Shown: positions 1-64,000 of the stretch, in pieces | How positions within the stretch are numbered: position 1 is the first letter of the stretch | Layout of the letters: the number at the start of each line of letters is the position of its first letter | Translations under genes and position numbers: made by a program | IMG/VR virus record: IMGVR_UViG_3300027763_000047 | Span: 6,308-70,307 of that record | DNA from: a virus | Lineage: Duplodnaviria; Heunggongvirae; Uroviricota; Caudoviricetes | Strand: one strand, 5' to 3' | Length of the DNA stretch: 64,000 bases | Notes under the pieces: generated by a model | What the model saw: only the letters and a program-made list of their open reading frames with translations | Databases searched by the model: none | What the model was told of the DNA's origin: nothing

Positions 1-111
1 AACTGGGCGTTGATATTACCCCTTGGATAATTGACCAGCATGAAGTTTCAGATATCCCATTACAGGATATTATTACGGCCCGCCATACCATGGCCATGTT
101 AAAGCGTTAAT

Positions 112-348
112 ATGTCTGTTACTGTTGACGTTTCCGAGCAGGTAATTTATAATGTTGGGAGAGAATTACGTAGCCCAATAGATAGATTTAACAATAGGTA
201 CGTATTGGACCGTATAGAACAACGGTATAATGTGGTAATTAATCCAATTTTTATTCGCGCAAAGGACGGTAGGCATGTTGCTTTTAAATATTCAATTGAA
301 TTTAAATCCCCAAAAGCCGCCACATTCTTTTTATTAAAGTGGTCATAA
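112..348 (+). CDS. small paralog-array protein, member 1 (LRWS family)
   Basis: 78 aa; C-term ...KAATFFLLKWS; stop overlaps next start. Confidence 0.6.
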   Translation: MSVTVDVSEQVIYNVGRELRSPIDRFNNRYVLDRIEQRYNVVINPIFIRAKDGRHVAFKYSIEFKSPKAATFFLLKWS

Positions 349-569
349 TGTCATATACATGTGAAGTCTCGGGTTTTGTAATGTTTAATGCTACATTACC
401 GCTCACTCATTATATACTTGATGAAAATTATAACTTTATTCGCCATCTGGAAGAATCATATTCATTTAAAGTTATTCGGCGGGAAATAGTTGATAGCGTT
501 CGTTGGCGATATTTAATTGAATTTAATTCCGAGGCTGAAGCTACAATGTTTTTATTGAGGTTTTCGTAA
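339..569 (+). CDS. small paralog-array protein, member 2
   Basis: C-term EAEATMFLLRFS; coupled to neighbours. Confidence 0.6.
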   Translation: MVIMSYTCEVSGFVMFNATLPLTHYILDENYNFIRHLEESYSFKVIRREIVDSVRWRYLIEFNSEAEATMFLLRFS

Positions 570-763
570 TGAAAGTTGATGTATCCCATGAGACATTTAT
601 GCTGGCCATTGAATCACTGAATGACCCTGAGCATGGTAATCCTAGTAAGTCAGAATTCCTTGCTGCCTATAATATAACCAGTGTACAAAACCACGTTCAT
701 GGGTTTACTCTTGAATTTACACCTGAGACTGCTGCCACTCTATTTTTACTGAGATTTTCGTGA
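569..763 (+). CDS. small paralog-array protein, member 3
   Basis: C-term ETAATLFLLRFS; TAATG overlap. Confidence 0.6.
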   Translation: MKVDVSHETFMLAIESLNDPEHGNPSKSEFLAAYNITSVQNHVHGFTLEFTPETAATLFLLRFS

Positions 764-978
764 TGACGCCAGTTGTAATTACGTTTACCGACACGGGTAA
801 TTATGTACCTAAACTAACGGCTATGACGGAATGGTGCGAAGATAATGCTGGGATTCAGTACACCGACTGGCAATGGGATTGGTCTCCTTCTCATTCTCTT
901 GACTATACTTGCTTGGCCGCTAAATTTAAGTTTAAGCGTCACCAGGTGGCCAGTATGTTTGCCCTAAAGTTTTCGTAA
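760..978 (+). CDS. small paralog-array protein, member 4
   Basis: C-term HQVASMFALKFS. Confidence 0.55.
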   Translation: MMTPVVITFTDTGNYVPKLTAMTEWCEDNAGIQYTDWQWDWSPSHSLDYTCLAAKFKFKRHQVASMFALKFS

Positions 979-979
979 T

Positions 980-1183
980 ATGAAAGTTAAAGTAACTGAT
1001 AAAGCATATATCAGGGCCGCTACGGCATTATTAGAGCCTGGTGAAGAATTACCCATAGATTTTAACAGATTCAAATCCTCATACAATGTAATTAGTAACC
1101 AATATGCGTGGAGGGAACCGGGAGGTATGACTGAGTTTGTATCTGAGGCTGATGCTATAATGTTTTTATTGAGGTTTAGCTGA
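980..1183 (+). CDS. small paralog-array protein, member 5
   Basis: C-term EADAIMFLLRFS. Confidence 0.6.
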   Translation: MKVKVTDKAYIRAATALLEPGEELPIDFNRFKSSYNVISNQYAWREPGGMTEFVSEADAIMFLLRFS

Positions 1184-1184
1184 T

Positions 1185-1421
1185 ATGAATTATCGAGAAA
1201 AAATGCATTATTTAATGACCCAGCATCTATTTGAACCCTGGGACGAAACGACACGAAATGATATTGAAGAGAAATTTCGAGAGCATGTTCCGGGTAATTA
1301 CCGTCTATGTTGGGACAAGAATGCTGAATCAGTATATCTCACAGACGTGCAAAGAGATTATTTCCATTTGACATTTGATGATCCCGAGGAAGAAATCATC
1401 TGGAGATTACGCAATGAGTAA
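1185..1421 (+). CDS. small paralog-array protein, member 6 (divergent C-terminus)
   Basis: C-term EEEIIWRLRNE; ATGA overlap with next gene. Confidence 0.5.
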   Translation: MNYREKMHYLMTQHLFEPWDETTRNDIEEKFREHVPGNYRLCWDKNAESVYLTDVQRDYFHLTFDDPEEEIIWRLRNE

Positions 1422-1647
1422 GATAACATTTACCGATGCAAATCGTGCTACAGATTGCATATTATGGACAATAGCTAATATAGGACCAAAGATAAGTGTT
1501 CCTGGATCTAGTATTCGCGGAGAAGGCTGGCATTTTTGGACTAATATTCCGCATGATATTTCTGAAAAATCAATAACTTTTTCTATCGAATTGAACGAGC
1601 ATGTTGATGTAGACACAAAATTACTTTTTATGTTAAAATGGTCATGA
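1414..1647 (+). CDS. small paralog-array protein, member 7
   Basis: Internal ATG at 1414 overlaps previous stop (track ORF 1375-1647); C-term KLLFMLKWS. Confidence 0.55.
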   Translation: MSKITFTDANRATDCILWTIANIGPKISVPGSSIRGEGWHFWTNIPHDISEKSITFSIELNEHVDVDTKLLFMLKWS

Positions 1648-1886
1648 TAGCAGCAGAAGTTAAGACCTCACAGTTTTTTAAATTACCCAATGGCAAATGG
1701 CCAGAACCGGATTATGAACAAATGATGGATTGGTGCCGACAAATGATTGGACCCAAAGCTGAGTTCCGTGATCAAGTGTCAGAAGAATATCCCTGGACTT
1801 ACAGTCGTAGTAACGGTAATAGCTGGAGTACATGGCATTTCGCACGAGAAGAATATGCCACAATGTTTAGATTGAAATGGTTATGA
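1638..1886 (+). CDS. small paralog-array protein, member 8
   Basis: W-C-R-Q-M-I-G-P core, C-term EEYATMFRLKWL; true start may be ATG 1644 (ATGA overlap). Confidence 0.6.
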   Translation: MVMIAAEVKTSQFFKLPNGKWPEPDYEQMMDWCRQMIGPKAEFRDQVSEEYPWTYSRSNGNSWSTWHFAREEYATMFRLKWL

Positions 1887-2158
1887 TAATTGACATAACG
1901 AAACGATTGTGGCTCCCATTACGTCATAAAGACAAACAAAGTATTAAAAGCCAAATGATATCTTGGTTTGAACAAAATGTGGGCCCTGTAGTCAACTGTG
2001 ATCTAGATAACAGCATATACACCGGAGATGAGTGGAAATGGTTTAAGCATGTGATATATGATACAGGATCACAGGGACAACAAGTAACTTATACGTCATA
2101 CTTTGTTGATATCGCAGATGAAAGAGTAGCTACTATGTTTAGGTTAAAATTTTTATGA
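1877..2158 (+). CDS. small paralog-array protein, member 9
   Basis: C-term DERVATMFRLKFL. Confidence 0.6.
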   Translation: MVMIIDITKRLWLPLRHKDKQSIKSQMISWFEQNVGPVVNCDLDNSIYTGDEWKWFKHVIYDTGSQGQQVTYTSYFVDIADERVATMFRLKFL

Positions 2159-2385
2159 GAATGTCAATTTATAATGAACGTAATGAATGTCAAGTATGGT
2201 GGAGAAACTTCCGTAAAGTGGTACTACCAGGATCTCCTAACGGCCTAGGCTATCACGAATATATGGATCTTTATGCAAAAGCTCGCGCAGCTAAGTTAGC
2301 GGAATATGGGGCTACGTATCATTCACAGCATATTACCTTTATGAATCCTGCTATGGGTACTGTATTTTTATTGAGGTGGGCATAA
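2155..2385 (+). CDS. small paralog-array protein, member 10
   Basis: C-term AMGTVFLLRWA. Confidence 0.55.
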   Translation: MRMSIYNERNECQVWWRNFRKVVLPGSPNGLGYHEYMDLYAKARAAKLAEYGATYHSQHITFMNPAMGTVFLLRWA

Positions 2386-2564
2386 TGCTAAAATTCAATG
2401 ATTATCAATATAAGATAATGTGGCATGTGTTTACCCAAAAAGGTACATGTAACATACAAGGAGTTGATGCTTGCATTCGCTCGTATGGCGGAACTGTTGA
2501 AAATGGAAATATTTCATTCCGTATTCCTGAACAAGAAACATTATTTGTATTGAGGTGGTCATGA
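2376..2564 (+). CDS. small paralog-array protein, member 11
   Basis: C-term EQETLFVLRWS; gaggtggtcATGA junction. Confidence 0.6.
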   Translation: MGIMLKFNDYQYKIMWHVFTQKGTCNIQGVDACIRSYGGTVENGNISFRIPEQETLFVLRWS

Positions 2565-2761
2565 GTATTTTGAGAGATATGCCAAAAGATGTTATCATAA
2601 TTAAAATGAATGGATTTAGAGACGCTGATAAAGCCTGCGATTGGTGTCGTAAACAATTTGGTATACGTTCAGTACCAGAAGGTATGTGGGATTATTCGGG
2701 TAGAGAATTTCTGTTTAAACGAGAAGAAGATGCGGTGTTATTCGTATTGAGGTGGTCATGA
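2555..2761 (+). CDS. small paralog-array protein, member 12
   Basis: D-W-C-R-K-Q-F-G core; C-term EEDAVLFVLRWS; likely ATG 2561. Confidence 0.65.
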   Translation: MVMSILRDMPKDVIIIKMNGFRDADKACDWCRKQFGIRSVPEGMWDYSGREFLFKREEDAVLFVLRWS

Positions 2762-3006
2762 TTGGGGTAAACCAACTAAAGGCGATGATTCGTAAGCAAT
2801 GGATGGCTGAATTCCGTGGTAAACCTGTTGTGCTGCCGGGCGAGGCAAAGTTTATTACTGGAATACCGATGAAAGATGCGCACCTACATTATTTGGCGAC
2901 AGAGGCGGGAATAGAAGTAAGACTGTCAGACGATTACAAATCCATGGAAGGATTTTATATTCTTGATGAAGCGAAACTCATGTGGTTTGCCATGAGGTGG
3001 TCATGA
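2752..3006 (+). CDS. small paralog-array protein, member 13
   Basis: C-term EAKLMWFAMRWS; likely ATG 2758. Confidence 0.6.
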   Translation: MVMIGVNQLKAMIRKQWMAEFRGKPVVLPGEAKFITGIPMKDAHLHYLATEAGIEVRLSDDYKSMEGFYILDEAKLMWFAMRWS

Positions 3007-3197
3007 AAAAATACCCCTATTCCCTGGTAATAAGATATCGTGAAGCTGCTGAAAGACTTAAATGGATGGAGAAGTTACTTCCAGGTGAGGGGATAGATCG
3101 TTGGTGTTGGGCGGATAGTGCCGAGTTTGGCGAAGGATATGAAATTTTTTTTAGAGAAGAAGCTGATTATGTGTTATACTGTCTGAGGTGGACATGA
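3003..3197 (+). CDS. small paralog-array protein, member 14
   Basis: Start at ATGA overlap 3003 (track ORF from 2982); C-term EEADYVLYCLRWT. Confidence 0.6.
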   Translation: MKKYPYSLVIRYREAAERLKWMEKLLPGEGIDRWCWADSAEFGEGYEIFFREEADYVLYCLRWT

Positions 3198-3415
3198 TTT
3201 TTCCAGCAAGAATACCCAAGATGATTGCACAAGGTGAGATAGTGGCAATGGAACATGACTGGATTAAGACATTTATTCTATTGCCACATCGTACTATTGG
3301 GCATCGCTGGGTATGGTTAAAACGCATATATGTACGCAAAGTATGGATCTGCACAGGTTTTCATATCGAGCCAGAGACGCAGTATGGTGAATTATTTGAT
3401 ATCTTAAAAACATAA
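3194..3415 (+). CDS. hypothetical small protein embedded in the array (lacks the family C-terminus)
   Basis: ATGA overlap start 3194; ends ...LFDILKT. Confidence 0.5.
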   Translation: MIFPARIPKMIAQGEIVAMEHDWIKTFILLPHRTIGHRWVWLKRIYVRKVWICTGFHIEPETQYGELFDILKT

Positions 3416-3687
3416 TGATTACCGTTGATAAACAACCCAGATTAACACATGAAGTTAGGATAGGTGACAGATCTAACCTTGAGGTTGAACGGTTATGTAC
3501 ATGGTGCCACGAACAATTTGGAATAAGATTCAGTATTGTTGATCGTCCTGATAAGCAACCAACGTTTGGCCGCGATGGAGTATGGCAATGTATATACGAT
3601 GGATTTCAAAGGGATAGAGTTCCTGCGTATAAATTCTCATTTGATCATGAACAAGATGCTATACTTTTTGCCCTGAGGTGGTCATGA
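3415..3687 (+). CDS. small paralog-array protein, member 15
   Basis: W-C-H-E-Q-F-G-I-R core; C-term EQDAILFALRWS. Confidence 0.65.
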   Translation: MITVDKQPRLTHEVRIGDRSNLEVERLCTWCHEQFGIRFSIVDRPDKQPTFGRDGVWQCIYDGFQRDRVPAYKFSFDHEQDAILFALRWS

Positions 3688-3890
3688 TAATTATCAATGG
3701 AATCTCTCCGTGTATTTATAAAGCGGCAGGATGGTTAAGAAAACGGGCGTCGACACCGCCTGGCGAGCGATTGGATGATGAGTTTGCACAATATTTTAAT
3801 TGCCGTGTGGTCAGGAACGATGTTCTTAGTTTCCATATTGAATTCGATGATGACGCAGCCGCAACAATGTTTAAGTTGAGGTGGTCATGA
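3678..3890 (+). CDS. small paralog-array protein, member 16
   Basis: C-term DDAAATMFKLRWS. Confidence 0.6.
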   Translation: MVMIIINGISPCIYKAAGWLRKRASTPPGERLDDEFAQYFNCRVVRNDVLSFHIEFDDDAAATMFKLRWS

Positions 3891-4141
3891 CTGAAATTGT
3901 GCTGGAAGATTTGCTGGATTTTAATTTTACACAATTGGTTGAAATGCAGGATTGGTTAATTGAACACTTTGGAGAAAGCCGAATAGACGATATTGGAAGA
4001 TGGACTGGCGGTAGCTGGTTTTTACATCGAGTCTGGCGACCAGTTGACGGTTATCAGCGAGTACCCAGACACTACGGGCGTTGGATAGTGCAATTTGCAA
4101 ACGAACAAGATGCTACATTATTTAGATTGAGGTGGGCATGA
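3881..4141 (+). CDS. small paralog-array protein, member 17
   Basis: D-W-L-I-E-H-F-G core; C-term EQDATLFRLRWA. Confidence 0.6.
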   Translation: MVMTEIVLEDLLDFNFTQLVEMQDWLIEHFGESRIDDIGRWTGGSWFLHRVWRPVDGYQRVPRHYGRWIVQFANEQDATLFRLRWA

Positions 4142-4383
4142 TAATGATGGGGCGAGTAGTAGAAATAAGAAATAAGAGTCCAGACGAATGGTCTGAGATT
4201 ATGGCATGGTGTACAGAACAATTCGGGCTGCGAGCACTACACATAAATGAAGTTGCTGAATTTTCTCCACGAGGGGTGCTGGGTGGAAAATGGCTGGGAT
4301 CTTACTATGCATTTATTGGATGGGGTGATGTATATTTTCGACATGAGGAAGATGCTACACTTTTTATGTTAAGGTGGCTATAA
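4132..4383 (+). CDS. small paralog-array protein, member 18
   Basis: A-W-C-T-E-Q-F-G-L core; C-term EEDATLFMLRWL. Confidence 0.65.
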   Translation: MGMIMMGRVVEIRNKSPDEWSEIMAWCTEQFGLRALHINEVAEFSPRGVLGGKWLGSYYAFIGWGDVYFRHEEDATLFMLRWL

Positions 4384-4655
4384 TGACGGAATACGAATCA
4401 CAACATGCTTACTGGCAGAAAGACCATGATGCGGTTATGAAAGAAATGCAAGCGGAAAAAGCACAGATGGAAAAATACCCTCATCAAATTAAGGTGCAGA
4501 GTGTTGTAATTGATACTGGAAATAAAGAATGGTTTGTACGATGGCACTGGTGCGGTGAGAATTTTACCAAGGAAACTTATCGGTATAGCGGTGGATATTT
4601 TCAATTCCAGCATGAACAAGATGCAATATTTTTTGCGTTAAGGTGGAGCTCATGA
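4374..4655 (+). CDS. small paralog-array protein, member 19
   Basis: C-term EQDAIFFALRWSS; probable ATG 4383. Confidence 0.6.
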   Translation: MAIMTEYESQHAYWQKDHDAVMKEMQAEKAQMEKYPHQIKVQSVVIDTGNKEWFVRWHWCGENFTKETYRYSGGYFQFQHEQDAIFFALRWSS

Positions 4656-4834
4656 AAGTTACTTTACCCTATGATCCGTTATGGAAACCTTTGGAATGGG
4701 CCATGAAATATTGCCCAAGCTATATTACCAATGATGTGCATTGTGACGGATACAACACTTATGATAATACTAAGATTGATTATTTTTTTGGAAAAGAAAA
4801 AGATGCGACATTTTTTGCGTTAAGGTGGGCATAA
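4643..4834 (+). CDS. small paralog-array protein, member 20
   Basis: C-term EKDATFFALRWA; probable ATG 4652. Confidence 0.6.
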   Translation: MELMKVTLPYDPLWKPLEWAMKYCPSYITNDVHCDGYNTYDNTKIDYFFGKEKDATFFALRWA

Positions 4835-5037
4835 TGGACAATACAGAAAAACATTACATAAAAGTTTATTTGGTTAATGATGCACCCGGGTATAATTTAA
4901 AAAGAAAACAAATGGTCAATTGGATTAAGACATGCTGTAATGATTATAAATTGATAGATTCAGCTATTGATGGATTAGCGTATTCTGTATTTTTAACGGA
5001 GCAGGATTATATTATGTTTACACTGAAATGGGAATGA
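4825..5037 (+). CDS. small paralog-array protein, member 21
   Basis: C-term EQDYIMFTLKWE. Confidence 0.6.
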   Translation: MGIMDNTEKHYIKVYLVNDAPGYNLKRKQMVNWIKTCCNDYKLIDSAIDGLAYSVFLTEQDYIMFTLKWE

Positions 5038-5213
5038 CTGAAAGGGGAATGAGCCAAGAACCATGGACTTTTGTGTCTGTATCTAACATTGATGAGCCGG
5101 CCTGGATATGGTTACGCGAACAGCTAGACTTACGAACCTGGGATCATACGTATGACGGATTTTGGTTTATGCACGAACAGGATGCCATAATGTTTACATT
5201 AAAGTGGATATAA
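5028..5213 (+). CDS. small paralog-array protein, member 22
   Basis: C-term EQDAIMFTLKWI. Confidence 0.6.
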   Translation: MGMTERGMSQEPWTFVSVSNIDEPAWIWLREQLDLRTWDHTYDGFWFMHEQDAIMFTLKWI

Positions 5214-5464
5214 TGTATAATAACACTAAACCTAAGTATCAGTTTCATCGTGCTAAATGGTTCGAGTACGAAATGTGGGAGCCGTTTCCTGCAGGAAGGC
5301 CCGTCAATCAAGATAGAGTAAAGGCAATGCTTGAATGGTGTAAGGAACAATTTGGACCTGCACCCCCCATTACTGATGCATGGACACGATGGAGTGTATC
5401 CTACAGTATCATACGATTTAGGGACGAGAAGGATTATATATTTTTTATGTTGAAATGGGCATGA
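5213..5464 (+). CDS. small paralog-array protein, member 23
   Basis: TAATG overlap start 5213 (track ORF 5162); E-W-C-K-E-Q-F-G core; C-term EKDYIFFMLKWA. Confidence 0.65.
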   Translation: MYNNTKPKYQFHRAKWFEYEMWEPFPAGRPVNQDRVKAMLEWCKEQFGPAPPITDAWTRWSVSYSIIRFRDEKDYIFFMLKWA

Positions 5465-5652
5465 TTAAACACAAATATTCTGAACTAATACACGCATGGG
5501 CAGACGGTGCGACCATACAAGTGTATTGGACTGGAAGTGGCAAAACACAGTTTGAGTGGATGGATGTAGAATTTCCAGACTGGAATATAGATAACTGTAC
5601 AACCATGGATGGTCAAGTGATTACATGGCGTCTTAGAATTAAACCAAAATAA
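5461..5652 (+). CDS. small array protein (divergent; ends WRLRIKPK)
   Basis: ATGA overlap start; weak similarity to member 6 tail. Confidence 0.45.
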   Translation: MIKHKYSELIHAWADGATIQVYWTGSGKTQFEWMDVEFPDWNIDNCTTMDGQVITWRLRIKPK

Positions 5653-5662
5653 GAGAGAAGAA

Positions 5663-5893
5663 ATGTATAAAGTATATTGGTCTTCAGAAGATGGAGCCGC
5701 CCGTAGTAAAGATTATTTAGAAATGACTGATGCCCTAACCGAGGCTAACCGTATGCGTACCATTGGTATGTCATATGTTGCCATGGTAGGTGAGAACCCT
5801 AACCAAGTGGGCAAGATGGGATGTGATAGTGTGGAAGATGGTAAACTACCAAACGGTGAAGAGTATACTTGGAAAATGCGCGGGAATCTATAA
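5663..5893 (+). CDS. hypothetical small protein
   Basis: 76-aa ORF after a short gap with GAGAAG RBS. Confidence 0.5.
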   Translation: MYKVYWSSEDGAARSKDYLEMTDALTEANRMRTIGMSYVAMVGENPNQVGKMGCDSVEDGKLPNGEEYTWKMRGNL

Positions 5894-5894
5894 C

Positions 5895-6161
5895 ATGACA
5901 ACAATGTGGATTGGTGATTTAAATCAGTATCGTGCGATACGTGAAATGTTTGACATTTATTGTACCGATATTAATAGCGAAGATTGTGCCAGCCCATTCG
6001 AAGACTATTGGAATCGCAGAATTAATTCCCCTACCATGTGTTACGTTATTGGGGTTACTAAAATAAAGGTAATGTCAGATGACGGGTCATATTATATACC
6101 ACTGCAATTATCATTTAATAGCGAAGAAGAACGAACATTTTGGTTGTTACAGAACTCATGA
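5895..6161 (+). CDS. small paralog-array protein, terminal divergent member
   Basis: ATG 5895 just after previous stop; C-term EEERTFWLLQNS. Confidence 0.5.
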   Translation: MTTMWIGDLNQYRAIREMFDIYCTDINSEDCASPFEDYWNRRINSPTMCYVIGVTKIKVMSDDGSYYIPLQLSFNSEEERTFWLLQNS

Positions 6162-7222
6162 AGATTAGATTACTGGGGCAGGCGAACGACAGCGGGATCG
6201 GTACACATTACGATAGATACACCCGAGCTTTACAATCGGTCAATGGATTGAACTCCATACTGGAGTTGTTGGATTTTACCGACGCCGATGCTGTAACGCA
6301 ATCCGCAAAATTAAGCACCGCAGGTGATATTAATATATCATTTGTCTGTGCCAATCTCAACGGATATTTTCGTGGACACAATATTAACTGGGCAGTATTT
6401 GAATCCACCCGCATACCCGATACTTTATATCAGGTAATGAATCAGCATATGCTTTGGTTACCGACAGAATGGGCACGCAAGATAGCCATAGCCCAGGGAA
6501 TTAAACCGGAACAGATAGCTGTGGTACCCGAGGGTGTGGACACTGACCTGTTCCATCCTTACGGCATACCGCAACACGAAGTCTTTAGGTTCCTAACCAT
6601 AGGCAAATACGAACAGCGTAAATCAATTGATGAAACGATTGATGCCTTTGCCCAGGTATATGGCGACAACCCTGAGGTGGAACTGGTGATTAAGTCAGAC
6701 TTTTTTCGTGAGCCCGAAGTTAAATATTACCAGTTGCTGGATAAGATTGCCAGTACCGGGGTCGACAACATACACTTGGTCTGGGGTTATCAGACACACG
6801 ACCAATTGGCCAACCTATATAGATCTGCTGATGTATTCCTAATGCCCACCAAGGCCGAGGGTTGGGGCTTGCCTTTAATTGAAGCTGCTGCCATTGGCTT
6901 ACCCATAGTGACAACGTTCCATGCGGGGCAGACAGAGTTCCTACAGCATATAAGATCCAGTTGTGTGTTTGTTGACTATCAACTGACACCCATAGCCTGT
7001 CCCGAGTACCAGGGATTTTACCCTGCTGCTGACGGTGACTACGGCAAGTGGGCAGTTTCTACTGTGCCGGCTATTGCTAAAGCTATTGAACAAGCGTATA
7101 ATAACTATGCAGCATTAAAGTCACAAGCAGTCAAGAACAGTGATGTTATCCGCACTAAATTCTCCTGGGCCAACAGCGTGACTGCATCATTGAGTACGCT
7201 CAAGCAGTGGGGTATGTTGTAA
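6158..7222 (+). CDS. glycosyltransferase, GT4 / Glycos_transf_1-like
   Basis: PTKAEGWGLPLIEAAAIGLPIVTT (E-x7-E motif); ATGA-coupled start at 6158. Confidence 0.8.
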   Translation: MKIRLLGQANDSGIGTHYDRYTRALQSVNGLNSILELLDFTDADAVTQSAKLSTAGDINISFVCANLNGYFRGHNINWAVFESTRIPDTLYQVMNQHMLWLPTEWARKIAIAQGIKPEQIAVVPEGVDTDLFHPYGIPQHEVFRFLTIGKYEQRKSIDETIDAFAQVYGDNPEVELVIKSDFFREPEVKYYQLLDKIASTGVDNIHLVWGYQTHDQLANLYRSADVFLMPTKAEGWGLPLIEAAAIGLPIVTTFHAGQTEFLQHIRSSCVFVDYQLTPIACPEYQGFYPAADGDYGKWAVSTVPAIAKAIEQAYNNYAALKSQAVKNSDVIRTKFSWANSVTASLSTLKQWGML

Positions 7223-7238
7223 ATACGCAACACACTGG

Positions 7239-7267
7239 TTGACAGTTATATGGGTATCGGCTATAAT
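7239..7267 (+). promoter_or_regulatory. consensus sigma70-type promoter (TTGACA-17-TATAAT)
   Basis: ttgacagttatatgggtatcggctataat. Confidence 0.7.
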
Positions 7268-7298
7268 AGTTATACATTAACAACACGGAGTTTACAAC

Positions 7299-7466
7299 AT
7301 GAAAACATTTAACGTATTTTACACAGCGTACGAGGAAGGCAGTTCAAGCATTATCAGTGAAGGTGTTATGCCCGTCAGCACTGACTCCAGCTACCAAGCT
7401 GAAGCAGCAGTACAAGCTATGTTCCGCGGTTGCGAAGTTATTATTCGTTACACCAACGAGGCGTAA
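7299..7466 (+). CDS. small hypothetical protein (55 aa), not in ORF track
   Basis: ATG 24 nt after -10 with GGAG RBS; MKTFNVFYTAYEEG... Confidence 0.5.
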   Translation: MKTFNVFYTAYEEGSSSIISEGVMPVSTDSSYQAEAAVQAMFRGCEVIIRYTNEA

Positions 7467-7468
7467 TA

Positions 7469-7666
7469 ATGAAAAGCCGAACCCTTGCAAAGAAGTATCA
7501 TTTTTGGTTTATCCAAGTAAATGATGTCCGCACACGATTTAATCAATACCAGGATGCAAAAGCAGCCTGGGATACTACAACAAAAGGTGTGCTGTGCAGG
7601 GGTGACGGTGCAGTATACGATTGGAAACCTTTTTGTCCTGCGTTGTATGCAGGTGTTGACAATTAA
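7469..7666 (+). CDS. small hypothetical protein
   Basis: MKSRTLAKKYHFWFIQ...; the track extension from 7430 overlaps the upstream gene. Confidence 0.5.
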   Translation: MKSRTLAKKYHFWFIQVNDVRTRFNQYQDAKAAWDTTTKGVLCRGDGAVYDWKPFCPALYAGVDN

Positions 7667-7684
7667 TTAGCTGGACCTTATAAT
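7656..7684 (+). promoter_or_regulatory. consensus sigma70-type promoter of the TTGACAATTAA family
   Basis: ttgacaattaattagctggaccttataat overlapping the 3' end of the upstream ORF. Confidence 0.7.
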
Positions 7685-7713
7685 AGTATTTTACAATTAA
7701 ATAGGAGCGAAGC

Positions 7714-8715
7714 ATGTCAAATGTGCTGATTAAGAACGGTGTTTATCGCAATACCCCGGTAGTTAACGTTTCTTTCACGCTTGTAAAAGATTTGCAAACA
7801 GGTGCCAACGGCAATTATGTGACTGTAAAGTCCAATGGTTACTTTGGCCCCGACCACGACACAGTTCGTATTCGAGTAAACGGCATGGAGGATATTGAGT
7901 TTGAAGGTAACCCAGATCCTGTTGTACCAGCTGTTGCCGAAACGGACGAAGAAGTCATGGAGCGTATTGCTGAACGTTTCGAAATCCTACATCAAATGAC
8001 TCGTGCTACCATTGCTGGTGATGTACGTGCCATGATTGTTGTTGGCCCTCCTGGTGTGGGTAAGAGCTATGGTGTTGAGTATGAGCTGGAGAAATCTGGT
8101 TTGTTTGACAAGATCAGCAGCCGCAAGATCAAGTATGAAATTATCAAGGGTGCTATCAGCCCTATTGGTCTGTACTGCACATTATACAAACACTCAGATG
8201 CTAACAACGTTCTGGTGTTTGATGACTGTGACTCTGTATTCCAAGATGAGCTGGCGCTAAACATTCTTAAGGCGGCCCTGGATTCAGGCAAGAAGCGCAG
8301 GATCCACTGGAACTCGGACTCAAGTATGTTACGTCGTGAAGGTGTGCCAGACTGTTTTGATTTTAAGGGTGGTGCTATTTTTATCACTAACCTTAAGTTT
8401 GACAACTTAAAGTCCAAGCGTATGCAGGATCACCTGGAAGCATTGCAATCACGCTGTCACTTCCTGGACTTAACTCTGGATACAATGCGTGATAAGTTTT
8501 TGCGTATCAAACAGATTTTCCGTCAGGGTCAGCTGTTTAATGACTATGATCTTAGCCCCGAAGTTGGGGAAGAGATTTTAGCATTTATGGATGCTAACAA
8601 GAATCGCCTGCGGGAAATGAGCCTGCGTATGGCGTTGAAGTTAGCTGATCTTACCAAGGTAAGTGAGACTAATTGGAAGGCGTTAGCAGTATCGACTTGT
8701 ATGAAGGGTGCCTAA
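7714..8715 (+). CDS. AAA-type P-loop ATPase
   Basis: Walker A VVGPPGVGKSYG, Walker B VLVFDDCD, sensor FITN. Confidence 0.65.
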   Translation: MSNVLIKNGVYRNTPVVNVSFTLVKDLQTGANGNYVTVKSNGYFGPDHDTVRIRVNGMEDIEFEGNPDPVVPAVAETDEEVMERIAERFEILHQMTRATIAGDVRAMIVVGPPGVGKSYGVEYELEKSGLFDKISSRKIKYEIIKGAISPIGLYCTLYKHSDANNVLVFDDCDSVFQDELALNILKAALDSGKKRRIHWNSDSSMLRREGVPDCFDFKGGAIFITNLKFDNLKSKRMQDHLEALQSRCHFLDLTLDTMRDKFLRIKQIFRQGQLFNDYDLSPEVGEEILAFMDANKNRLREMSLRMALKLADLTKVSETNWKALAVSTCMKGA

Positions 8716-8856
8716 CGTGCCCTGGTTTGTGGTAATGCTGCTGGTGTTGATGAGCTATCCACACGCAGCAGTTTGGTTAGCGTTTATTATAGTATTGATG
8801 GACGTTATGAAAATTTAACTGTACGCTAATTAGCGTATAAGTAAAAGGTAGCTCCT

Positions 8857-8917
8857 GTATCGTTTTAACAGCGATACATTTTATCAGGTGTCCCTAAAAA
8901 GACACCTGCTTTTTTTT
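8857..8917. terminator. tandem hairpins plus T-run (likely bidirectional terminator between convergent operons)
   Basis: gtatcg...cgatac and caggtgtc-cctaaaaa-gacacctg followed by ctttttttttgg. Confidence 0.6.
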
Positions 8918-9027
8918 GGATTATCGTGATGCGGCAACACCCTGCTACTAAGTTAAATGATTACGCAACACTGGCAATTATGTCAGTGTGCGAGTTTTTA
9001 CCTATAGCTTTTATAGTTTATATTCTA

Positions 9028-9348
9028 TTATAGAAAATACCAGTTTCCGGGTGCATTGGCCAGGTCTCCAGGTAAGCCATAAGGAACGGTTCTACCGGCG
9101 TCAGTAAAAAACTCTACATCAATTGCTGTATACTGATGAGTGTATAAACGAACATTATCTGCGGCGGTGCCAGTGTTGCGCCACTCCCCATAACTGTCGC
9201 CAATTCCTGGGTTAGCATGCCATTCGGCTTGACTACCGGCAACAAAAAACGGTGTCCCGGGTCCAATAGTCCCTGGTAGTTCGCCTATATTAATGCCACC
9301 ACCTATTTCAATACCGTTGCCTACTTTAATTCCTAATGGGGGTGCCAT
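9028..9348 (-). CDS. putative tail-fiber tip/adhesin paralog C
   Basis: N-term MAPPLGIKVGNGIEIGGGINIG shared with two upstream genes. Confidence 0.55.
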   Translation of the reverse strand: MAPPLGIKVGNGIEIGGGINIGELPGTIGPGTPFFVAGSQAEWHANPGIGDSYGEWRNTGTAADNVRLYTHQYTAIDVEFFTDAGRTVPYGLPGDLANAPGNWYFL

Positions 9349-9357
9349 AATAATTCC

Positions 9358-10107
9358 TTAATATCCAAATCTTGTTTTGTAAGTGTTGTATTGTGCCTGT
9401 ATTGCGCTCAAACTTAACACACCGTCCCATACCTTTACCAAGCCCACATCAGCAGTGGGAACCTCTGAACTGGTGGTGGAATTAACATATCTACCAAACA
9501 ATCTTAGGCCGTTGAATCCACCGTTGGATGTGTTGGTATCATAAGTTGTTGTTGGCACAGTTGAGTTAGCAACATAGCTTTGTGAAAATGGAGATCCGGC
9601 GTCACCGTTATATGTTGCCCATATAAATTGCCAATTGCTGTCTGCAGGAATAGAATTACCTACAAAGGCATTGTTATAAAAAACATTTTGTACGTAACTA
9701 CTACCGTTAAACCATAAGCCCGCTAGCCAGTCTGGACTGGCGCTGTTGGCGTTTAACAATCTACCTGCCGCAATTGGTTGCGATCTGTACACCATCATCA
9801 CTGTGTAAGGTTGTGATGTTACGGAGTAATCTGGTCCAAATACCAAAAAGTCTGTGTCGGCGGCTGTAGTTTTGCGGAATATTCCGCCATCAGCAGGATC
9901 CCAAGACATACTGCCACTAGGATTAAGTGTTGTTATAGTGTAAGCGCCTGATCCCGCTATAGTTGTTCCATCCGCAGGCATGGTACTATAATTGGCCGCG
10001 TCAAGATCAAGAACTAAAACAGGTGGTATAGGTATTCGAACATCTGGACCAGCATTAATGCCGCCACCAAATGTAATGCCACCGCCAATTTGTAATGGTG
10101 CTACCAT
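9358..10107 (-). CDS. putative tail-fiber tip protein with concanavalin/LamG-like lectin fold
   Basis: N-term MVAPLQIGGGITFGGGINAG; W-x-F-I-W-A-T-Y-N-G ... V-K-V-W-D-G-V-L-S pattern. Confidence 0.5.
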   Translation of the reverse strand: MVAPLQIGGGITFGGGINAGPDVRIPIPPVLVLDLDAANYSTMPADGTTIAGSGAYTITTLNPSGSMSWDPADGGIFRKTTAADTDFLVFGPDYSVTSQPYTVMMVYRSQPIAAGRLLNANSASPDWLAGLWFNGSSYVQNVFYNNAFVGNSIPADSNWQFIWATYNGDAGSPFSQSYVANSTVPTTTYDTNTSNGGFNGLRLFGRYVNSTTSSEVPTADVGLVKVWDGVLSLSAIQAQYNTYKTRFGY

Positions 10108-10110
10108 AAT

Positions 10111-10434
10111 TTAATTTCCAGTAAATGTATAAAATAACCCACTGGTAAAGATTCCCCCAGTGATAGTAATTGTTTGTGCTCCTGGATCGGTACTGACCAC
10201 AGTTGCTCCTGGAATTTGATCCACTAACCAACCTGGCCCAACATTGTTTAAATTTGGTACACCAGTTAAAGAGTTCCAATTGCCAACAAAAAAGAATCCA
10301 ACGGCATCATTGCTGCCGGCTACATTTTGTACGCTGGGCGTTGTAGTCATTCCTTGGTAAATTTCGTGATTGCCAAGTTTAATACCACCGCCTATTTCAA
10401 TACCGTTGCCTATTTTAATTCCTGGAGCTACCAT
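10111..10434 (-). CDS. putative tail-fiber tip/adhesin paralog A
   Basis: N-term MVAPGIKIGNGIEIGGGIKLG. Confidence 0.55.
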   Translation of the reverse strand: MVAPGIKIGNGIEIGGGIKLGNHEIYQGMTTTPSVQNVAGSNDAVGFFFVGNWNSLTGVPNLNNVGPGWLVDQIPGATVVSTDPGAQTITITGGIFTSGLFYTFTGN

Positions 10435-10462
10435 AATAATTCCTTTTTAATATTTAGTTTAA

Positions 10463-13400
10463 TTAATAAAGTTTTGTATAACCATAATTAACTACCACAG
10501 AGTTGCCGCTGGTGTTGTTAATGCTAAAGTCAAATCTATTAGTAGTACTACTTGGAGCAACATTGCTTCTAACTATGGCGTTGGCTGTGCCTATAAATTG
10601 ATTGGGTATGCTGACAAAATCCAACGGTGTACCGCCACCGTTGTAAACCCAAGCATATTGTGTACCCACCACTGGAACATTGGTATTAGTAATGGTAGCT
10701 AGGGCATTCCACGCAATGATGCCGTTGGGTATATTGCCAGTGACCCACATATTATATGTGCCGCTACTTACAGTAAAGCTGTAAGTGTTGGTGCCAGCGG
10801 TTACTGACCAAGAGCCGGTTGTTTGTTGGGCCACATTGGTCAAGCCTGATCCATTACCAACAAAGGTATTAGCAGTAACATTGCCGGCAGCACTGATATT
10901 TGCACCAGAGATGTTGCCAGAAGAGGGTTCAACGGTAGCATAGTTATTATACTTTATATTACCATCATAGAGCATTATACTCATATAACCATTGGAGGTA
11001 ATATCTTGTGTGACTGCTGGAGCTGGTAAACTAGTTAATTGACTACCATTACCTAAAATATAATTGCCAGTAATATTACCGTAGGCACTTAGTGATCCGC
11101 CTGACATACTTGATGGTATCGTAATATCGCCACCACTTACTGTTAATCCTTGTACTCCGGTAATGTTGGCACTGACAACTGTTAGTTCTGACCCAGATGT
11201 TATGTTGCCCGAAACGCTAATATTGCCTTGTTGTATATTAAGATTACTTAGTACATTGCCACTTAAACTTAAATTACCACCATTGATATTTTGTCCATTT
11301 ACATTGGCACCTATTATATTGCCTTCCGCGCTAATGCTACCACCCATGCCGGTATTGGAAGACATTGTAAGATTTCCACCTTCCATTGTAAGGCCATTAA
11401 CACTATAAATGTTAGCGCCATATGCAAAGATGTTGCCACTCAAACTAATATTGCCTGCGGATATATTAGCAGCATTTACATTGCCGCTTATGTTGGCATT
11501 ACTAATAATATTACCTGATAAACTTAGGTTAGCGGCATTAATATCGCCTGAGAAGTTAGCACCAAAAGCATTAAGATATCCGCCGAGGCCAGTAATTTGA
11601 TTAATATTAATATTACCAGCATTGGAAGTAATGCCTGTTACTGTGTCAATTAATAATCCAGAGGCTGTAATGTTACCTGAAGTTGATATTACGTTACTAC
11701 CAAAGTCGCCTAAGAAGTTAGCCACGTTAGCGTTGCCATAATCGCTACCACCAATTGATACCGGGGTACCATTAGCGTAGTTAACTGCAAAAGTATTAGC
11801 TGGTAGAGTCAAGTTGCCTGTGTTACCAAATAACCATTGGTTAATGTTTGGGCCAGCGTTAGTAAAAATACCAACAGAGAAGTCGCTAGTAATACCAAAG
11901 ACGCCTTCGCCTCCGCTTATTGAAGAGTTGTCAGGAAACCTTAAACCACCATTTACACCAAATGTCCATTGTGCTGAGTTACCTACATTGTCATTAGTAT
12001 TAATAACAACGTTACCTGTGTTGGCTAGCTTGACGTACAAGTCATCACTGCCGAAGAACAATTCTGTAGAGTAAAGATTACCCGAAGTCAAGTGCAGATG
12101 ATTGGCATCATTAGTGGTTGGATAAATTAATAACTGTTGATCAGCATTTGTTCCACCTGTTGGCTTTAAAGCAATGGCACTGCCGCTAAGTCCGCCGTCC
12201 GGAATGTTGGTTTCATAGACAACACTATTCAATGGCAAGGTCAAGTTACCAGTAGTGTCAAAGTTCCAAGTCTTTGTGCCACTGACATTACCAGCCTGTA
12301 TGGCCACATTGCCATCCTGTAAAACAGCAACATTGGCTTGTTCATCTGTGCCCAAAATCACATTACCAACGCCACCACCAGCTGCTACATGTATATCCGC
12401 GTTCCCAGTCAAGTAAATATTTAAATACTCATTGCTGGCACCGTTTGGTTGTAGGTTTAAGTTTCCTGTGCCAATGATGTTGACATCATCAAATGTAACA
12501 TTACCTGTATTACCACCTCCGCCACTGAATGTAACAGGATCACCATTGGCATAGTTTACAGCGAATGTATTGGCTGGTAATGTTAAGTTACCAAGGCTAT
12601 CAAATATCCAAGTATTACCAGTTGAAGTGTACCCGTTCCAAGACTGTATGGAAACATTGCCGATTGGAGAAACTCCAACCATCACATTGGCACCAGCATC
12701 TTCACCTAATATAAGACTTCCATCATTGTTGGTAACATGAAGGTCTGGTCCAGAGGTTAGGAAGATGTCCAAATATGAAGCAGCATTGGTAGGATCTGGT
12801 TGTAAGTGTAAGTTACCTGTACCAATGACATTAATATCATTGAATGTTACATTGCCTGTGTTACCACCGCCACCGCCGTATGGACTACCGTTAGCATAGT
12901 TAATACTTGAGTAATTATTTGGTAATGTTATGTTACCGTCAACGCCGAATGTCCAATCAGTCGGAGCAGTATTATTATTACCGGCATTGGCAGCAGTATT
13001 ATATTTGGTTATTACAAATGTTGCCCCACCATTACCAGCAGTCATAGTCAATACATCACCTTCGGAATAACCTGTGCCCGGATCAGTTACACCAACGTTA
13101 ACAACCTGACCACTTAAACCATAACCGTAACCTACTATCATACCTGTACCTGTGCCTCCGGAAATAGCAGAAGAACTTCCGCCACCACCGTAACCACTGC
13201 CACCAGTTAGTAATGTACAGATATTATATTGACCTGTTACTCGTAGTGTCAAGTCGTTTACATTCGGTGCAATGATAGTAGCACTGTTGGGTAGTGTTAA
13301 GTTACCATTTACACCAAAGGCCCATGTATTGGCATTGGCTGTGATATTAACGCTAGTATTACTAGTTTCACTTATTTGGCTACCTTGAGGCAATGTCAAT

Positions 13401-16400
13401 GCACCACTAGCATTAAAATCCCATAGATTAGGACCAGGGCTACCATTTTGTCCTACTGCTATTCTAACAATACCTGATCCTGGAGTAGGGTTAGCATATA
13501 CTGCCGCTATGTTGCTGATGCCAACGTTCGCATAATCTTCTATCCATATGGATACTGCCGCACCATTGGCTCCAGTTGACAATATGGACAGTGGATGATC
13601 CGTAGATGCAATAGAAGCAATATTACCAGCAGGGTCATCAGGTGTGATAACTAAATTACCTGTTGGGAATGTTAAGTTACCAGTAGTGTCAAAGTTCCAC
13701 TGTGCTGAGTTTCCGGTGGCATCATCACTGCCGATCACAACATTGCCGGCGGCTTCTAATTTTACATACTTGATATCGGAGCCAAAGTATTGATCAAAAT
13801 AAGCATTGTTGCCTGTGTCAAGGTGTATGTGTGTGGCAACATCGCCACCACGCACTCGAATATATTGTAAATTGCCCACGCTTTCGGTGCCTGGAGCCAG
13901 GTACAGGCCACTGCTGCCAACTTGATCTCCAGTGCCCACAACAGCTTGATCGTCGAATGTAACGTTGCCTGTGTTGCCGCCGCCACCAGCCGTGTCATAT
14001 GTGATCTCACCAGTAGATGCATCATAATACATGGCATTTGCTGTGTTGGCTTGTCGCACTGGTTTCACTGTGAATGTGTTGACAGTGGTTTGCTCCAGGA
14101 CTGATCCTGTGGCGTTCAATATGATTGAGTTGTTGGCTTGATTGGAGTTGCCGGCTCCGTAGCCAATGGCCACTGCGTATTGGCCCTGTGTGTCTCGCCC
14201 GGCTCCATCACCAACGGCCACGGCCGAGATGCCTTGTGTGTTGTAACCAGCATTTTCGCCAATGGCCACTGCTGAGTTGCCTTGTGTGGTTTGACCAGCT
14301 TCAAAACCAATAGCCACGCCATAGATGCCTTGTGTGGTTTGACCAGCAAGTCTTCCAAATGCTATTGCCGAGGTTCCTTGTGTGGTTGCGCCAGCCCCAA
14401 AACCAATTGCTATTGCCGAGCCACCTTGTGTGGTTTGTCCAGCTCCTTGGCCCACAGCCACCGACGATTCACCTTGTGTGGTTTTACCAGCACTATCACC
14501 GATTGCTACTGATTGGTCACCTTGACTGGTATTACCAGCTTGATAACCAATGGCCACTGATATATTACCTTGATTGACATTACCAGCCGAGTTGCCAATG
14601 GCTACTGCAACCAGGCCTTGATTGGTTAGTCCAGCACCCGAACCAAATGCCACTGCGTCACCCACAGTGTCTTGAATTGTTGCACCGTTTGTGAGTGTGA
14701 TCACGCCTGTGCTGATATTGCCTGCTGTGATATTGCCCGTGGTGCTGATTGGGTTTGATCCTAATGCAGCCAAGTTAGCAACAACATTGGCGTTGCCATA
14801 ACTTGCGGAAATACCAGTCAGTTGACTACCGTTGCCCAGAATATAACTACCAGTGATGTTGCCAACAGCACTGATGTTGCCAGGCACAGTCAAGTTACCA
14901 TCTGTGCCAAAGGTCCATGCATTACCGGCAGTTCTATCCGTGATACTATAATTGTTGCTACCATTGCCAAGAATACCAAAGTCCCATTGCTGAGTTGCGG
15001 TGGCCTGATCCTGCACTGACATATAAGCACTACGCGGAGTATTGTAGTTGTCATCGTAGCCAACCACAGTAATGCCAGGGCCAGCCACAATGCCAAAGTC
15101 TGTGCTTTCTACTCTTGGAGTATTGACCGTTATGTATGGAGTATAATCAACTCGGGGCTGGTAAGCCGTGTTACCGTTAATATCCAATAGACCATCGCCA
15201 TCGAACTGCATGGTGGTGTAGGTATCACCAGGCGTACCGCCTTGATTGGAAAAATCTCCCAACCAATTTATCTGCACCGCTCCAGAGTTGCCGCTAGGAT
15301 AACCACCGTAAGGATCGCCATTGGCATAGTTGATTGATATTTCGCTGTTACCTGGCAGTGTTAAGTTACCATCAGTGTCAAAAGCCCAGTTATAGGTGTT
15401 TGTTCCAATTGATATGTTACCACCGGATTCTAACTTGACATATTTGCTATCATCACCAAAGTATTGATCAAAATAACCATTATCGCCAGTGTCAAGATGT
15501 ATGTGTGTGGCAACATCACCACCACGCACTCTCAAGTATTGTAAATTGCCCGAGCTGTTAGCGCCAGGAGCCAAATACAAGCCACTGCCGCCGATTTCAT
15601 CGCCTGTGCCTACTACAATGTTATTATCAAATGTAACATTACCCGTATTACCGCTACCAGATGGCAGACCAGTTAATTGACTTCCATTGCCTAGGATGTA
15701 ACTTCCGGTAATATTACCAGTTGTTGAAATTACTACGTTACTGTTTGCCAAATATGTAGAAACATCAGCATTTGAGTAACTGGCTGGAAGATTAGTTAAT
15801 TGACTTCCATTACCAACGAAATAATTAGCAGTAATATTGCCGGTAGCAGATACCGTACCTACTGTAAGAACTTCTGTTCCGGAATTATACTTGAATAAAT
15901 TAGAAGTAGTAATATAACCGGTAGAATTAGCAAACGCTACAGCATTAGCATAATAATTAGGAGAGTACAGATTATTTAAAGTAACATCGCCGGCGTTGAT
16001 TGATCCTGTCGTACTAATTGTGTTGGAACCAAAGTTTGCTAAGAAACCAGCAGTATTTGCATTTCCATAATTAGAAGCAATACCAGTTAGCTGACTGCCA
16101 TTGCCAAAGAAATAACTAGCGGTGATATTGCCAGTAGTTGATATATTTGATGTTAATGCTTGTAAGTAAGATGAAACATTGCCATTAGCATATACTTGGC
16201 CTTGTAATGTAGTTATATTACTTGAATTGTTTGAAACATTAGATTGAATACTAATTATAGTATTGTCAGTTGGCAAGTATACGGCTACATTACTGTTACC
16301 ATAACTAGTAGTAACTACAATATTTGATATCAGACCGCCATCACCAATAAAATAGCCACTTGTTGTAATATTACCTACAATAGATAAATTGGCGGTTGAT

Positions 16401-17437
16401 GCTAATTGATATGCCATTCCGGCTACAACAGCTGAGTTGGCATTGTCCGCTTGAACAGCATAAGTTGCTGCGTTAGCTGTTTGTGCTATAGTGGCTGTGT
16501 TAGCAAATGATGCTAAGTTGGCATTGATTGCGAATAAAGCAGTATCAGCATTGATCGCCTGAGTAGCCAATGCTGCTAGATTAGCTACATATGCTGTGTT
16601 AGCAACAAGAGCAAACGGCACATTACCTACAATAGCATTGGCTGTAATGTTAGTGATATTGCTGCCATTGCCATACAGATAATTAGCAGTAACTCTATTA
16701 CCAACAATAGCATTGGCATATACATTCCCGGTTGTTGATACATTACCAGTGATAGATAAGGCAGATATTTGTCCAAAACTAGTTAAGTTTGAATAATTTA
16801 TGCTATTGCTGAATGTATTTCCAAGTAAAGCATTGGCCTGTACATTGGCAATAACATTGGTTAAATTGGCACCATCACCGATGAAAGTAGGTGCTGTAAT
16901 AGCAATTGTGCTATTCCAGCTGTTAGCTGAGTAATTATATGTAAAGTTAGCTCCTGCTATAGGAATTAACAGTCCGCCGCCATTAGCCTGTGCTGCATTG
17001 GCAGCACCGGTTGCTAGTGTAACATTTGAATTAGCAACAGATAAATTAGAATAGTTAACAGTAATAACATTGCCTGTTACCTGCAGGTTACCAGCTACAT
17101 AGACATTACCGGAGAACGTACCGGTGGCAGCGTTTATATATTGAGCGTAAACTGTACTGAAACGATTGGTACCCAACCCAATTGACCGGACATTGGGCAC
17201 ATCTGGTACAAAGTTGGCTGCTGGCACAACAACACCAATGCCATTTGTGGCTAATTGTAAATTGCCATTGTTATTGGTAACCTGTATGGTATTGTTGGCA
17301 ATTGTGATATTGCTGCCCACCGGGCCCGCTGCAAAAAGCTGTGTAAAATTGTAATTGGTGTCGGTAAAAGCTGTACGAAGTGGCGCACCTGTGCCATCGT
17401 TAGCGATATTGCCGGTATTGATAATTATTTGTCCCAT
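10463..17437 (-). CDS. giant tail fiber protein (2324 aa)
   Basis: N-term MGQIIINTGNIANDGTGAPLRTAFTDTNYNFTQLF fiber motif; about 13 S-A-V-A-I-G-x-x-A-G-x-T-T-Q-G repeats; multiple W-x-F-x-x-x-G-N-L-T-L-P and GNGSQLTG modules. Confidence 0.85.
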   Translation of the reverse strand: MGQIIINTGNIANDGTGAPLRTAFTDTNYNFTQLFAAGPVGSNITIANNTIQVTNNNGNLQLATNGIGVVVPAANFVPDVPNVRSIGLGTNRFSTVYAQYINAATGTFSGNVYVAGNLQVTGNVITVNYSNLSVANSNVTLATGAANAAQANGGGLLIPIAGANFTYNYSANSWNSTIAITAPTFIGDGANLTNVIANVQANALLGNTFSNSINYSNLTSFGQISALSITGNVSTTGNVYANAIVGNRVTANYLYGNGSNITNITANAIVGNVPFALVANTAYVANLAALATQAINADTALFAINANLASFANTATIAQTANAATYAVQADNANSAVVAGMAYQLASTANLSIVGNITTSGYFIGDGGLISNIVVTTSYGNSNVAVYLPTDNTIISIQSNVSNNSSNITTLQGQVYANGNVSSYLQALTSNISTTGNITASYFFGNGSQLTGIASNYGNANTAGFLANFGSNTISTTGSINAGDVTLNNLYSPNYYANAVAFANSTGYITTSNLFKYNSGTEVLTVGTVSATGNITANYFVGNGSQLTNLPASYSNADVSTYLANSNVVISTTGNITGSYILGNGSQLTGLPSGSGNTGNVTFDNNIVVGTGDEIGGSGLYLAPGANSSGNLQYLRVRGGDVATHIHLDTGDNGYFDQYFGDDSKYVKLESGGNISIGTNTYNWAFDTDGNLTLPGNSEISINYANGDPYGGYPSGNSGAVQINWLGDFSNQGGTPGDTYTTMQFDGDGLLDINGNTAYQPRVDYTPYITVNTPRVESTDFGIVAGPGITVVGYDDNYNTPRSAYMSVQDQATATQQWDFGILGNGSNNYSITDRTAGNAWTFGTDGNLTVPGNISAVGNITGSYILGNGSQLTGISASYGNANVVANLAALGSNPISTTGNITAGNISTGVITLTNGATIQDTVGDAVAFGSGAGLTNQGLVAVAIGNSAGNVNQGNISVAIGYQAGNTSQGDQSVAIGDSAGKTTQGESSVAVGQGAGQTTQGGSAIAIGFGAGATTQGTSAIAFGRLAGQTTQGIYGVAIGFEAGQTTQGNSAVAIGENAGYNTQGISAVAVGDGAGRDTQGQYAVAIGYGAGNSNQANNSIILNATGSVLEQTTVNTFTVKPVRQANTANAMYYDASTGEITYDTAGGGGNTGNVTFDDQAVVGTGDQVGSSGLYLAPGTESVGNLQYIRVRGGDVATHIHLDTGNNAYFDQYFGSDIKYVKLEAAGNVVIGSDDATGNSAQWNFDTTGNLTFPTGNLVITPDDPAGNIASIASTDHPLSILSTGANGAAVSIWIEDYANVGISNIAAVYANPTPGSGIVRIAVGQNGSPGPNLWDFNASGALTLPQGSQISETSNTSVNITANANTWAFGVNGNLTLPNSATIIAPNVNDLTLRVTGQYNICTLLTGGSGYGGGGSSSAISGGTGTGMIVGYGYGLSGQVVNVGVTDPGTGYSEGDVLTMTAGNGGATFVITKYNTAANAGNNNTAPTDWTFGVDGNITLPNNYSSINYANGSPYGGGGGNTGNVTFNDINVIGTGNLHLQPDPTNAASYLDIFLTSGPDLHVTNNDGSLILGEDAGANVMVGVSPIGNVSIQSWNGYTSTGNTWIFDSLGNLTLPANTFAVNYANGDPVTFSGGGGNTGNVTFDDVNIIGTGNLNLQPNGASNEYLNIYLTGNADIHVAAGGGVGNVILGTDEQANVAVLQDGNVAIQAGNVSGTKTWNFDTTGNLTLPLNSVVYETNIPDGGLSGSAIALKPTGGTNADQQLLIYPTTNDANHLHLTSGNLYSTELFFGSDDLYVKLANTGNVVINTNDNVGNSAQWTFGVNGGLRFPDNSSISGGEGVFGITSDFSVGIFTNAGPNINQWLFGNTGNLTLPANTFAVNYANGTPVSIGGSDYGNANVANFLGDFGSNVISTSGNITASGLLIDTVTGITSNAGNININQITGLGGYLNAFGANFSGDINAANLSLSGNIISNANISGNVNAANISAGNISLSGNIFAYGANIYSVNGLTMEGGNLTMSSNTGMGGSISAEGNIIGANVNGQNINGGNLSLSGNVLSNLNIQQGNISVSGNITSGSELTVVSANITGVQGLTVSGGDITIPSSMSGGSLSAYGNITGNYILGNGSQLTSLPAPAVTQDITSNGYMSIMLYDGNIKYNNYATVEPSSGNISGANISAAGNVTANTFVGNGSGLTNVAQQTTGSWSVTAGTNTYSFTVSSGTYNMWVTGNIPNGIIAWNALATITNTNVPVVGTQYAWVYNGGGTPLDFVSIPNQFIGTANAIVRSNVAPSSTTNRFDFSINNTSGNSVVVNYGYTKLY

Positions 17438-17584
17438 TGGCCAATCCTTGATTGTTTCAAGTATTTAGTTAAAATAGGATATCATAGTTTTTGGGCGAAT
17501 CTAGCCAAAATATTTGTTTCTGTTGTCGTTTGCGCTATAATAACGCATAGGCTTAAAAACCTAACTACTTAAAAGGAAATCGTT

Positions 17585-17854
17585 ATGATTAAGAAATTAA
17601 ACAAAGGTACCAAGTCGCACCAGTTGTTCAAGCACCTACAGACCGGCGCTCAGATTACTGCCGCAGAAGCAGCTCGTATGTTCGGTATCAAGAATATTCG
17701 TGCTGAGGTTTCACGTGTACGTCACGCAGGTTTCGCAGTATACAGTAAGTCATATACTGCTGGTAACCATGTTAAAGTTACATACTACGTTATGGGAACC
17801 CCAAGTCAAGAGATCGTAGCTGCTGGCTATCGTGCGCTCGCATTAGGTCTGTAA
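17585..17854 (+). CDS. small hypothetical protein, possible HTH DNA-binding
   Basis: 89 aa; ITAAEAARMFGIKNIRAEVSRVR helix-turn-helix-like segment. Confidence 0.45.
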   Translation: MIKKLNKGTKSHQLFKHLQTGAQITAAEAARMFGIKNIRAEVSRVRHAGFAVYSKSYTAGNHVKVTYYVMGTPSQEIVAAGYRALALGL

Positions 17855-17881
17855 TACTCCGTTCGGTGTGTTATAAGTAAA

Positions 17882-17906
17882 AGCCCCAGCAATTGGGGCT
17901 TTTTTG
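17882..17906. terminator. bidirectional rho-independent terminator
   Basis: agcccca-gcaat-tggggct followed by tttttg; lies between convergent genes. Confidence 0.7.
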
Positions 17907-17912
17907 TGACAA

Positions 17913-18425
17913 TTACAGGAAGAACTTTTCATTCTCATAGAATATTCTACCGGAGATACTGAATCTTATCTTCCCAGGTTCAATACCACGTACTGCGTGA
18001 GGCTCGCTAACCTGTAGTATATGCCATCTATGTGGCTCGATATTCATTGATTGAACTTTTTCATGCGTCTTACCATCGTAAAATTCCGTAAGAACATTGT
18101 CGCCGCCTGTTTCAAAAATATAAGATATTTTTACAAGGGTAAGGTCTGTATGTGGAGCTAGGTCTCCATCTATAAATTGAAATCCCCAGGTTGTATCTGG
18201 TATTACGTTTTCATCACACCATTTGGCTATGGGACTTCCCATAATATTGGTACGTTTATAATTATCCCATTGATATAGATCTTCACCATGATATGTAGTA
18301 TAATCTCGACTGAGATTTGCTATTAGTTCTTCTGGAATTTTTGGGAGATTTATATATCTAATTGGTGAATTTTTCATGGTGCGCCTACTGTTTGAATATT
18401 TACTATAATTATTCACACTTGACAA
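17913..18425 (-). CDS. 2OG-Fe(II) oxygenase/cupin-like protein
   Basis: APHTDL (HxD) and distal EPHAV histidine. Confidence 0.45.
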   Translation of the reverse strand: MSSVNNYSKYSNSRRTMKNSPIRYINLPKIPEELIANLSRDYTTYHGEDLYQWDNYKRTNIMGSPIAKWCDENVIPDTTWGFQFIDGDLAPHTDLTLVKISYIFETGGDNVLTEFYDGKTHEKVQSMNIEPHRWHILQVSEPHAVRGIEPGKIRFSISGRIFYENEKFFL

Positions 18426-18447
18426 TTAAATAGACCCAGCATACAAT
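18419..18447 (+). promoter_or_regulatory. sigma70-type promoter of the TTGACAATTAA family
   Basis: ttgacaattaaatagacccagcatacaat. Confidence 0.6.
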
Positions 18448-18475
18448 AACTATAATTAAACAACGAGGAATTAGC

Positions 18476-18796
18476 ATGACAGATTTTTGGTTGGGATTGG
18501 TAATTGGGTTTGTGGTCGCACTGGTGCTGGCTTACCTGATAACGGATTATTTAGGCACACGACTGTTACGTAGACTGCAACAGGAGATGGCGGCAGAAGA
18601 TTCTGTACAAGAAGAAGTTGTTGTCAGAGTCGAACGTGTGGGTGATGTCATCTATTGTTACGATGAGGCCAACCAGTTTGTTTGTCAGGGTAGAGATGTA
18701 AAAGAAATCGAACAGGCATTTAGAGACCGTTATCCCAATAGATACTGCGTACTGATACTACGTGGTGAGCAAGACGTATTGGGGGAAATGAAATAA
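18476..18796 (+). CDS. small membrane protein
   Basis: N-terminal TM FWLGLVIGFVVALVLAYLI. Confidence 0.55.
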   Translation: MTDFWLGLVIGFVVALVLAYLITDYLGTRLLRRLQQEMAAEDSVQEEVVVRVERVGDVIYCYDEANQFVCQGRDVKEIEQAFRDRYPNRYCVLILRGEQDVLGEMK

Positions 18797-18815
18797 TATC
18801 ATAACTTAGATTTTG

Positions 18816-18844
18816 GTTGACAATTAATTCAGTTAATTGTAAAC
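18816..18844 (+). promoter_or_regulatory. sigma70-type promoter of the TTGACAATTAA family
   Basis: ttgacaattaattcagttaattgtaaact. Confidence 0.6.
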
Positions 18845-18862
18845 TAGTGGTATTATAAATTA

Positions 18863-19999
18863 ATGGAGAATGTAGTGGACGAGCTTAAAATACGTGAGGA
18901 CGAGGGCAAGCATTATGTGTACTTTAACGGACCTTTTGGATCATGTGCCTACCAGTCAGATGCATTTGATACCTTAGCCGAAGCAGAGGCCTTTCGTCAA
19001 GAGCAACTGGATTCAGCAGATTACTCCGAAAATAATACGGAAAAGATGTATTGCTATTTGTGGCACGAAAAGACCGACATTGACGAATGTAAGTTTGGTG
19101 AACGTTGGGTCAAAGAAGGCCAAGATCCTAAGAAAGAAGTACTCAAGCGTATTAAAGACTCTGTTGGTGTTCGCAAGGACAAGATCAACGACGGCACCAT
19201 TGAACTGGTAGCTATCTGGGACGTTACCGAATTAGCAAAAGAGGTTGGTCGTTTCAAGATACACGGCCGGGTTGACGACTATATCCGTGAACACGTAGGG
19301 TTTCGTAAAGGTACAACAGGCGAAGTTCACACCCTGTCAGCAGTAGATATGGCTTTTAAAGTCAACGAGTTCCTTAAGAAACAGAATCAGCCGTTGATTG
19401 AAGCAGGATTGAGCCAGAATCAGTATAGTGCCGCAGAGAATGTTCTTGCTGCTATTGCAGACGGCAAACGTACTATTGTTGCTGAATTGTGCGCTCGCTT
19501 TGGTAAGACTATTTGGTCAGGTGTGTTGGCAAAAGAAACTAATCGTCCGTTGACTATTGTTGCGTCCTATGTGCTGACAAGTTTTGCATCTTTTAAGAAA
19601 GACCTGAGCGCCTTTGAACAGTTCCGTGACTTTGAATTAATCGATGCCGGTGAAAACGAATGGGAACTTAAGATTGAACAGGCCATTGGCGAAGGTAAAC
19701 AGGCTGTGGTGTTCTTGTCAATGTGTGCTGGTGGCCGCCGACAAGATAAGATCGATTTTCTATTTGGGCAACCTGTGAACAAGTTAGTGATCATTGACGA
19801 AGCTGACTTTGGTGTTCACCAAATTAAACAGAGCACACCACTGATTGAAGCACGTGGTGACGATGACATTGTGGTGCTTATGACTGGTACAAACGGTGAC
19901 AAAGCCGCAAGCATTTGGCCTGTAGATCACTACCTCAGCGTAACCTACCCAGAATTGCTTATGGAGAAACACGCAGATCGCCTGGTTGACACAGTGTGA
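18863..19999 (+). CDS. SF2 helicase N-terminal (ATP-binding) core with a unique N-terminal domain
   Basis: motif I ELCARFGKT, Ia PLTIVAS, II IIDEADF. Confidence 0.65.
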   Translation: MENVVDELKIREDEGKHYVYFNGPFGSCAYQSDAFDTLAEAEAFRQEQLDSADYSENNTEKMYCYLWHEKTDIDECKFGERWVKEGQDPKKEVLKRIKDSVGVRKDKINDGTIELVAIWDVTELAKEVGRFKIHGRVDDYIREHVGFRKGTTGEVHTLSAVDMAFKVNEFLKKQNQPLIEAGLSQNQYSAAENVLAAIADGKRTIVAELCARFGKTIWSGVLAKETNRPLTIVASYVLTSFASFKKDLSAFEQFRDFELIDAGENEWELKIEQAIGEGKQAVVFLSMCAGGRRQDKIDFLFGQPVNKLVIIDEADFGVHQIKQSTPLIEARGDDDIVVLMTGTNGDKAASIWPVDHYLSVTYPELLMEKHADRLVDTV

Positions 20000-20014
20000 T
20001 TTTGGTGCTATAAT
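19986..20014 (+). promoter_or_regulatory. perfect consensus sigma70 promoter
   Basis: ttgacacagtgtgattttggtgctataat. Confidence 0.7.
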
Positions 20015-20045
20015 ATACACATACACTAAGCAAATAGGAACAATT

Positions 20046-21302
20046 ATGTTGAAACACTTTAAGGTAGATGTTAGTAGGCACCTACTTGTAGTAGATGTAG
20101 AGTTCTATCAAATGAACTTAGCATCTGTGGTTGAGATTGCTCGCACAGCAGAACCTGATGCATTCGTAGAGGATGGAGTGTTCCTGCCAGCGTGGAGTAA
20201 GTTTGCCGCTAATCCTGTAAAGGCCAAGGGATTCTTTACCAATATGCTTCAGGCATTATTTGAAGGCAAAGGCGGCGATGACAGTCTCAACGTAGACTAT
20301 CAAACTGGTCGCAAGGCCAAAGAAGGCATGAAGGTTGCTATGATGTTCCTGCCTGGTAGCACAACTAATGCTAACCTACAAGAGATCAAACCCATCGCTG
20401 AACAAGCCCTGCGTGGTTTCCGTGTTGTATTGGTTAGTGGTGCTGAAGATATCAGCAATGCCACAGCAGAGAAGTCTGTTAAGGAAGAGATTGAGAAAGC
20501 AGAGAAAACAGGACAGCACGTTCTGATTCTATCAGCAGGTATGGCACAGCGTAGCTTCAGTATCCCAGAAATCACTGAACTGTACCTTGCCTACGACACG
20601 GGTGACAATGGTGCTACTATACAAAAGATGAGCCGCACACTTACACCACACAAAGCAGGCAAGATAGGCCGTGTAGTTAGCCTGAGTTTTGATCCTAACC
20701 GTGATGACAAGTTCGATGCCATGATGATCGAAACAGCTCAAAACTACAAAAAGAATCACGGCATCAAAGACCTTAAGCAGGCCCTGCGTGATGTGTTACG
20801 CACAGTAGATATCTTTAAGTGCCAACAAGACGGCGCAGTTAAGATTGAGATTGATGAGTATCTAGAGCAGGCATTGTCACGCAAGAGTATTGATCGAGTG
20901 ATTGGTAAGATTGCTCCTGTGAATGATCTGTCTGCTGACGAAGTTCGTGCCCTTGCTGGCGGCAATGTTGATGTGTTTCGTGCCGCACGTAAGGAAGCGG
21001 CTGCACGTGGCAAGACACGCCTAAATGTTGCCAAGAAAAAGTCTGGTGCTAACAAGACTGATGCCAGCGAGAAAGAGTTGAAGTTGGCACGTGAGATGAT
21101 TGTTACAATTAGTCAGAACATTGACATCATTAGGTTCTACGGCGGTAGCACTATTGAAGAAGCCTTTGCCCTAATGGATGCTGATGGTCAGTCTATACAA
21201 GATGACGTCTCGGAACAGTTTGGAGTCCCTTATACCATGGTTAAAGAGTTAGTGCTCACTAACTTTATTAACCGTGATCTGCTTGATCTCAAGTTTGCTT
21301 GA
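20046..21302 (+). CDS. SF2 helicase C-terminal domain-like protein
   Basis: Start moved to ATG 20046 downstream of the promoter; HVLILSAG...ITELYLAYDTG...QKMSRTLTP resembles helicase motifs IV-VI. Confidence 0.55.
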   Translation: MLKHFKVDVSRHLLVVDVEFYQMNLASVVEIARTAEPDAFVEDGVFLPAWSKFAANPVKAKGFFTNMLQALFEGKGGDDSLNVDYQTGRKAKEGMKVAMMFLPGSTTNANLQEIKPIAEQALRGFRVVLVSGAEDISNATAEKSVKEEIEKAEKTGQHVLILSAGMAQRSFSIPEITELYLAYDTGDNGATIQKMSRTLTPHKAGKIGRVVSLSFDPNRDDKFDAMMIETAQNYKKNHGIKDLKQALRDVLRTVDIFKCQQDGAVKIEIDEYLEQALSRKSIDRVIGKIAPVNDLSADEVRALAGGNVDVFRAARKEAAARGKTRLNVAKKKSGANKTDASEKELKLAREMIVTISQNIDIIRFYGGSTIEEAFALMDADGQSIQDDVSEQFGVPYTMVKELVLTNFINRDLLDLKFA

Positions 21303-21331
21303 GTGTAGTTAAAATACAACAGCCTTAGTGG

Positions 21332-21360
21332 TTGACATGGTACCATTTTGGCAGTATAAT
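21332..21360 (+). promoter_or_regulatory. perfect consensus sigma70 promoter
   Basis: ttgacatggtaccattttggcagtataat; leader nearly identical to the 19986 cassette. Confidence 0.7.
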
Positions 21361-21391
21361 TAACACATACACACAAACAGTTGGAACGATT

Positions 21392-22429
21392 ATGTTAAGC
21401 AGAATGAAGTTTGAGATTGAACCACTGGTTGTAGAAATACTTGATCAGTTGCCCGACTCTGTTTGGTCTAGCAAGACCTCAACATTCTTTGATCCTGCAA
21501 TTGGTGGCGGTCAGTTTGTTCGTGCCATTGAACAACGGCTCCGTAATACCGGTCACAGTGATGCTAATATTCGCAGTCGAGTTTTTGGCTTCGAAGAAAG
21601 CGATTTACATATTCGCTTCGCAGTAAATAAGTACAAGCTCGTAGGCCAGTATATTCGTAAGCCCTACGACAAGTTCTTTGAATTGGACAATAGTATGAAA
21701 TTCGATGTAGTCATAGGCAACCCACCCTTTCAAAAATCAGGAGGTACCGCCAAACGTTGGACTCTGTGGGAACAGTTCCTGCAGAAATGTTTGACCCTAG
21801 ATGCAGGGATTGTAACCCTAGTGGTGCCACAAAGCCTGACTAGCCCAGGAGCAGCATTCGATAGTATTAAATCAAGATGCAGGGTATTAAATCTTGCAGT
21901 TAAGCGACATTTTAAGGTAGGATCAACCTTTTGTTATTTCATTGTTGACCTAACACAAGAAGTAACCGAAACATTGTTGATCACCGAAGATGGACAACGT
22001 ATGCTAGATATCAGAAATCTACCATTTGTTCCGGGCGAGGTGACAGACCAATCATTGGCGTTACTTGATAAACTATTATCTAGACAAAAACGGTCATGGT
22101 GGCGCGGTGAACTACACACAAGCAGACAGGATCTTTTCAGCGACACCGGTGAATATTCGGTAATTCACACTAATGCACAAACATTGAAAACAGATACTAT
22201 TCATTCAAATTTGAATAAGATTCGTGTGGTGGTGACTCTTAGTGGTTACCCCAAGTTTCAGGTGATCACCAATGCGTATGCATCACAGGCCACATTCTGG
22301 TGTGAGTTTGAGAGTATTGGGGCCGCGGAGGAATTTGCAGCAGAATGTAATGGAGATGAAATACAAAATATGCTAAATTTATTCAAATGGTCAGGTTGGA
22401 ATAGTCGTGAGGTAATTAGTTTATTGTAA
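21392..22429 (+). CDS. DNA N6-adenine methyltransferase (gamma-like order of motif I then IV)
   Basis: FFDPAIGGGQF (motif I) and VIGNPPFQ (motif IV). Confidence 0.8.
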   Translation: MLSRMKFEIEPLVVEILDQLPDSVWSSKTSTFFDPAIGGGQFVRAIEQRLRNTGHSDANIRSRVFGFEESDLHIRFAVNKYKLVGQYIRKPYDKFFELDNSMKFDVVIGNPPFQKSGGTAKRWTLWEQFLQKCLTLDAGIVTLVVPQSLTSPGAAFDSIKSRCRVLNLAVKRHFKVGSTFCYFIVDLTQEVTETLLITEDGQRMLDIRNLPFVPGEVTDQSLALLDKLLSRQKRSWWRGELHTSRQDLFSDTGEYSVIHTNAQTLKTDTIHSNLNKIRVVVTLSGYPKFQVITNAYASQATFWCEFESIGAAEEFAAECNGDEIQNMLNLFKWSGWNSREVISLL

Positions 22430-22442
22430 ACAAAAATATTGG

Positions 22443-22471
22443 TTGACAATTAAATCACGATAGTCTATAAT
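22443..22471 (+). promoter_or_regulatory. perfect consensus sigma70 promoter
   Basis: ttgacaattaaatcacgatagtctataat. Confidence 0.7.
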
Positions 22472-22555
22472 AGCTGTAACAATTGGAGCAAATATGTACA
22501 TGGACAGACAAAGAATTGTTTGATCACTTTGGTTTAACAGAAGAGGAGGTAAACC

Positions 22556-23020
22556 TTGTTACAGGATCTATCTAATATAATCGATCACATCCGAAATCGT
22601 ACTTACATGGGCGGAGTAGAGCGTGATAAGTTAAGAGTAAAGTCCACAGGTGAAGTATTCACTCCCACTGAACTGGTGCGTGAGATGCTGGAGCAGATTC
22701 CTATCGAACAATTTACGGATCCTACTAAAACTTTTCTAGATCCCAGTTGCGGAGATGGCCAGTTCTTAGGAGAAGTCCTAATCCGTAAGATGGAAAATGG
22801 TAGTACCTTTGAACAAGCGTTATCTACTACATACGGTGTTGATCTAATGCAAGACAACGTAGACTTATGCCGTAAGCGATTGTTATGCGGCAGAGAAGAT
22901 CTGCGACACATTGTTGAACGCAACATAGTCTGTCACGATGCACTGACCTATGACTATAGCTTTAACGGAACCAACATGAACCAGAATGATCTAACCTGGA
23001 ATCAACTATTTGAAATATGA
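22556..23020 (+). CDS. truncated methyltransferase-like protein (AdoMet-binding N-half only)
   Basis: TTG start with GAGGAGG RBS; motif X EVFTPTELV and motif I FLDPSCGDGQF; no NPPY/F motif. Confidence 0.5.
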   Translation: MLQDLSNIIDHIRNRTYMGGVERDKLRVKSTGEVFTPTELVREMLEQIPIEQFTDPTKTFLDPSCGDGQFLGEVLIRKMENGSTFEQALSTTYGVDLMQDNVDLCRKRLLCGREDLRHIVERNIVCHDALTYDYSFNGTNMNQNDLTWNQLFEI

Positions 23021-23065
23021 AATTTGGTGGTGTAATTGGCAATGCGCGGACTACATCTATATCTC

Positions 23066-23094
23066 TTGACATTCAATTGTTGGTTAGTTAAAAT
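23066..23094 (+). promoter_or_regulatory. sigma70-type promoter
   Basis: ttgacattcaattgttggttagttaaaat. Confidence 0.65.
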
Positions 23095-23119
23095 ATAAGA
23101 ATAACCTAACGGAAATAAA

Positions 23120-23896
23120 ATGAGAGTAAACGTAATTTCGGATTTGCATTTAGAGTTCAGTACGGACTTCACACTACCCGGCGGTGAGGTCTTGATCTTG
23201 GCTGGTGATTTATGCGAGGCCAAGAACTTAAAACATGCCAATTATCAAGATTGGATTTTTGAGAACCTTACCAAGTATCGTGATGTGTTGTATGTCTTGG
23301 GTAACCATGAAAGTTATGGTATGCGGATCGATAGAACAAAGGAACTGGTTGAAGAATACATGCCGGACAATGTTCGCGTGATGGAAAACCAAACACACAT
23401 CATTGATGATGTTGTGTTTGTGGGTGGGACACTCTGGACAGATATGAATAAAGGTGACCCCATGACTTCCCTACGTTGCCGTGAAGGTATGTCGGACTAT
23501 AAACATATCACCATGCACAACCGAGCAAAGGATGTGTATCATAAGCTCACGCCCGAGCATACCACTGTGCTGCATCGTGCCACAAGGGATCACATCATTG
23601 AGACCGCGCAGGCTAATAAGGACCGAAAGGTGGTAATGATCACGCATATGCTACCCAGTATGGCAGCTATCTCGGAACAATATCGAGAAGACTACCATTT
23701 GAATGGTGCATTTGCATCGGACCTGGATTACATCTTTATGGAGAATCCCAACATCAAGGTGGCCGTATTCGGGCATACACATGACTTTAAAGACTTTGTA
23801 GTGGGCGAAACTCGCTTGTTGTGTAATCCGCGTGGGTACGCTGGTTATGAACAACGAGTACAGGAGTTTGATCCAGCCTTTGGATTTGACATTTAA
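23120..23896 (+). CDS. calcineurin-like metallophosphoesterase
   Basis: ISDLHLE, LAGDL, VLGNHE motifs. Confidence 0.75.
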   Translation: MRVNVISDLHLEFSTDFTLPGGEVLILAGDLCEAKNLKHANYQDWIFENLTKYRDVLYVLGNHESYGMRIDRTKELVEEYMPDNVRVMENQTHIIDDVVFVGGTLWTDMNKGDPMTSLRCREGMSDYKHITMHNRAKDVYHKLTPEHTTVLHRATRDHIIETAQANKDRKVVMITHMLPSMAAISEQYREDYHLNGAFASDLDYIFMENPNIKVAVFGHTHDFKDFVVGETRLLCNPRGYAGYEQRVQEFDPAFGFDI

Positions 23897-23943
23897 ATCA
23901 TCTTCGCTTACAATAGTTATAACTTAACAAAACGGATTAAAAA

Positions 23944-24633
23944 ATGAACAAGTATGAAGAAGCCATTCGCCTAGTGGATGCGTGTCGTGTATGCGATCCT
24001 AAAGATCAAGAGCTGTGGGATCAAATTATTAGTTATGATGACAATCCATTTTGTTGGTACACTACAATGTCGCAACATCCAGATTTTAAAAGAGTGACTG
24101 ACGAGGCCACACAAAGATTGGATGTGTTGATGGAACACCTTCGTCAGACTTTTGGTACACCATCCACCAAGCCCTATATTAGAAAGGTAAAGTATAACTC
24201 AGCCGCCAAGAAAAAAGTCGTGTCTCCTGAAACGGTTGAAGCTTGTAGGAAAATCTTAGGAACTCGGAAATCAACCAACCCAGAGCTTGTGGCGGAAATT
24301 GTAGCGGGAATTCGTGGGAATCCACCCAGTGTATCAGATGAAATCTATCCAATTGCTGTGATTAAATTAGTAATGGGTCATTATCGTGTTCCAGAAAGGA
24401 CATATAAGCTGGCAAATTTTGATTGGTTTTATGATACATATGGCCATATTATTATGGCAGCGAGTGCCAATGACGAGGTCACTACTCCAGAAAAAGAAGC
24501 AGAGGAAAATGAACGGATAGACAAAATCCGGGCAAGATATGCTCTTGAACAAGAGTACAGGAAAAGACATGAAGCCGGCGATAAGAACGCTGCGGCAGAT
24601 TGGAGACAGTACATTTCTGAATTCAAAATTTAA
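23944..24633 (+). CDS. hypothetical protein
   Basis: 229-aa ORF. Confidence 0.5.
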   Translation: MNKYEEAIRLVDACRVCDPKDQELWDQIISYDDNPFCWYTTMSQHPDFKRVTDEATQRLDVLMEHLRQTFGTPSTKPYIRKVKYNSAAKKKVVSPETVEACRKILGTRKSTNPELVAEIVAGIRGNPPSVSDEIYPIAVIKLVMGHYRVPERTYKLANFDWFYDTYGHIIMAASANDEVTTPEKEAEENERIDKIRARYALEQEYRKRHEAGDKNAAADWRQYISEFKI

Positions 24634-24639
24634 GGTTAT

Positions 24640-24835
24640 CATGGGACAAGCTATTGTAATTTACGAAAGTCCAGAGTTGTTGGTAACTATTGACAGTGAT
24701 GCGCTTGAAACAAAGACTCAGGAAGAGATTGATGAAATTATTCGTCAAGCTAAAATAGCCGCTGACACTGGTGAAAGTGATTTCTTTGGTGAAGTCACAC
24801 ACGGTGTTAACCCTGAACCTGTGCGTAGGAGTTAA
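24640..24835 (+). CDS. small hypothetical protein
   Basis: ATG after previous stop (MGQAIVIYESPELL...). Confidence 0.45.
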
Positions 24836-24941
24836 ACATGGTGTTTAGGACAATTATGTGGTTTACCGTATACCTATTGTTGTTGGGTACCTGTTCAGTT
24901 CGTGCTGAATATTCAGATGGACTGGTAATTAAATTTAAAGG

Positions 24942-25373
24942 ATGGCTGGTAAAATGAAAATAGGCTTGAGTTATAGTCGTTGTGTTAGAGAGATCATTGA
25001 AGGCAAGGTCGATATCAATGATGTGTTGATTATTATTGCACGGACTAATTTTGATCCACATGATGATGCACAGTGGACAGGCATTTGGCGTGGATACAGT
25101 AATGATGCTTTCTTCAGTTATCCAGAATGGGGCAATTATGAAGATACAGATGAACAAAGATTTAGAGATGTAACCATTGAGTTATATGATTCTGGTCGTT
25201 TACATCAGCCACGCAAGTTTGGAGCACATCCGGTACGCCGTAATGAGGTTTGGCTTGAGGCTGTATTACCCAGTAGTGAACTTGAACGAAATACTGCGGC
25301 CAAAACAGCATGGGATCATTTCCAAACTGTGGCTGGCCTTACCAACGTAACCCTGGATAGGAATTACCGATGA
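24942..25373 (+). CDS. hypothetical protein
   Basis: 143-aa ORF; alternative ATG at 24954. Confidence 0.5.
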   Translation: MAGKMKIGLSYSRCVREIIEGKVDINDVLIIIARTNFDPHDDAQWTGIWRGYSNDAFFSYPEWGNYEDTDEQRFRDVTIELYDSGRLHQPRKFGAHPVRRNEVWLEAVLPSSELERNTAAKTAWDHFQTVAGLTNVTLDRNYR

Positions 25374-25570
25374 AATCAAAATACATTGAGCAGTATAAGG
25401 CGGACTGGGGGCCAGAGTTCGCTGAACTGGCTGGAGTTGAATATCGTCCCGAACATGACGAGATAGCAGCCATGGGTTGTTATACTCTAATGAATTATAT
25501 TGCCTATAACTTTCTCAACGGTGAGTGTAGAGCGGAAATCTTAAAAATGTGTGGAGTTGAAGAATGTTAA
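25370..25570 (+). CDS. small hypothetical protein
   Basis: ATGA coupling. Confidence 0.45.
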   Translation: MKSKYIEQYKADWGPEFAELAGVEYRPEHDEIAAMGCYTLMNYIAYNFLNGECRAEILKMCGVEEC

Positions 25571-25764
25571 AAGATAGAATTGTATTACTAGACGAAGAAA
25601 TTAAAAAACACACGGCCTACTGTGGTATGTTGTACAAGGAATTGGCCATTGTTAATTGGATTGTAGAAGGTCGCACAGAATATGATGCAGCACTAGCACG
25701 ATTGAATACAATGCTGGCAGAACGGCATGTGATTGAAGAGATGATTCGGTTGGGCCATCCATAA
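25564..25764 (+). CDS. small hypothetical protein
   Basis: coupled ORF. Confidence 0.45.
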   Translation: MLKDRIVLLDEEIKKHTAYCGMLYKELAIVNWIVEGRTEYDAALARLNTMLAERHVIEEMIRLGHP

Positions 25765-25766
25765 AA

Positions 25767-25961
25767 ATGTCAAGACTAACTAAGTGGTTGCGCAATTCAG
25801 GAATTAATGTTACACTAATGTTTAATCCTTGCCATTGGCATTGGGTACCAAAAGCATACAAGGACAACACCCAAGAGTGGCCTGATGGCTGGTTACATTC
25901 GTGGCATGCTAGCTGGTTATTTGTACGTATTAATATTTGGATCGATAACGGAGAATGGTAA
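25767..25961 (+). CDS. small hypothetical Trp-rich protein
   Basis: 64-aa ORF. Confidence 0.4.
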   Translation: MSRLTKWLRNSGINVTLMFNPCHWHWVPKAYKDNTQEWPDGWLHSWHASWLFVRINIWIDNGEW

Positions 25962-25962
25962 A

Positions 25963-26664
25963 TTGAAAGTTTATATTGGACCCTACAAAAATTGGTTTGG
26001 CCCCTACCAAATAGCCGAGAAGTTATGTTTCTGGGCTAAGAAAGAAAAGGATGAATATGGCATTATGCGGCATCCTGAGTGGGTTCACAACTTTGGTGAA
26101 TGGTTAGGTGGCAAAGATGACCATGACACTTGGCTAACCAAAGCGTGTCAGTGGATCGGATCGAAACGTAAGCAAACCATCAAGGTAAAGATCGATCGCT
26201 GGGATACCTGGAGCATGGACCATACCCTGTCACATATCGTCCTGCCCATGCTTAAACAGTTGAATGAGTCAAAGCATGGCGCACCTTTCGTTGATGACGA
26301 AGATGTACCCGAAGGTGTCGGTCTCCGCAGTACAGAAGCCGGCCCAAAAGAAAATGAGTATGATACCGATGATAATCACTTCAAACGCTGGGACTGGGTC
26401 ATGGGGGAAATGATCTTTGCCTTTGAATGTAAGGTCGATGATTCCTGGGAAGATGCATTCCGCTCGGGTGATTTCGATACTGTTTGGCTTCCCGTGGACC
26501 GAGAGGGTAATCCTGTCCCCGAGAAAGAAGCTAAACTTTTTCAAATGGCTGATGGTCCCAACCATACATACAAGTGTGACTATGAAGGTATGCGGGTAGT
26601 TGAAACTCGCATCCAGAATGGCTTCCGTTTATTCGGCAAGTACTATCAGGGACTGTGGGATTAA
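25963..26664 (+). CDS. hypothetical protein
   Basis: Proposed TTG start with GGAG 8 nt upstream, directly after previous stop; track ORF extends to 25885 and overlaps the upstream gene. Confidence 0.45.
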   Translation: MKVYIGPYKNWFGPYQIAEKLCFWAKKEKDEYGIMRHPEWVHNFGEWLGGKDDHDTWLTKACQWIGSKRKQTIKVKIDRWDTWSMDHTLSHIVLPMLKQLNESKHGAPFVDDEDVPEGVGLRSTEAGPKENEYDTDDNHFKRWDWVMGEMIFAFECKVDDSWEDAFRSGDFDTVWLPVDREGNPVPEKEAKLFQMADGPNHTYKCDYEGMRVVETRIQNGFRLFGKYYQGLWD

Positions 26665-26903
26665 TGAGCGCCTGGGCAAACATCGTGAATCAATTAAGCA
26701 ATTCAGAAAACAGAATGGGACCAAAACATATTAGTCAGGAACAATATGAAATTTGGAAAAAGGATGCGGTCTTTGACGGTCTTCGTGGATTACGATATGG
26801 CCAGAGTTTTTGTAACAGCTTTGGTATAACAGATAATATTCTGTTCTTTACCCTGAATCATGTAGATGCAGACGAGTATATTAGGCGGCTCTACATTGCA
26901 TGA
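26655..26903 (+). CDS. small hypothetical protein
   Basis: 82-aa ORF. Confidence 0.45.
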   Translation: MGLMSAWANIVNQLSNSENRMGPKHISQEQYEIWKKDAVFDGLRGLRYGQSFCNSFGITDNILFFTLNHVDADEYIRRLYIA

Positions 26904-26934
26904 TCCTGCATTTACACACACAGTTACGGTGTGC

Positions 26935-27147
26935 ATGGCACTTGATGATCAAGACATTCAACACTGGAATGAAATGTGTTCACGTGCGGTGGATCTATTC
27001 GGTTTACCGGGTGATCGTTTTATAACTAATGTTACTGTAGTAGATGACAAATATTCATTCGCTGGTGTTACTGCCATGGAATGGATCTTCCGCGAAGAAC
27101 ATGACGCTATTCTGTTTAAATTAAAATTTGGTGAGGTTTGTGTTTGA
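26935..27147 (+). CDS. dispersed member of the LRWS paralog family
   Basis: H-W-N-E-M-C-S-R-A-V-D-L-F-G core; C-term EHDAILFKLKF. Confidence 0.5.
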   Translation: MALDDQDIQHWNEMCSRAVDLFGLPGDRFITNVTVVDDKYSFAGVTAMEWIFREEHDAILFKLKFGEVCV

Positions 27148-27353
27148 TCATTGACTCAGGCTTCCAGTACGTCAAAACGATTCACAAACCCAAGGGGAGT
27201 CTGGATCGAATAATCGATTGGTGCAAACAGGAGACCCAGGGCGAGTGGCGATGGCAGTTAATTGCTGTTAGCAGCGAACATACCCCGGGCGAGTACATCT
27301 TTTATTTCGATTCCGAACGCGATTACCTTTCATTCCTAATGAAATGGTCTTGA
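27138..27353 (+). CDS. dispersed member of the LRWS paralog family
   Basis: I-D-W-C-K-Q-E core; C-term ERDYLSFLMKWS. Confidence 0.55.
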   Translation: MCLIIDSGFQYVKTIHKPKGSLDRIIDWCKQETQGEWRWQLIAVSSEHTPGEYIFYFDSERDYLSFLMKWS

Positions 27354-27378
27354 CAATTAATTCACCATAAACTATAAT
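27350..27378 (+). promoter_or_regulatory. perfect consensus sigma70 promoter
   Basis: ttgacaattaattcaccataaactataat. Confidence 0.7.
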
Positions 27379-27406
27379 AGTTGTACATTAACAAATGGAG
27401 TGCAGC

Positions 27407-27574
27407 ATGAGTTTTATGCAAGAAGCAGTTCGTGAGTGGGCGTGGATTGTGGGTCAAGATCGAGAAGATCAACAATGGATTCTTTCCGATTATGATACTT
27501 GGGAACGTAATCCACATTACCGTGGCCCGGATCTGGGTCATCCTGAAGATTGCTATTACGGAGATGAAGAATGA
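27407..27574 (+). CDS. small hypothetical protein (55 aa), not in ORF track
   Basis: GGAG RBS 7 nt upstream; stop overlaps next ATG. Confidence 0.5.
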   Translation: MSFMQEAVREWAWIVGQDREDQQWILSDYDTWERNPHYRGPDLGHPEDCYYGDEE

Positions 27575-27912
27575 AAATGAAAAGCTATCGTTATCTTGGT
27601 GATAACATTGAAATTTTAGGTCAACGATTAGATGGTGCTCGTAAAGCACTGGCTAATTCTAAAACTGACTGGGCAAAGGGTTACTGGAATAATGTTATTG
27701 AATGTCTAGTGGCACAATGGCACTTGTTGCCGGTGTTGCATGACTGTGATGCCGTTTTCACGGATAAGCCACGCTGGACTGTTAAGTATGATTTCATTGA
27801 AGGTGATCTTGACGAGCGTGGTGGTTGGATCAGTAATCTTTATCAGCGTGATGTTAACTTCAACTGGAGCTGGGACAATGTTCGTGCTCAGCGATTAGCT
27901 AAATCTCAATAA
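27571..27912 (+). CDS. hypothetical protein
   Basis: ATGA-coupled. Confidence 0.5.
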   Translation: MKMKSYRYLGDNIEILGQRLDGARKALANSKTDWAKGYWNNVIECLVAQWHLLPVLHDCDAVFTDKPRWTVKYDFIEGDLDERGGWISNLYQRDVNFNWSWDNVRAQRLAKSQ

Positions 27913-28124
27913 TGGAAATTGATATGACAGAATTTGTTCTTACCCGTAAACAAGTGTTACAATTATCGGAAATTGCTAGCAAGTTTCCACATGTACAACA
28001 TTACACCATCTCCTTTAGTAATGAATCTGGAATTGGCACTAGTGTAACAGCTAAGTTTGTATTATTTGACGATGCCAAAGACTTTGATGCAACAGTGGAT
28101 CTCACGGATTTAGGTTCATGGTGA
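27912..28124 (+). CDS. small hypothetical protein
   Basis: 70 aa. Confidence 0.45.
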   Translation: MEIDMTEFVLTRKQVLQLSEIASKFPHVQHYTISFSNESGIGTSVTAKFVLFDDAKDFDATVDLTDLGSW

Positions 28125-28181
28125 TAAGGAGATATAAATGCCAATACGAACTAGAACTATATTTAATTAATAGGACAAAAA

Positions 28182-28598
28182 ATGCTTGATTGTTTGATTG
28201 TAGGCGATTCAATCGCCGTTGGTACTAAGATGTTTATGCCCCACTGCCAGTTACAGGGCAAAGGTGGTATTAATACCTGGCAGTTTAATAAGATGTACAA
28301 GGGCAGTTTTTATGCTGATACAGTTATTATCAGTCTAGGTTCAAACGACCATAAAGGTGTAAAGACCTATGATGAACTGTTTGAAATGCGTCAGCGTGTA
28401 GGTGCTAAGAATGTATTTTGGGTATTGCCAGCAGGCAATAATCCTGCAGGTGGTGTATCAATTGAAAAAATTCAAAGTATCGTGAAAGAAATCGCCAGTA
28501 GTTATGGTGATACAGTATTGCCTATTACACGATTACAACCTGATGGAATTCATCCATCATGGGCAGGTTACAAAAATATTGCAGAGAAAGCAAAATGA
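28182..28598 (+). CDS. SGNH/GDSL-type hydrolase
   Basis: LIVGDSIAVG, SLGSNDH, C-terminal DGIHP. Confidence 0.6.
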   Translation: MLDCLIVGDSIAVGTKMFMPHCQLQGKGGINTWQFNKMYKGSFYADTVIISLGSNDHKGVKTYDELFEMRQRVGAKNVFWVLPAGNNPAGGVSIEKIQSIVKEIASSYGDTVLPITRLQPDGIHPSWAGYKNIAEKAK

Positions 28599-28825
28599 AC
28601 GAACAGAAGATTAAAGAATTGGTGCTAGCCGCAGGTGCTGAGTATCATTTTGGAGGGGATATTTTGGTAAACAATGTGCATATATTTGCTGAAAAGTTGA
28701 TTGAGTTGACTGTTAAGGAATGTATTTCTGTCTTAGAAGAAGAAGTTGTGGGGTCGATTGACCGGCATGGCGATAACGTCTACCTGGACCTTATATTAAA
28801 CAAACATTTTGGAGTTGACAAATGA
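28595..28825 (+). CDS. small protein of the HFGVEE paralog family
   Basis: FAEKLIELTVKECI ... LNKHFGVDK; ATGA coupled. Confidence 0.5.
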   Translation: MNEQKIKELVLAAGAEYHFGGDILVNNVHIFAEKLIELTVKECISVLEEEVVGSIDRHGDNVYLDLILNKHFGVDK

Positions 28826-29013
28826 ATTTTTTAATTACCTTATACAATAATACTTTGGATTGGCTGGAACGTCATGAAAAAATAGTATTGGGATTTATCT
28901 TGGGAGTAATCTCATTCACTGTGCTGATGTTATTACTAAACGCACATTGGGTCGCAGCAGGTATTTTTGCTGTGCTTACATTTCTTAATTTTTACCTCAA
29001 CAGAAACAAATAA
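28822..29013 (+). CDS. small membrane protein
   Basis: two hydrophobic segments. Confidence 0.45.
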   Translation: MNFLITLYNNTLDWLERHEKIVLGFILGVISFTVLMLLLNAHWVAAGIFAVLTFLNFYLNRNK

Positions 29014-29018
29014 GTAAT

Positions 29019-29171
29019 ATGAAAACTTTAATTCACTCCGGATGGGTTATAACTTGGCTATTTGGAATAGTATTAGCTAAAGGTTTTTGGAGTACATTAG
29101 TTGCAGTAATCTTCCCACTATGGGGATACTACTTGGTAGCTGAATACGTAGTACTGAAGTACTTACAATAG
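29019..29171 (+). CDS. small membrane protein (50 aa), not in track
   Basis: MKTLIHSGWVITWLFGIVLAKGFW... Confidence 0.35.
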   Translation: MKTLIHSGWVITWLFGIVLAKGFWSTLVAVIFPLWGYYLVAEYVVLKYLQ

Positions 29172-29179
29172 GAGTTATT

Positions 29180-29371
29180 ATGAATGCAGATCGCAGAATG
29201 GTAGCAGAAGCTGTAGTACAAGGTCTAGTTAGTGAAGAACATTTGACCTTATCAGAGTTAAATGAGATGATTGAAATATTAAGCGATGTATCAATTCATC
29301 AAGGACTTGAAGACGCTCGTCTTCGTGGATGTATTGTATTTTATGGATTTGACATAGAAACAATACATTAA
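29180..29371 (+). CDS. small hypothetical protein
   Basis: 63 aa. Confidence 0.4.
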   Translation: MNADRRMVAEAVVQGLVSEEHLTLSELNEMIEILSDVSIHQGLEDARLRGCIVFYGFDIETIH

Positions 29372-29503
29372 GTACCGCTATAACTACCATTATATGCGTA
29401 GTTATAGCAGTTAAGTACAAGGTTATTCAAAAGATTTGTTAGTTAAATAATCTTGCTATATAATATGTTACTCAATGTAGTTCAATTTAAAAAAGGAAAA
29501 GTA

Positions 29504-30673
29504 ATGAAATTTACTCAAAAAATGCTGGCAGCAGCTTTACTGGCACTAGGTCTTGGATCTAGCGCAGCTCACGCCGCAGACTCGTCTGTGACACTATACG
29601 GTATCTTAGATGCCGGTCTCCAAGGCTCTTCACAAAGTTTGTCCAACGGTTACTCATCAAGTAATGTTGGATTGGCCTCTGGTGTGCAGTCAGGCAATCG
29701 CTTTGGTATCAAAGGTTCGGAAGATTTAGGTTCAGGTCTTCGTGCTACTTTTGCTCTTGAAGCAGGCTTCAACTTAGGTAGTGGTGTTAGTCAGCAAAAT
29801 GGCACCTTGTTTGGTCGTCAATCATGGGTTGGTGTTGAAAGCAGCTCGTTAGGTTACGCTCGTGTAGGTAAGCAATATAACTTTGCAACAGACTATGTTG
29901 GCGCAATTGATCCATTCCTCTTGGGATTTGGTCAGGCTAATATGGGTACCACATTCGGTGCTGCTAATACTACCCGTTATAACAACATGGTTAAGTATCA
30001 GACACCAACATGGAATGGCTTAACAGCTGGTGTTGGTTATTCGTTTGCTAACGGCTTGGCTAGTTTGTATGCTGATCCAGCTAACTACGGTGGATATGTT
30101 GCTGCTAACACATACAACTATGCCACAGCTAACAACGCTCGTACATTAACAGCTGGTATTAAGTATGCGTCTGGTCCCGTGACTGTTGTTGGTTCATATG
30201 ATGTTATGTATGGTCCTGAAAACATTGTTGGTTCAAATGCTGCTAATCCATCACAGTGGATTGTGGGCGGTGCGTATGACTTCTCAGTTGCTAAAATTGC
30301 TGCTGCGTACAGTCAGTCACGTAACGGTTGGATCAATGGACAAGCTAGTGTAGACCCAACATTCACAGCCAACACTTATAACAGTGGTGCCGGTGCCGTG
30401 TTGTATAGTCCTTCGTTTGGTGCTAACAGCTATCTAGTAGGTGCTACTGTTCCTGTAACAGGCGCACAGAAAGTATTTGCCAGCTATCAATATGCTACTC
30501 CGGTCGCATCAATGGCTGCTGCTGCTAATCTGAGCATTTATTCAGTTGGTTATCAATATGACTTGTCAAAGCGTACCAATGCGTATGCCTATGCTAGTCA
30601 GGCTCAAAACTATGCGTTCTTAGACGGTGCCAAGAGCACAGTTTATGGACTTGGTTTACGGCATCAGTTCTAG
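29504..30673 (+). CDS. Gram-negative outer-membrane porin (betaproteobacterial porin_4-like)
   Basis: signal peptide ending AHA-AD; VTLYGILDAG; C-terminal ...GLRHQF; start at ATG 29504 after AAGGAAAAG. Confidence 0.75.
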   Translation: MKFTQKMLAAALLALGLGSSAAHAADSSVTLYGILDAGLQGSSQSLSNGYSSSNVGLASGVQSGNRFGIKGSEDLGSGLRATFALEAGFNLGSGVSQQNGTLFGRQSWVGVESSSLGYARVGKQYNFATDYVGAIDPFLLGFGQANMGTTFGAANTTRYNNMVKYQTPTWNGLTAGVGYSFANGLASLYADPANYGGYVAANTYNYATANNARTLTAGIKYASGPVTVVGSYDVMYGPENIVGSNAANPSQWIVGGAYDFSVAKIAAAYSQSRNGWINGQASVDPTFTANTYNSGAGAVLYSPSFGANSYLVGATVPVTGAQKVFASYQYATPVASMAAAANLSIYSVGYQYDLSKRTNAYAYASQAQNYAFLDGAKSTVYGLGLRHQF

Positions 30674-30688
30674 AAGTAAAAGGATAAC

Positions 30689-31228
30689 ATGAACAAGTTT
30701 TTATCAATCGTTATCCTAGCACTGGCTTCCGCTTCAGCGGTTGCTGGTGGCTATGTAACAGCAACCGACGGCAGCATCGTTAAGACTGGTAGTGATTTGT
30801 GTTTACACACAGGTTATTACACAGCTACTGATGCAGTTAAAGGTTGTGACGCAGTTCCAGTTACCCCAGCTAAGCCAGCATCAATCACGCTTGACTCAGA
30901 TGTATTGTTTAAGTTTGATTCGGCAACGCTAACCGCAGACGGTGTGAAAGCACTGGACGTGGTTGCAGCCAAAGCCGGTGGCGTTGTAATCATCGTAGGA
31001 CACACTGATCGTATTGGATCTAGTCGATACAATCAATCTTTAAGTGTTGCTCGTGCTGACACCGTTGCAAAATATGTAGGTGCAAAGGCAAAAGCAGATT
31101 ACTCAGTAACTGGAGTTGGATCCACACAACCAAGTGGCAAAACAAAACAATGTATTGGCCCTATGAGCCCGCAACTTATTGCTTGTTTAGCACCTGATCG
31201 TCGTGTAGTTATTACTATCGTTAAGTAA
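30689..31228 (+). CDS. OmpA-family C-terminal domain protein (signal peptide)
   Basis: VIIVGHTDRIGSSRYNQSLSVARADTV OmpA-like motif. Confidence 0.75.
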   Translation: MNKFLSIVILALASASAVAGGYVTATDGSIVKTGSDLCLHTGYYTATDAVKGCDAVPVTPAKPASITLDSDVLFKFDSATLTADGVKALDVVAAKAGGVVIIVGHTDRIGSSRYNQSLSVARADTVAKYVGAKAKADYSVTGVGSTQPSGKTKQCIGPMSPQLIACLAPDRRVVITIVK

Positions 31229-31331
31229 CATGGCTTGGGCCTCTGCGGTTTAACCGTACGCCTGAGTTTTCTAAATATAGCAACAAAACCCTACCCTGCC
31301 TCTCGCAGAAGCACACTTTGGAGGGTTACTC

Positions 31332-31362
31332 GGGACACAGTAATGTGTCCCATTTCTTTCTC
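31332..31362 (+). terminator. rho-independent terminator
   Basis: gggacaca-gtaa-tgtgtccc followed by atttctttctc. Confidence 0.65.
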
Positions 31363-31391
31363 TTGACATTTAATTCATCAACAACTATACT
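31363..31391 (+). promoter_or_regulatory. sigma70-type promoter
   Basis: ttgacatttaattcatcaacaactatact. Confidence 0.6.
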
Positions 31392-31451
31392 GTTATTATA
31401 GCAGTAAGAAGAATTTTATGCAGGTAACTCTCAAGATTAGGAACTATTATA

Positions 31452-31628
31452 ATGATTAGACTTTGGTTAATATTTGTTGTACTTTCAATATTAATTCATT
31501 TGGGTATCTCCACCTGGAGAAATATGAAAGGTAAGGATCGATGGGCATTGACTAAGTCCATTGGTTATAGTATAATTGTTGCATTACTAGTTGTTCTATT
31601 CTTAACTTCAATCGTTATTTTATTCTAA
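31452..31628 (+). CDS. small two-TM membrane protein (58 aa), not in track
   Basis: MIRLWLIFVVLSILIHLG... Confidence 0.4.
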   Translation: MIRLWLIFVVLSILIHLGISTWRNMKGKDRWALTKSIGYSIIVALLVVLFLTSIVILF

Positions 31629-31636
31629 GGAATTAT

Positions 31637-32434
31637 ATGAAACAAATTTTTAAATTGGCAGTTGTAGCAGGTCTTATCGCAACCACAGTTGGTTGTCAGC
31701 GTATTGAAACCGGCGAAGTAGGTGTACGAGTTGGCTTTGATAAACAAGTAAAACCAGGCGAGTTGCAACCAGGTTCTTTTAATCAAACACTAATTGGTGA
31801 TGTACTTACATTCCCTGTTCGTGATGTATCAGTTAAGATTGATGACATGACTCCGCTTGCCAAAGACAACAGCACTATGAAAGACATGGATGTTACTGTT
31901 ATCTATAACATCAATCCAACGCAAGTTAGCGAATTGTATGTTAGCAAGAACCGTAGCTTTCACGTTAAGCACAATGGTGACACTTACTTGATGTACAACT
32001 ACATTTTCAATGCCGCACGAAATGCTGCTTACAAAGCTGCTCGTAAGTATGACGCATTGACTATGAACGACAGTCGTGCGTTAATGGAACAGGATATGAA
32101 AGACATCATTGCCAAGACCTTGGCAGATGAAAATCTTGCTGGTTCAATTACAGTAAGCCAAGTTCTTATTCGTGCGCTAACTCCAGCAGACTCAGTGGTT
32201 GCGTCAGCCAATGAATTGGTACGTTCTAAGAACGAGCTGTTGCAAAAGGAGGTTGAAGTCAAAACAGCCGAAGCAGAATCTCGTCGTATGGCAGCACTTA
32301 CCAATCAAAGCTCGGCCAGTATTGCTTACATGAATGCTCAGGCTGCGTTAAACATCTCCGAAGGTGTCAAGAACGGTAAGGTGCAGACCATTATTGTTCC
32401 CAGCAACATGACCGGCTTGATGATTGGCAAGTAA
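31637..32434 (+). CDS. SPFH/band-7 domain lipoprotein
   Basis: lipobox LIATTVGC; ETGEVGVRVGF...DVTVIYNINP SPFH-like core. Confidence 0.55.
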   Translation: MKQIFKLAVVAGLIATTVGCQRIETGEVGVRVGFDKQVKPGELQPGSFNQTLIGDVLTFPVRDVSVKIDDMTPLAKDNSTMKDMDVTVIYNINPTQVSELYVSKNRSFHVKHNGDTYLMYNYIFNAARNAAYKAARKYDALTMNDSRALMEQDMKDIIAKTLADENLAGSITVSQVLIRALTPADSVVASANELVRSKNELLQKEVEVKTAEAESRRMAALTNQSSASIAYMNAQAALNISEGVKNGKVQTIIVPSNMTGLMIGK

Positions 32435-32684
32435 TATGAACGAACGATTTCAGCAACTATTGAAACAGAGTACCAATCCTCCCTGGGATGGTGAGCAGGG
32501 CCCAATGAACGAATTTAATTTGGAACGGTTCGCTGAGTCGATTGTAAGAGAATGTGCCAAGTATATCAATGAACGCACTCAAGACTGGGATGCCGATTTG
32601 CGGTGGATCTTCAATGACGGTTCTGGTGATATGGCAGTCAATGTTGACGAATTATTAAATAGACATTTCGGAGTTGAAGAATGA
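32424..32684 (+). CDS. small protein of the HFGVEE family
   Basis: FAESIVRECAKYI ... LNRHFGVEE. Confidence 0.55.
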   Translation: MASNMNERFQQLLKQSTNPPWDGEQGPMNEFNLERFAESIVRECAKYINERTQDWDADLRWIFNDGSGDMAVNVDELLNRHFGVEE

Positions 32685-32878
32685 ACGAACGAATTAGAGA
32701 GCTTGCTGATGATGCTGGATTTATGGATTCTTGGTTTTCCGAATCCGGTGATGATTGTGAACGAGAACTTAAAAAGTTCGCCGAGTTGATTGTCGAAGAA
32801 TGTATTAATATTTGTATTTCCAATAGAAACGATGACTCTGCCCAGTACATCGAAAAACATTTCGGAGTTGAAGAATGA
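32681..32878 (+). CDS. small protein of the HFGVEE family
   Basis: FAELIVEECINICI ... IEKHFGVEE. Confidence 0.55.
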   Translation: MNERIRELADDAGFMDSWFSESGDDCERELKKFAELIVEECINICISNRNDDSAQYIEKHFGVEE

Positions 32879-33138
32879 ACTTAGAACTGGTAGCCAAGCT
32901 ATACGAGCAATCATATAAGACAGTACCACATAACCCCACCAGCGGCTTTGATGCTAAATTGGAGGATCGTGTGTTTGTACCAGAGTTGTTCGCCGAGTTA
33001 CTGGTCATGGAATGCTATGAAAGTTGCAGAAGTCAGGTACTTGATAAAGAAACTGCTGACACAAACGAACTAACATATAATGATGCTGTTGGTGATTGTG
33101 CAATTGGGTTATTACAACATTTTGGGATGATGGAATGA
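32875..33138 (+). CDS. small protein of the HFGVEE family
   Basis: FAELLVMECYESC ... LLQHFGMME. Confidence 0.5.
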   Translation: MNLELVAKLYEQSYKTVPHNPTSGFDAKLEDRVFVPELFAELLVMECYESCRSQVLDKETADTNELTYNDAVGDCAIGLLQHFGMME

Positions 33139-33281
33139 AGAAAACATTGGCTGTGCTACTTACAATTACTTTCCCAATTTGGTGTATCCCTGCTGTGCTG
33201 GGGTCACTAGCTTACTTGGCAGTGGCTACACTATATAAAGAAATGTTGGCATTTTTAGAATGGCTTGGAGTTAAAGAATGA
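33135..33281 (+). CDS. small membrane peptide
   Basis: ATGA-coupled; ends LEWLGVKE using the same junction cassette. Confidence 0.4.
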   Translation: MKKTLAVLLTITFPIWCIPAVLGSLAYLAVATLYKEMLAFLEWLGVKE

Positions 33282-33733
33282 CAAATCGTAGAGGATTTTT
33301 ACAATCAGTATCGGCAGCATTGGGGTCAACCCTGTTGTCTGGTAGTACAGTTGCATCAGTATTGACAGCCGCACCTGTAGCATCAGGAGTAGCCACAGTG
33401 GCCGCAGTTGCGGCAGTGGCCAGACAGTTTAAGTCGAGTGGTGTTGTTCTTGATGCTGCCACGCTTGAACCAATATCTCGGGTGGTGATATTTAATGGAG
33501 ACGAGTCAGTAATTAAAGAAGACGTGAAGTATTCTGAGATATTTGACGATCCGGCAAGACTAGCAGAAATTGAAGAATTGGATAAATTATATCCTAATTC
33601 CAATGTGCATAGTAAATGGACCTTGGCGGCGACACGTTTGGTACTGGAAAAGAAAGGCATGCCACCACTTACTGCCGAGGAAGAAATTATGATTATTGAA
33701 GGTCGAAAGCCCGTGGTTGGAGTCGAGGGATGA
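33278..33733 (+). CDS. Tat-signal (twin-arginine) secreted protein
   Basis: MTNRRGFLQSVSAALGSTLLSG... Confidence 0.5.
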   Translation: MTNRRGFLQSVSAALGSTLLSGSTVASVLTAAPVASGVATVAAVAAVARQFKSSGVVLDAATLEPISRVVIFNGDESVIKEDVKYSEIFDDPARLAEIEELDKLYPNSNVHSKWTLAATRLVLEKKGMPPLTAEEEIMIIEGRKPVVGVEG

Positions 33734-34302
33734 CGTGGCCATTGGCTTCTCCATTGAAAGAAAATACCAACTGGATCGTTAGGGATAACGTCTTTAGTAA
33801 TATTGAGCTTGATCAAATAATTAAATTAGGCAACAGTATTACCTCCAGTACCGGTACGATAGGTTCTGAAATAACTAACGAATATCGTAAATCCAGTATA
33901 GCCTGGCTGGATACTGAAGATCCAGAATTCGATTGGATATATGCCACGCTTGCACCAGTGATTACTGAAATCAATGATGCATATTATCGATTTGATCTGA
34001 AGTCCCTCCAGACTTTACAGTTTACCCGGTATACCACCGCTGGCGTATATAAACCGCATACCGATCTGGGTAGGCAAAAGCCCACTAGAAAGTTGAGTTT
34101 TACTGTACAATTATCTGATACGACAAATTACGAAGGTGGAGATTTGCGTTTTTTAAATTTAAAGACAACCCCCGAGTCAGCCCCCAGGGCTCGAGGAAAA
34201 ATTATTTTCTTCCCCAGCTGGATGACTCACGAGATAACTCCCGTGACCCAGGGTACACGATATAGTCTAGTTGGGTGGGTAGAAGGACCGTTATTCAGAT
34301 GA
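33730..34302 (+). CDS. 2OG-Fe(II) oxygenase (prolyl-4-hydroxylase-like)
   Basis: YKPHTDL (HxD), WMTHEI (His), RYSLVGW (Arg). Confidence 0.7.
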   Translation: MTWPLASPLKENTNWIVRDNVFSNIELDQIIKLGNSITSSTGTIGSEITNEYRKSSIAWLDTEDPEFDWIYATLAPVITEINDAYYRFDLKSLQTLQFTRYTTAGVYKPHTDLGRQKPTRKLSFTVQLSDTTNYEGGDLRFLNLKTTPESAPRARGKIIFFPSWMTHEITPVTQGTRYSLVGWVEGPLFR

Positions 34303-34417
34303 CGTCGGTAACGGCATCTGTATCGTTTTTGGCTAACCAGGTCAAGATGAATACTAAATTCAGATGAAATCTGCATGATGTGGATCAGTACGCTGTATCG
34401 GTATAAATACTATTATC

Positions 34418-36358
34418 ATGAAAATACACGAAATTACCTTGTTATTCGAGGGTTATCCCCAAGCTCAAGATGCTTTTATTCAGCAATCGGGCGGTGATAC
34501 TGCATCAGTACAAAAAACTATCGCCGACTTTCGTCAGTTGGTGAATAGAAATCAGATCAAAGACACAAACCAAAAGAATATCGATTGGTGGGCCAAACAG
34601 GGCTGGGATAAGTTCAATGCTTTTGTCAATCAGGCATCAGCAATACCCAGCAAGACGCAAATGACCAGAAAGAAAATACCTGGGCAAAGCATCAACTTGG
34701 TGGATGATGCTCAGTGGCTCATCGTTGTGCCACTGGACAAGGAAGCCAGCTGTTTTCATGGAAGAAACAGCAGTTGGTGTACTACTAAAGTTCATCAGGA
34801 ACATTTTGAAAATTACTTCTACAACAATGAAGTAACCTTGATATATTGCTTTAATAAAGCCACTGGTGGTATGTGGGCTATAGCGGCACATAAAAGAACA
34901 GATCGCATGGAAATGTTTACACAACAAGATGCATCAATATCGGCAGAACAATTTACACAACTGACTGGTCTAGATCCTCAACAGTTACGATCCATGGCTC
35001 TGGGTGACGTTCATCAACCTGCAGTACAGGCATCCAGAGATCAATGGAAGGAATCTGTAGCATTGACAAAACAATTGATGGCTACAATGCCACGCGGCAC
35101 CAGATCGGCAGAAATAGAAAAGCAATTGGAGTATAATAAAGTAGGGGGATTATGCTTTGATTATATCTACCGATTTCAGTCAATTGAATCCAAAGACTTT
35201 CCGTTGTCGATACAGATATCGGCAATTAACAAAAATGGTGCCGTATTGGACCGAATCAATAATCCTGTTCAAGCTGTGCAACTGGCAGCAGTCAAGAAGG
35301 AAAATCTTGGGTTGAAAACCATCATTGCTCATGGAGCCAAGCCCAATGAAGCCGTACAACTGGCAGCAGTCACACAACACGGTCCTGCTATAGGTTTCCT
35401 GAAAGCCGCCGGCATCACTCCCAGCGAGGCTGTTCAAATGGCAGCAGTAAATCAGAGCGGTACTGCTATACATTCCATCATATCGAATGGTATCGTGCCC
35501 AGTGATGAGGTGCAAATAGCAGCAGTAACTCAGAATCCAGAAGCAATAAAATTCATAATCACAGATTTGGGCACTGAGCCAAGTCATGCTGTGCAAATGG
35601 CAGCAGTCAAACGTTACGGCGGAACGTTTCGAATGTTGATGAATCATGGAATTGTTCCCAGCAAAGACGTTCAAGAAGAAGCAATAGCCAGGGACGGCCT
35701 TAGTATACAATATTTGAAAAATCCCAATGAGAGATTACAATTGGCCGCAGTTAGCAATGTTGGCAGGGCTATATTGTTTATTCTCCGGGCCGGCATCAGA
35801 CCAAGTCACGCGGTGCAATTGGCAGCAGTGACGCAGGATGGGCTGGCACTCGATTATATCTTACAGGATAAAATTAAACCAGAGTATGATGTGCTATTAG
35901 CAGCAGTGACCCAGGATGGCCGTGCCATTGAATATATCCAAAATCCCGACGAGCGATTACAGATAGCCGCAGCCAAGAGAAATAGTGGTGCATTAAAACT
36001 TTTAATGAAAGCTGGAATAACCCCCAGTTATGCCGTACAGATGGCGTCAGTTACTCATGATCCCTGGTCTATAAAATATTTGAAAAATCCCGATGAGAGA
36101 TTACAATTGGCCGCAGTCAACAATCATGGTGGTGCATTACATGAAATAATCAAATCTGGAATTCTTCCCAGCGAGGCGGTACAATTGGCCGCGGTCAAAT
36201 CAAGCCCCATAGTATTACGTATGATCCAAAATCCCAGCATGGCGGTTCGCGACGCTGCACACATAGCAGCACAAGAGAAAAAAGCTCAAGAGGATGCTGC
36301 TATAAACGCTGCCAGAGCTGCCAGAGCTGCTCAAGGTGCCCAAGCAGCACCGGCCTAA
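34418..36358 (+). CDS. repeat protein with about 14 tandem ~37-aa repeats (DUF4116-like)
   Basis: repeats P-S-x-A-V-Q-[LM]-A-A-V-x-Q-x-G-x-A-[IL]-x-[YF]-[IL]; TATAAATA 10 nt upstream. Confidence 0.55.
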   Translation: MKIHEITLLFEGYPQAQDAFIQQSGGDTASVQKTIADFRQLVNRNQIKDTNQKNIDWWAKQGWDKFNAFVNQASAIPSKTQMTRKKIPGQSINLVDDAQWLIVVPLDKEASCFHGRNSSWCTTKVHQEHFENYFYNNEVTLIYCFNKATGGMWAIAAHKRTDRMEMFTQQDASISAEQFTQLTGLDPQQLRSMALGDVHQPAVQASRDQWKESVALTKQLMATMPRGTRSAEIEKQLEYNKVGGLCFDYIYRFQSIESKDFPLSIQISAINKNGAVLDRINNPVQAVQLAAVKKENLGLKTIIAHGAKPNEAVQLAAVTQHGPAIGFLKAAGITPSEAVQMAAVNQSGTAIHSIISNGIVPSDEVQIAAVTQNPEAIKFIITDLGTEPSHAVQMAAVKRYGGTFRMLMNHGIVPSKDVQEEAIARDGLSIQYLKNPNERLQLAAVSNVGRAILFILRAGIRPSHAVQLAAVTQDGLALDYILQDKIKPEYDVLLAAVTQDGRAIEYIQNPDERLQIAAAKRNSGALKLLMKAGITPSYAVQMASVTHDPWSIKYLKNPDERLQLAAVNNHGGALHEIIKSGILPSEAVQLAAVKSSPIVLRMIQNPSMAVRDAAHIAAQEKKAQEDAAINAARAARAAQGAQAAPA

Positions 36359-36441
36359 AAGGCAGCATAATTTAAATGAGGACCTTGGCGCTCTATGTAT
36401 CAGTTTTGGCTAACTAGGTCAAGAAAAATAATAAATTATGG

Positions 36442-36470
36442 TTGACATTTAATCAAAGGTCAGCTATAAT
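36442..36470 (+). promoter_or_regulatory. perfect consensus sigma70 promoter
   Basis: ttgacatttaatcaaaggtcagctataat. Confidence 0.7.
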
Positions 36471-36542
36471 GTAGTTGTAGTATGTAGTTAAGTTTAACTT
36501 TTATTTTAATCAACTTTGAAAGGCATCTTAGAAAGGCATCTT

Positions 36543-36866
36543 ATGAAACAAGAAAATTTATTTAAAGTAGCAGGTACCTCCAACCATAATGGAGAAATTA
36601 AAGTACGTTTTGCCAATGACTTGGTATCGCGTATTAAGGCCCTGCATCGCGCAGGTCACACTGATGTTAACCTCGTTGAGCTACCCAAGCCAATGACCAA
36701 ACTGGAAGCAGTTCAGTATCTGCAGTCAGTTGGATACAATCAAGGTGACGTTGGTTATATCGTATCAGCTAAATTGGCTGAGAAAACCAAAATCGCCAAG
36801 AAAGGCGAAGTTAAGGTTAAGTCTGCAAAGGTTAGTAAACCAGCTAAAGTCGCTGAAACAGTTTAA
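36543..36866 (+). CDS. small protein with lysine-rich C-terminal tail (possible DNA-binding)
   Basis: KTKIAKKGEVKVKSAKVSKPAKV tail; alternative ATG 36516. Confidence 0.45.
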   Translation: MKQENLFKVAGTSNHNGEIKVRFANDLVSRIKALHRAGHTDVNLVELPKPMTKLEAVQYLQSVGYNQGDVGYIVSAKLAEKTKIAKKGEVKVKSAKVSKPAKVAETV

Positions 36867-36878
36867 TTTTTCAGCAAA

Positions 36879-36904
36879 AAGGCGGCTAACAAGCCGCTTT
36901 TCCA
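36879..36904 (+). terminator. rho-independent terminator
   Basis: ggcggct-aaca-agccgc followed by ttttcc. Confidence 0.55.
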
Positions 36905-36925
36905 CGAACTCGAATAATTAAATAT

Positions 36926-37168
36926 ATGAGTGAACAGGAAGTAGTGGAACCATTTCGGTTAGCCATCATGGAGATCATGATGATTTTACATAAACATGGT
37001 ATTAGGGAAGTACACATAGGTGCTATGATGCGCCTAGTCGGCGTGGAAGAAGAAGATGCAAAAATCTGTGATGATGAGCGTATTATGTTAACCGAAGACT
37101 TTACCGAATATGTAAATCAAGTGTTGGCGTTATCATCTGTCAGCAGTGAAAATCAAACTTTACATTAA
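36926..37168 (+). CDS. small hypothetical protein
   Basis: 80 aa. Confidence 0.45.
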   Translation: MSEQEVVEPFRLAIMEIMMILHKHGIREVHIGAMMRLVGVEEEDAKICDDERIMLTEDFTEYVNQVLALSSVSSENQTLH

Positions 37169-37410
37169 TGTCCGTCCCAGTATTTAAGAATATCGAATCA
37201 GTATATATTGTTATCTTACGGACGCAGGACGCAAAAAGTCTACTTCAAAAATGGCTATCATCAAATCGTTACGCATCGGCTCGTGTTGATGACAATCGAC
37301 TGTATATAAACGATCATAATACTTACAATTTGTTCCTGGTCACATGGTCACATGGTTGGGATAACATCTTAGTATGGGATTGTTATATGAAGCGACACAT
37401 TTACATTTAA
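37168..37410 (+). CDS. small hypothetical protein
   Basis: 80 aa. Confidence 0.45.
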   Translation: MSVPVFKNIESVYIVILRTQDAKSLLQKWLSSNRYASARVDDNRLYINDHNTYNLFLVTWSHGWDNILVWDCYMKRHIYI

Positions 37411-37471
37411 CCAAAAAATTTGTAGTATATGTCGTATAGTGTATAATTAACAATACTATAAAGGAAATACT

Positions 37472-37660
37472 ATGTCAACACATGAACAAATCGTAGCAGC
37501 TTACGAAAACTACTTGGCTGAAAATGCTAAGTTCAGCGACAAAGGTGTTAAAGCCGCCGCCGCCCGTGCCAGAAAATCTCTACAGGAAATCGCCAAGGCT
37601 GTCAAAGTACGCCGTGCTGAGATCACCACAGAAAAAGAAGCACTGACTCCAGCGAAGTAA
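37472..37660 (+). CDS. small basic protein
   Basis: KAAAARARKSLQEIAKAVKVRRAEI. Confidence 0.4.
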   Translation: MSTHEQIVAAYENYLAENAKFSDKGVKAAAARARKSLQEIAKAVKVRRAEITTEKEALTPAK

Positions 37661-37851
37661 TGACTACGCACACACGTATCGTTATGGAAAACCCAGAAAA
37701 TCCAGAGGAATTAATTCTGGACCTGGGTGAAGAAATTTGTGGTCCCCTCGGTTGGAAAGAGGGTGACACAATAGTATGGACAGATATGGGAAATGGATCA
37801 TGGCAGCTAACAAAGCAACAAACGACCCTAACAACACCACAGCAACAGTAG
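37660..37851 (+). CDS. small hypothetical protein
   Basis: 63 aa. Confidence 0.4.
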   Translation: MTTHTRIVMENPENPEELILDLGEEICGPLGWKEGDTIVWTDMGNGSWQLTKQQTTLTTPQQQ

Positions 37852-38264
37852 CCCCCTCACTGACCTCTGTAATTAACGGCGGGTATGTTACCACCAGTAC
37901 CACTGGTCCGGTGTACTACACTGGTGGTGGCATTGTCGGCGGCGGCGGCTATGCCGGTGGTGCTGGATTTGGCGGTGGTAATACTGCTATAGGCATTGGG
38001 TCATGGTCCAGTCAGCCAGCACCAGCCACAATCACTGCCGGCACACTAGAGCTATCGGGCGATAAAGCTGATATTAAAATCAATGGTGTCAGTCTAAATG
38101 ACACTTTAACAGCTATACAAAAAAAATTAGATGTATTAACCGTCAATCCTAAATTAGAAAATGAATGGGACAAGCTCAAGGAATTGGGTGAACAATATCG
38201 CAAGCTGGAAGCCGAACTTGCAGAAAAATCTCGTATGTGGGCAGCTTTAAAAAAGACTGAGTGA
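37776..38264 (+). CDS. glycine-rich protein with C-terminal coiled coil
   Basis: GGGIVGGGGYAGGAGFGGG; start uncertain (overlaps previous ORF). Confidence 0.4.
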   Translation: MDRYGKWIMAANKATNDPNNTTATVAPSLTSVINGGYVTTSTTGPVYYTGGGIVGGGGYAGGAGFGGGNTAIGIGSWSSQPAPATITAGTLELSGDKADIKINGVSLNDTLTAIQKKLDVLTVNPKLENEWDKLKELGEQYRKLEAELAEKSRMWAALKKTE

Positions 38265-38830
38265 TGAAAATTAAATATTTTTCATTACTGGTCTTGTTGG
38301 GATTGGGCGGGTGTTTAACTACACCCGTTCTAGACTCTACACTAACATCGGTTGACTATGAATTAATGGATGCATTGATCTATGAAAGAACACCAACTCC
38401 ATTGGTTAAAACTCCACTATTTTCTCCCAAGGACATTGAATGTCTGGCCCGGAATATATATTACGAATCAGGAGCAGAGCCACTTGAAGGCAAAGTTGCT
38501 GTGGCTGTGGTAACCATCAATCGCTCGAAAGATGAGAGATTTGGTTCAAAAACGCTATGCGGCATTATATACACAAGAACAAATATAGGCAAGGGTGTGA
38601 TAGTTTGCCAGTTTAGCTGGACCTGTGGTACTAAAATTCCAATTAAAAAAGATAGTGAGCATTGGCGGTTATCCAAGGAAGTTGCTGAGAACATAGCTCG
38701 TGGCGATTACAGTGAGTACTCGTACAAATATCGAAAAGCCCTATTCTTTCACGCTGTATCAGTCAAGCCATCATGGGCTTATGTCAAGCGTGTAGTAGCC
38801 CGTATCGGCGGCCATGTATTTTATGAATAG
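38261..38830 (+). CDS. SleB-like cell-wall hydrolase (Hydrolase_2), lipoprotein
   Basis: lipobox LLGLGGC; ECLARNIYYESGAEPLEGKVAVAVVTINR...QFSW. Confidence 0.65.
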   Translation: MMKIKYFSLLVLLGLGGCLTTPVLDSTLTSVDYELMDALIYERTPTPLVKTPLFSPKDIECLARNIYYESGAEPLEGKVAVAVVTINRSKDERFGSKTLCGIIYTRTNIGKGVIVCQFSWTCGTKIPIKKDSEHWRLSKEVAENIARGDYSEYSYKYRKALFFHAVSVKPSWAYVKRVVARIGGHVFYE

Positions 38831-38831
38831 C

Positions 38832-38860
38832 TTGACAATTAAATCCGCTGTTACTATAAT
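38832..38860 (+). promoter_or_regulatory. perfect consensus sigma70 promoter
   Basis: ttgacaattaaatccgctgttactataat; ATG 38867 only about 6 nt after the -10. Confidence 0.65.
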
Positions 38861-38866
38861 AGCTTT

Positions 38867-39259
38867 ATGACAATGCATCTACTCCCCCCGCTGTATTCGA
38901 CCACAGGCAAAAAGAAAGGTCGCTATAAATTCGCATCTGCTGAGCAAAAACAGCAAGCTGAAGCTAATAAGGAAGAGTGGCAGCGTAAACTAAATGAATT
39001 TAATCGACTATCACCCTCTGTAAGGACGTCAAAGAGCCCTATGCCCACACTAAGCAAATCGCTACCCCGTATTCCCACCAGCCGTCAAACAGCTCACATT
39101 GAGTCCCTAGTAACCACCTGGGGTCCTTGCCTTAAGGTAGAAGATATGCAGTACACTGGCAACAAAATTAAGGGCATTGGCACAATGCATAAATCAAATG
39201 CGGTGCCGGTATTCAGTGACGAAGAAGCTGTTGAAATTTCACAAATGCGGAGAGGCTAA
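38867..39259 (+). CDS. hypothetical basic protein
   Basis: 130 aa. Confidence 0.45.
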   Translation: MTMHLLPPLYSTTGKKKGRYKFASAEQKQQAEANKEEWQRKLNEFNRLSPSVRTSKSPMPTLSKSLPRIPTSRQTAHIESLVTTWGPCLKVEDMQYTGNKIKGIGTMHKSNAVPVFSDEEAVEISQMRRG

Positions 39260-39260
39260 G

Positions 39261-39710
39261 ATGAGCGTAACAGATAATACAACCGATTTATTTACAACTT
39301 TATTTGATTTTGATTCGACCAGTGAGCTTTTGAAGACTAAACCAACTGCACCTCGCCCAACATGTGTAAATCATGGATGTAGTAAGCCAGTTGCATCGGA
39401 TGGTAAGCGTTGGCGTATTCATTGCGGACATTGCCAAGGTGCAAGTTACGGAAGAAACCCTCACGCAGCCGGAGTTACCCCATTAAAAACAGGTATTTGT
39501 TCAAATATTGATGGACATTTAGGATTTCCCTGTGTGATAGACTGGAAAAAAGTTCCAGAATTTGCTAAAGGCATGACTGAAATTGACCATATTGACGGCA
39601 ATCATTTGAATAATTCTATTAGCAACCTTAAAGAACTATGTCCCATTTGTCATAAACTTAAAGGACAACGAGCCGGCGATTTTAAACGCGGTAGATACAC
39701 ACATAAATAA
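39261..39710 (+). CDS. HNH endonuclease
   Basis: Cys-rich; IDHIDGNHLNN...LCPICH motif. Confidence 0.7.
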   Translation: MSVTDNTTDLFTTLFDFDSTSELLKTKPTAPRPTCVNHGCSKPVASDGKRWRIHCGHCQGASYGRNPHAAGVTPLKTGICSNIDGHLGFPCVIDWKKVPEFAKGMTEIDHIDGNHLNNSISNLKELCPICHKLKGQRAGDFKRGRYTHK

Positions 39711-39739
39711 CTGCTCATAACAGGAGATAATAAAACAAA

Positions 39740-39961
39740 TTGAGTAAATCAGATGATGTAATTAAAATGGAGGGTGTAATCACCGAAGTATTACGAAACA
39801 CGAATTATCGTGTTAAAATTGAAAACATTGAAAATCACATTCTCGCTACACTAAGCGGGAGAATACGCCAAAATAATATCAAAGTACTTACAGGCGACAG
39901 AGTACAGTTAGATATATCACCCTACGACCTATCTCGTGGTAGAATTACACGTAGGCTATGA
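39740..39961 (+). CDS. infA: translation initiation factor IF-1 homolog
   Basis: EGVITEVLRNTNYRVKIEN...LSGRIRQNNIKVLTGDRVQLDISPYDLSRGRI aligns with bacterial IF-1; TTG start. Confidence 0.85.
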   Translation: MSKSDDVIKMEGVITEVLRNTNYRVKIENIENHILATLSGRIRQNNIKVLTGDRVQLDISPYDLSRGRITRRL

Positions 39962-40521
39962 TTTTAATAAATACCTACATGAGAGATTTATTAAACTTAG
40001 TGGAAGCAGCAACCGTTTCAGCTAAACTGGAAACTACCCCACTACCCTACGCACATAAAGATCTGGCTCCCATAATGAGCGCAGACACAATAGAATACCA
40101 CTACGAGCACCTGGCTAAAGGCTACGCTAAAAAGTACAATGCCGGCGAAGGTGATGCCGATTTCAACCGTGCTGGCAGCTTCTTACACAACAAATTCTTT
40201 CCCCAATTGCAAGCACCAAAAGGTGCCAACCGTCCCAAGGGTGCGGTGCTAGAACTCATTGAAGCTAACTTCAAAACTTACGAAGATTTCAAGGTAGCGT
40301 TCAAAGAAGCTGCCATGAAGATTCAGGGATCGGGTTGGGTTTATCTCAGCACAGGTGGAACTATTAAAACCATACGAAATCATCAGGTTCGTACCGATAT
40401 TTGTGTACTGGTTGACTGGTGGGAACATTCATGGTCGACGGATTACAAGTGGGATAAAGAAAAGTATCTAGATAATATCTGGAAAATTATCAACTGGAAC
40501 GTATGTTCGGAGAGAATATGA
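39958..40521 (+). CDS. divergent Fe/Mn superoxide dismutase-like protein
   Basis: [37 protein letters not shown] resemble SOD N- and C-domain signatures. Confidence 0.65.
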
Positions 40522-40844
40522 TCACACTAACTGAAAACGCCGCGATTAAAATTAAAGATTTATTAGCAGAAGAAAACAATCCCAAGCTAAAACTTCGTGT
40601 ATTCGTTCAGGGCGGCGGATGCAGTGGAATGCAGACAGGCTTTACCATGGATGAAGAACAAGCTGACGATGACTGGGAGGTCGAAGTCAATGGCGTTCAT
40701 TTGTTAGTAGATAGTATGAGTAGTAATTATTTAAAAGGTTCAACCGTGGATTATCGCGATGATATCAATGGATCTGCCTTTGTTATCACTGGCATGGAAG
40801 CCACAACGACATGTGGCTGTGGTAGTAGTTTTTCACCATATTAA
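40518..40844 (+). CDS. Fe-S cluster insertion protein, ErpA/IscA/HesB family
   Basis: [14 protein letters not shown]...CGCGSSF conserved cysteines. Confidence 0.8.
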
Positions 40845-40901
40845 GCCCCGAATGACATAGACATTACTTTAGCTAAATAATAAGAGCTAAAGAGGACGGA
40901 T

Positions 40902-42323
40902 ATGTCGCAACAAATTATTAATGTAGGTACGGCGCCCAACGATGGTTTGGGAACTCCAATACGTACTGCTTTTCAGTACACAAATAATAACTTCACGCAA
41001 CTGTTTTCGTTGCCGAATCCTACACCCCCAACTACCCTAGTGGGCAAAGCGGGCGATGTCCCGGGTATGTATGCATACAGCGCGGCATATTTTTACTACT
41101 GTTTTGGAACTTATGATGGTTCCACTGTTATTTGGGCACAGATTGCCCAGGGTAATACCTCAATCTCAAATATCGTTAATGGCACTAGTAATGTAAGAAT
41201 CGGTAGTGCCAATGCCAATGTAACCGTGGGAGTAAACGGTACAGCAAATATTGCAGTTTTCAGTAATACTGGAGTATCAGTAACTGGTAATATTAGAACC
41301 TCTGGACAAATAACAGCCACTGGTAATGTATATGGTAATGCCATTGTCGGCACTTACTTGTACGGAGATGGCAGCAATATTAGTAACATATCAGGTGGCG
41401 GGAATTACAGTAATACCAATGCAGCAGCATATCTACAGGTACTAACTTCAAATGTATCAACAACTGGCAACATAACCGGAAGTTATATTTTAGGCAATGG
41501 TAGAAATTTAACTGGATTACCGTTAACCTATGGCAATGCTAACGTTGCTAACTTTTTACCAGTATTTACTGGTAACATATTATCAAGTAATATGACCGCT
41601 ACTGGAAACGTGCATGCCGGAAATATTAAAACGGTGGGAATAGTTTCAGCAACAGGAAACATCACTACTGACGGATATTTTATTGGCAATTTCGTTGGGA
41701 ACATATCAGGTAACTTAGTAGTGCCTGGATCGAATACTCAAGTACTTTATAATGATAATGGAAATGCTGGAGCAAGCGCCGGGTTAATATTTAACTCTGC
41801 ATCAAACATTTTATCAGTAACGGGAAATGTGTATGGCAATTATTTTCTTGGTAACGGTAGTCAATTAACAGGGTTACCAGTTACGTATGGCAATGCCAAT
41901 GTGGCTGCTTATCTACCAACTTATACCGGCAACATAACAGCAGGTAATATCAGTACCACTGGAAATATAACAGCTAGCTATATTTTAGGTAATGGTAGTC
42001 AATTAACTGGCATCGCCGCCACCGGCATAAATGCAAACGCACTAACTGGATCTACCTTATCAAGCAATGTTACTACCAGCAGCTTGACTTCTGTTGGTAC
42101 TTTGGCAAATTTAAGTGTAACCGGCAATGTAGTGGCATCTGGGGTAGTGACTTCTACCGGCACATTTAGATTGCCTAGTTATACTACCGCACAAATTGCC
42201 AACATATCAGCGGTAGAAGGAGATATGGTTTATAATTCAACTGTACAACAAATACAAGCATATCAAGCAAATGCCACAGGTAACGTAACATGGGTAAGTT
42301 TAAGTGTGTCTACTTACCAGTAA
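40902..42323 (+). CDS. tail fiber protein
   Basis: N-term MSQQIINVGTAPNDGLGTPIRTAFQYTNNNFTQLF; ILGNGSQLTG modules shared with the giant fiber. Confidence 0.8.
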   Translation: MSQQIINVGTAPNDGLGTPIRTAFQYTNNNFTQLFSLPNPTPPTTLVGKAGDVPGMYAYSAAYFYYCFGTYDGSTVIWAQIAQGNTSISNIVNGTSNVRIGSANANVTVGVNGTANIAVFSNTGVSVTGNIRTSGQITATGNVYGNAIVGTYLYGDGSNISNISGGGNYSNTNAAAYLQVLTSNVSTTGNITGSYILGNGRNLTGLPLTYGNANVANFLPVFTGNILSSNMTATGNVHAGNIKTVGIVSATGNITTDGYFIGNFVGNISGNLVVPGSNTQVLYNDNGNAGASAGLIFNSASNILSVTGNVYGNYFLGNGSQLTGLPVTYGNANVAAYLPTYTGNITAGNISTTGNITASYILGNGSQLTGIAATGINANALTGSTLSSNVTTSSLTSVGTLANLSVTGNVVASGVVTSTGTFRLPSYTTAQIANISAVEGDMVYNSTVQQIQAYQANATGNVTWVSLSVSTYQ

Positions 42324-42334
42324 TGGAGTAACTT

Positions 42335-45076
42335 ATGACAGCACAGCCTATTTGGATTACTCCCCCTGGTAGTTTAGGTACTGTACCAGAAGGTGCTTAC
42401 TACGAAGTACCACTGCGTGTTACCGATACGTTTACCACTGACCTCATAGGTATCGTGGGTAGTGGATCTTCAGTCACAGCTACATTTTATACTCAGACAG
42501 TATCCATGTTCCAACCTGGTGATACTGTTGTGGTCACTGGAGTTAACCCGTCATCTTATAACGGTAGCTTTATAGTAACCAAATGTACCACTACACAAAT
42601 TACATATACGAGTTCGGCTACCGGTACTTGGATCGGTGGCGGTACTATCACTTCCGTGCCATCGACTGTATATTTTGAATCTATTGCTGGCGCATTACCC
42701 GATGGTATTGAATGCACGACATCTGGCGTACTACAGGGTACTCCTACCAATGTGGTTACAGTGGCAGATGAAGCATTGGTAGTGGGAGTCAATGTTACCA
42801 GTAAATTTGCTATTAGGGCCTATACAACCAAAACAGTTGGTGGCATTACTGTCATTAATAGATTAGCCGATAGAACATTTACTATAACGGTCGCTGGGCA
42901 AAATCTACCCAGTTGGATCACACCTGCGGGCGAACTTAGTCAGCTATGGGTAGGTGAATTGTTGTCCCCAGGTATACAATTAGATTATACTACTGATAAT
43001 ACAACTGGAATTCCGCCGGCTATCAGCTTGTATTCGGGGAGTTTGCCCCCGGGAATTACAGTTAGTGATACTGGCTTAATTTCTGGATTTGTTGGCTTAA
43101 ATCCAACAACATCTGCTCAACCTGGATTCAGTGTTAACGGTCAAGGATTTAGTACATACCCATTTGATTTTGATATAGAAGCACAAAATTCCACATATAC
43201 ATTTACACTACAGGTTACTGATGGTCGAATATCTGCATTACGAGAATTTAGCCTATTCGTATGGAGTACTGAGGCATTTACTGCTGACACTACCTTGATC
43301 ACAGCTGATAACACCTATCTAACAGCCAGCATATCCAGTGTTAATACCCCAGTGATAACAAACCCTCAGGGATCTATTGGCACCACATACAGCAATACAT
43401 ATTTTGCTTACCAATTTGTGGGGAAGAATATTACCGGAGACACTATAGGGTATACTGGTGCTTCGTTACCCACAGGGTTAACACTTAATTCAACAACTGG
43501 ATGGTTAACCGGATACTTACCTACAATTGGGCTATTCGAATCTACTTTTGATTTTACAGTAACCGCATACCTAACCAACTCGCCATCAGTGACTAGTGAT
43601 CCATATGATTTTAGCCTGACAGTTGAAGGACCTATATTCTCCAATGTGACCTGGCTCACACCCTCCAACTTGGGCACCATTGCCAATGGGTCCACCAGTA
43701 TATTTTATGTTGAGGCGACCAATACTACTAACACAAATTTACAGTATCAATTAGTATCAGGATCAGATTCAAAATTACCGCAGGGATTAACTCTATTGCC
43801 ATCAGGTAATATTGCTGGGCGTGTAAGTTTTAATGCATACCCCACCCCCGCTCAGTATGGTAGCACAGTATACACCTTTACAGTAAACGCTTACAGTACT
43901 AATGGATTTATCAGTGTTAATAAAACGTTCTCCATCACGGTGGAGCGTGTCTACGAGACACCTTATCAAAACTTGTATATCCAATGTATGCCGCCGGTTG
44001 ATGATCGAGAATTGATTGCTAGTTTACTGCAAAATTCTACTATCTTTACTCCGTCACTACTATATCGTCCCGATGATACTAACTTTGGATTGAGTCGCAA
44101 TGTCGTGTATCATCATGCATATGGATTAAATGCTGCCAGCGTGGATACCTATGTATCCTCACTTCAACTTAACCACTACTGGAAGAATTTACTCTTGGGA
44201 GAAATTAAAACAGCACAAGCTGTCGACCCTTTAACAGGTAATGTAGTGTACGAAGTAGTATATTCGGAAATCATAGATAGCTTAGTCAACAATGACAATC
44301 TAAGTGTTGGCAAAGAAGTGGTGCTGGCCTATCCAATAGAAGAGCAAACAATTGATGTAGTGTACCCTAATTCGCTTGATAACATGAGAGATCAGGTAAT
44401 TGACGTAGTGGGACAGGAGAGTGACCTGTTACCGTTATGGATGCAGAGTTCCCAAGCAGATGGTAAAGTTTTAGGGTTTATCCCAGCATGGGTAATTGCA
44501 TATACAATACCAGGGGCGTCGGGGCAGATACAATACAATATACAGACACAGTTTGGAATCCAATTAAATCTAGTGGATTTTGTAGCCGATCGGTATGAGC
44601 TTGATAACGCTCTTACAGTTAACTGGGATGGCAACACACAAAGTTGGGTACCAAGCCCACCGGAGACGACATCATTTGACATCAATTACCACTATAATGT
44701 CACTATAGGCACAGCAGGCAATGTATACCTAGCGGGTGATCAAATTAAGATCTTAGGCTCGTCACTGGGCGGGGTAACTCCTGCTAATGATTTACTCATA
44801 ACGGTCAATACTGTAAATACCAATGGTGCCATCCTTGATGCATTCTATTATGGTACTGCCAATAGCGCAGCGGCTGGTAATTCCTATGATAACTTAGCCG
44901 GGGTAAATGTAGTTGGTCCAGGCACTGGGGCCACTTGGGATATTACTGTAGTACCAGGAGTCGAAACTGTATTTGACGGGGGAAGCGTTACCTTTATTGC
45001 TCCAGCAGATACAGATACCAGCTCCACTGCTAACGACAAATACTTGTTGTATCCCAAATACAATATATTAGTTTAA
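42335..45076 (+). CDS. tail fiber/structural protein (913 aa)
   Basis: Ser/Thr/Gly/Asn-rich beta-rich composition; directly downstream of fiber gene. Confidence 0.55.
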   Translation: MTAQPIWITPPGSLGTVPEGAYYEVPLRVTDTFTTDLIGIVGSGSSVTATFYTQTVSMFQPGDTVVVTGVNPSSYNGSFIVTKCTTTQITYTSSATGTWIGGGTITSVPSTVYFESIAGALPDGIECTTSGVLQGTPTNVVTVADEALVVGVNVTSKFAIRAYTTKTVGGITVINRLADRTFTITVAGQNLPSWITPAGELSQLWVGELLSPGIQLDYTTDNTTGIPPAISLYSGSLPPGITVSDTGLISGFVGLNPTTSAQPGFSVNGQGFSTYPFDFDIEAQNSTYTFTLQVTDGRISALREFSLFVWSTEAFTADTTLITADNTYLTASISSVNTPVITNPQGSIGTTYSNTYFAYQFVGKNITGDTIGYTGASLPTGLTLNSTTGWLTGYLPTIGLFESTFDFTVTAYLTNSPSVTSDPYDFSLTVEGPIFSNVTWLTPSNLGTIANGSTSIFYVEATNTTNTNLQYQLVSGSDSKLPQGLTLLPSGNIAGRVSFNAYPTPAQYGSTVYTFTVNAYSTNGFISVNKTFSITVERVYETPYQNLYIQCMPPVDDRELIASLLQNSTIFTPSLLYRPDDTNFGLSRNVVYHHAYGLNAASVDTYVSSLQLNHYWKNLLLGEIKTAQAVDPLTGNVVYEVVYSEIIDSLVNNDNLSVGKEVVLAYPIEEQTIDVVYPNSLDNMRDQVIDVVGQESDLLPLWMQSSQADGKVLGFIPAWVIAYTIPGASGQIQYNIQTQFGIQLNLVDFVADRYELDNALTVNWDGNTQSWVPSPPETTSFDINYHYNVTIGTAGNVYLAGDQIKILGSSLGGVTPANDLLITVNTVNTNGAILDAFYYGTANSAAAGNSYDNLAGVNVVGPGTGATWDITVVPGVETVFDGGSVTFIAPADTDTSSTANDKYLLYPKYNILV

Positions 45077-45121
45077 CAATCAAATACGCTAAATAATAGA
45101 AACAATTAAGGAATACAGAAC

Positions 45122-46024
45122 ATGACCAGTGCAATAAATCCAAACAACATCAATGGCGCTTACCCAGTAGCGGGCCAAGATAATAATTCACAGGGGTTTC
45201 GTACTAATTTTACAAATACTTCGACCAACTTCCAGTATGCAGCACAAGAAATCACAGACTTACAGGGCAAAGTCGTGGTAAATGCACAGTTATCTGGCGG
45301 CGCGAACTTGTCAGTTCAAAACAACATGTTAAACTCTCCACTAACCAATGCGTTGGTAGCTGATTTTGCCTACACCACCGTTGGCCTTGGTAGTGTAAGC
45401 GGATCGTTTACTGTAAATTATGCAGTGGGTCATTATCAAACAGCCACACTAGCTGGCAGTGCAAGTGTAGCATTTACCAACTGGCCTATCTCCGGACAGA
45501 CAGGTGTGGTAACTTTGCAGGTTACCGTACCAAATACAGCATATACCCTGACACTACCCACGGCAGTCAGTCAAAATATTAACGGGATACAGGGTCTTGT
45601 GTATCCAGCAGGTGCTAGCCCAGTGATTCAATTTGCCGCGACCGGAGTTTATACTTTTGTATTCTCTACTAGCACAAATGGATCTACTATTATCATTAAT
45701 CAAAACAATGAAATACTGACCCCACTAAACAGCTCTAAAGAATCTGTAACAAGTGCCGCTGCTGCTAGCCTAGCAACAACTACCTCATTCTTTACCACAG
45801 CAGGAACCGCCACGCTGGCCAACGGAGTCGAGGGTCAGATCAAAGTGTTCACGCAAACTGCATCAGCCTCCATGGTTATTACGGTGGCCAGTGCCGGTTG
45901 GAACTCAGCAACATCGGGAACTTCTGGTACTATTACGCTGGCAGCTAGAGGTGCTGGATGCACCCTACAGTATACCAATTCGGTTTGGTACTGTATTGGT
46001 AATAACGGCGCTACGTTTGGTTAA
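45122..46024 (+). CDS. structural (fiber-like) protein
   Basis: Ser/Thr/Ala-rich 300 aa; CTAAATAATA late-promoter-like motif upstream. Confidence 0.5.
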   Translation: MTSAINPNNINGAYPVAGQDNNSQGFRTNFTNTSTNFQYAAQEITDLQGKVVVNAQLSGGANLSVQNNMLNSPLTNALVADFAYTTVGLGSVSGSFTVNYAVGHYQTATLAGSASVAFTNWPISGQTGVVTLQVTVPNTAYTLTLPTAVSQNINGIQGLVYPAGASPVIQFAATGVYTFVFSTSTNGSTIIINQNNEILTPLNSSKESVTSAAAASLATTTSFFTTAGTATLANGVEGQIKVFTQTASASMVITVASAGWNSATSGTSGTITLAARGAGCTLQYTNSVWYCIGNNGATFG

Positions 46025-46069
46025 TCAAAACTGTTGATTTACTACCGTCATTCCTGTACAATTTAATGT

Positions 46070-46294
46070 ATGGAACATCCACTTATCCCCAGCATCGATA
46101 ACCTTACCACTGAAGAACTATTGGATAAGGTTAACGAACTAAACAAAAAACTTGGCATAGCGCATCGTTTGGGTAATTACCATTTATGCACCCAAATTCG
46201 CATGGCCATAGAAACTTACCAAAACAAATATACAGACAAACTACGTGCTAGTCAGTCTGGTAAAGACACCGATGGAATCATTGATATATCATGA
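46070..46294 (+). CDS. small hypothetical protein
   Basis: 74 aa. Confidence 0.45.
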   Translation: MEHPLIPSIDNLTTEELLDKVNELNKKLGIAHRLGNYHLCTQIRMAIETYQNKYTDKLRASQSGKDTDGIIDIS

Positions 46295-46896
46295 ACGTTA
46301 GAATAGTTTGCCCCTTGAGTTTTATCGCCGGTATACACTATAACGGTGAATTACAAATGAATAGTTATACTGTTAAGTTATTCATTTTAACCAATAGTTT
46401 AGATGGAACTATCAATAACATTGCACTTGATAGAATAAAATACTTTGTCTATCGAGAAATGGATAGTACTATTTTTATCAACAGCAAAGAAGAAGATCAG
46501 TGTCGATTATATCTTGACGCTAACATCAAAATTACCACCATACCCGAAGAACCTATTGATCAACTGGTGGGTATAATGCTGTTTAATAAACTGACTGCCA
46601 TTGTTGAAGATAGACTTATTATTGATGAAATAGAAATAAGTTCTGGTCTTGGCGACGGTATAATTTACATGCATAGTCAAGAAGAAAATGTAGATGATTT
46701 ACCCATACCCGATTGGTGGGCAACTTCTGACCTAGCACATTGTGATGCTAAATTCCTTGACGCTGATGAATATATTACTCTAGCCAATGTAACTATATGG
46801 CGAGATTTAGAGTTGCAATGGCCCGACGAAGCTGAACCCGAAGTTGGAAATACTGTTGTATTTGCGGATTTTAAATTACTAGATGAAAAAGAATAA
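46291..46896 (+). CDS. hypothetical protein
   Basis: 201 aa. Confidence 0.5.
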   Translation: MNVRIVCPLSFIAGIHYNGELQMNSYTVKLFILTNSLDGTINNIALDRIKYFVYREMDSTIFINSKEEDQCRLYLDANIKITTIPEEPIDQLVGIMLFNKLTAIVEDRLIIDEIEISSGLGDGIIYMHSQEENVDDLPIPDWWATSDLAHCDAKFLDADEYITLANVTIWRDLELQWPDEAEPEVGNTVVFADFKLLDEKE

Positions 46897-47407
46897 TTAC
46901 GGGGAAATGATTTTTAATGAGAATGATGTCCTTGATCAATTGATGAAGGGGCGTGCCGTTGATTCATTGAAAGGTATGCTGGTGGATGAAACTGTTGATA
47001 TCGAACAGATAGTATATTTTGTGGATCACTTTCCAACTACGTTTATGCCATACAAATTTACTCCTGATCAAGTTGTCTCGGTGCCCGCATGGGATGCCGC
47101 TCAACAGAAGACCTGGCATATGCCCCAGCAGTATCAGGATATGGACATAGCAGAATACGTGTTAAGTTTATGTGTTGATGATGCCGAACTACAAAGGTGT
47201 GGGGAAGAGCTATTGCTGTACCAACAGCACAACCTATTTAATCTACTGAAATATTTAAAATATTTGGTGGATGTAATGAAAGAGAACCACGTAATTTGGG
47301 GTGTCGGGCGAGGCAGTAGTGTGGCCAGCTTTGTACTGTATAAATTAGGCGTACACCGTATAAACAGTATGTACTATAATTTATCCATCACCGAATTTTT
47401 ACGTTAA
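46883..47407 (+). CDS. hypothetical protein
   Basis: 174 aa. Confidence 0.5.
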   Translation: MKKNNYGEMIFNENDVLDQLMKGRAVDSLKGMLVDETVDIEQIVYFVDHFPTTFMPYKFTPDQVVSVPAWDAAQQKTWHMPQQYQDMDIAEYVLSLCVDDAELQRCGEELLLYQQHNLFNLLKYLKYLVDVMKENHVIWGVGRGSSVASFVLYKLGVHRINSMYYNLSITEFLR

Positions 47408-47431
47408 ATATAATGAATTCAGGAGAATATC

Positions 47432-47899
47432 ATGACAACAAAAGTCTATAAAACCGCAAAAGGTAAACCAGTAGACCTTGGAGCATTACGTTTACAAAAC
47501 GAAAATGTTCGAGCAGTTGGTAATATGAATGTAAATGCCCGTGGGGATAGGATCGACGCTGATGGCAACGTAATTGACCCTCGTAATCAACAGATTCAAC
47601 GACGAATACAACGACAAACTAATGTGGCCAGCGGACCGGTACACTCAAGCTCACGTGCTCAACAAGCGGAACAGGTAGCAGCAGAAAATCCAGTGATGCC
47701 CACACGACCAGTAGCACCGGCTGCGGATCCACTCCCTATTCCAGCGGCTCCTCCGGTTGCAACTAGGGAAACAATCGTTACCCAAGATAATGCATTTGCC
47801 GCGGCAATGGGACGTACCAAGACAGTTACACAGACGTTAGAATTAACCGAACGTCAGAAATTAGAAAATCAAATAGCGCAAGCAAAAAAGGGAAAATGA
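47432..47899 (+). CDS. hypothetical protein
   Basis: 155 aa; Pro/Ala-rich middle. Confidence 0.5.
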   Translation: MTTKVYKTAKGKPVDLGALRLQNENVRAVGNMNVNARGDRIDADGNVIDPRNQQIQRRIQRQTNVASGPVHSSSRAQQAEQVAAENPVMPTRPVAPAADPLPIPAAPPVATRETIVTQDNAFAAAMGRTKTVTQTLELTERQKLENQIAQAKKGK

Positions 47900-48291
47900 A
47901 AGCACAGTACGCACCACATAAAGTAGAAAAGCAGAAACTTAAAGTATTACAAAACAATGTTCTGGTATCGGATATGGTGTTTGATGAACGTATCAGTACA
48001 GGCGGTATCTTACTGTTAAATGACAATGGCAAAGGCAATGGTATTCGCCCACGCTGGGGTCGTGTATACGCAGTAGGTCCAGAACAAAAAGATGTTAACG
48101 TAGGTGATTGGGTATTGGTAGCACATGGTCGTTGGACTAGGGGTTTAGATCTCGAAGACGAAAATGGCAAATTAACCGTTCGTAAGATTGATCCTAAAGA
48201 TATCCTACTAGTATCAGATGACGAAGAGTGCCCCACAGTCGAAGGCATTAGTTCTGCCGTGCATGTAGATCGTAAGGAAATGCCTAATTAA
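47896..48291 (+). CDS. co-chaperonin GroES-like (Cpn10)
   Basis: TGGILL, RVYAVGPE...VNVGDWVLV, KDILLV match GroES core. Confidence 0.6.
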   Translation: MKAQYAPHKVEKQKLKVLQNNVLVSDMVFDERISTGGILLLNDNGKGNGIRPRWGRVYAVGPEQKDVNVGDWVLVAHGRWTRGLDLEDENGKLTVRKIDPKDILLVSDDEECPTVEGISSAVHVDRKEMPN

Positions 48292-48364
48292 ACCAAAGTG
48301 TTTGCTTTTATCATCTGCTCCATGTATAATTGTATTATGAATTTTAAAAAGCATGGAGCATTAA

Positions 48365-49291
48365 ATGAATGATTTATGGACAGAAAAGTACAGACCCAAT
48401 ACAGTCGATGGATATGTTTTTACAGACGATGCACAACGACAGCAAGTACAACATTGGATTAAGCAAGGCAGTATCCCACACTTATTACTAAGTGGTAGTC
48501 CCGGCACTGGTAAAACTACCCTGGCTAAATTACTGATCAATGAGCTTGGGGTAGATGAATTTGATGTGCTATACTCAAATGGATCTAAAGATGCCCGTAA
48601 ACTAGATTGGGTGGACAAACTGATTGGCTTTTGTAGTACTATGCCTTTTGGTAAATTTAAAGTGGTATTGGTTGATGAAGCGGATTTTATGAATCCAAAT
48701 TCTGTACAACCAGCACTTAGAAACCTAATGGAAGACTACAGTGAAAGCGTCAGATTTATCCTGACCTGTAACTATCCCAATAAGATACTGCCAGCATTGC
48801 ACAGTCGGTGTCAAGGGTTTCACATGCAAAAGACAGATCTTGTGGAATTTACAGCTCGTCTAGCAACTGTATTGATCAGCGAAGAAATAGATTTTGACTT
48901 GCCCACACTTGATTTATTTGTAACAGCCACATATCCAGATCTACGTAAATCGTTAAATTTGCTACAGGCTAATTCAACAACAGGAAAACTTGTTGAGCCC
49001 AGTTCAACTGAACAGTCAGTTGATAATTGGAGACTGCAAGCAGTATCGTTATTCAAAGCTGGTAATATCAATGAAGCACGTAAGGTTATCTGCAATCAAG
49101 CAAACATTGAAGATATGGATAGCATGTATCGATGGATGTATGATAACCTTTCGCTATGGAGTGACACACAGGAAGGACAAGACCGAGCGATTATTATTAT
49201 TAGAAACTCGCTGGCTAACGTTCATTTGATGTCAGATCAAGAAATCAACTTATCAGCAACGCTTTGCGAATTAACTCAAATAGGAAATTAA
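48365..49291 (+). CDS. clamp-loader ATPase (RFC/gp44-like)
   Basis: WTEKYRP, Walker A SGSPGTGKTT, VLVDEADF. Confidence 0.75.
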   Translation: MNDLWTEKYRPNTVDGYVFTDDAQRQQVQHWIKQGSIPHLLLSGSPGTGKTTLAKLLINELGVDEFDVLYSNGSKDARKLDWVDKLIGFCSTMPFGKFKVVLVDEADFMNPNSVQPALRNLMEDYSESVRFILTCNYPNKILPALHSRCQGFHMQKTDLVEFTARLATVLISEEIDFDLPTLDLFVTATYPDLRKSLNLLQANSTTGKLVEPSSTEQSVDNWRLQAVSLFKAGNINEARKVICNQANIEDMDSMYRWMYDNLSLWSDTQEGQDRAIIIIRNSLANVHLMSDQEINLSATLCELTQIGN

Positions 49292-49594
49292 ATGCGATAC
49301 TTAGTTATCATGTATATTAAAAAGCCCGATGGGCAAGTAGATGAAGCAACAACTGTTACAAAATCACTTAAATCAAAAGACTTGTCTATGGGTAGTGTAA
49401 TCCTTGACTTTAAAGAAAAGAAAATTGTTAAAGCCAGCTTTAGTGGCACACTGGCTGAGAAACGCTGGGATAAGATTCGAGATTTTTATTACGAGTTTTA
49501 CCCAAAGTACATTGACCTGCTGGAAGCAGCCTATCAAACTATAGAAGAGATTCAAAATGAAGTATCTACCGAAACAGAAAATAATCCTAACTGA
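49292..49594 (+). CDS. small hypothetical protein (possible clamp-loader partner)
   Basis: 100 aa directly downstream. Confidence 0.4.
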   Translation: MRYLVIMYIKKPDGQVDEATTVTKSLKSKDLSMGSVILDFKEKKIVKASFSGTLAEKRWDKIRDFYYEFYPKYIDLLEAAYQTIEEIQNEVSTETENNPN

Positions 49595-50162
49595 TTGTGA
49601 CGGAGTATGTTTAGATTGGGAATGGGCATTTAATATCTGGATGTATCAACACGGATTTGAAGAAATTCCTGGTGCCAAACTAAACTATGACATGTCTGTA
49701 CGTTATGGCATTCCGCGTGAACAAGTAGTTAAACTGATCCGCATTTTTAATGAAAGTGCGTCTATCGGATTCTTGCCGCCCATGCGTGATGCCATGTATT
49801 ATATCAAAAGATTGCATGAAGAATTTGGTTATAAGTTTCATGCCATTACTTCATTGAGTTTAGATCCTAATGCTCAGAAGCTAAGGGAAATGAATCTTCA
49901 TAAGTTATTTGGTCCTACCGCATTTGAGCGTATTGTATGTTTAGATACTGGTGCTGATAAAGATGAGGCGTTGGCAGAATATAAAGACTCCGGATATTAT
50001 TGGATTGAAGATAAGTGGGCCAATGCTGAAGCCGGCTATAAAGCCGGCCTCAGGTGTATCGTGTTAGAACATGGTCATAATATGTACGAGTATCATCCAG
50101 AAATTACTATCTTAAAAAACTGGAAAACAATATTTGACCATATTACCGATCAGTCGGAATAA
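49557..50162 (+). CDS. HAD-superfamily phosphatase (5'-deoxynucleotidase-like)
   Basis: IILTDCDGVCLDW (DxDG motif). Confidence 0.5.
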   Translation: MKYLPKQKIILTDCDGVCLDWEWAFNIWMYQHGFEEIPGAKLNYDMSVRYGIPREQVVKLIRIFNESASIGFLPPMRDAMYYIKRLHEEFGYKFHAITSLSLDPNAQKLREMNLHKLFGPTAFERIVCLDTGADKDEALAEYKDSGYYWIEDKWANAEAGYKAGLRCIVLEHGHNMYEYHPEITILKNWKTIFDHITDQSE

Positions 50163-50935
50163 AGGCGAAGCACGGAATCAATGATTCTGTGCCGCTGTAT
50201 GTCGCGACTATCTAGCTCGCACACAGCTATTCCATTTACACCTCCTTTCAACAATCTTTGGCATAAATCTGCGAGGCCGTTGTTACCTTTAGTGCGGTCA
50301 GCTTGTTCAATATCTCCCGTAATGACGATTTTACTGCCTTCGCCGATACGTGTCATTAGCATCTTACATTGTGCCGGAGTAGCATTCTGCATCTCATCAG
50401 CTATAATGTATGCGTTTTTAAAGGTTCTACCCCTCATAAACGCAAGTGGTGCTATCTCTATTTTTTGATCCTCTAACATACCAGCAATATCCTGCTGACG
50501 ATAATATTCACGAAGAATATCAGTTAAGGGCCTTACCCATGGATCCATCTTTTGGTTTAAATCTCCTGGTAAAAATCCATGTTTTTCATCTTCTACGCCA
50601 ACTGCTGGTCGTGTTAGGATTATACGATCAACTTCTCCTTCGCGGAATGCCTTAACAGCGGCTAGCATAGCAAGGTAAGTTTTACCTGTACCAGCTGGAC
50701 CTGCTGTGATTACAATATGTTGACTTTCATCTTGCAATGCCAATACCAATCGCTCTTGATTTCGTGTACGGGGCACGATATCAATGGGACGTTGTTTTAA
50801 GGGTTTTGCTTGATTGAAGTTTATTGTATTTTCTTGAAATACCGTATCACGGCGTTGTGATTTTACTGCTTTGTGTCTACTCATTAAAGCCTCATGTAGA
50901 AGTAAGTTACTGCTATCAGCACCTTGCTGACCCAA
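50150..50935 (-). CDS. phoH: PhoH-like ATPase
   Basis: ITAGPAGTGKTYLAM and YIIADEMQN. Confidence 0.85.
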   Translation of the reverse strand: MGQQGADSSNLLLHEALMSRHKAVKSQRRDTVFQENTINFNQAKPLKQRPIDIVPRTRNQERLVLALQDESQHIVITAGPAGTGKTYLAMLAAVKAFREGEVDRIILTRPAVGVEDEKHGFLPGDLNQKMDPWVRPLTDILREYYRQQDIAGMLEDQKIEIAPLAFMRGRTFKNAYIIADEMQNATPAQCKMLMTRIGEGSKIVITGDIEQADRTKGNNGLADLCQRLLKGGVNGIAVCELDSRDIQRHRIIDSVLRLYSD

Positions 50936-51063
50936 GTATTTACATCAGTGTATTTTTATATTCTATGAGTAGTAAAAAGGTGTTATAAGTTGATAAGTAT
51001 TAGGCTATACTGTAAATTCTTACATTCCCAATATTATGCCATATTCGCAACTACACTAAATAC

Positions 51064-51684
51064 TTGACTATGGCAAACAAAGCATTCGATTCAGAAATAT
51101 TCAAAGATCACCAAGATTATTGGCAAGTGGCCCAAAACATCAAGGACATATACCTATCCGAGGGTACGCTATTGACCCTGTTAGACTTCGAGCGTGTATT
51201 AGATTCCATGGATCTATACGCATTTAAAAACTGGGATATCGGTGAGCTGGTACAAGGCCCAACAGTGGGAAAATATCACGTTAGTTGTATATTTCTCTGG
51301 CCCGAAAACTTAATGCCCGATCCACGTGGTGGACGTAGATTATTACCGTTTGATTGTACTGTAAAGTACAAGAAAACTGACATGAAGATTCCCATTAAAA
51401 TTGATGATCCTAGCGATTATCGCCCGGGAACAAAAATAGCAAGAATCATTGAGAAAAAGGTATGGTTGGTGGAAATCACCATGCCCAAAACTTTGATGAG
51501 CGATATACGTACAGGCAGTATTGATCTTGAAGAACAGGAACTTGATCTACAAGAATTAGATAACGCTTATTCGGTTGATGAACGTGGTACTGCACCTAGC
51601 GCACCGCCTGGAGCAGCACCGGCCCCAGCGGCACCTGCTGCTGCCGCAGCAGCCGCACCGGCCGCACCCCCCACTGGCGCATAA
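51064..51684 (+). CDS. hypothetical protein with Pro/Ala-rich C-terminus
   Basis: 206 aa; CTAAATACTTGA motif just upstream. Confidence 0.5.
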   Translation: MTMANKAFDSEIFKDHQDYWQVAQNIKDIYLSEGTLLTLLDFERVLDSMDLYAFKNWDIGELVQGPTVGKYHVSCIFLWPENLMPDPRGGRRLLPFDCTVKYKKTDMKIPIKIDDPSDYRPGTKIARIIEKKVWLVEITMPKTLMSDIRTGSIDLEEQELDLQELDNAYSVDERGTAPSAPPGAAPAPAAPAAAAAAAPAAPPTGA

Positions 51685-51686
51685 AA

Positions 51687-52244
51687 ATGACTAATAAACC
51701 ATCAAATTTTAACTTTGTTTTCGAAGGATTAGGATATAAGGATATGGATGGCTTGATCAAGCCTATTGTCCATGTTGATGAATTTACCAGTAAAATGGGT
51801 GACGATGATGATGTCATTGTATTATCTTTTTTCCTACGTGATCCTACCGCAGCCAAGGACCTAATGAATTGGTTTGAACGTGGCTATGATTTTATTATTG
51901 ATGCTGATCGTAGCCCAGGTGAAATCAAAACAAATAGATACCTAGTATTTGTTGAAATACGTCGACGCAGTACAGCCGGCGCACATGTCAACCGATTATT
52001 AGAAGACCTGAGTACACTAACAGAACATGATGTAGAAGATTGGAAAATGGTGTACGATGGTAAGGAATTTCCCTTTAGCCAGGAAGAGTTTGAAAAAATA
52101 GTTCCACTATCGCCAAAAGCATATCGCGAGGCACACGATGGTGAATTAAATGAAATGCGTACCGCAGCTGGATTACCAGTAAAAACATATTATGAGCAGG
52201 ATAACGATATTAAATCAATACAATCTGCTGCGGGGATACTGTAA
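51687..52244 (+). CDS. hypothetical protein
   Basis: 185 aa. Confidence 0.5.
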   Translation: MTNKPSNFNFVFEGLGYKDMDGLIKPIVHVDEFTSKMGDDDDVIVLSFFLRDPTAAKDLMNWFERGYDFIIDADRSPGEIKTNRYLVFVEIRRRSTAGAHVNRLLEDLSTLTEHDVEDWKMVYDGKEFPFSQEEFEKIVPLSPKAYREAHDGELNEMRTAAGLPVKTYYEQDNDIKSIQSAAGIL

Positions 52245-52474
52245 TGAAAATGTCAGAAATATTAAGAATAATAGCGGACACCATTGAGCCACTAGAAGAG
52301 TACGATCCTGCAGAAGTTACTCCTGACAATCCTGTAGAAGACCCTGCTCCTGGGATCGCATTGATCGTTCACCATGAACCGGAAATGGAACCTGAAATGC
52401 AGCAGGCCCCCGAACAAGAACTTCCTGCTGGACTAAGTGATATACTTAGGCTCGCCGGTGGCCCTGGTTGCTAG
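52244..52474 (+). CDS. small acidic protein
   Basis: 76 aa. Confidence 0.4.
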   Translation: MKMSEILRIIADTIEPLEEYDPAEVTPDNPVEDPAPGIALIVHHEPEMEPEMQQAPEQELPAGLSDILRLAGGPGC

Positions 52475-52492
52475 AATCTGGTGTCTATAAAT

Positions 52493-52753
52493 TTATTTTA
52501 CTGAATCAAATATCTTTTTTTGTTCTATATACCAGTTATTCCACGCATCAACTTTGTAACTACATTCATGATATTTTCCATAGTTTGTAGTTACATTAGA
52601 TATTAAAACACTTAGTTTATTAGTTATAGGAGCAGCAGTAAGCTGTTCACATGCTGTGGTCAATGATGGCGGAACAGATGGAAAATTTCTTTCAACCGGC
52701 GTTGCGACACAGCCTGTTAAAAATAATAAAGATAAAATTATAACTGATTTCAT
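52493..52753 (-). CDS. o-spanin-like outer-membrane lipoprotein
   Basis: lipobox LFLTGC; ATGA overlap with upstream gene. Confidence 0.5.
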   Translation of the reverse strand: MKSVIILSLLFLTGCVATPVERNFPSVPPSLTTACEQLTAAPITNKLSVLISNVTTNYGKYHECSYKVDAWNNWYIEQKKIFDSVK

Positions 52754-53196
52754 TTCTTAACTCCTACTAATGCTGATTGATTTAGTATGTCAATAGCCAA
52801 TGGATCAACTTTACAAGTTAAGTCAAGTTTAGCAGCATTTTTGGCAATGCGATTTTTAACTACATACTGAACTTCTTTCACAATTTTAACACGATCAACA
52901 TACACCGTTTCAATTTTGCCATTAGCTTCAGCGGCCTCCTTCTCTGCCTTAGCAACCTTTATTTCAAGTTCGGCAACTCTTGCTGCCCATTTGGCTTCAT
53001 TTGCAATTCCGCCTTCTATCCACACACAAAATACAATAAGCACGGCACTAGCAATACGAATTACAAATGCATTGGTTGTGATAAAAGGAATCATTTTAAG
53101 AATGTAGCTGGCCCCAAATGCTAGTATAGCAAATATTAACAATAGATGATATACAAAATCAGGTAATAAAGATAACAGCCACATTATTTGCCACAT
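52750..53196 (-). CDS. i-spanin-like membrane protein with coiled coil
   Basis: N-terminal TM(s) then AARVAELEIKVAKAEKEAAEANGKIE coiled coil; directly downstream of endolysin. Confidence 0.45.
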   Translation of the reverse strand: MWQIMWLLSLLPDFVYHLLLIFAILAFGASYILKMIPFITTNAFVIRIASAVLIVFCVWIEGGIANEAKWAARVAELEIKVAKAEKEAAEANGKIETVYVDRVKIVKEVQYVVKNRIAKNAAKLDLTCKVDPLAIDILNQSALVGVKK

Positions 53197-53197
53197 A

Positions 53198-53827
53198 TCA
53201 TGCCCCTAGTACGTGACAAGCATGTTGATAGTGTTTTTCTCTGTCAGCAAGGCCAATGGTGCCACCATTGATTCGTTTAGTTAATGTTAAAATATCACCT
53301 GCGTCAGCAAATTGATTTAGTCCATTAGTTTCCCAGAACCAACATGCGCTCTGAACAGCGCCTTCAAATGTACCTAGGTACTCTGGCAATTGTTCAACAG
53401 GAGTTTCTATACTTTCCGCAAAGCGTGTATAATTATCTTTGCCTGTTAACTGGATAAGACCCTTGCCTGCGTAACGCCATCCATCACCACTTTCTTCTGG
53501 ACCATTGCCCATGCGGTCACAATAAGCACGATTGGCTATCATTTCTTGATTGTGTGCGTATTGCTCTGCAATAGCAGGCGGAAAACGACTAGGCCAGACA
53601 CGGCTTAATGATGCTGCTGTGTAGTTTAAGTTTTCTTTTAATGCTGTAAAATTAGCACTCTCGTGGGCACATTGAGCTAAAAAAGCAGCTACCCTAGGTA
53701 CTGTGTTAATTTCGTAATCAGGTAATATACGTGATATAGCATCATACCACTCTGCCACATACGGATTGTTAGGTATAATTTGTGCCAGTTGTTCTGGTGT
53801 AAAGTTGAATGCGAATCCTTGACTCAT
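53198..53827 (-). CDS. GH19 (chitinase-like) endolysin
   Basis: AAFLAQCAHESANF and YAGKGLIQLTGKDNY signatures. Confidence 0.8.
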   Translation of the reverse strand: MSQGFAFNFTPEQLAQIIPNNPYVAEWYDAISRILPDYEINTVPRVAAFLAQCAHESANFTALKENLNYTAASLSRVWPSRFPPAIAEQYAHNQEMIANRAYCDRMGNGPEESGDGWRYAGKGLIQLTGKDNYTRFAESIETPVEQLPEYLGTFEGAVQSACWFWETNGLNQFADAGDILTLTKRINGGTIGLADREKHYQHACHVLGA

Positions 53828-53838
53828 TTAATTTTCCT

Positions 53839-54195
53839 TTATTTTTTAGGTACTAGGTGACCAAACTGAGCTTCAGCACGGCGTGTGCCTGGACCAGTAA
53901 TTCCATCTGCTGTGATCTTAGCTCCGGCAGCAATTAGTTCTTTTTGACGTTTCTGAACAGCAGCATCAAAACCAGGTGGTTTAGCAGCTGGCTTGGCAGG
54001 TGCCTTAGCTGGTACTGCTGTGCCTTCGTATTTCTTGTGTACCTTAATAGTACGGCAAGTTTGCTTAGTTGTCCCATCTTTATTTAATACAACATGACCA
54101 GCTTTGTCTTTAACTGGATTACATACTTGTTTAGTTTCGGCGGCATTAGCAGAAGATGCTATGCCTAATATGATTATTGCAAATAGAGTTTTCAT
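53839..54195 (-). CDS. secreted protein with PG_binding_1-like domain
   Basis: signal peptide; DGITGPGTRRAEAQFG. Confidence 0.5.
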   Translation of the reverse strand: MKTLFAIIILGIASSANAAETKQVCNPVKDKAGHVVLNKDGTTKQTCRTIKVHKKYEGTAVPAKAPAKPAAKPPGFDAAVQKRQKELIAAGAKITADGITGPGTRRAEAQFGHLVPKK

Positions 54196-54204
54196 TATTA
54201 TTCC

Positions 54205-54729
54205 TTATAAGGGTTGATCTACTTGTGCTGCTGGACCTGGTTTGCCAGCATACATAGTTTTTGTTGGTGCGCTGTTAAACCCGGGAGATGGACTGTTAAA
54301 TCCATTTGAGGGACTATTGAATCCAGGTGATGGGCTACCAAATCCAGATGATGGACTGTTAAGCCCGGTTGACGGACTGTTAAATCCTGACGATGGGCTA
54401 CCATATCCATTTGATGGATTATTACCATACCCTGTATTCATGCCATTGTTGACCCCGGCTAATTTTTCTTGGGTACGCCCAAATGCCGCTACTCCTATTA
54501 TGGCACCCATTGCCATATGAAATAGTCCTGCTCCTTGAAGAGTGATTGGTTGCCATTGTGTTTCAACACGGCCACCATGTGCTGCTTGTATTAAACTCCA
54601 TAGTATAGGAAATACCACAAAATCACACATACAGACAAACATATACATCCACCCCATCATAGGGCGCCATTTGCTGTTCATCCAATCTTCTTTTTTCTTT
54701 TCGCTTTCAGATTGTACTGTTTCTGACAT
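54205..54729 (-). CDS. holin-like membrane protein with C-terminal SPSxGFN heptad repeats
   Basis: two TM segments; 7 tandem S-P-S-x-G-F-N repeats; first gene of lysis cluster. Confidence 0.4.
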   Translation of the reverse strand: MSETVQSESEKKKEDWMNSKWRPMMGWMYMFVCMCDFVVFPILWSLIQAAHGGRVETQWQPITLQGAGLFHMAMGAIIGVAAFGRTQEKLAGVNNGMNTGYGNNPSNGYGSPSSGFNSPSTGLNSPSSGFGSPSPGFNSPSNGFNSPSPGFNSAPTKTMYAGKPGPAAQVDQPL

Positions 54730-54779
54730 ACTAAATCCTCGAATTGTACAGATATTTATCTAGATTCACCAAAGCTAGA

Positions 54780-54808
54780 TTGACATAAATATCGTTTTAC
54801 TATACAAT
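54780..54808 (+). promoter_or_regulatory. sigma70-type promoter
   Basis: ttgacataaatatcgttttactatacaat. Confidence 0.6.
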
Positions 54809-54840
54809 ACACCCATGACTATCTTATACCCTGTTACCAT

Positions 54841-55638
54841 ATGAGTAATCCTTACGATACACTGGGCGTGCCTAAAAACGCCACTACTGACGAAATTAAA
54901 AAGGCTTACCGCAAGTTGGCTAGTCAACATCATCCTGACAAAGGTGGCGATACCAAAAAATTCCAAGACATACAAACAGCTTACGAGACACTGGGTGACG
55001 AACAAAAACGTGCTCAGTATGATAGACCACAGCCGCAAGGTGTGCATTTTGAATTTGGTGGACCGGGAGGATTCGATCTCGGTAGTATATTCAATATGTT
55101 CGGGGCGAAGGGATTTCAAAATCATCCTCCTGGTCAGCCACCAAGACAACAGCACACACGCATGAGCTTGTGGATTACCTTATCAGACATTGCATCGGGC
55201 GGAAAACGTACAGTAGCCATTGGCGGTAGCCACGGTAGTATGAACATTGAAATCGAAATCCCCATGGGTATCAATGATGGAGACAATGTTCAGTATGGAG
55301 GAATTGGTCCGGGAAATACGGATCTAATTATTAACTTCCGTATTCATCCTCACCCCAAATGGCAACGTAATGGATTGACACTAATTGCCGAACAAACGGT
55401 ATCCATCTGGGACTGTTTAGTAGGCGGTGAAACAATTGTAAAAGATTTACTGAATAATCAATATACTATTAGTGTTCCCCCATTAACTCAACCAGGGAGT
55501 TTATTAAGATTAAAAGACAAAGGGTTGCGTAACAGGCAAGGTCAGTCCGGAGATCTACTGATTAGGATTCAGGCTAAAATGCCAGAATCTATCAGCCAAG
55601 AGCTATCGGAACTGATTAAAGAGCAGCAGGAAAAATAG
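54841..55638 (+). CDS. J-domain protein (DnaJ/CbpA-like, no zinc finger)
   Basis: YDTLGV...AYRKLASQHHPDKGG (HPD motif) plus DnaJ C-terminal-like domain. Confidence 0.8.
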   Translation: MSNPYDTLGVPKNATTDEIKKAYRKLASQHHPDKGGDTKKFQDIQTAYETLGDEQKRAQYDRPQPQGVHFEFGGPGGFDLGSIFNMFGAKGFQNHPPGQPPRQQHTRMSLWITLSDIASGGKRTVAIGGSHGSMNIEIEIPMGINDGDNVQYGGIGPGNTDLIINFRIHPHPKWQRNGLTLIAEQTVSIWDCLVGGETIVKDLLNNQYTISVPPLTQPGSLLRLKDKGLRNRQGQSGDLLIRIQAKMPESISQELSELIKEQQEK

Positions 55639-55701
55639 TCTTATCACTTGTATTTAAAATATTTTTACTATATACTATAACGGTACTGGATAAAGGATAC
55701 C

Positions 55702-57981
55702 ATGCAAAACAACAAAGAAATTGAAGCAATTGTAGGGCAGGCGGTTTCGATTGCTCGGATTAAACATCACGAGTATGTGCTAACCGAACATATATTATTG
55801 GCCTTAATACGCCACATTCCTTTCCGCAAAGTACTGGAAGGATTCGGTACAAGTATTGCACTCATGGACGAGGAATTAGATGTCTATTTGGACAGTTTAA
55901 CCAGTATAGTTACATCTAAGTCAGAATTTCAACCACGTAAAACTAACGCCCTTGAACGTTGTTTTAATCGGGCTATGACACAGGTGTTATTTACTGGCCG
56001 CCGTTCAGTAACCACATTTGATTTGTATCTTGCTATGATGAGTGAGACAAACAGTCACGCACATTACTTCCTGATGAAGTATGGAGTTAAGAAAGCCGAG
56101 TTTATGGAATACTGGCAGCAAAATTATAAAGCTGAAGATGCCGAGGTTAGTGCTTCTGAAGCTGATGCCATCTTAACTGAATTTTGTACAAACCTAACCA
56201 AAATGGCTACTGAAGATAAGTTAGAGCCAATGATTGGCCGCTCAGCTGAACTAGACGAAATCATTACTGTACTGGCTCGAAAGTTTAAAGCTAACGTACT
56301 AATGGTGGGCGATCCGGGTGTAGGCAAAACTGCCATCGCAGAAGGGCTTGCCCAGGAAATTGTAAACAACCGTGTACCCGCATTCCTTAACGGACATGAA
56401 GTATGGAGTTTGGAAATCGGCTCATTGTTAGCCGGCAGTAAGTATCGTGGCGAATTTGAGGAAAAGTTTAAACAGGTCATTGGTGCATTAGAAGCCAAGA
56501 AAAATTGTATCTTATTTGTTGATGAAGCACATACAATGAAAGGCGCTGGCGCAAGTTCACAATCATCACTAGACTTTGCTAATATGCTAAAGCCAGCTAT
56601 TACCAAGGGTTATCTTAAGGTAATTGCGTCAACTACCTGGGAAGAATTCTATGAGTCATTTGAAAAGGATCGTGCGCTAATGCGTCGATTCCATCGTGTG
56701 TCCATTGACGAACCCACGCCAGAAGTAACGGAGCAAATCTTAATCGGCTTATCACCTCGCTTGGAAAAATTCCACGATGTGTTGATTGATACTGATGCTA
56801 TTAAAGCAGCAGTAGACTTGTCGGGTCGTTACATACATGATCGCAAGAATCCAGATAAGTCAATTGACTTGCTAGACGGTGCATGTGCCAAGGAACGTGT
56901 TAAAGATATAGGCACTACTACTGTGACTAAAGACATGATCATGGCACAGTTGAGTCGTATTACTGAGGTTCCCATGGATCGTTTACAAAACGAACGTTCG
57001 GCTAATATTGTGGAACTGGAAGGTAATATTAAACAGAAGTTGTATGGCCAAGACGAAGCTGTTAATTCGGTACTTGAGCGGGTATACATTAACTTCTCGG
57101 GTATTGGTAACGAAAACAAACCAATTGCCAGCTTCTTATTCTTGGGACCAACTGGCACAGGTAAGACAGAATTGGCCAAGTTATTGGCTGAGCATTTAGA
57201 TATGCAGTTGTTGAAATATGACATGAGTGAGTTCCAGGAGAAGCATACTGTTAGCTCATTGATTGGTGCTCCCCCAGGATACGTTGGGTTTGAAGATGGT
57301 AATGTGGGTGGTGGAAAACTTATTAGTGATGTCAGTAAGAACCCTTATTCAATCTTGTTGTTTGATGAAATTGAAAAGGCACATCCGGATGTAGTTAACC
57401 TTATGTTGCAAATGTTGGATGAAGCTCGCATCACCAGTGCCAATGGTAAAACTGTTAACCTGAAGAACTGCATCATTATTATGACCAGTAACTTAGGTGC
57501 TCGCGACAATGAGAATAACAACATTGGCTTTGGGCAGACACTGGAAAAGACAGGATCAGAACACAAGGCAATGAAGGATTTCTTTAAACCTGAATTACGT
57601 AATCGTATTGATCAAATCTGTCGCTTTAAGAAACTAGATACACTGGCTGTTAAGAAAATTGTTGTTAAATTTGTTGATCAACTACAAACCAGTTTAAGCA
57701 CAAAGAATATTCGTCTTAACTTATCCGAGCCAGTAATCGACATGCTGGTTGAAAAAGGCTATGATAACAAGATGGGTGCTCGACCATTAAATCGTAAGAT
57801 TGATGAACTTATTCGCGTACCATTGAGTAAGAAAATTCTCTTTGAACGATTAAGTGACTGTGTAATTACAGCGGACATGGTTAATGATCAAATTGACTTT
57901 ATCATCATACCTAATCCCGCATTAGCTATTGTCGACAACTCAGGAATTATTTTACTTGATGGCGAATCTTCCACCGTTTAA
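55702..57981 (+). CDS. ClpA-like AAA+ unfoldase (two AAA domains)
   Basis: Clp-N LTEHILLALI; D1 GDPGVGKTAIAEGLA; D2 GPTGTGKTELAKLLAE, LLFDEIEKAHPDV; 759 aa. Confidence 0.85.
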   Translation: MQNNKEIEAIVGQAVSIARIKHHEYVLTEHILLALIRHIPFRKVLEGFGTSIALMDEELDVYLDSLTSIVTSKSEFQPRKTNALERCFNRAMTQVLFTGRRSVTTFDLYLAMMSETNSHAHYFLMKYGVKKAEFMEYWQQNYKAEDAEVSASEADAILTEFCTNLTKMATEDKLEPMIGRSAELDEIITVLARKFKANVLMVGDPGVGKTAIAEGLAQEIVNNRVPAFLNGHEVWSLEIGSLLAGSKYRGEFEEKFKQVIGALEAKKNCILFVDEAHTMKGAGASSQSSLDFANMLKPAITKGYLKVIASTTWEEFYESFEKDRALMRRFHRVSIDEPTPEVTEQILIGLSPRLEKFHDVLIDTDAIKAAVDLSGRYIHDRKNPDKSIDLLDGACAKERVKDIGTTTVTKDMIMAQLSRITEVPMDRLQNERSANIVELEGNIKQKLYGQDEAVNSVLERVYINFSGIGNENKPIASFLFLGPTGTGKTELAKLLAEHLDMQLLKYDMSEFQEKHTVSSLIGAPPGYVGFEDGNVGGGKLISDVSKNPYSILLFDEIEKAHPDVVNLMLQMLDEARITSANGKTVNLKNCIIIMTSNLGARDNENNNIGFGQTLEKTGSEHKAMKDFFKPELRNRIDQICRFKKLDTLAVKKIVVKFVDQLQTSLSTKNIRLNLSEPVIDMLVEKGYDNKMGARPLNRKIDELIRVPLSKKILFERLSDCVITADMVNDQIDFIIIPNPALAIVDNSGIILLDGESSTV

Positions 57982-58003
57982 TCACTTTGAACACAGGAGT
58001 ACT

Positions 58004-58654
58004 GTGCTCAAAGATCGATTATTTTATGATAAATTCAAATACTGTATCTCCTTCGTAATGGATGAGATTACAATATTAATTAAACCCGTTACTCATTATG
58101 ATATTGATCGCTTGATTGATATTCGTAATGAGTATCGAAGACAGTATTCAAGGAATAGCCGACCATACAAAGTTCCGGATATTGCCTTGGATATACGACA
58201 ACAGATTCACGAAATAGCCGATATATTGATCAAGACAACGGAAGATTACAAATTCAATACATCATATAGAACAATGTGGTTGTATACCAACAGCGAAGAT
58301 CTTATTAACAAGTTGGATAAATTAGAATTTATTAGTAACATAAAAGTAAGCGAAGCTATTGTAAACCGACCCAGAGGTACTGTTAAACTAAAGAATCCCG
58401 AACACACGCATCGCAGCTATTTTCGTTTTCTTAGGCCCACTGTTGATGATCGCAGGAGAATTGTTAATTTCCTAGACACTCACTCCTCCCATATTAAGCC
58501 CAGTCCGGCATTGTCACGATATCTGCTCAACGACGGCTTTCCTTTTATTCTGGAATATTTTTTTATAGATTATACAGGTGAGAGTTGGGTAACTGTTTTG
58601 ACCTTGTTGTATCCGGGATTAATTAGGAAGACCCTACCAATTATCCCAGCATAA
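58004..58654 (+). CDS. hypothetical protein
   Basis: GTG start with GGAG RBS; track extension from 57929 overlaps clpA-like 3' end. Confidence 0.45.
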   Translation: MLKDRLFYDKFKYCISFVMDEITILIKPVTHYDIDRLIDIRNEYRRQYSRNSRPYKVPDIALDIRQQIHEIADILIKTTEDYKFNTSYRTMWLYTNSEDLINKLDKLEFISNIKVSEAIVNRPRGTVKLKNPEHTHRSYFRFLRPTVDDRRRIVNFLDTHSSHIKPSPALSRYLLNDGFPFILEYFFIDYTGESWVTVLTLLYPGLIRKTLPIIPA

Positions 58655-58664
58655 ATAATAGACT

Positions 58665-59033
58665 ATGACAACCTTCACAAATCAACAATTACTGCCGCCC
58701 ACTACATTTGGTACACCATCGGGAAATTACGATGGTTCAAGTTCCAGTTTCACGGGTAACGCTATTCCGGCAGCAAACTATTACGGTGGGCAAGGGTCTG
58801 CGCAAACAAACATTATACAAACAACCGGATTTCAGGGTGTCATTACTATTGAAGCATCACTAAATGACCTAACTCAACAGGCACTTTGGTTTGAAGTTGC
58901 CGCTTATGGCAATGCCAGCACACCCACTACCGACACGCAGGCACTCAATGTCATCGGTAACTTTGTTTGGATACGAGCCCATGTTACAGATTTTACTGCT
59001 GGCACGGTAAATTCAGCTAACGTGGTTTATTAA
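58665..59033 (+). CDS. hypothetical protein
   Basis: 122 aa; ATAAATAATA motif upstream. Confidence 0.45.
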   Translation: MTTFTNQQLLPPTTFGTPSGNYDGSSSSFTGNAIPAANYYGGQGSAQTNIIQTTGFQGVITIEASLNDLTQQALWFEVAAYGNASTPTTDTQALNVIGNFVWIRAHVTDFTAGTVNSANVVY

Positions 59034-59034
59034 T

Positions 59035-59871
59035 ATGAACGTCATCGTAGTATATCCAGGGCGTTTTGAACCACCACATCGTGGACATAAATCCAGCTAT
59101 AATGAGCTGCAAAAAGCATTTCCCGGGGCTAAGATACTAATTGCATCCAGTGGCATCACTGCGCCTATAACTCATCCTTTTAAGTTTGAAGACAAGGTAG
59201 CACTATTTACCAAACTGGGTGTTCCTGCTACCAACATAATTTTGTCCAAGAGCCCGTACCAAATGCCTGAATTACGTGCAGATGTAAGTGAAGAAGAACA
59301 GGCTAATATTGTATTGATATTTGCTGTTAGCAAGAAAGACCAACAAAACAATCCCGAAGCAGGCAAGAAGCCGCGTTTTGCATACGGTCTTAAAAAGAAT
59401 GGGGAAAAGAGTTATATGCAACCCTACCCAGGCAGTATCAAACAATGTCTGCCTATGACAAAACATGCGTATGTTTACGAAACAGAAACCAAGACATTTA
59501 AAGTACTGGGCAAAGACGCTGAAGGCGCTACCGCTATACGCGATGCATATACCAACGGCAATGAAAATGAACGCGAGCATATCATACATGATTTGTATGG
59601 TAAAGACGACCACGCAATTAAAGACCTATTCGATCAGAGATTGGGCGTTGCCAAAAAGCTCAAGGATATCGTAATACAAGAACCTAACATAGACGGAGAT
59701 GTTATTGAACAACCCATGCCCGTAGTACGCACAGAAAGCAAAGCTAAACTGGCTAAACTATTGGAATCAGCATTATCAGCCGAACGTGCAGCAAACCGCA
59801 GTTATACCACCATCAAAGAAGACTTAGCCCCCAACTATGTAGACGAAAAAACAGGCAGAAAATTTTACTAG
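59035..59871 (+). CDS. HxGH-motif nucleotidyltransferase (cytidylyltransferase-like; possible NMN or pantetheine adenylyltransferase)
   Basis: VVYPGRFEPPHRGH resembles (T/H)xGH nucleotidyltransferase signature. Confidence 0.55.
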   Translation: MNVIVVYPGRFEPPHRGHKSSYNELQKAFPGAKILIASSGITAPITHPFKFEDKVALFTKLGVPATNIILSKSPYQMPELRADVSEEEQANIVLIFAVSKKDQQNNPEAGKKPRFAYGLKKNGEKSYMQPYPGSIKQCLPMTKHAYVYETETKTFKVLGKDAEGATAIRDAYTNGNENEREHIIHDLYGKDDHAIKDLFDQRLGVAKKLKDIVIQEPNIDGDVIEQPMPVVRTESKAKLAKLLESALSAERAANRSYTTIKEDLAPNYVDEKTGRKFY

Positions 59872-59916
59872 CCCTGACAAGTAGTGTAAATAGTTTACAC
59901 TTTATAAGAGGAAACC

Positions 59917-60843
59917 ATGGCATCAACCCAAGCAGCATCACCCGAAGTTCAAGCTACACCAACCGCACCAGCAGCACCCGTAGACCAAGCACCACAACAA
60001 GGACAAGTACAGGTCAACGTTGATTTTCTTAAGACCACCCGTGTTCACATCTGCATGCCCTGCTACGGTGGTATGCTTACTGAATCTACTTTCATGAGTT
60101 ATATTAAATGGGCCAATACAGCTCGTCAATTAGGCATTGACTGGACTATGGAAACAATGACAAACGAATCATTGATTTCTCGTGCTCGTAACACACTTAC
60201 AGCTAAGTTCCTTTCAAATCCAGACTCAACGCACTTAATGTTTATCGATGCTGATATTGGCTGGGAGCCATGGCATTTGTTAGTCCTGTTGAATCGTGAC
60301 GTGGACGTTATCGGAGGATTATATCCTATGAAATCACTGCCGGTCAAATGGTGTGTCAACGGATTTGACGGTGCAGAAGAAGGCCCAGATGGCTTACAAG
60401 AAGTTACCAAAACTGGCACTGGCTTCTTGCTAATGAAGCGTGGTGTATTTGAGAAATTAAATGCTCACCCTGCGGTTAAGCCATTCAATAGTGATATCGG
60501 CCTTCCCCCAGAGTTAAACGTTTACATGAAAACCTACTTTGATACAGCAGTTCGTGAGAACCGTTACTACTCAGAAGATTGGACATTCTGCGAAAATTGG
60601 CGTGATTTAGGTGGTAAAGTATGGGTTGACAAACGTATATTATTACGTCACACTGGTACATACGTGTTTGACTTTGCTACACAAGATCAGTTATACAAAG
60701 ATCTACATGCGTTAGCCATGCAGAATCAATCTCAATCGGTGGTACAAGCCGCTCCTGTTGTAGCAGATACATCAGCCCCCCAGGCTCCTGTTGACCCAAT
60801 AGCAAAAGTAGTGGCAACCAGTAAAGGTAAAAAGAAAAAGTAA
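59917..60843 (+). CDS. hypothetical protein with low-complexity termini, possible DxD glycosyltransferase
   Basis: LMFIDADIGW DxD-like motif; weak. Confidence 0.35.
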   Translation: MASTQAASPEVQATPTAPAAPVDQAPQQGQVQVNVDFLKTTRVHICMPCYGGMLTESTFMSYIKWANTARQLGIDWTMETMTNESLISRARNTLTAKFLSNPDSTHLMFIDADIGWEPWHLLVLLNRDVDVIGGLYPMKSLPVKWCVNGFDGAEEGPDGLQEVTKTGTGFLLMKRGVFEKLNAHPAVKPFNSDIGLPPELNVYMKTYFDTAVRENRYYSEDWTFCENWRDLGGKVWVDKRILLRHTGTYVFDFATQDQLYKDLHALAMQNQSQSVVQAAPVVADTSAPQAPVDPIAKVVATSKGKKKK

Positions 60844-60867
60844 AACTACTCGCATAGTTTTATAAAG

Positions 60868-60908
60868 AAACCGCTATAGTTGATTCTGTAGCGGTTTCTG
60901 CTTTTTGG
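60868..60908 (+). terminator. rho-independent terminator
   Basis: gaaaccgcta...tagcggtttc followed by tgctttttgg. Confidence 0.7.
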
Positions 60909-60919
60909 TAAATATTACT

Positions 60920-63379
60920 ATGAATATTGAACAACTTGAATCTTATAACTTAGCAGATGCTGTTAAGTTTCATGACCGTCTGAACCCATTACTATGGGAT
61001 AGTCGTGAGAATCTGCACCCTGAAATACACAGTAAGTTGTTGAAAATTGCTGATGATTTTCGTGATTCGCTGGGCGTAAATGATTTAGAGCTTAAAGATA
61101 TCACTATATCAGGTAGTAATGCTGCTTATTCCTATACTCCACATTCAGACATAGATTTACATTTAATTGTTGATTTATCCGGGGTAGATCACCCAGAAAT
61201 CTACAGAGAATTATTTGATGCTAAAAAAGCCATTTACAACAATGAGCATACAATTACAATCAAGGGAATTCCAGTGGAATTGTATGTGCAGGATGCTGCT
61301 CAAGATCATCATAGTCAGGGCATTTATAGTATAATAAACAATGACTGGATACAGATCCCACGTAGAGTACAAGCTGATATCGACGATATGAGTGTGCGTA
61401 GCAAATACGAAGATTTAAGTAACCGTATTGACAAAGTTGTCAAAACTGAAAATCTTACTAAGATGGATGAACTTGCAGCAAAAATTAAAAAAATGCGACA
61501 AGAGGGATTAGCGGAACACGGTGAGTTTGGTCCCGAGAATTTAGTATTTAAAATGTTACGCAATCAGGGTCACATTGAAGAATTACGAACAGCACGCCAT
61601 GAAGCAAAAAGTAAAGAACTAAGTCTAAAAGAACGTGTCGGCAAACCTAAAACAATATATGGATACGGTCGAGACTTTGTGGATGAGGTTGCACTAACAC
61701 CCGGTGGTGTGTCAGATCATACTAAAATGTTTGTGGAAAAAGAAGAAGCTCCGGTTAACTCACAACAGGAAATTATTGAAGATTTCATTGATTTTTGTTC
61801 GGCACAGTTATCATTAGCAAAAGAAATCAACTTACGAATTCGACGTGACCCCGAGTGGTCTGTACGCAACAAGACATTTGGTAGATATGACCAACAGACC
61901 AATGAGTTAAATGTTGGGGTCAGTGGTCGTCATACCATGGACATACTGCGTACCGTAGCACATGAGCTGGTGCATCAACGACAAAATGAAACTCAGGAAA
62001 TGCCGCCGGATGCTGGAGCGGATGGTAGCGAATATGAAAATGAAGCCAATGCGCGGGCCGCTGTATTGATGCGTAAGTATGGTAAGCTACATCCTGAATT
62101 ATTCGTACCATCTGAATTGAATGAAGAATTAGAAAAGCCAGTTACTGCTCATGGTTATATGTACAATCGACAAGATCAGCGTATAGCATGGACCAAAGAA
62201 TTTGCTAGTGAGGCGGCGGCCAAGGAATGGGCACGCCGTCGTAATGCTACTTTATTAAGTATTGTTTCCAAACAATTGGAAGCAGTGGGTAATTTCACTG
62301 CCGACCCCCAACAGCAGGCTAGGATGTATCTGCAATACCATACTGGTACGTTTGATCCAGCAACAATGCCCAAATTTTTGGCAATTAAACCTGGCGTTTC
62401 TTTATCCGTACAGCCTCCACCTCCTGGATCTTCTGGCTCGCATGAAGAAACATTGGCATATTTGTCAGCAGCTAATAAAAAGTTGCCCAAAGAGCTACAA
62501 GTTGGGTGGGATGAATTAAAGAATATCGGCGGCGTTAGTAACACAATTAAATTGACCGGTGAACCACATCCTGACAAATACAATCCAGCCACTGATCCTA
62601 CCGTTGCCAATCCAGTTGCTACACCGTTCAAGGTACAGGAAAATGGGTTAGGTGGCTTGGCGGAAGGCTTAAATGAAGCATCCGGCTACATTCCAACCGA
62701 AGCAGAAAGCGCAAAACAAATAAACTGGATTAAGCCCAACTTTGATTTTGAATGGCACGAAGTTGAAGAACAATCTAAGATGAAGCAAGTACCGCCCGAA
62801 GTAAGAAAATATTATCAAAAACATTTTCCCAACAAAGCCGCATGGCTTGCCGCAGTTCAAAATGGTAGAGCAGTTGTTGTGCCGCCTGATCATTCGTATG
62901 AGATTAGAAATGCCCCCCATGATAAGAAATCACTACTGCAAGTCTTGGCTCCTACTTCTCATGAAGGCGCTATTGGACCTGCCAAACAGAAAAGGGTCAA
63001 CGCACTATTTTCTAAAGGTGGTCCGATAGAAATGCCTATCATACTAAAAACAAGTAAAGGTTTGTGGTTAATTGGCGGTAAGACCAGACTAGGAACCGCA
63101 AATTACATCAAAGGAATTCCTGCTAAAGTATGGATGATTGACGGTGACCAAGATGTGACGAAAGGTTTAAAAGAATCATCCGGTTATATTCCAACCGCAG
63201 CAGAAGCCAATGATCCACGTTTTGAGATGGCATTGACAGTTGATGTCAGACCAGGCGCATTAGGCAAGGCTGCTAACAGTTTCCTATTGAATACAGATAG
63301 GCAGGGTCATCCTCAAGAACTACGTCCTGATGGATTGGTCAATCGTATGATGGTGGAATATTTAGAGTTTAAACAATGA
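60920..63379 (+). CDS. large multidomain protein: N-terminal nucleotidyltransferase-fold motif and HExxH motif
   Basis: GSNAAYSYTPHSDIDLHLIVD (GS-x10-DxD); VAHELVHQRQ; duplicated SGYIPT(E/A)AE repeats. Confidence 0.5.
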   Translation: MNIEQLESYNLADAVKFHDRLNPLLWDSRENLHPEIHSKLLKIADDFRDSLGVNDLELKDITISGSNAAYSYTPHSDIDLHLIVDLSGVDHPEIYRELFDAKKAIYNNEHTITIKGIPVELYVQDAAQDHHSQGIYSIINNDWIQIPRRVQADIDDMSVRSKYEDLSNRIDKVVKTENLTKMDELAAKIKKMRQEGLAEHGEFGPENLVFKMLRNQGHIEELRTARHEAKSKELSLKERVGKPKTIYGYGRDFVDEVALTPGGVSDHTKMFVEKEEAPVNSQQEIIEDFIDFCSAQLSLAKEINLRIRRDPEWSVRNKTFGRYDQQTNELNVGVSGRHTMDILRTVAHELVHQRQNETQEMPPDAGADGSEYENEANARAAVLMRKYGKLHPELFVPSELNEELEKPVTAHGYMYNRQDQRIAWTKEFASEAAAKEWARRRNATLLSIVSKQLEAVGNFTADPQQQARMYLQYHTGTFDPATMPKFLAIKPGVSLSVQPPPPGSSGSHEETLAYLSAANKKLPKELQVGWDELKNIGGVSNTIKLTGEPHPDKYNPATDPTVANPVATPFKVQENGLGGLAEGLNEASGYIPTEAESAKQINWIKPNFDFEWHEVEEQSKMKQVPPEVRKYYQKHFPNKAAWLAAVQNGRAVVVPPDHSYEIRNAPHDKKSLLQVLAPTSHEGAIGPAKQKRVNALFSKGGPIEMPIILKTSKGLWLIGGKTRLGTANYIKGIPAKVWMIDGDQDVTKGLKESSGYIPTAAEANDPRFEMALTVDVRPGALGKAANSFLLNTDRQGHPQELRPDGLVNRMMVEYLEFKQ

Positions 63380-64000
63380 TACTCAGTGACTTTACCCCCG
63401 CCCGAAGAGCACGATTTAGCCGTGAACAACTAGACGGATTACTAGCCGACCTTTGCGGAATGATTATTGATGGTCAAAAAGATAATTCGGATTTCTATGG
63501 CATGGTAGCAGCAGCAGTAATAGATCCCATGGGTCGAGTAGCAACAGGCGTAAACTATCTATATGGCAATGAACGCATACATGCCGAACGAGCTGCCGTA
63601 GACAACTATGAAAGAGAATACGGTGAGCTACCAGCGGGGTCTGTAGTGGTCACTACACTAAGCCCCTGTAATCAAGATACAGGTGACGTTAAAGAAACAA
63701 CCTGTACCAGCGAATTAAATGAAAAACATGTTAAGATGGCCTATTGCGGATATCGTGATCCCACGCAGCATGATGAACACAACGACTTCGCTATTGTCAT
63801 CACAGAAAATAACAAGCTACGGCATTTATGCAAAAAGTTTGCTGATACATTTTTGAAAAAAGATGTAGATGAAGCAGGTATCGGTATCAACGTATACGAA
63901 AACTTTGCTGATGGTAAAGGTCCAGGCCGCCCCGGTGACAGCGTTAGACACGGTATACCCAAACATGCTACAAAAGCAGAATTAACTAAAGCAAGCCACG
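63376..64000 (+). CDS. partial ORF (runs off window), CDA-fold deaminase-like
   Basis: ATGA-coupled start, no stop before window end; HAERAAV ... SPC. Confidence 0.4.
   Translation, partial: MILSDFTPARRARFSREQLDGLLADLCGMIIDGQKDNSDFYGMVAAAVIDPMGRVATGVNYLYGNERIHAERAAVDNYEREYGELPAGSVVVTTLSPCNQDTGDVKETTCTSELNEKHVKMAYCGYRDPTQHDEHNDFAIVITENNKLRHLCKKFADTFLKKDVDEAGIGINVYENFADGKGPGRPGDSVRHGIPKHATKAELTKASH

What the first reader, a model, noticed from the sequence alone, without database searches (positions are those of the whole stretch)
17463..58660. CTAAATA / ATAAATA late-promoter-like motifs upstream of structural genes
The motifs found are: CTAAATACTTGA on the minus strand at 17463-17469 before the giant fiber; CTAAATAATA at 40873 before the fiber gene at 40902; CTAAATAATA at 45089 before the gene at 45122; CTAAATACTTGA at 51053 before the gene at 51064; ATAAATAATA before the gene at 58665; and TATAAATA before the gene at 34418. 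These resemble T4-type late promoters (TATAAATA, or CTAAATA in marine T4-like phages), which would be consistent with the gp44-like clamp loader found here.
Basis: partly seen in the sequence, partly recalled or inferred. Interest (0 to 1): 0.55.

Follow-up and report, generated by a model that had tools for sequence, protein, structure and literature searches.

The report
Phage late promoters, many abutting start codons
The short DNA word TAAATA in this uncultured freshwater giant-phage fragment is very likely the T4-type "late" promoter that turns on virion and lysis genes, and in about a third of cases it sits so close to the start codon that the mRNA should have essentially no leader.

Summary
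Raw counts are not above chance: CTAAATA occurs 10 times against 13.9 expected, TATAAATA 2 against 7.1. Position is very non-random. The core TAAATA is the top hexamer of all 4096 for lying upstream of ORF starts in sense orientation.

Comparison with about 1 Mb of related viral contigs settles it. [A/C]TAAATA is kept upstream of orthologues of the motif-bearing genes (39/41, 9/9, 4/4, 2/2) while the flanks diverge. It is absent (0/142) upstream of nine neighbouring gene families.

The sites lack a -35 element, lie on both strands, and precede fibre-like, virion, lysis, PhoH and chaperonin genes. A separate class of 15 textbook sigma-70 promoters, all on the + strand, serves the other genes. 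So the T4-type late-promoter reading is supported. It is a known kind: ATAAATA was already reported in the jumbo phages CBB and GAP32.

No gp55 gene lies in the window. All cultured relatives have one.

New here: motif-to-ATG spacing is bimodal. It is 16-30 nt with a Shine-Dalgarno, or 4-8 nt with none, in at least 8 gene families. The short class implies leaderless late mRNAs. It was nearly absent from the other phage groups sampled.

The parts
17462..17468 (-). CTAAATA late-promoter box. It lies 24 nt before ATG 17437 of the 2324-aa fibre-like repeat protein (10463-17437), with the Shine-Dalgarno AAGGA in between.
   Evidence: In 4/4 orthologous loci CTAAATA is kept at N22-25 with a Shine-Dalgarno. 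No -35 match (2/6).
10451..10457 (-). CTAAATA box between the giant gene's stop and ATG 10434 (N16, Shine-Dalgarno AAGGA). It would drive 10111-10434, 9358-10107 and 9028-9348.
   Evidence: No orthologous loci were available.
40873..40879 (+). CTAAATA box, N22, Shine-Dalgarno AGAGGA, before 40902-42323 (473 aa). That protein shares fibre-like repeats with the giant protein. The 913-aa Ig-domain protein at 42335-45076 follows.
   Evidence: 2/2 orthologues keep it.
45089..45095 (+). CTAAATA box, N26, Shine-Dalgarno AAGGA, before 45122-46024 (300 aa, function unknown).
   Evidence: 9/9 unique orthologous upstream regions keep [A/C]TAAATA at N19-27 plus a Shine-Dalgarno, while the flanks diverge.
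47404..47410 (+). TTAAATA box, N21, Shine-Dalgarno AGGAG, before 47432-47899 (orthologue of PA5oct gp195) and the gp31/GroES-like co-chaperonin at 47896-48291. Its TAA is also the stop codon of 46883-47407.
   Evidence: TAAATA is kept in 10/10 orthologues. Part of that conservation is explained by the stop codon and the upstream coding sequence, so confidence is lower. PHROG hits.
50937..50943 (-). GTAAATA box before PhoH. The likely start is ATG 50884, giving a 52-nt leader that begins with a hairpin and carries a GAGG Shine-Dalgarno.
   Evidence: GTAAATAC plus the hairpin is kept in several orthologues, with changes on both sides of the stem.
51056..51062 (+). CTAAATA box only 7 nt before ATG 51070, with no Shine-Dalgarno. 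The gene is a virion structural protein (phrog_12928), orthologous to the MS-verified PA5oct gp189. A second virion protein at 51687-52244 follows.
   Evidence: 39 of 44 unique orthologous upstream regions have [A/C]TAAATA exactly 5 (24), 7 (12) or 8 (3) nt before the ATG. Annotation and synteny.
54753..54759 (-). ATAAATA box, N23, Shine-Dalgarno GAGGA, before the minus-strand lysis cassette: holin-like 54205-54729, 53839-54195, endolysin 53198-53827, 52750-53196, 52493-52753.
   Evidence: holin and endolysin PHROGs. Kept in the 3 close orthologues. In other relatives the endolysin has its own CTAAATA at N19-26.
58651..58657 (+). ATAAATA box 7 nt before ATG 58665, with no Shine-Dalgarno. The 122-aa product is a weak orthologue of the MS-verified PA5oct structural protein gp185. 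Its TAA is the stop codon of 57929-58654.
   Evidence: 15 unique orthologous contexts keep ATAAATA at N7, and one more has CTAAATA at N7. PA5oct gp185 has ATAAATA at N24 with a Shine-Dalgarno.
59886..59892 (+). GTAAATA box, N24, Shine-Dalgarno AGAGGA, before 59917-60843 (308 aa, widely conserved, function unknown).
   Evidence: 61 unique orthologous contexts keep [T/G]TAAATA at N23-30.
60866..60914 (+). A strong intrinsic terminator (14-bp stem, 60866-60899, then a T-tract) is followed at once by a GTAAATA box (60908-60914). The box is 5 nt before ATG 60920 of an 819-aa protein, with no Shine-Dalgarno.
   Evidence: terminator; 57 orthologous contexts in the family, most at spacing 4-8; several of the relatives printed also keep the upstream terminator.
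34402..34409 (+). TATAAATA, the full T4 consensus, 8 nt before ATG 34418 (646 aa, DUF4116 repeats). No Shine-Dalgarno.
   Evidence: 3/3 orthologues have ATAAATA at N4 or N7.
39967..39973 (+). ATAAATA box 5 nt before ATG 39979 of a Fe/Mn superoxide-dismutase-like protein. An IscA/HesB-like gene at 40503-40844 follows.
   Evidence: Pfam. 1/1 orthologue has N5.
31271..31355 (+). Orphan CTAAATA box (31271-31277) followed by about 70 nt with no ORF. This stretch folds into two hairpins, the second being a terminator (GGGACACA-gtaa-TGTGTCCC then a T-rich tail). Possibly a late small RNA.
   Evidence: MFE -26.9 kcal/mol, z = -4.2. No Rfam hit. Conservation not tested.
48365..49291 (+). gp44-like clamp-loader ATPase. 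This is context for clamp-dependent late transcription, not part of a promoter.
   Evidence: phrog_168, E = 5e-77. 54% identical to the PA5oct homologue.

Best explanation
The elements are promoters of the T4 late class. Each is a single -10-positioned box with invariant core TAAATA and a gene-specific preceding base (C or A mostly). I infer it is read by host core RNA polymerase carrying a phage gp55-family sigma encoded elsewhere in the genome. By analogy with T4, a DNA-loaded sliding clamp would assist; the window encodes the clamp loader. These promoters switch on virion, fibre, lysis, PhoH and chaperonin genes on either strand. A separate set of canonical sigma-70 promoters (TTGACA-N17-TATAAT, all on the + strand) drives the early genes.

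Two architectures exist.
(i) Box, then 16-30 nt, then ATG, with a Shine-Dalgarno in the leader.
(ii) Box, then 4-8 nt, then ATG, with no Shine-Dalgarno. Under T4 geometry the box spans -13 to -6 and the start site is 6 nt after it. That puts the 5' end at, or within about 3 nt of, the A of ATG, so these mRNAs would be leaderless.

Shown: the sequences, their positional bias, their gene-specific conservation, and the two spacing classes. Inferred: promoter activity, late timing, which sigma is used, and leaderless 5' ends.
For: Positional enrichment in the window.

Gene-specific conservation.
- [A/C]TAAATA is kept in 39/41, 9/9, 4/4 and 2/2 orthologous upstream regions.
- It is absent in 0/142 upstream regions of nine neighbouring gene families that lack it in the window.

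Across 155 related loci (about 1 Mb), 184 of 711 unique TAAATA sites lie 4-8 nt before an ORF-opening ATG, 112 lie 15-30 nt before one, and 2 lie at 9-15 nt. The reverse complement gives 5 and 13 of 720. Non-overlapping hexamers of the same composition give at most 18 and 27.

Promoter character.
- No -35 element: the best TTGACA match is 4/6 or less at 18 of 20 sites.
- The last box base is A where sigma-70 needs T.
- The first three positions downstream are AT-rich, as in T4 (PMC2988020).
- Both strands are used while all 15 sigma-70 promoters are on the + strand. T4 shows the same pattern, and PA5oct early transcription is also almost entirely from one strand.

Targets: virion proteins, holin and endolysin, and fibre-like proteins. 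PA5oct orthologues gp189 and gp185 are MS-verified virion proteins and also carry ATAAATA. GATAAATA precedes the first genes of PA5oct structural operons.

gp55-like sigma: annotated in PA5oct, Atu_ph07, GAP32 and CBB. 5645 homologues occur in metagenomes.

Leaderless class.
- At least 8 independent gene families keep N4-8.
- All 189 such starts are ATG, and none has room for a Shine-Dalgarno.
- At 60866-60920 a strong terminator leaves only the box between it and the ATG.
- At 51056 the gene is first after a divergent intergenic region.
Against: - No transcript 5' ends or timing data exist for this uncultured phage.
- No gp55, gp33 or sliding-clamp gene was found in the 64-kb window. I could not show gp55 on a contig of the same clade.
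- Raw motif counts are at or below chance. Against AT-rich upstream composition the window-only enrichment is moderate, 18 against 7.2, so some individual sites (7698, 18397, 29444, 36919, 39703) may be chance.
- At 47404 and 58651 the TAA of the box is also the upstream gene's stop codon, which explains part of the conservation.
- Several target genes have no known function, and SOD and PhoH are not structural.
- The related loci were fetched around motif-bearing genes, so clade-wide site frequencies are inflated.
- In the N7 class a conserved A-C at spacer positions 5-6 could mean a 3-nt leader rather than a truly leaderless mRNA.
Confidence: 0.8

Rival explanations
1. The boxes are weak, -35-independent promoters read by the host's own sigma-70 holoenzyme, not by a phage late sigma.
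For: The box sits where a -10 element would and is AT-rich. 18397(-) and 40874(+) have 5/6 TTGACA-like hexamers 16-17 nt upstream. PA5oct growth is rifampicin-sensitive, so host RNAP does the transcribing.
Against: TAAATA has A where sigma-70 requires the near-invariant T at -7. No TGn extended -10 is present. 18 of 20 sites lack a -35 match. The same window holds 15 textbook TTGACA-N17-TATAAT promoters serving a disjoint set of genes. The box matches the invariant core shared by T4-family late promoters. Relatives encode gp55.
Confidence: 0.07
2. TAAATA acts at the RNA level. It would be a processing site, or an A/U-rich translation enhancer standing in for a Shine-Dalgarno at the genes where it lies 4-8 nt before the ATG.
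For: In the short class the motif occupies the position a Shine-Dalgarno would, and those genes have none. It is strand-specific.
Against: - In the other class the same motif lies 16-30 nt upstream with a canonical Shine-Dalgarno between it and the ATG, so it is not a ribosome-binding site there.
- The empty 9-15 nt gap fits 'leader long enough for a Shine-Dalgarno, or no leader', not a sliding RNA signal.
- UAAAUA pairs poorly with the anti-Shine-Dalgarno sequence.
- At 60866-60920 a strong terminator directly precedes it, so there should be little upstream RNA to process.
- An orphan copy precedes a terminator-ended non-coding stretch.
Confidence: 0.08
3. The matches are chance occurrences of an AT-rich word in AT-rich intergenic DNA.
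For: CTAAATA and TATAAATA are at or below the shuffled expectation. Upstream regions are 64% A+T. Four CTAAATA copies lie inside genes.
Against: TAAATA ranks first of 4096 hexamers by position. Sense outnumbers antisense 18 to 8. Conservation is 39/41, 9/9 and 4/4 against 0/142 across diverged orthologues. The spacing distribution is sharply bimodal and absent for the reverse complement and for non-overlapping same-composition controls.
Confidence: 0.03

Closest known systems
Bacteriophage T4 late promoters (TATAAATA, read by gp55 with gp33 and the gp45 sliding clamp)
   Same: A single box at about -10, no -35 element, an AT-rich downstream segment, and use on either strand before virion and lysis genes (PMC2988020; PMC1524935). 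The core TAAATA is identical. One site (34402) has the full TATAAATA. A gp44-like clamp loader is present.
   Different: The base before TAAATA is C, A, G or T depending on the gene, and T at -13 is not conserved. gp55, gp33 and gp45 are not seen in the window. About a third of sites abut the start codon. T4 sites were not measured here.
CTAAATA late promoters of Aeromonas phage Aeh1
   Same: The same heptamer with C at -12, predicted upstream of late-gene orthologues (PMC1524935; PMC2988020).
   Different: Aeh1 is a conventional T4-like phage. Here C alternates with A between orthologues of one gene (18 CTAAATA against 21 ATAAATA before the 51070 family).
ATAAATA motif before structural genes of the Rak2-like jumbo phages CBB and GAP32, with a gp55-like sigma (CBB_244)
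   Same: The same wider group of T4-related jumbo phages. The same in-silico inference: 35 sites before structural genes, and a gp55-like sigma present (PMC5259590). PA5oct, the closest cultured relative of the window, shows GATAAATA before its MS-verified structural operons, although its own paper lists only sigma-70-type promoters.
   Different: In the 119 kb of PA5oct sequence examined, and in the gp55 neighbourhoods of other groups, the box is 16-42 nt upstream with a Shine-Dalgarno. The 4-8 nt class is almost absent there: 1/224, 3/418, 0/103 and 3/138 sites, against 184/711 in the window's clade.
Leaderless genes (lambda cI from PRM; genes of Actinobacteria and Deinococcus with a -10 box about 6-8 nt before the ATG)
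   Same: A -10-type box 4-8 nt before an ATG, with no Shine-Dalgarno. To my knowledge this is the signature gene finders use to call leaderless transcription.
   Different: Here the box is of the phage late-sigma type and is used for abundant late proteins. The 5' ends are unmapped. I found no report of gp55-type promoters making leaderless mRNAs in the held literature.

Membership tests
T4-type (gp55-dependent) late promoter | TATAAATA-like box at the -10 position upstream of the gene | tested here: met
   The core TAAATA is invariant at about 14 sites. There is one full TATAAATA (34402), and C or A precedes the core at 11 sites. The box is conserved in orthologues.
T4-type (gp55-dependent) late promoter | No conserved -35 element | tested here: met
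   The best TTGACA match 16-18 nt upstream is 4/6 or less at 18 of 20 sites. No conserved column lies upstream of -3 in the site profiles.
T4-type (gp55-dependent) late promoter | AT-rich segment immediately downstream of the box | tested here: met
   In 120 leadered sites, A+T at the first three positions after the box is 80, 67 and 76%. The feature is stated in PMC2988020.
T4-type (gp55-dependent) late promoter | Precedes late-function genes (virion, lysis), on either strand, separately from early promoters | tested here: met
   Targets are virion proteins, holin and endolysin, and fibre-like proteins. Orthologues are MS-verified in PA5oct. Four sites are on the minus strand, while all 15 sigma-70 promoters are on the plus strand. 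Timing itself is untested.
T4-type (gp55-dependent) late promoter | Genome encodes a gp55-family sigma factor | tested here: inconclusive
   None in the window: PHROG, Pfam and NCBIfam scans and tblastn with Atu_ph07 gp694. It is present in PA5oct, Atu_ph07, GAP32 and CBB.
T4-type (gp55-dependent) late promoter | gp33 co-activator and gp45 sliding clamp with clamp loader | tested here: inconclusive
   The clamp loader is found (48365-49291). No clamp or gp33 was recognised in the window. CBB's authors also found neither, whereas a comparative study reports gp33 orthologues across this jumbo-phage group.
T4-type (gp55-dependent) late promoter | Transcription starts about 6 nt after the box, late in infection, and depends on replication | not testable with these tools
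   Uncultured phage, with no transcript data.
Leaderless mRNA gene | Promoter -10 box 4-8 nt upstream of the start codon | tested here: met
   Window sites 34402 (N8), 39967 (N5), 51056 (N7), 58651 (N7) and 60908 (N5). There are 184 unique sites in relatives, with peaks at 5 and 7, in at least 8 gene families.
Leaderless mRNA gene | No Shine-Dalgarno, and an AUG start codon | tested here: met
   The spacers are too short and contain no GGAG- or AGGA-type word. 189 of 189 starts are ATG, but so are all 109 leadered ones, so this does not discriminate.
Leaderless mRNA gene | The mRNA 5' end coincides with the start codon | not testable with these tools
   Inferred only from T4 geometry, with the box at -13 to -6.
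Sigma-70 housekeeping promoter | -35 TTGACA and -10 TATAAT (T at -7) separated by 16-18 nt | tested here: not met
   TAAATA ends in A, and the -35 is absent. True members of this family occur elsewhere in the window.

The most novel reading that the evidence does not exclude
In a large, abundant clade of uncultured freshwater jumbo phages, a substantial share of late genes are transcribed from gp55-type promoters fused to the start codon. These include MS-class virion proteins, an 819-aa protein and a superoxide dismutase. Late protein synthesis would then rely heavily on leaderless (5'-AUG, Shine-Dalgarno-independent) translation. PA5oct does not use this arrangement at the orthologous genes, and I did not find it described for T4-type late promoters.
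Probability: 0.55. Interest if true: 0.6.

Novelty: new variant of a known kind. Interest (0 to 1): 0.45.

Why it matters
The finding gives a two-word promoter grammar for a large group of uncultured freshwater giant phages: sigma-70-type TTGACA-N17-TATAAT for early genes and TAAATA for late genes. With it, genes of unknown function can be sorted into early and late sets. Start codons can be corrected (51070, 60920, 39979 and PhoH at 50884), and transcription units and orphan RNAs can be predicted from sequence alone.

It also shows that the closest model phage, PA5oct, has unreported T4-type late promoters.

If the start-codon-abutting class really yields leaderless mRNAs, it would be a natural system in which a phage late sigma and leaderless translation are coupled. 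That bears on how phages keep translating late in infection. It is directly testable with 5'-end mapping.

Tried and rejected
(1) Linking a gp55 gene to the window's own clade failed.
- A scan with an alignment of gp55 proteins returned only the 80 loci closest to PA5oct, none on clade contigs.
- No gp55 lies in the fetched clade loci.
- A freshwater gp55 chosen as a seed belonged to a different phage group, with contigs up to about 140 kb.
- A degenerate DNA pattern for the conserved gp55 peptide hit 33 contigs, none in the clade.
- Matching 'longest contig' lengths between the protein-search hits and the clade contigs gave nothing.
- Two long gp55-bearing contigs turned out to be PA5oct-like: GC 38-40%, no tblastx hit to the window, GATAAATA with leaders.

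(2) megablast of 24 kb against GenBank phages found no match. There is no close sequenced relative.

(3) PHROG, Pfam, NCBIfam and PDB sequence searches gave no function for most motif-preceded genes: 10111, 40902, 45122, 59917, 60920.

(4) Start-codon usage as a test of leaderless translation was uninformative, because both classes use only ATG.

(5) No tRNA or Rfam family lies in the window.

(6) I rejected as late promoters those TAAATA copies that lie inside sigma-70 promoters or their leaders (7698, 18427, 54786), one that overlaps a stop codon just ahead of a sigma-70 promoter (7220), and several unconserved or oddly spaced ones (18397, 29444, 32656, 36919).

Full report
**What the window is.** It is a 64-kb, 41% GC fragment of an uncultured phage. 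There is no nucleotide match in GenBank phages.
- Its clamp loader (48365-49291, phrog_168) is 54% identical to that of Pseudomonas jumbo phage PA5oct. It is 42-44% identical to those of Phosso, Atu_ph07 and SCTP-2.
- Gene order from 46.9 to 59 kb matches PA5oct gp196 to gp185: PolIII-like fragment, gp195, GroES-like chaperonin, clamp loader, gp191, PhoH on the opposite strand, two virion proteins, DnaJ, a ClpA/Lon-like ATPase, and a structural protein.
- Identical proteins occur in freshwater-lake metagenomes.
- Hundreds of related IMG/VR contigs, up to about 350 kb, exist.
- So this is a T4-related 'group 2' jumbo phage in the sense of PMC7824862.

**Observation.** All six listed motifs exist, with two coordinates off by 1 and 3 nt.

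By raw count nothing is unusual. CTAAATA occurs 10 times against 13.9 expected, and TATAAATA 2 times against 7.1. Four CTAAATA copies lie inside or antisense to genes.

The signal is positional.
- In the 60 nt upstream, in sense, of 108 greedily chosen ORFs, TAAATA is the top hexamer: 18 regions against 2.5 expected, p = 2e-10.
- Against a Markov model of those AT-rich regions it is 18 against 7.2 +/- 2.6, and against 8 in antisense.
- 10 of the 17 [A/C]TAAATA copies are upstream in sense.
- TAAATA ranks first of 4096 hexamers for lying 4-8 or 16-30 nt before an ORF-opening ATG.

**A second, distinct promoter class.** Fifteen near-perfect sigma-70 promoters, TTGACA(aTTAAaT)-N17-TATAAT, all lie on the + strand. 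They sit before small unknown ORFs, methyltransferase-like genes, a phosphoesterase, an SPFH protein and DnaJ.

None of these genes is structural. TAAATA sites lack a -35 element, end in A where sigma-70 needs T, and occur on both strands. T4 shows the same split: early and middle transcripts have one polarity and late transcripts either. In PA5oct, early transcription is likewise almost entirely from one strand.

**Comparative test.** I fetched 155 loci (about 1 Mb) from related viral contigs around orthologues of five window genes.
- Upstream of orthologues of the 51070 virion gene (48-89% protein identity), 39 of 44 unique regions carry [A/C]TAAATA exactly 5, 7 or 8 nt before the ATG. The rest of the region has diverged.
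- Orthologues of 45122 keep it in 9/9 regions at 19-27 nt, with a Shine-Dalgarno.
- The giant fibre-like gene keeps it in 4/4, and 40902 in 2/2.
- Nine neighbouring gene families without the motif in the window have it in 0 of 142 orthologous upstream regions.
- In PA5oct the orthologous, mass-spectrometry-verified virion genes gp189 and gp185 carry ATAAATA at 27 and 24 nt.
- GATAAATA precedes the first genes of PA5oct baseplate, head, tail-fibre and sheath operons. It is not placed that way in the 44-kb early region of PA5oct. The PA5oct paper lists only sigma-70-type promoters.

**Identity of the element.** The geometry and content match T4 late promoters.
- There is a single box at -13 to -6, no -35 element, and an AT-rich downstream segment.
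- Variation is tolerated at -13 and -12: A in many T4 relatives, C in Aeh1.
- The same inference was already published for the Rak2-like jumbo phages CBB and GAP32. It rests on an ATAAATA motif at 35 sites before structural genes and a gp55-like sigma.
- gp55-like 'sigma factor for late transcription' genes are annotated in PA5oct, Atu_ph07, GAP32, CBB and others. 5645 homologues exist in metagenomes.
- None is in the window. Several attempts to place one on a contig of the same clade failed for technical reasons. That link stays inferred.

**Targets in the window.**
- The 2324-aa protein and the 473-aa protein, which share fibre-like repeats.
- A 300-aa unknown.
- Two virion proteins.
- The holin and endolysin cassette on the minus strand.
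- PhoH.
- An operon containing a gp31/GroES-like co-chaperonin.
- A Fe/Mn-SOD-like gene.
- Three conserved unknowns.

**The unexpected part.** Spacing from TAAATA to the ORF-opening ATG is bimodal across the related loci.
- 184 unique sites lie at 4-8 nt, with peaks at 5 and 7.
- 112 lie at 15-30 nt, with a peak at 24.
- 2 lie at 9-15 nt.
- The reverse complement gives 5 and 13. Non-overlapping hexamers of the same composition give at most 18 and 27.
- Sites printed from the long class carry canonical Shine-Dalgarno words. The short class has no room for one.
- At least eight independent gene families keep the short spacing.
- In the window the short class is 34402 (N8), 39967 (N5), 51056 (N7), 58651 (N7) and 60908 (N5).
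- With T4 geometry the start site is 6 nt after the box. N5 therefore puts +1 on the A of ATG, and N7-8 leaves a leader of 3 nt or less.

Two contexts make an upstream promoter unlikely.
- The 51070 gene is first after a 128-bp divergent region shared with PhoH.
- 60920 is preceded by a 14-bp-stem terminator whose T-tract runs into the box. Several of the relatives printed keep this arrangement.

The short class is nearly absent from the other T4-related sets I sampled:

| Set | Sites at 4-8 nt / all TAAATA sites |
|---|---|
| PA5oct, 119 kb | 1/224 |
| PA5oct-like gp55 loci | 3/418 |
| Other gp55 clade (seeded from L139) | 0/103 |
| Rak2-like and other jumbo phages | 3/138 |
| Window's clade | 184/711 |

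Those other sets cover different genomic regions, and my clade loci were centred on motif-bearing genes. The contrast is therefore indicative, not quantitative. I found no report of leaderless transcripts from T4-type late promoters in the held literature.

**Rivals.**
- Chance is excluded for the core sites by the conservation data.
- Host sigma-70 recognition is unlikely. The box lacks T at -7 and a -35 element, and it coexists with textbook sigma-70 promoters on other genes.
- An RNA-level role (processing site or Shine-Dalgarno surrogate) fails to explain three things: the long class with a real Shine-Dalgarno, the empty 9-15 nt gap, and the terminator-box-ATG arrangement.

**Verdict.** The refinement is a TAAATA core with a gene-specific -1 base. 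The conserved start-codon-abutting architecture, implying leaderless late mRNAs, is the part worth following up. Confidence is about 0.8 that these are late promoters and about 0.55-0.6 that the short class gives leaderless mRNAs.

Noticed in passing
window 7239, 7656, 18419, 18817, 19986, 21332, 22443, 23066, 23886, 27350, 31363, 31548, 36442, 38832, 54780 (+ strand): Fifteen near-consensus sigma-70 promoters with an exact 17-nt spacer. Many have an extended -35, TTGACAATTAA(A/T)T. All are on the + strand. They look like the phage's early promoters. Several 'TTG' ORF starts (19986, 21332) are really the TTGACA of these promoters.
   Followed up: partly
window 31271-31355 (+): An orphan CTAAATA box is followed by about 70 nt without an ORF. 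The stretch folds into two hairpins, the second being an intrinsic terminator (MFE -26.9, z = -4.2). This may be a late small RNA. There is no Rfam match.
   Followed up: partly
window 50884-50943 (-) and loci L008, L010, L012, L017, L020: The PhoH mRNA would begin with a hairpin just after GTAAATAC. In the window it is GGTCAGCA-agg-TGCTGA; in relatives it is GACAGCA-tgg-TGCTGTC. The stem is kept through changes on both sides. PhoH most likely starts at ATG 50884, not at TTG 50935.
   Followed up: partly
L361 (PA5oct 50-100 kb), L157, L075: PA5oct has (G)ATAAATA 16-42 nt before the first genes of its MS-verified structural operons. One case directly follows a terminator, before tail-fibre gene gp324. 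The PA5oct paper reports only sigma-70-type promoters.
   Followed up: partly
window 39979-40844 (+): A Fe/Mn superoxide-dismutase-like gene and an IscA/HesB-like Fe-S assembly gene sit together behind a start-codon-abutting ATAAATA box. An HNH endonuclease gene (39177-39710) lies just upstream.
   Followed up: no
window 52493-54729 (-): A five-gene lysis cassette (holin-like, unknown, endolysin, signal-peptide protein, unknown) lies on the minus strand. It sits between the virion genes and DnaJ, at a point where PA5oct has nothing. Relatives place the endolysin differently and give it its own CTAAATA.
   Followed up: partly
window 1-5700: A run of about 25 short ORFs of 60-100 aa, mostly on the + strand. 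Repeated sequence between 3.7 and 4.1 kb suggests paralogous small genes, as in the early regions of jumbo phages.
   Followed up: no
window 10463-17437 (-) and 40902-42323 (+): The 2324-aa protein and the 473-aa protein share degenerate repeats of the type TGNV..GN(G)S.(L/I)T(G/N), typical of fibrous tail proteins. Neither matches any PHROG or Pfam family above its threshold.
   Followed up: partly
window 46883-47407 (+): A 174-aa protein matches a phage 'DNA polymerase' PHROG and, weakly, the Pfam PolIII-alpha family. It is orthologous to PA5oct gp196. It may be the minimal PolIII-type module noted for this phage group.
   Followed up: no
L077-L099 (gp55 neighbourhoods in IMG/VR): In 20 of the 23 gp55-like sigma loci I examined, a TAAATA box lies 17-27 nt before an ORF. 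In PA5oct and two long PA5oct-like contigs (L362, L364) the gp55-like gene lies divergent from a baseplate/virion gene block.
   Followed up: no

Follow-up and report, generated by a model that had tools for sequence, protein, structure and literature searches.

An SF2 helicase-like enzyme made as two polypeptides within a methyltransferase-containing cassette of a jumbo phage

A lone RecA-like lobe of an SF2 enzyme does not contain a complete ATP site. The pairing of a methylase with a helicase is known from the phage anti-restriction protein DarB of P1. Restriction enzymes of Type ISP have the domain order nuclease, motor, methylase (PMC4666363), and jumbo phages often hold several methylases against host restriction (PMC7824862). 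In Aeromonas phage Aeh1, nrdA is split by mobE and the products of the two adjacent genes reassemble (PMC3045599), and in T4-type phages the PeSL cassettes, which consist of a promoter and a stem-loop, are mobile and tied to modular exchange (PMC2839356). Nothing specific on a split SF2 helicase or on a T5orf172-helicase-methylase system was found in the literature.

The locus described here lies in a 64,000-nt stretch of DNA (hereafter the window) from a jumbo phage that is only distantly related to cultured ones (Table 1). A small ORF, a motor, a methyltransferase (MTase) with a hypervariable C-terminus and a truncated MTase paralogue form a conserved cassette, which resembles a disassembled Type ISP-like restriction-modification enzyme, and we infer the corresponding function. 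As in Type ISP enzymes, a nuclease-like head is followed by the motor and the methylase (PMC4666363). However, the head is predicted to be GIY-YIG/T5orf172-like and not an N-terminal Mrr PD-(D/E)xK domain, and the enzyme's parts are divided among three to four genes, whereas Type ISP enzymes are single polypeptides, a state found here only in relatives. The cassette is also encoded by a phage rather than by a bacterial plasmid or chromosome, and has the truncated MTase paralogue and the small ORF in addition. Compared with Type I HsdR/ResIII motors, the ResIII scores stay below the gathering threshold, a PD-(D/E)xK nuclease and HsdS are lacking (no HsdS-like gene was found in the cassette, the window or the relatives), and the MTase bears its own variable end. 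With DarB, the locus shares an adenine methylase and an SF2 helicase on a mobile element, but here the helicase precedes the methylase, the reverse of the DarB order, the proteins are far smaller, and a nuclease-like head is present; there is also no sign of virion packaging for the window proteins.

Table 1. Features of the split motor gene and its surroundings, in window coordinates.
Feature	Position	Strand	Remarks
Sigma70-like promoter 5' of the N-half gene	18817..18845	+	TTGACA-17-TAAACT, 10/12 matches; from promoter scan
N-half ORF	18863-19999	+	378 aa; stop TGA 19997-19999
First 61 codons of the N-half ORF	18863..19045	+	Homologous to a separate ~55-aa ORF just 5' of the N-half in relatives; in-frame fusion here
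GIY-YIG/T5orf172-like N-terminal domain (predicted)	19046..19420	+	aa 62-186; Y65, K77, G79, R96, D138, D139, R142, E154, H156 conserved
RecA-like lobe 1 of SF2 ATPase	19421..19999	+	Q-like motif, Walker A, motif Ia, DEAD, motif III; 3' end is the inter-lobe linker
Promoter-leader cassette at the split	19983..20050	+	Copy 1 of 68-nt direct repeat; ATG 20046
C-half	20046..21302	+	418 aa; accessory segment, RecA-like lobe 2, conserved SFDPNRDDKF segment, helical C-terminal domain ~aa 250-418
Copy 2 of the 68-nt repeat	21329..21396	+	TTGACA 21332-21337, TATAAT 21355-21360, leader, MTase gene start; family D2, 74% identity
Gamma-class N6-adenine DNA methyltransferase	21392..22429	+	Motif I FFDPAIGGGQF, motif IV GNPPF; hypervariable TRD-like C-terminal half
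Perfect sigma70 promoter (predicted)	22443..22471	+	5' of truncated MTase paralogue
Truncated MTase paralogue	22556..23020	+	Motifs X, I, II, III; Pfam N6_Mtase 2e-6, profile positions 22-118 of 311; PHROG 4376

An earlier note on this DNA had read helicase motifs I, Ia and II in the N-half, and all of them could be located: motif I is CARFGKT (aa 210-216, Walker A GKT with K215), motif Ia is IVASYVLTSF (aa 232-241), and motif II is VIIDEADFG (aa 309-317), in which IIDEAD (aa 310-315) includes the Walker B DEAD at aa 312-315. In addition, motif III is present as LMTGTNGD (aa 339-346; MTGT aa 340-343), so that lobe 1 has the Walker A and Walker B motifs (GKT and DExx) as well as motif III of an SF2 enzyme. 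The resemblance of the C-half to a C-terminal RecA-like helicase domain was likewise borne out, lobe 2 having both motif V (VLILSAGMAQRSFSIPEI, aa 159-176) and the arginine-finger motif VI (GATIQKMSRTLTP, aa 189-201, with Q193/R197). The C-half starts at ATG 20046, the methionine of MLKHF in all homologues; the ORF program instead begins at TTG 19986. Throughout the family the Walker A/B motifs and motifs V/VI are invariant, as are K, E, D and G in 42 diverse relatives. For a fused orthologue whose C part is 84% identical, AlphaFold predicts a two-lobed SF2 fold, and the best structural and profile matches of the motor are restriction enzymes; PADLOC REase_MTase_IIG matches motor and MTase colinearly. 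The Pfam search gave no match for either window half, hence no ResIII/DEAD or Helicase_C above the gathering score; ResIII matched 14 of the 42 relatives, always below the gathering threshold, and Helicase_C a single member (E 0.008). The NCBIfam search gave no meaningful match, and PDB sequence searches with both halves, the family profile, the MTase and the fusion protein P0339 found no significant similarity to solved structures.

The unique N-terminal domain of 180 aa described in the earlier note is not a single domain, since residues 1-61 are a fused small ORF and the head comprises residues 62-186. In nine relatives, a stop codon follows ...DSADFGE and the N-half has its own ATG, whereas the window reads through at this point; the same fusion occurs in a 374-aa protein with 95% identity (P0001). 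The suggested likeness of the N-terminus to T5orf172/GIY-YIG modules appears to extend to the predicted fold, the strand-helix order and the conserved Y...K-F-G...R...E-x-H pattern but not to Pfam, where neither PF10544 (T5orf172) nor PF01541 (GIY-YIG) matched the window head at E <= 0.1; a positive control for the GIY-YIG search, the insert ORF of locus L069, matched at 2.6e-9. The head-domain model likewise appears to match GIY-YIG nucleases rather than the Mrr-family PD-(D/E)xK fold. Among relatives of 34-57% identity, Y65 is kept in 100%, the position of E154 is acidic in 98% and the histidine is kept in 93%, while R96 is kept in 69% of relatives, with Tyr in the remainder, the putative catalytic assignment following motif order rather than superposition.

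Fused orthologues of 735-742 aa, colinear with both halves, are present in at least 24 contigs, where the MTase and the small gene again come next; overall, fused single-gene forms measure ~735-790 aa and motor-MTase chains 1122-1255 aa. A single uninterrupted ORF in some relatives means that the halves belong to one enzyme, and does not refute the split. Independent metagenomic contigs numbering in the hundreds have the same two split genes, and their junctions are varied and well formed. Among the best 150 cluster representatives at 50% identity, ~65 are fused, ~70 are C-half only and ~13 N-half only, and 53 of 62 loci are split and nine fused. The states at the junction include fusion, overlapping or abutting stop and start codons, a conserved sigma70 promoter, a small inserted ORF and an inserted homing endonuclease, the last being a GIY-YIG/NUMOD3 gene lying exactly at the helicase junction of L069. 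Wherever the flank suffices, the halves are adjacent and in the same order and orientation. Both are full length and under clear constraint, and the N- and C-terminal modules show discordant identities among relatives. In the fused model, residues 311-323 are predicted coil (block-mean pLDDT 65 for 311-320 and 82 for 321-330). Close relatives can differ in whether the gene is fused or split; a neighbour-joining tree of 116 tips gave a Fitch minimum of 37 changes, but it is star-like and poorly resolved and supports intermingled states only, not a count of events. The break in the coil linking the lobes behaves as a fission/fusion hot spot. Conservation of the split architecture rules out a sequencing artefact and confirms that the split is real, and the evidence supports that the two ORFs are one SF2 helicase-like enzyme made as two polypeptides.

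In the window, the two ORFs are in different frames and 46 nt apart, with no ORF in the spacer. The earlier note had placed a perfect sigma70 promoter here, and the predicted site matches the consensus at 12 of 12 positions (19986-20014): TTGACA at 19986-19991, overlapping the last N-half codons, a 17-nt spacer, and TATAAT at 20009-20014 with TG upstream of the -10. The -10 is followed by the CA-rich leader, ACACATACAC, and by AGGA at 20036-20039, 6 nt 5' of the ATG. Nine perfect TTGACA-N15-19-TATAAT sites occur in the window against 0.23 expected, a number reached in none of 100 shuffles. Such a site is not peculiar to the junction, however, as promoters precede almost all genes in the 18.4-24 kb region; the one in front of the N-half gene is a member of family D1/D3, the TTGACAATTAA promoter repeats. 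In 12 related junctions the two hexamers and their 17-nt distance are kept, while spacer and leader sequences vary. No terminator-like hairpin was found at 19950-20050 or 21300-21400, and therefore the most likely effect of the promoter is not to uncouple the halves but to raise transcription of the C-half and of the genes downstream of it; the independent regulation proposed in the earlier note is hypothetical, given the missing terminator and the promoters on every neighbouring gene.

The ACACATACAC leader occurs in two places only in the 64 kb, at the C-half junction and 5' of the MTase gene, and a lineage with a fused gene (L002) has the same -10 and leader 5' of its MTase. Compared with L007, whose junction is tightly coupled, the window junction has ~54 nt inserted. 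Sequence comparison thus indicates that the promoter-leader of the window's lineage was added to an already split gene, and it is probably a duplicate of the promoter-leader of the downstream MTase gene. Like Aeh1 nrdA, an enzyme gene lies here in two adjacent genes, with an endonuclease at the junction in L069. By contrast, the window insert is a promoter-leader instead of an endonuclease gene, the fission is recurrent and falls between structural lobes, and reassembly is presumed. The short, repeated, strong sigma70-like promoter cassettes at gene boundaries of a mosaic region appear similar to PeSL, but the window promoter has no stem-loop terminator and belongs to a jumbo phage distant from cultured ones.

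The MTase matches Pfam Eco57I (2.8e-8), N6_Mtase and PADLOC MTase_II, and is orthologous to the C-terminus of the 1176-aa P0339. As in Type ISP enzymes, a gamma N6-adenine MTase with NPPY/F is followed by a variable end, whose TRD role is putative: residues 1-75 are conserved at 75-89%, and for residues 161-345 most close relatives have no detectable counterpart. The truncated paralogue, which has no NPP/NPPY motif, is kept with the cassette in cyanophage S-CAM7 and nearly all relatives (66-87% identity). Motor-MTase fusions are P0339, P0309 and a 1255-aa ORF of LR756508. Synteny of the cassette is common to jumbo phages and a T4-like cyanophage, being held down to 29-37% identity in S-CAM7. 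The family comprises 593 clusters at 50% identity, named "hypothetical protein" except for sporadic mislabels, and includes one cultured phage; it is nearly phage-confined, as a scan of 185,579 species genomes yielded no more than two short MAG contigs. Megablast of the locus and of 24 kb of the window found no match in 50,697 phage records, where tblastn with the two halves hit S-CAM7, a single uncultured huge phage and nothing else. Scanning the window for tRNAs and Rfam families gave no hits.

Taken together, we consider it likely that a restriction-type SF2 ATPase underwent natural fission in its inter-lobe linker and serves as the motor of a Type ISP/Type I-like cassette. One gene would have been split in the flexible linker between the RecA-like lobes, the N-half giving the GIY-YIG/T5orf172-like head and lobe 1 (Walker A/B), and the C-half lobe 2 with the arginine finger and a helical tail. 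From SF2 architecture and the fused orthologues, the ATP site would form only on association of both polypeptides. The split would be older than the promoter, since close relatives share the break with overlapping or abutting stop and start codons; the ~54-nt promoter-leader would then have been inserted at the break in the window's sub-lineage. In the complex, a DNA-translocating ATPase would be coupled to a nuclease-like head and to an adenine methylase with sequence specificity, and the complex might restrict foreign or host DNA, or only protect phage DNA.

The last role leads to a possible but less favoured reading, in which the cassette is an anti-restriction or self-protection system whose translocase drives processive early adenine methylation of phage DNA, the head only binding DNA. 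Methylase-helicase pairing as in DarB would agree with this, as would the position amid individually promoted, early-type genes, the near confinement of the family to phages and the hypervariable TRD-like end, which would suit a methylase that follows the restriction specificities of its hosts; jumbo phages, moreover, often have more than one methylase with which to counter host restriction (PMC7824862). However, the Y, the acidic residue and the H conserved in the head are polar residues of the kind that typifies active sites of GIY-YIG type, the order head-motor-methylase is that of Type ISP (PMC4666363), and the motor's best matches are restriction enzymes. A helicase for replication, recombination or repair that has a T5orf172-type nuclease and lies next to the methylase only by coincidence is highly improbable, given motor-methylase gene fusions in three separate sequences and synteny from jumbo phages to a T4-like cyanophage.

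That the halves are functionally independent and separately controlled, e.g., one acting as a nuclease/ATP-binding protein and the other binding DNA, is very unlikely. The strong predicted promoter, the small ORF or homing-endonuclease gene tolerated between them in relatives, and the discordant module identities would fit such independence, but the constant adjacency, order and orientation, the invariant catalytic motifs of both lobes, the alternation of fused and split states between close relatives, the missing terminator and the incomplete ATP site of a lone RecA lobe all argue for one enzyme. Almost no weight can be given to a frameshift introduced in sequencing or assembly, to a pseudogene or to a break repaired by programmed frameshifting. 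The ORFs do lie in different frames, and the C-half frame is open for at least 28 codons upstream of its ATG. However, identical architecture recurs in many independent assemblies, and both halves are full length and clearly constrained. A read indel that restores one frame is unlikely because of the in-frame stops and the 46-nt spacer, which holds a consensus promoter and an SD; a fused product through a single frameshift is excluded because eight of the 12 related promoter-type junctions have additional in-frame stops, which also rule out programmed frameshifting or read-through.

We prefer, then, the fission of one restriction-type motor gene, which would provide an oft-repeated natural case of an SF2 motor with its RecA lobes as separate proteins, in which reassembly of the ATP site in trans is testable. 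The tolerated break point has been colonised by promoters, morons and homing endonucleases. For annotation, 320-aa and 418-aa "hypothetical proteins" should be read as halves of one enzyme. It is more doubtful that the cassette represents an undescribed multi-subunit counterpart to Type ISP, almost confined to phages, with a GIY-YIG-type head, an ATPase site in trans and repeated linker fission that is adaptive; if so, the fissions with their lodged promoters and mobile genes would be recombination joints, through which head, motor and specificity region are swapped independently in phage-host or phage-phage conflict. In this abundant, unannotated phage family, a motor of restriction type is joined with an adenine methylase whose putative recognition end changes fast, a plausible phage-borne restriction or anti-restriction system.

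The N-half and C-half genes are two parts of a single SF2 ATPase gene, and the reading of a split SF2 helicase put forward in the earlier note was right. Of the helicase motifs, Walker A (CARFGKT, aa 210-216), Ia, Walker B (VIIDEADFG, aa 309-317) and III (MTGT) lie in the N-half, and the motif V-like VLILSAGMAQRSFSIPEI and motif VI-like GATIQKMSRTLTP segments lie in the C-half; neither protein matched Pfam, NCBIfam or PDB sequences. Metagenomic homologues number 693 for the N-half (mostly 315–322 aa among the matches listed) and 816 for the C-half (nearly all 417–421 aa among the matches listed). The sole cultured phage with both halves is the T4-like cyanophage S-CAM7 (29–37% identity), whose gene is broken at the same point, with the same two methylase-type genes after it. 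With the S-CAM7 C-half as query, proteins of 735–742 aa colinear with N-half plus C-half were retrieved, one of them on at least 24 contigs, with the same methylase and small gene downstream. These are the fused orthologues that had been recommended as a check, and together with the metagenomic homologues and the shared break in S-CAM7 they argue for a two-polypeptide helicase rather than a frameshift. When 1.84 billion cluster representatives were searched with a profile, 593 members of the family were recovered; of the top 150, about 65 were fused, about 70 consisted of the C-half only and about 13 of the N-half only.

Features of the cassette, its surroundings and two junction inserts in relatives
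Feature	Position	Strand	Detail
2324-aa ORF	10463-17437	-	GN(I/V)T...GNGSQLTG-type repeats throughout
N-half gene	18863-19999	+	378 aa; stop TGA 19997-19999
N-half aa 1-61	18863-19045		homologous to separate ORF
Head domain (N-half aa 62-186)	19046-19420
Junction promoter	TTGACA 19986-19991, TATAAT 20009-20014	+	sigma70; 17-nt spacer; 12/12 consensus
Inserted junction segment	19983-20050		68 nt
C-half gene	20046 (ATG)-21302	+	418 aa
Methylase promoter, leader and start	21329-21396
Gamma-class N6-adenine methyltransferase gene	21392-22429	+	345 aa
Methylase aa 161-345	21872-22429
Truncated methyltransferase paralogue gene	22556-23020	+	154 aa
ClpA-like double-AAA ATPase	55702-57981		PHROG 4871, E 3e-232
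244-nt insert, 55-aa hydrophobic ORF	L023 2311-2478
784-nt insert, GIY-YIG/NUMOD3 homing-endonuclease gene	L069 198-860	- (opposite)	Pfam GIY-YIG 2.6e-9

The AlphaFold model of P0273, a fused orthologue whose C part is 84% and N part 68% identical to the window (mean pLDDT 78.5, pTM 0.66), predicts two alpha/beta lobes with a 13-residue coil between them (residues 311-323; block-mean pLDDT 65 at residues 311-320 and 82 at 321-330), and the gene break in the window coincides exactly with this coil. On this model, the break falls in the inter-lobe linker and the C-half contains a RecA-like lobe, as had been predicted for the second protein. Many Snf2, XPD and RecQ-type enzymes gave similar scores, a ranking too flat to decide on an SF2 family.

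The N-terminal region of the N-half had been described as a single 180-aa domain resembling T5orf172/GIY-YIG modules, but it is composite. Residues 1-61 correspond to a conserved ORF of about 55 aa (ending ...FWQEQxDSADFGE*) that relatives encode separately, immediately upstream of the N-half. In the window and one 95%-identical cluster, this ORF has lost its stop codon and continues in frame into the N-half. With the motor split next to it, the cassette thus shows fusion at one boundary and fission at the next. Residues 62-186, the head, are modeled (pLDDT 81.5) as beta-beta-alpha-alpha-beta-alpha. T5orf172, MUG113 and GIY-YIG account for most of their named matches to viral models, with weak E-values. 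The proposed likeness finds tentative support at the level of fold, whereas the domain gave no match to the Pfam T5orf172 and GIY-YIG families. Across 42 relatives of 34–57% identity, Y65, G79 and D138 are invariant (100%), K77 and E/D154 are kept in 98%, R142 in 95%, H156 in 93% and R96 in 69%, the remainder having Tyr. The head is only 31–37% identical in L007, L012, L025 and L034, loci of relatives in which the RecA1 and RecA2 lobes are 76–79% and 86–91% identical, and no homologue of it was detectable in S-CAM7. The head therefore looks exchangeable.

Among 62 loci whose junctions were compared, 9 are fused and 53 split. Besides the two inserts in the table, the split forms comprise stop/start overlaps (ATGTTGA, TAATG), an in-frame TAA immediately before the ATG (one base change away from a fused gene), gaps of 1–12 nt with an SD, and gaps of 17–61 nt with sigma70-like promoters of several sequence types. 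In a neighbour-joining tree that is poorly resolved, fused loci are interspersed with split ones, even among near neighbours. Sequence comparison thus shows that the split is widespread and takes many forms, and marks the junction as a hot spot of fission and fusion. In 8 of the 12 promoter-type junctions of close relatives, the halves are separated by further in-frame stops, which rules out a fused product made by a single frameshift.

The perfect sigma70 promoter sequence noticed between the halves is confirmed, and nine perfect TTGACA-N15-19-TATAAT sites occur in the window against 0.23 expected by chance. It has a TG upstream of the -10, its -35 hexamer encodes the last N-half residues, the N-half stop falls within its spacer, and AGGA lies 6 nt ahead of the C-half ATG; no terminator-like hairpin was found between the halves and no stem-loop accompanies the promoter. 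Nor is it peculiar to this junction, as near-consensus promoters precede almost every gene from 18.4 to 24 kb. Gene by gene, such promoters were seen at nine sites at 7239-38860 and at 18419, 18817, 22443 and 23886, in at least two sequence classes, TTGGTTGACAATTAA(A/T)T and GATTTTGG...TATAAT..ACACATACAC, the latter only at 19983 and 21329. In 12 close relatives with this junction type the -35, the -10 and the 17-nt spacing are kept while other positions vary, showing conservation within a sub-lineage. A TTGACA-17-TACAAT match in S-CAM7 (L001 4549-4577) runs from the N-half stop codon into the first C-half codons and is probably due to chance, because transcripts would start inside the gene.

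In L007, whose C-half is 87% identical, ...EKHKERLC* overlaps ATGTTGAAA, and the window has about 54 extra nt exactly at this stop/start overlap; the promoter was therefore added to an already split gene. Over 68 nt, the inserted segment shares 74% identity with the methylase promoter, leader and start, and the CA-rich leader ACACATACAC occurs only in these two segments in 64 kb. As the fused-gene lineage L002 has the same -10 and leader ahead of its methylase, the methylase copy is probably the older and the junction copy its duplicate.

The two halves and the two methylase genes are consecutive and co-oriented. The 345-aa product has motif I and GNPPF (Pfam Eco57I, 2.8e-8), while the 154-aa paralogue retains motifs X and I-III and lacks NPPY. 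S-CAM7 and jumbo-phage contigs as long as 347 kb share the gene order small ORF, motor, methylase, mini-methylase, and motor and methylase are fused in three sequences: P0339 (1176 aa; C-terminus 35% identical to the window methylase, E 2e-36), P0309 (1122 aa) and an ORF of 1255 aa in LR756508, a 484-kb uncultured phage. One PADLOC model, REase_MTase_IIG, matches the lobe-1 region (E 2e-7) and the P0339 methylase colinearly; Pfam ResIII is the only recurring family among family members (14 of 42, with sub-threshold scores). These comparisons show that the motor is evolutionarily coupled to the methylase. In close relatives, identity to the window is 76–94% for the RecA1 and RecA2 lobes, 31–94% for the head and 75–89% for methylase aa 1-75, while aa 161-345 usually show no detectable similarity, even in most relatives with a motor 85–94% identical. 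Such contrasts are expected from recognition-domain swapping and suggest that the C-terminal methylase half is a target-recognition region, often replaced. The truncated paralogue is more conserved than the full methylase (66–87% vs. 39–61%). In LR756508 (L072 177-1010, 1985-2560) an ORF starting right at the NPPY motif has a similar mini-methylase close by, which hints at a split methylase.

Among 185,579 bacterial and archaeal species, with one genome each, the family was found in two short MAG contigs only, and is therefore essentially phage-borne. The window itself, a novel jumbo-type phage, had no nucleotide-level match in the phage collection, and tRNA genes and Rfam families (gathering threshold) were absent from positions 1-64000. 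The best clue to its affiliation is the ClpA-like ATPase, which shares about 40% identity with its counterparts in PA5oct-like and other jumbo phages. The 2324-aa ORF, presumably a tail fibre, lies upstream of the cassette and ends about 1.4 kb away from it.

We propose that the two halves come together to build the ATP site, one chain supplying the Walker motifs and the other motif VI, and that the junction promoter would boost expression of the C-half and downstream genes rather than uncouple the halves. The complex might then act as a Type ISP/Type I-like restriction-modification enzyme, given a module order of nuclease-type head, motor, connector, methylase and recognition region comparable with that of those enzymes (PMC4666363). 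We give this restriction-like role about an even chance; that the complex merely speeds protective methylation of the phage's own DNA seems less probable. Functional "genes in pieces" (PMC3045599) and promoter cassettes acting as shuffling joints (PMC2839356) have precedents in T4-type phages, although the junction promoter, unlike those cassettes, lacks a stem-loop. The motor-methylase architecture resembles that of Type ISP enzymes, but the head differs and the cassette is phage-encoded. The cassette, whose biochemical role is putative, is not a categorically new system; it combines known kinds in a new form, namely the fission of an SF2 motor gene and, in phages, a Type ISP-like motor-methylase that has another kind of head.

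Follow-up and report, generated by a model that had tools for sequence, protein, structure and literature searches.

N6-adenine DNA methyltransferases of the gamma class (M.TaqI, M.BseCI and CamA; PF02384 and PF07669) carry their motifs in the order I-IV-TRD, as defined in PMC7544214, where TRD is the target-recognition domain. Those of the beta class (M.PvuII, M.RsrI and CcrM) follow the order IV-TRD-I. The origin of the permuted alpha, beta and gamma orders has so far been argued from models and laboratory constructs, with permutation by duplication set against fission and fusion. Experimental support for permutation by duplication (the Jeltsch 1999 model) is cited in PMC5944983, and PMC3320104 summarises the model. 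PMC5944983 also cites M.AquI, a naturally split C5-cytosine methyltransferase whose alpha and beta subunits are encoded by adjacent genes. For R-M systems, specificity-domain shuffling is represented by domain movement between methyltransferases (PMC3467074) and by the modularity of Type I HsdS and HsdM (PMC6158711). Our literature search, whose coverage was incomplete and which is weak evidence of novelty, found no description of a gene pair of the type reported here.

The pair lies in a 64,000-nucleotide stretch of phage DNA (64 kb; the window), and all features given below are on its + strand. An earlier note on this DNA had described an N6-adenine methyltransferase with motif I and NPPF at 21392-22429, followed by a short gene with motifs X and I, no NPP[YF], its own promoter and a strong RBS. 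Each of these points is borne out by our analysis. The first gene, ORF1 (21392-22429, 345 aa), encodes a complete gamma-order N6-adenine DNA methyltransferase, as indicated by Pfam, PHROG and its homologues. Its motifs follow the order X-I-(II,III)-IV-...-TRD in one polypeptide. Motif I, read in the sequence as FFDPAIGGGQF (aa 32-42; 21485-21517), forms the SAM-binding Gly loop, and motif IV, NPPF (aa 110-113; 21719-21730), forms the catalytic loop and is followed by a variable C-half and TRD of ~230 aa. Pfam Eco57I matches ORF1 above its cut-off (E=2.8e-8, 34.5 bits; cut-off 25.3), Pfam N6_Mtase scores 18.4 bits, slightly under its cut-off of 20.4, and phrog_3689, annotated "DNA methyltransferase", matches at 5e-15. 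A promoter with a 12/12 match to TTGACA-N17-TATAAT (21332-21360) precedes the gene and belongs to a gene-start module that alignment shows to be shared.

ORF1 has a family of full-length homologues of 339-348 aa, and a protein 100% identical to it (P0271) is present on 6 metagenome contigs. Motif I is unchanged across the window, L004 and L006, and the N-half shows a dN/dS of 0.17-0.27. With its N-half intact, ORF1 is probably active by itself. C-terminal truncation of ORF1 was considered, given relatives of 380-392 aa and a tail relic downstream, and was rejected because the 339-348-aa family natively ends ...KWSGWNSxEVIxxL at its stop codon. ORF1 alone in the window carries [NDS]PP[YFW] in an ORF of methyltransferase size (366 codons). 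Two further matches to this pattern, in ORFs of 82-86 codons, are due to chance.

The second gene, ORF2 (22556-23020, 154 aa, TTG start), encodes a predicted stand-alone SAM-binding half-domain with motifs X, I, II and III on strands beta1-beta3, as judged by Pfam, PHROG, an AF2 model and Foldseek. Conservation in 59 diverse homologues identifies motif X as GEVFTP (22649-22666; F35 and T36 invariant, E33 and P37 at least 90% conserved) and motif I as FLDPSCGDGQF (22733-22765; G66 invariant, D62, D67 and G68 at least 90% conserved). GEVFTP, DPSCGDGQF, YGVD and NIVCxD (X, I, II and III) are kept across these homologues and across 100 locus-derived sequences. Pfam N6_Mtase matches ORF2 (E=2e-6, 27.8 bits; cut-off 20.4) over profile positions 22-118 of 311 only. 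The AF2 model (pLDDT 86.5) consists of helices and three strands, beta1-beta3, followed by a low-confidence tail; neither beta4-beta7 (motifs V-VIII) nor a TRD was found in the Pfam span or the model. Foldseek matches to the model are restricted to the N-half of gamma-class N6A methyltransferases (CamA, BsaXI and HsdM). There is no catalytic tetrapeptide [NDS]PP[YFW] anywhere in the protein. Because ORF2 ends after motif III and lacks IV-VIII and a TRD, we conclude from its sequence that it cannot be a methyltransferase by itself.

The tetrapeptide is also missing from 97 of 100 unique ORF2 homologues. The three exceptions have SPPY, in RYHYRFD.SPPYD directly past motif III, without subsequent motifs V-VIII. 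ORF2 proteins may keep a vestigial beta4/motif-IV segment, which fits a clean half-plus-half picture poorly. Their N-terminal extension, HIRNRxYMSGVERD, is conserved and specific to the family, and the C-terminal tail, also conserved, ends ...LF. PHROG profiles matching ORF2 are phrog_4376 (E=2.4e-21, positions 7-124 of 134), phrog_21201 (E=8e-18, positions 6-119 of 156) and phrog_11371 (E=4e-20, 383 positions), the last with its ORF2-type domain at the C-terminus. Family members are ~150 aa long. There are more than 7,991 close matches, the best 120 of which are all 137-169 aa, and 2,915 cluster representatives, with at least 872 clusters (50% identity) at E<1e-10; 143 of the best 150 in the cluster search are under 300 aa. 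Across 562 pairs dN/dS is ~0.10-0.15, and against the closest relative, L051, it is 0.044. ORF2 is under strong purifying selection.

We compared the surroundings of ORF2 homologues on metagenome and IMG/VR contigs; the locus had no relative among 50,697 deposited phage genomes when these were searched at the DNA level, in both near and distant modes. ORF1 (IV-VIII and TRD) and ORF2 (X-I-III) are separated by a 126-nt gap in the window. Among 127 related loci, ~103 have an ORF with NPP[YF] whose 3' end reaches 5-44 nt into the start of the ORF2 homologue, and most of the remainder are interrupted by a contig end. Overlap of an ORF2 homologue with the 3' end of a gene that has both NPPY and the TRD was seen in ~110 related phage loci. 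Most of the 127 loci were found with ORF2 as query, an ascertainment bias that a reciprocal test answers partly: starting from three ORF1 homologues, an ORF2 homologue of 147-150 aa overlaps the stop in 3/3.

The N-half of the gene upstream of ORF2 homologues is canonical, Gly-loop-less or absent. It is canonical in the window and in about a third of the loci, and there it is itself under purifying selection. The C-type upstream genes have the Gly loop and helix A deleted. The N-half is wholly absent in L107, where the ORF (283 aa, with an ORF2 partner of 160 aa) starts MKFNNLVGNPPF, and in L027 (248 aa, with a partner of 156 aa), L043 and L044; L043 has three tandem NPPY/TRD genes and then one ORF2 homologue. 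The upstream N-half is thus apparently dispensable in relatives. A catalytic gene without its own SAM-binding half is not what the window holds, since the N-half of ORF1 is canonical and conserved. Single-chain fusions in the order IV-TRD-tail-X-I-III occur in P0165, P0227, L049 and Aeromonas phage 65.2. Cyanophage ACG-2014f has a 134-aa ORF2 homologue two genes away from a methyltransferase without a GxG loop in its N-part. P0242 and P0247 are gamma-order single-chain proteins with an ORF2-type N-half, and because such proteins exist, ORF2 may derive from a methyltransferase lineage other than that of ORF1.

Gene order, fusions and loss patterns lead us to regard as moderately likely that ORF2 encodes, as a separate protein, a functional SAM-binding half of the class-I amino-methyltransferase fold, acting in trans as a subunit of a modular, split or permuted system. 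Among the large aquatic phages of this family, ORF2 would be the constant member of the pair, and the upstream gene, which provides the TRD and the catalytic half from motif IV (NPPY) to motif VIII, the hypervariable one. We infer that the ORF2 protein joins the catalytic/TRD polypeptides in trans. The edge strand beta1 of ORF2 would then lie against beta4 of the partner and bring the SAM pocket, and two genes would together encode one enzyme of beta order (IV-TRD / X-I-III). The loci may then represent stages of a circular permutation: a complete gamma-order gene with an extra N-half, as in the window; an upstream N-half without the Gly loop; an upstream gene without an N-half, which would be a true split enzyme; and one fused beta-order protein.

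Where the upstream N-half is canonical and under purifying selection, simple complementation is therefore unneeded; this applies to the window and to roughly one in three loci. ORF2 could contribute in the window as an obligatory partner, as a partner of catalytic subunits elsewhere in the genome or as a conserved flank for cassette exchange. No other orphan catalytic halves for ORF2 to serve were found in the 64 kb window. More tentatively, and with confidence somewhat short of even, we propose that in large aquatic phages, as well as independently in T4-like cyanophages and in Aeromonas phages, one universal, highly conserved SAM-binding subunit (the ORF2 family) serves interchangeable catalytic/recognition subunits. 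These would be cassette-swapped between motif IV and ORF2, with the split in the middle of the Rossmann sheet and every gamma-to-beta permutation intermediate present in a living family.

The window is a derived state. By blastn, it is 89-94% identical to L051 and L004 on both sides of a cassette (21736-22495), with no identity within it. The cassette comprises a swapped-in catalytic half and TRD with the ORF1 stop (22427-22429) and a promoter-UTR-ATG module. DNA homology to L051, L004 and L062 ends at 21726-21735; on this left side the variable cassette has its recombination boundary in motif IV of ORF1. Homology to L051 resumes at 22496; the L051 ORF2 homologue is 99% identical to that of the window. 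Beyond NPP[FY] the proteins of the window and its relatives are unalignable. The cassette family of the window is also joined to other N-halves (L036/P0340, L131, L133, L135 and P0343).

Both ends of ORF2 carry relics. Translation of 22501-22575 gives WTDKELFDHFGLTEEEVNLVTGSI and a stop, an orphaned relic of a former methyltransferase C-terminus that is out of frame with ORF1. The intact methyltransferase of L004 and L048 ends ...WTDKELFN[YH]FGLTE[EG]EVNLVT[KG]S[IA] before its stop, with a 20-nt overlap with ORF2. The relic now serves as the 5' leader of ORF2 and contains its RBS, GAGGAGG (22543-22549), read in the sequence 6 nt upstream of the TTG start and coded within the relic as "EEE". 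Upstream lies the ORF2 promoter, a perfect sigma-70-type TTGACA-N17-TATAAT (22443-22471) and one of 9 perfect copies in the window against 0.23 expected; it is missing in relatives, whose methyltransferase ORF reads through that position. The ATG of the inserted gene-start module opens a mini-ORF of 9 codons (MYMDRQRIV and a stop; 22494-22523), which is probably a junction by-product. The second relic, at 23017-23043, was recognised from its translation and from relatives as the opening 9 codons (MKFGGVIGN) of a gene that began at motif IV and is now lost. Its ATG overlaps the TGA of ORF2 (ATGA), and its counterparts are MKFDVVISN in L004 and L005 and MKFGVVIEN in L062. Six-frame translation of the window has this type of pattern at 23017-23043 and at ORF1 motif IV only, against 0.145 expected. 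We read these features as a recent replacement of the ORF1 catalytic/TRD cassette, reaching from motif IV almost to the old C-terminal tail. The new cassette brought a stop and a promoter of its own and orphaned the old tail, so that ORF2 lost translational coupling and would now be transcribed from its own perfect promoter.

ORF2 might instead be a SAM-binding regulator, sensor or decoy outside any active site, a role that we consider unlikely. Such a protein would either bind SAM or imitate the N-domain that HsdM/PglX-type methyltransferases of the host possess, and would tune the neighbouring methyltransferase or hinder SAM-dependent host defences. Retention of all SAM-contact motifs without the catalytic motif is consistent with such a role, as are the strong promoter of ORF2 in the window and the cyanophage homologue that is not adjacent to its presumed partner. 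Moreover, ORF2 is equally constrained beside complete methyltransferases that have no need of it (dN/dS 0.097 next to genes with a canonical N-half and 0.107 otherwise), a hint that it does more than make up for an absent half. Fold matches include HsdM and the BREX protein PglX; however, these reflect the generic class-I fold, with TM ~0.4-0.5. Three further observations argue against a regulator or decoy and for a structural part of the enzyme: ORF2 homologues almost always overlap an NPPY/TRD gene at its 3' end, in-frame fusions to NPPY/TRD genes occur naturally, and some partners lack any SAM-binding half.

Rather less probable still is that ORF2 is an accessory subunit of a helicase-coupled DNA-modification complex, serving for example in dimerisation or DNA clamping and not in completing the Rossmann fold. 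A helicase-like gene with Walker A and DEAD-like motifs in its translation lies upstream of ORF1 (18863-21302). It is syntenic with the methyltransferase module. It is here two ORFs (378 aa and 438 aa), with a perfect promoter (19986-20014) at their junction, and is one ORF of 735-739 aa in L006, L131 and L135. The order helicase-like gene, methyltransferase, ORF2 is conserved, and ~18 loci have helicase and methyltransferase as one ORF of ~1000 aa followed by ORF2 (NPPY at ~712-745 in the fusions of L016-18, L021-22, L039 and L047). The family-specific N-terminal extension and the ...LF tail of ORF2 would also suit an accessory subunit. Yet no helicase gene adjoins the pair in L027, L107 or the Aeromonas phage fusion.

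The earlier note had viewed ORF2 as a truncated paralog of ORF1, perhaps a degenerating duplicate. Its description as a methyltransferase N-part without the catalytic motif stands, but "paralog" is too strong: BLASTP aligns ORF1 with ORF2 over no more than 57 residues around motifs X and I, at 33% identity, and a recent duplication of ORF1 was ruled out on this ground. Nor is ORF2 a local truncation, its length and end point being conserved in thousands of relatives. A non-functional remnant is very improbable. The locus has clearly undergone deletions and replacements, as seen from the motif-IV relic after the ORF2 stop and the tail relic before it; however, the short form is kept in several PHROG families and at least 872 clusters at a dN/dS of ~0.1, its kinship to ORF1 is remote, and its promoter and RBS are intact. 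The SAM-binding subunit in the note's other option comes close to the best-supported reading. That a sequencing or assembly frameshift has broken up a longer methyltransferase gene can be practically dismissed: although MKFGGVIGN lies in the +1 frame directly past the ORF2 stop, all-frame translation and comparison with relatives rule out read-through into a catalytic half, as after these 9 codons the frame reads ARTTSISLDIQLLVS and a stop, without PP[YF], and reaches the next promoter at 23066 (23066-23094, ahead of a calcineurin-like phosphoesterase gene at 23120-23896), which therefore leaves no space for a catalytic half of ~200 aa plus a TRD, and the architecture is identical in independent assemblies (L051, L004, L005 and L062).

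If ORF2 is the SAM-binding half of a modular system, this phage family gives natural examples of each proposed permutation stage. These are numerous and under purifying selection, and therefore the permutation pathway becomes testable with natural gene pairs. Thousands of short metagenome proteins annotated "N-6 DNA methylase" or "type I R-M methylase subunit" would not act as methyltransferases alone. For the phages of this group, methylation specificity likely changes through cassette exchange, which bears on predicting evasion of host restriction.

Compared with gamma-class enzymes, ORF1 shares the motif order, NPPF and the Pfam match. ORF2 resembles their N-terminal SAM-binding part, by sequence in M.BseCI (E=0.01) and by fold in CamA, BsaXI and HsdM, but differs in stopping after motif III, without IV-VIII and the TRD. 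Read across both genes, the pair has the beta-class order IV-...-TRD / X-I-III, and the natural single-chain fusions have exactly this order. However, the sequence affinity of the pair is to the gamma class and not to known beta-class families, and no beta-class structures are among the fold matches. The two parts are moreover separate genes in the window, where ORF1 retains its own N-half. PHROG 4376, 21201 and 11371 are annotated "unknown function" in two cases and "DNA methyltransferase" in one, and no entry mentions that the catalytic half is missing or that the gene stands in a pair.

The window arrangement, [N-half][C-half+TRD][N-half'], corresponds to the partially truncated tandem intermediate predicted by permutation by duplication, and relatives show the later steps, in which the first N-half is decayed or lost and fusion follows. 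It differs from that model in that the two N-halves of the window are not recent duplicates. As in M.AquI, a DNA methyltransferase would be assembled from two polypeptides of adjacent genes. In contrast to M.AquI, it would be an amino-methyltransferase, and the split cuts the Rossmann sheet after motif III and before motif IV. The locus is also like R-M domain shuffling in that conserved flanks bracket a recognition module that varies by exchange. Here motif IV is the left flank, and the C-terminal tail together with ORF2 the right. Unlike in R-M shuffling, the exchanged unit includes the catalytic half (IV-VIII) besides the TRD, and the conserved right flank is a separate, predicted SAM-binding gene.

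ORF1 (21392-22429; 345 aa) reads as an ordinary N6-adenine methyltransferase of the gamma class. As the earlier note had it, motif I (FFDPAIGGGQF, 21485-21517) and motif IV (NPPF, 21719-21730) are both present by inspection of the sequence, and ORF1 passes the Pfam Eco57I threshold in a profile search (E=2.8e-8). It is the only methyltransferase-size ORF in the 64 kb with [NDS]PP[YFW], the two chance matches falling in ORFs of 82-86 codons. Its N-half, which carries motifs X and I-III, is intact and under purifying selection (dN/dS 0.17-0.27).

ORF2 (22556-23020; 154 aa, TTG start) was described in that note as a gene with its own promoter, a strong RBS, motif X and motif I, ending before any NPP[YF]. 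Each of these features is there: a perfect TTGACA-N17-TATAAT promoter (22443-22471), the RBS GAGGAGG 6 nt 5' of the start, motif X (GEVFTP) and motif I (FLDPSCGDGQF), and a motif scan found no [NDS]PP[YFW] anywhere in ORF2. The Pfam N6_Mtase match is above threshold and covers only profile positions 22-118 of 311. Gene callers place the start differently; two homologous proteins (P0009, P0036) are called as 137 aa from an internal Met18 (region 22494-23020). The residues ahead of Met18 (IIDHIRNRTY) show protein-level conservation throughout the family, in support of translation from the TTG at 22556.

We rejected a frame-shifted methyltransferase or sequencing artefact at the end of ORF2, because the space behind ORF2 is too short for a catalytic half and independent assemblies show the same structure. 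The suggestion that ORF2 is a degenerating duplicate also fails. ORF1 and ORF2 proteins share 33% identity over just 57 residues, making them paralogs only in a distant superfamily sense, and ORF2 belongs to a large, conserved family of short proteins. A word-indexed search gave more than 7,991 matches, the best 120 of which are all 137-169 aa long, 83-100% identical, derived from aquatic metagenomes and frequently mislabeled. When 1.84 billion cluster representatives were searched exhaustively with HMMER, 2,915 clusters scored E<=1e-3 and 872 reached E<=1e-10, with 143 of the top 150 below 300 aa. ORF2 matches three PHROG families, two of them short (134 and 156 positions) and the third a 383-position protein with the domain at its C-terminus. 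Pairwise dN/dS is 0.10-0.15 (562 pairs from 100 unique coding sequences of related loci) and 0.044 against the closest relative. The family consensus retains all SAM-contact motifs, 78 of 100 sequences keep a C-terminal ...LF, and a sister subfamily has FDGS[HP]PY at the expected position of motif IV. About a quarter of homologues (L015-L018, L021, L029, L034, L039, L071 and others) have a 40-90-aa Lys/Glu/Arg-rich C-terminal extension, probably coiled or disordered, inserted ahead of a terminal ...KLFG and absent from the window's ORF2.

The AlphaFold2 model of ORF2 (pLDDT 86.5, pTM 0.79) has N-terminal helices, strands beta1-beta3 and, after these, a tail of low confidence. By fold it best matches the N-terminal halves of N6-adenine methyltransferases of the gamma class (CamA, BsaXI, HsdM, PglX, MmeI), and M.BseCI is the solved protein closest in sequence. 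In an AF2 model of an artificial ORF1(101-345)+ORF2 chimera the halves were confident and the overall pTM was just 0.60; fold searches with this model returned only gamma-class enzymes. Motif IV, beta4-beta7 and the target-recognition domain (TRD) are missing from ORF2, which should therefore not be annotated as a methyltransferase.

The genomic context was compared across 127 related loci, taken from IMG/VR and metagenome contigs. At loci with sufficient sequence upstream, the ORF2 homologue almost invariably starts 5-44 nt (usually 20 nt) within the 3' end of an ORF that contains NPP[YF] and then a variable region. A reciprocal search from three ORF1 homologues (48-62% identity), which lifts ascertainment bias only in part, showed that in all three an ORF2 homologue of 147-150 aa overlaps the stop codon. 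The segment before NPPY differs between loci. Motif I is canonical (DPAxGGGQF or DPSCGRG) in 33 loci, including the window's lineage; a mixed group of 41 has either a variant AxGHGTE loop or an N-part without the entire Gly loop and helix A; the N-half is wholly absent in ~10; and in 18 the ORF is fused to a helicase-like gene (~1000 aa). In L107 the upstream ORF begins with MKFNNLVGNPPF right behind an unrelated gene, and L027, L043 and L044 are similar. L043 (60-4463) is a methyltransferase island with one SAM-half gene: three tandem NPPY/TRD genes, their N-halves Gly-loop-less or absent, precede a single ORF2 homologue. A Dam-like (alpha-order) methyltransferase gene lies behind it.

Single chains also occur, as natural fusions in beta order, IV-...-TRD-tail-X-I-III (P0165, P0227, L049, Aeromonas phage 65.2) or in gamma order with an ORF2-type N-half (P0242, P0247). 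In cyanophage ACG-2014f a 134-aa ORF2 homologue is encoded two genes ahead of a methyltransferase with no GxG loop in its N-part. Between them (L001, 2968-3570) is a 200-aa hypothetical gene whose product (...YGVDGFGKY...VAVQIKYKS...) resembles a PD-(D/E)xK (Mrr-like) nuclease motif; the three may form a phage-borne R-M-like trio. In human gut phage NatCom_35866 (L003, 2486-4781) the order is the reverse of that in aquatic phages: the gene for a 260-aa protein, which lacks NPPY and joins an ORF2-like N-half to a long acidic/Lys-rich tail, overlaps an annotated DNA methyltransferase gene just downstream.

Unlike its relatives, the window has an ORF2 uncoupled from the methyltransferase, with its own promoter, as a result of a cassette swap. 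DNA identity to the nearest relatives, L051 (ORF2 99% identical) and L004, is 89-94% up to 21730-21735, exactly the NPPF codons, undetectable from there to 22496-22501, and 88-94% thereafter. Because homology is lost between conserved flanks, 21736-22495 (motifs V-VIII and the TRD) is a replaced cassette. At other loci, members of its family (...KWSGWNSxEVIxxL, then stop) follow N-parts of the canonical, GHxTE, Gly-loop-less and short types, so motif IV serves as a joint for recombination. With the new cassette came its own stop codon (22427-22429) and a standard phage gene-start module, TGGTTGACA-N17-TATAAT...TTGGAGC...ATG. Located 3' of the module and out of frame with ORF1 is a relic of the previous C-terminus, WTDKELFDHFGLTEEEVNLVTGSI (22501-22575; last 24 codons plus stop). 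The same peptide ends the intact methyltransferase gene that overlaps ORF2 in L004 and L048. The relic survives because the RBS and start of ORF2 lie inside it.

A second relic, MKFGGVIGN (23017-23043), has its ATG overlapping ORF2's TGA; L004 and L005 have MKFDVVISN at this site, and L062 MKFGVVIEN. The pattern occurs twice in the six-frame window (0.145 expected), the other occurrence being ORF1's real motif IV. Its frame degenerates after nine codons and meets the next promoter (23066-23094). None of the 127 loci has an intact gene starting here. From these sequence patterns, it would be the start of a lost gene that began at motif IV and was translationally coupled to ORF2.

The window holds 9 perfect TTGACA-N17-TATAAT promoters (0.23 expected), four opening with TTGACAATTAA. 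Four consecutive genes share the gene-start module (19983-20048, 21329-21394, 22440-22496, 23063-23122): TGGTTGACA-N17-TATAAT, ~20 nt (ACACATACAC in two copies), TTGGA[AG]C and ATG. It resembles a promoter cassette that is mobile or has been recruited repeatedly. The helicase-like gene 5' of the methyltransferase is broken into two ORFs (18863-19999, 19986-21302), and a perfect promoter sits precisely where they meet; the gene is likewise split in L004, a single 735-739-aa ORF in L006, L131 and L135, and fused in frame to the methyltransferase in ~18 other loci. Some related loci lie on 275-400 kb contigs, so the source phages are large. Given these contigs, a ClpA/B-like 759-aa ATPase (55702-57981; phrog_4871, E=3e-232) and a 2324-aa ORF (10463-17437, minus strand), the window probably derives from a jumbo phage unrepresented among the deposited phage genomes searched.

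Conserved and under selection, the ORF2 half-domain carries SAM motifs and stands in tight linkage with catalytic/TRD genes, some of which lack the N-half or canonical SAM binding. ORF2 would contribute the missing SAM-binding part in trans, to make a split enzyme whose motifs run in beta order (IV-TRD-I; class definitions from PMC7544214). The earlier note had suggested a SAM-binding regulatory or decoy subunit. A SAM-binding subunit is the best supported, if unproven, reading. ORF2 may in addition be an obligatory partner for complete enzymes, or have a regulatory role, because the N-half of ORF1 is intact, the family keeps ...LF, a sister subfamily has FDGS[HP]PY at the motif IV position and ORF2 is no less constrained beside complete methyltransferase genes (dN/dS 0.097 vs 0.107 otherwise, in a rough classification with few unsaturated pairs). 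The SAM-binding subunit reading corrects a widespread annotation of short proteins as methyltransferases.

We found no description of such a gene pair in the searchable literature, which is weak evidence given its limited coverage. The series formed by the window and its relatives matches the intermediates expected from permutation-by-duplication and fission/fusion (PMC3320104, PMC5944983), the former model being that of Jeltsch 1999, cited with its experimental test in PMC5944983. The closest precedents are TRD shuffling in R-M systems, laboratory permutation intermediates and M.AquI, a naturally split C5 enzyme whose split point differs. The ORF1/ORF2 family would provide natural, abundant and testable intermediates of methyltransferase circular permutation.
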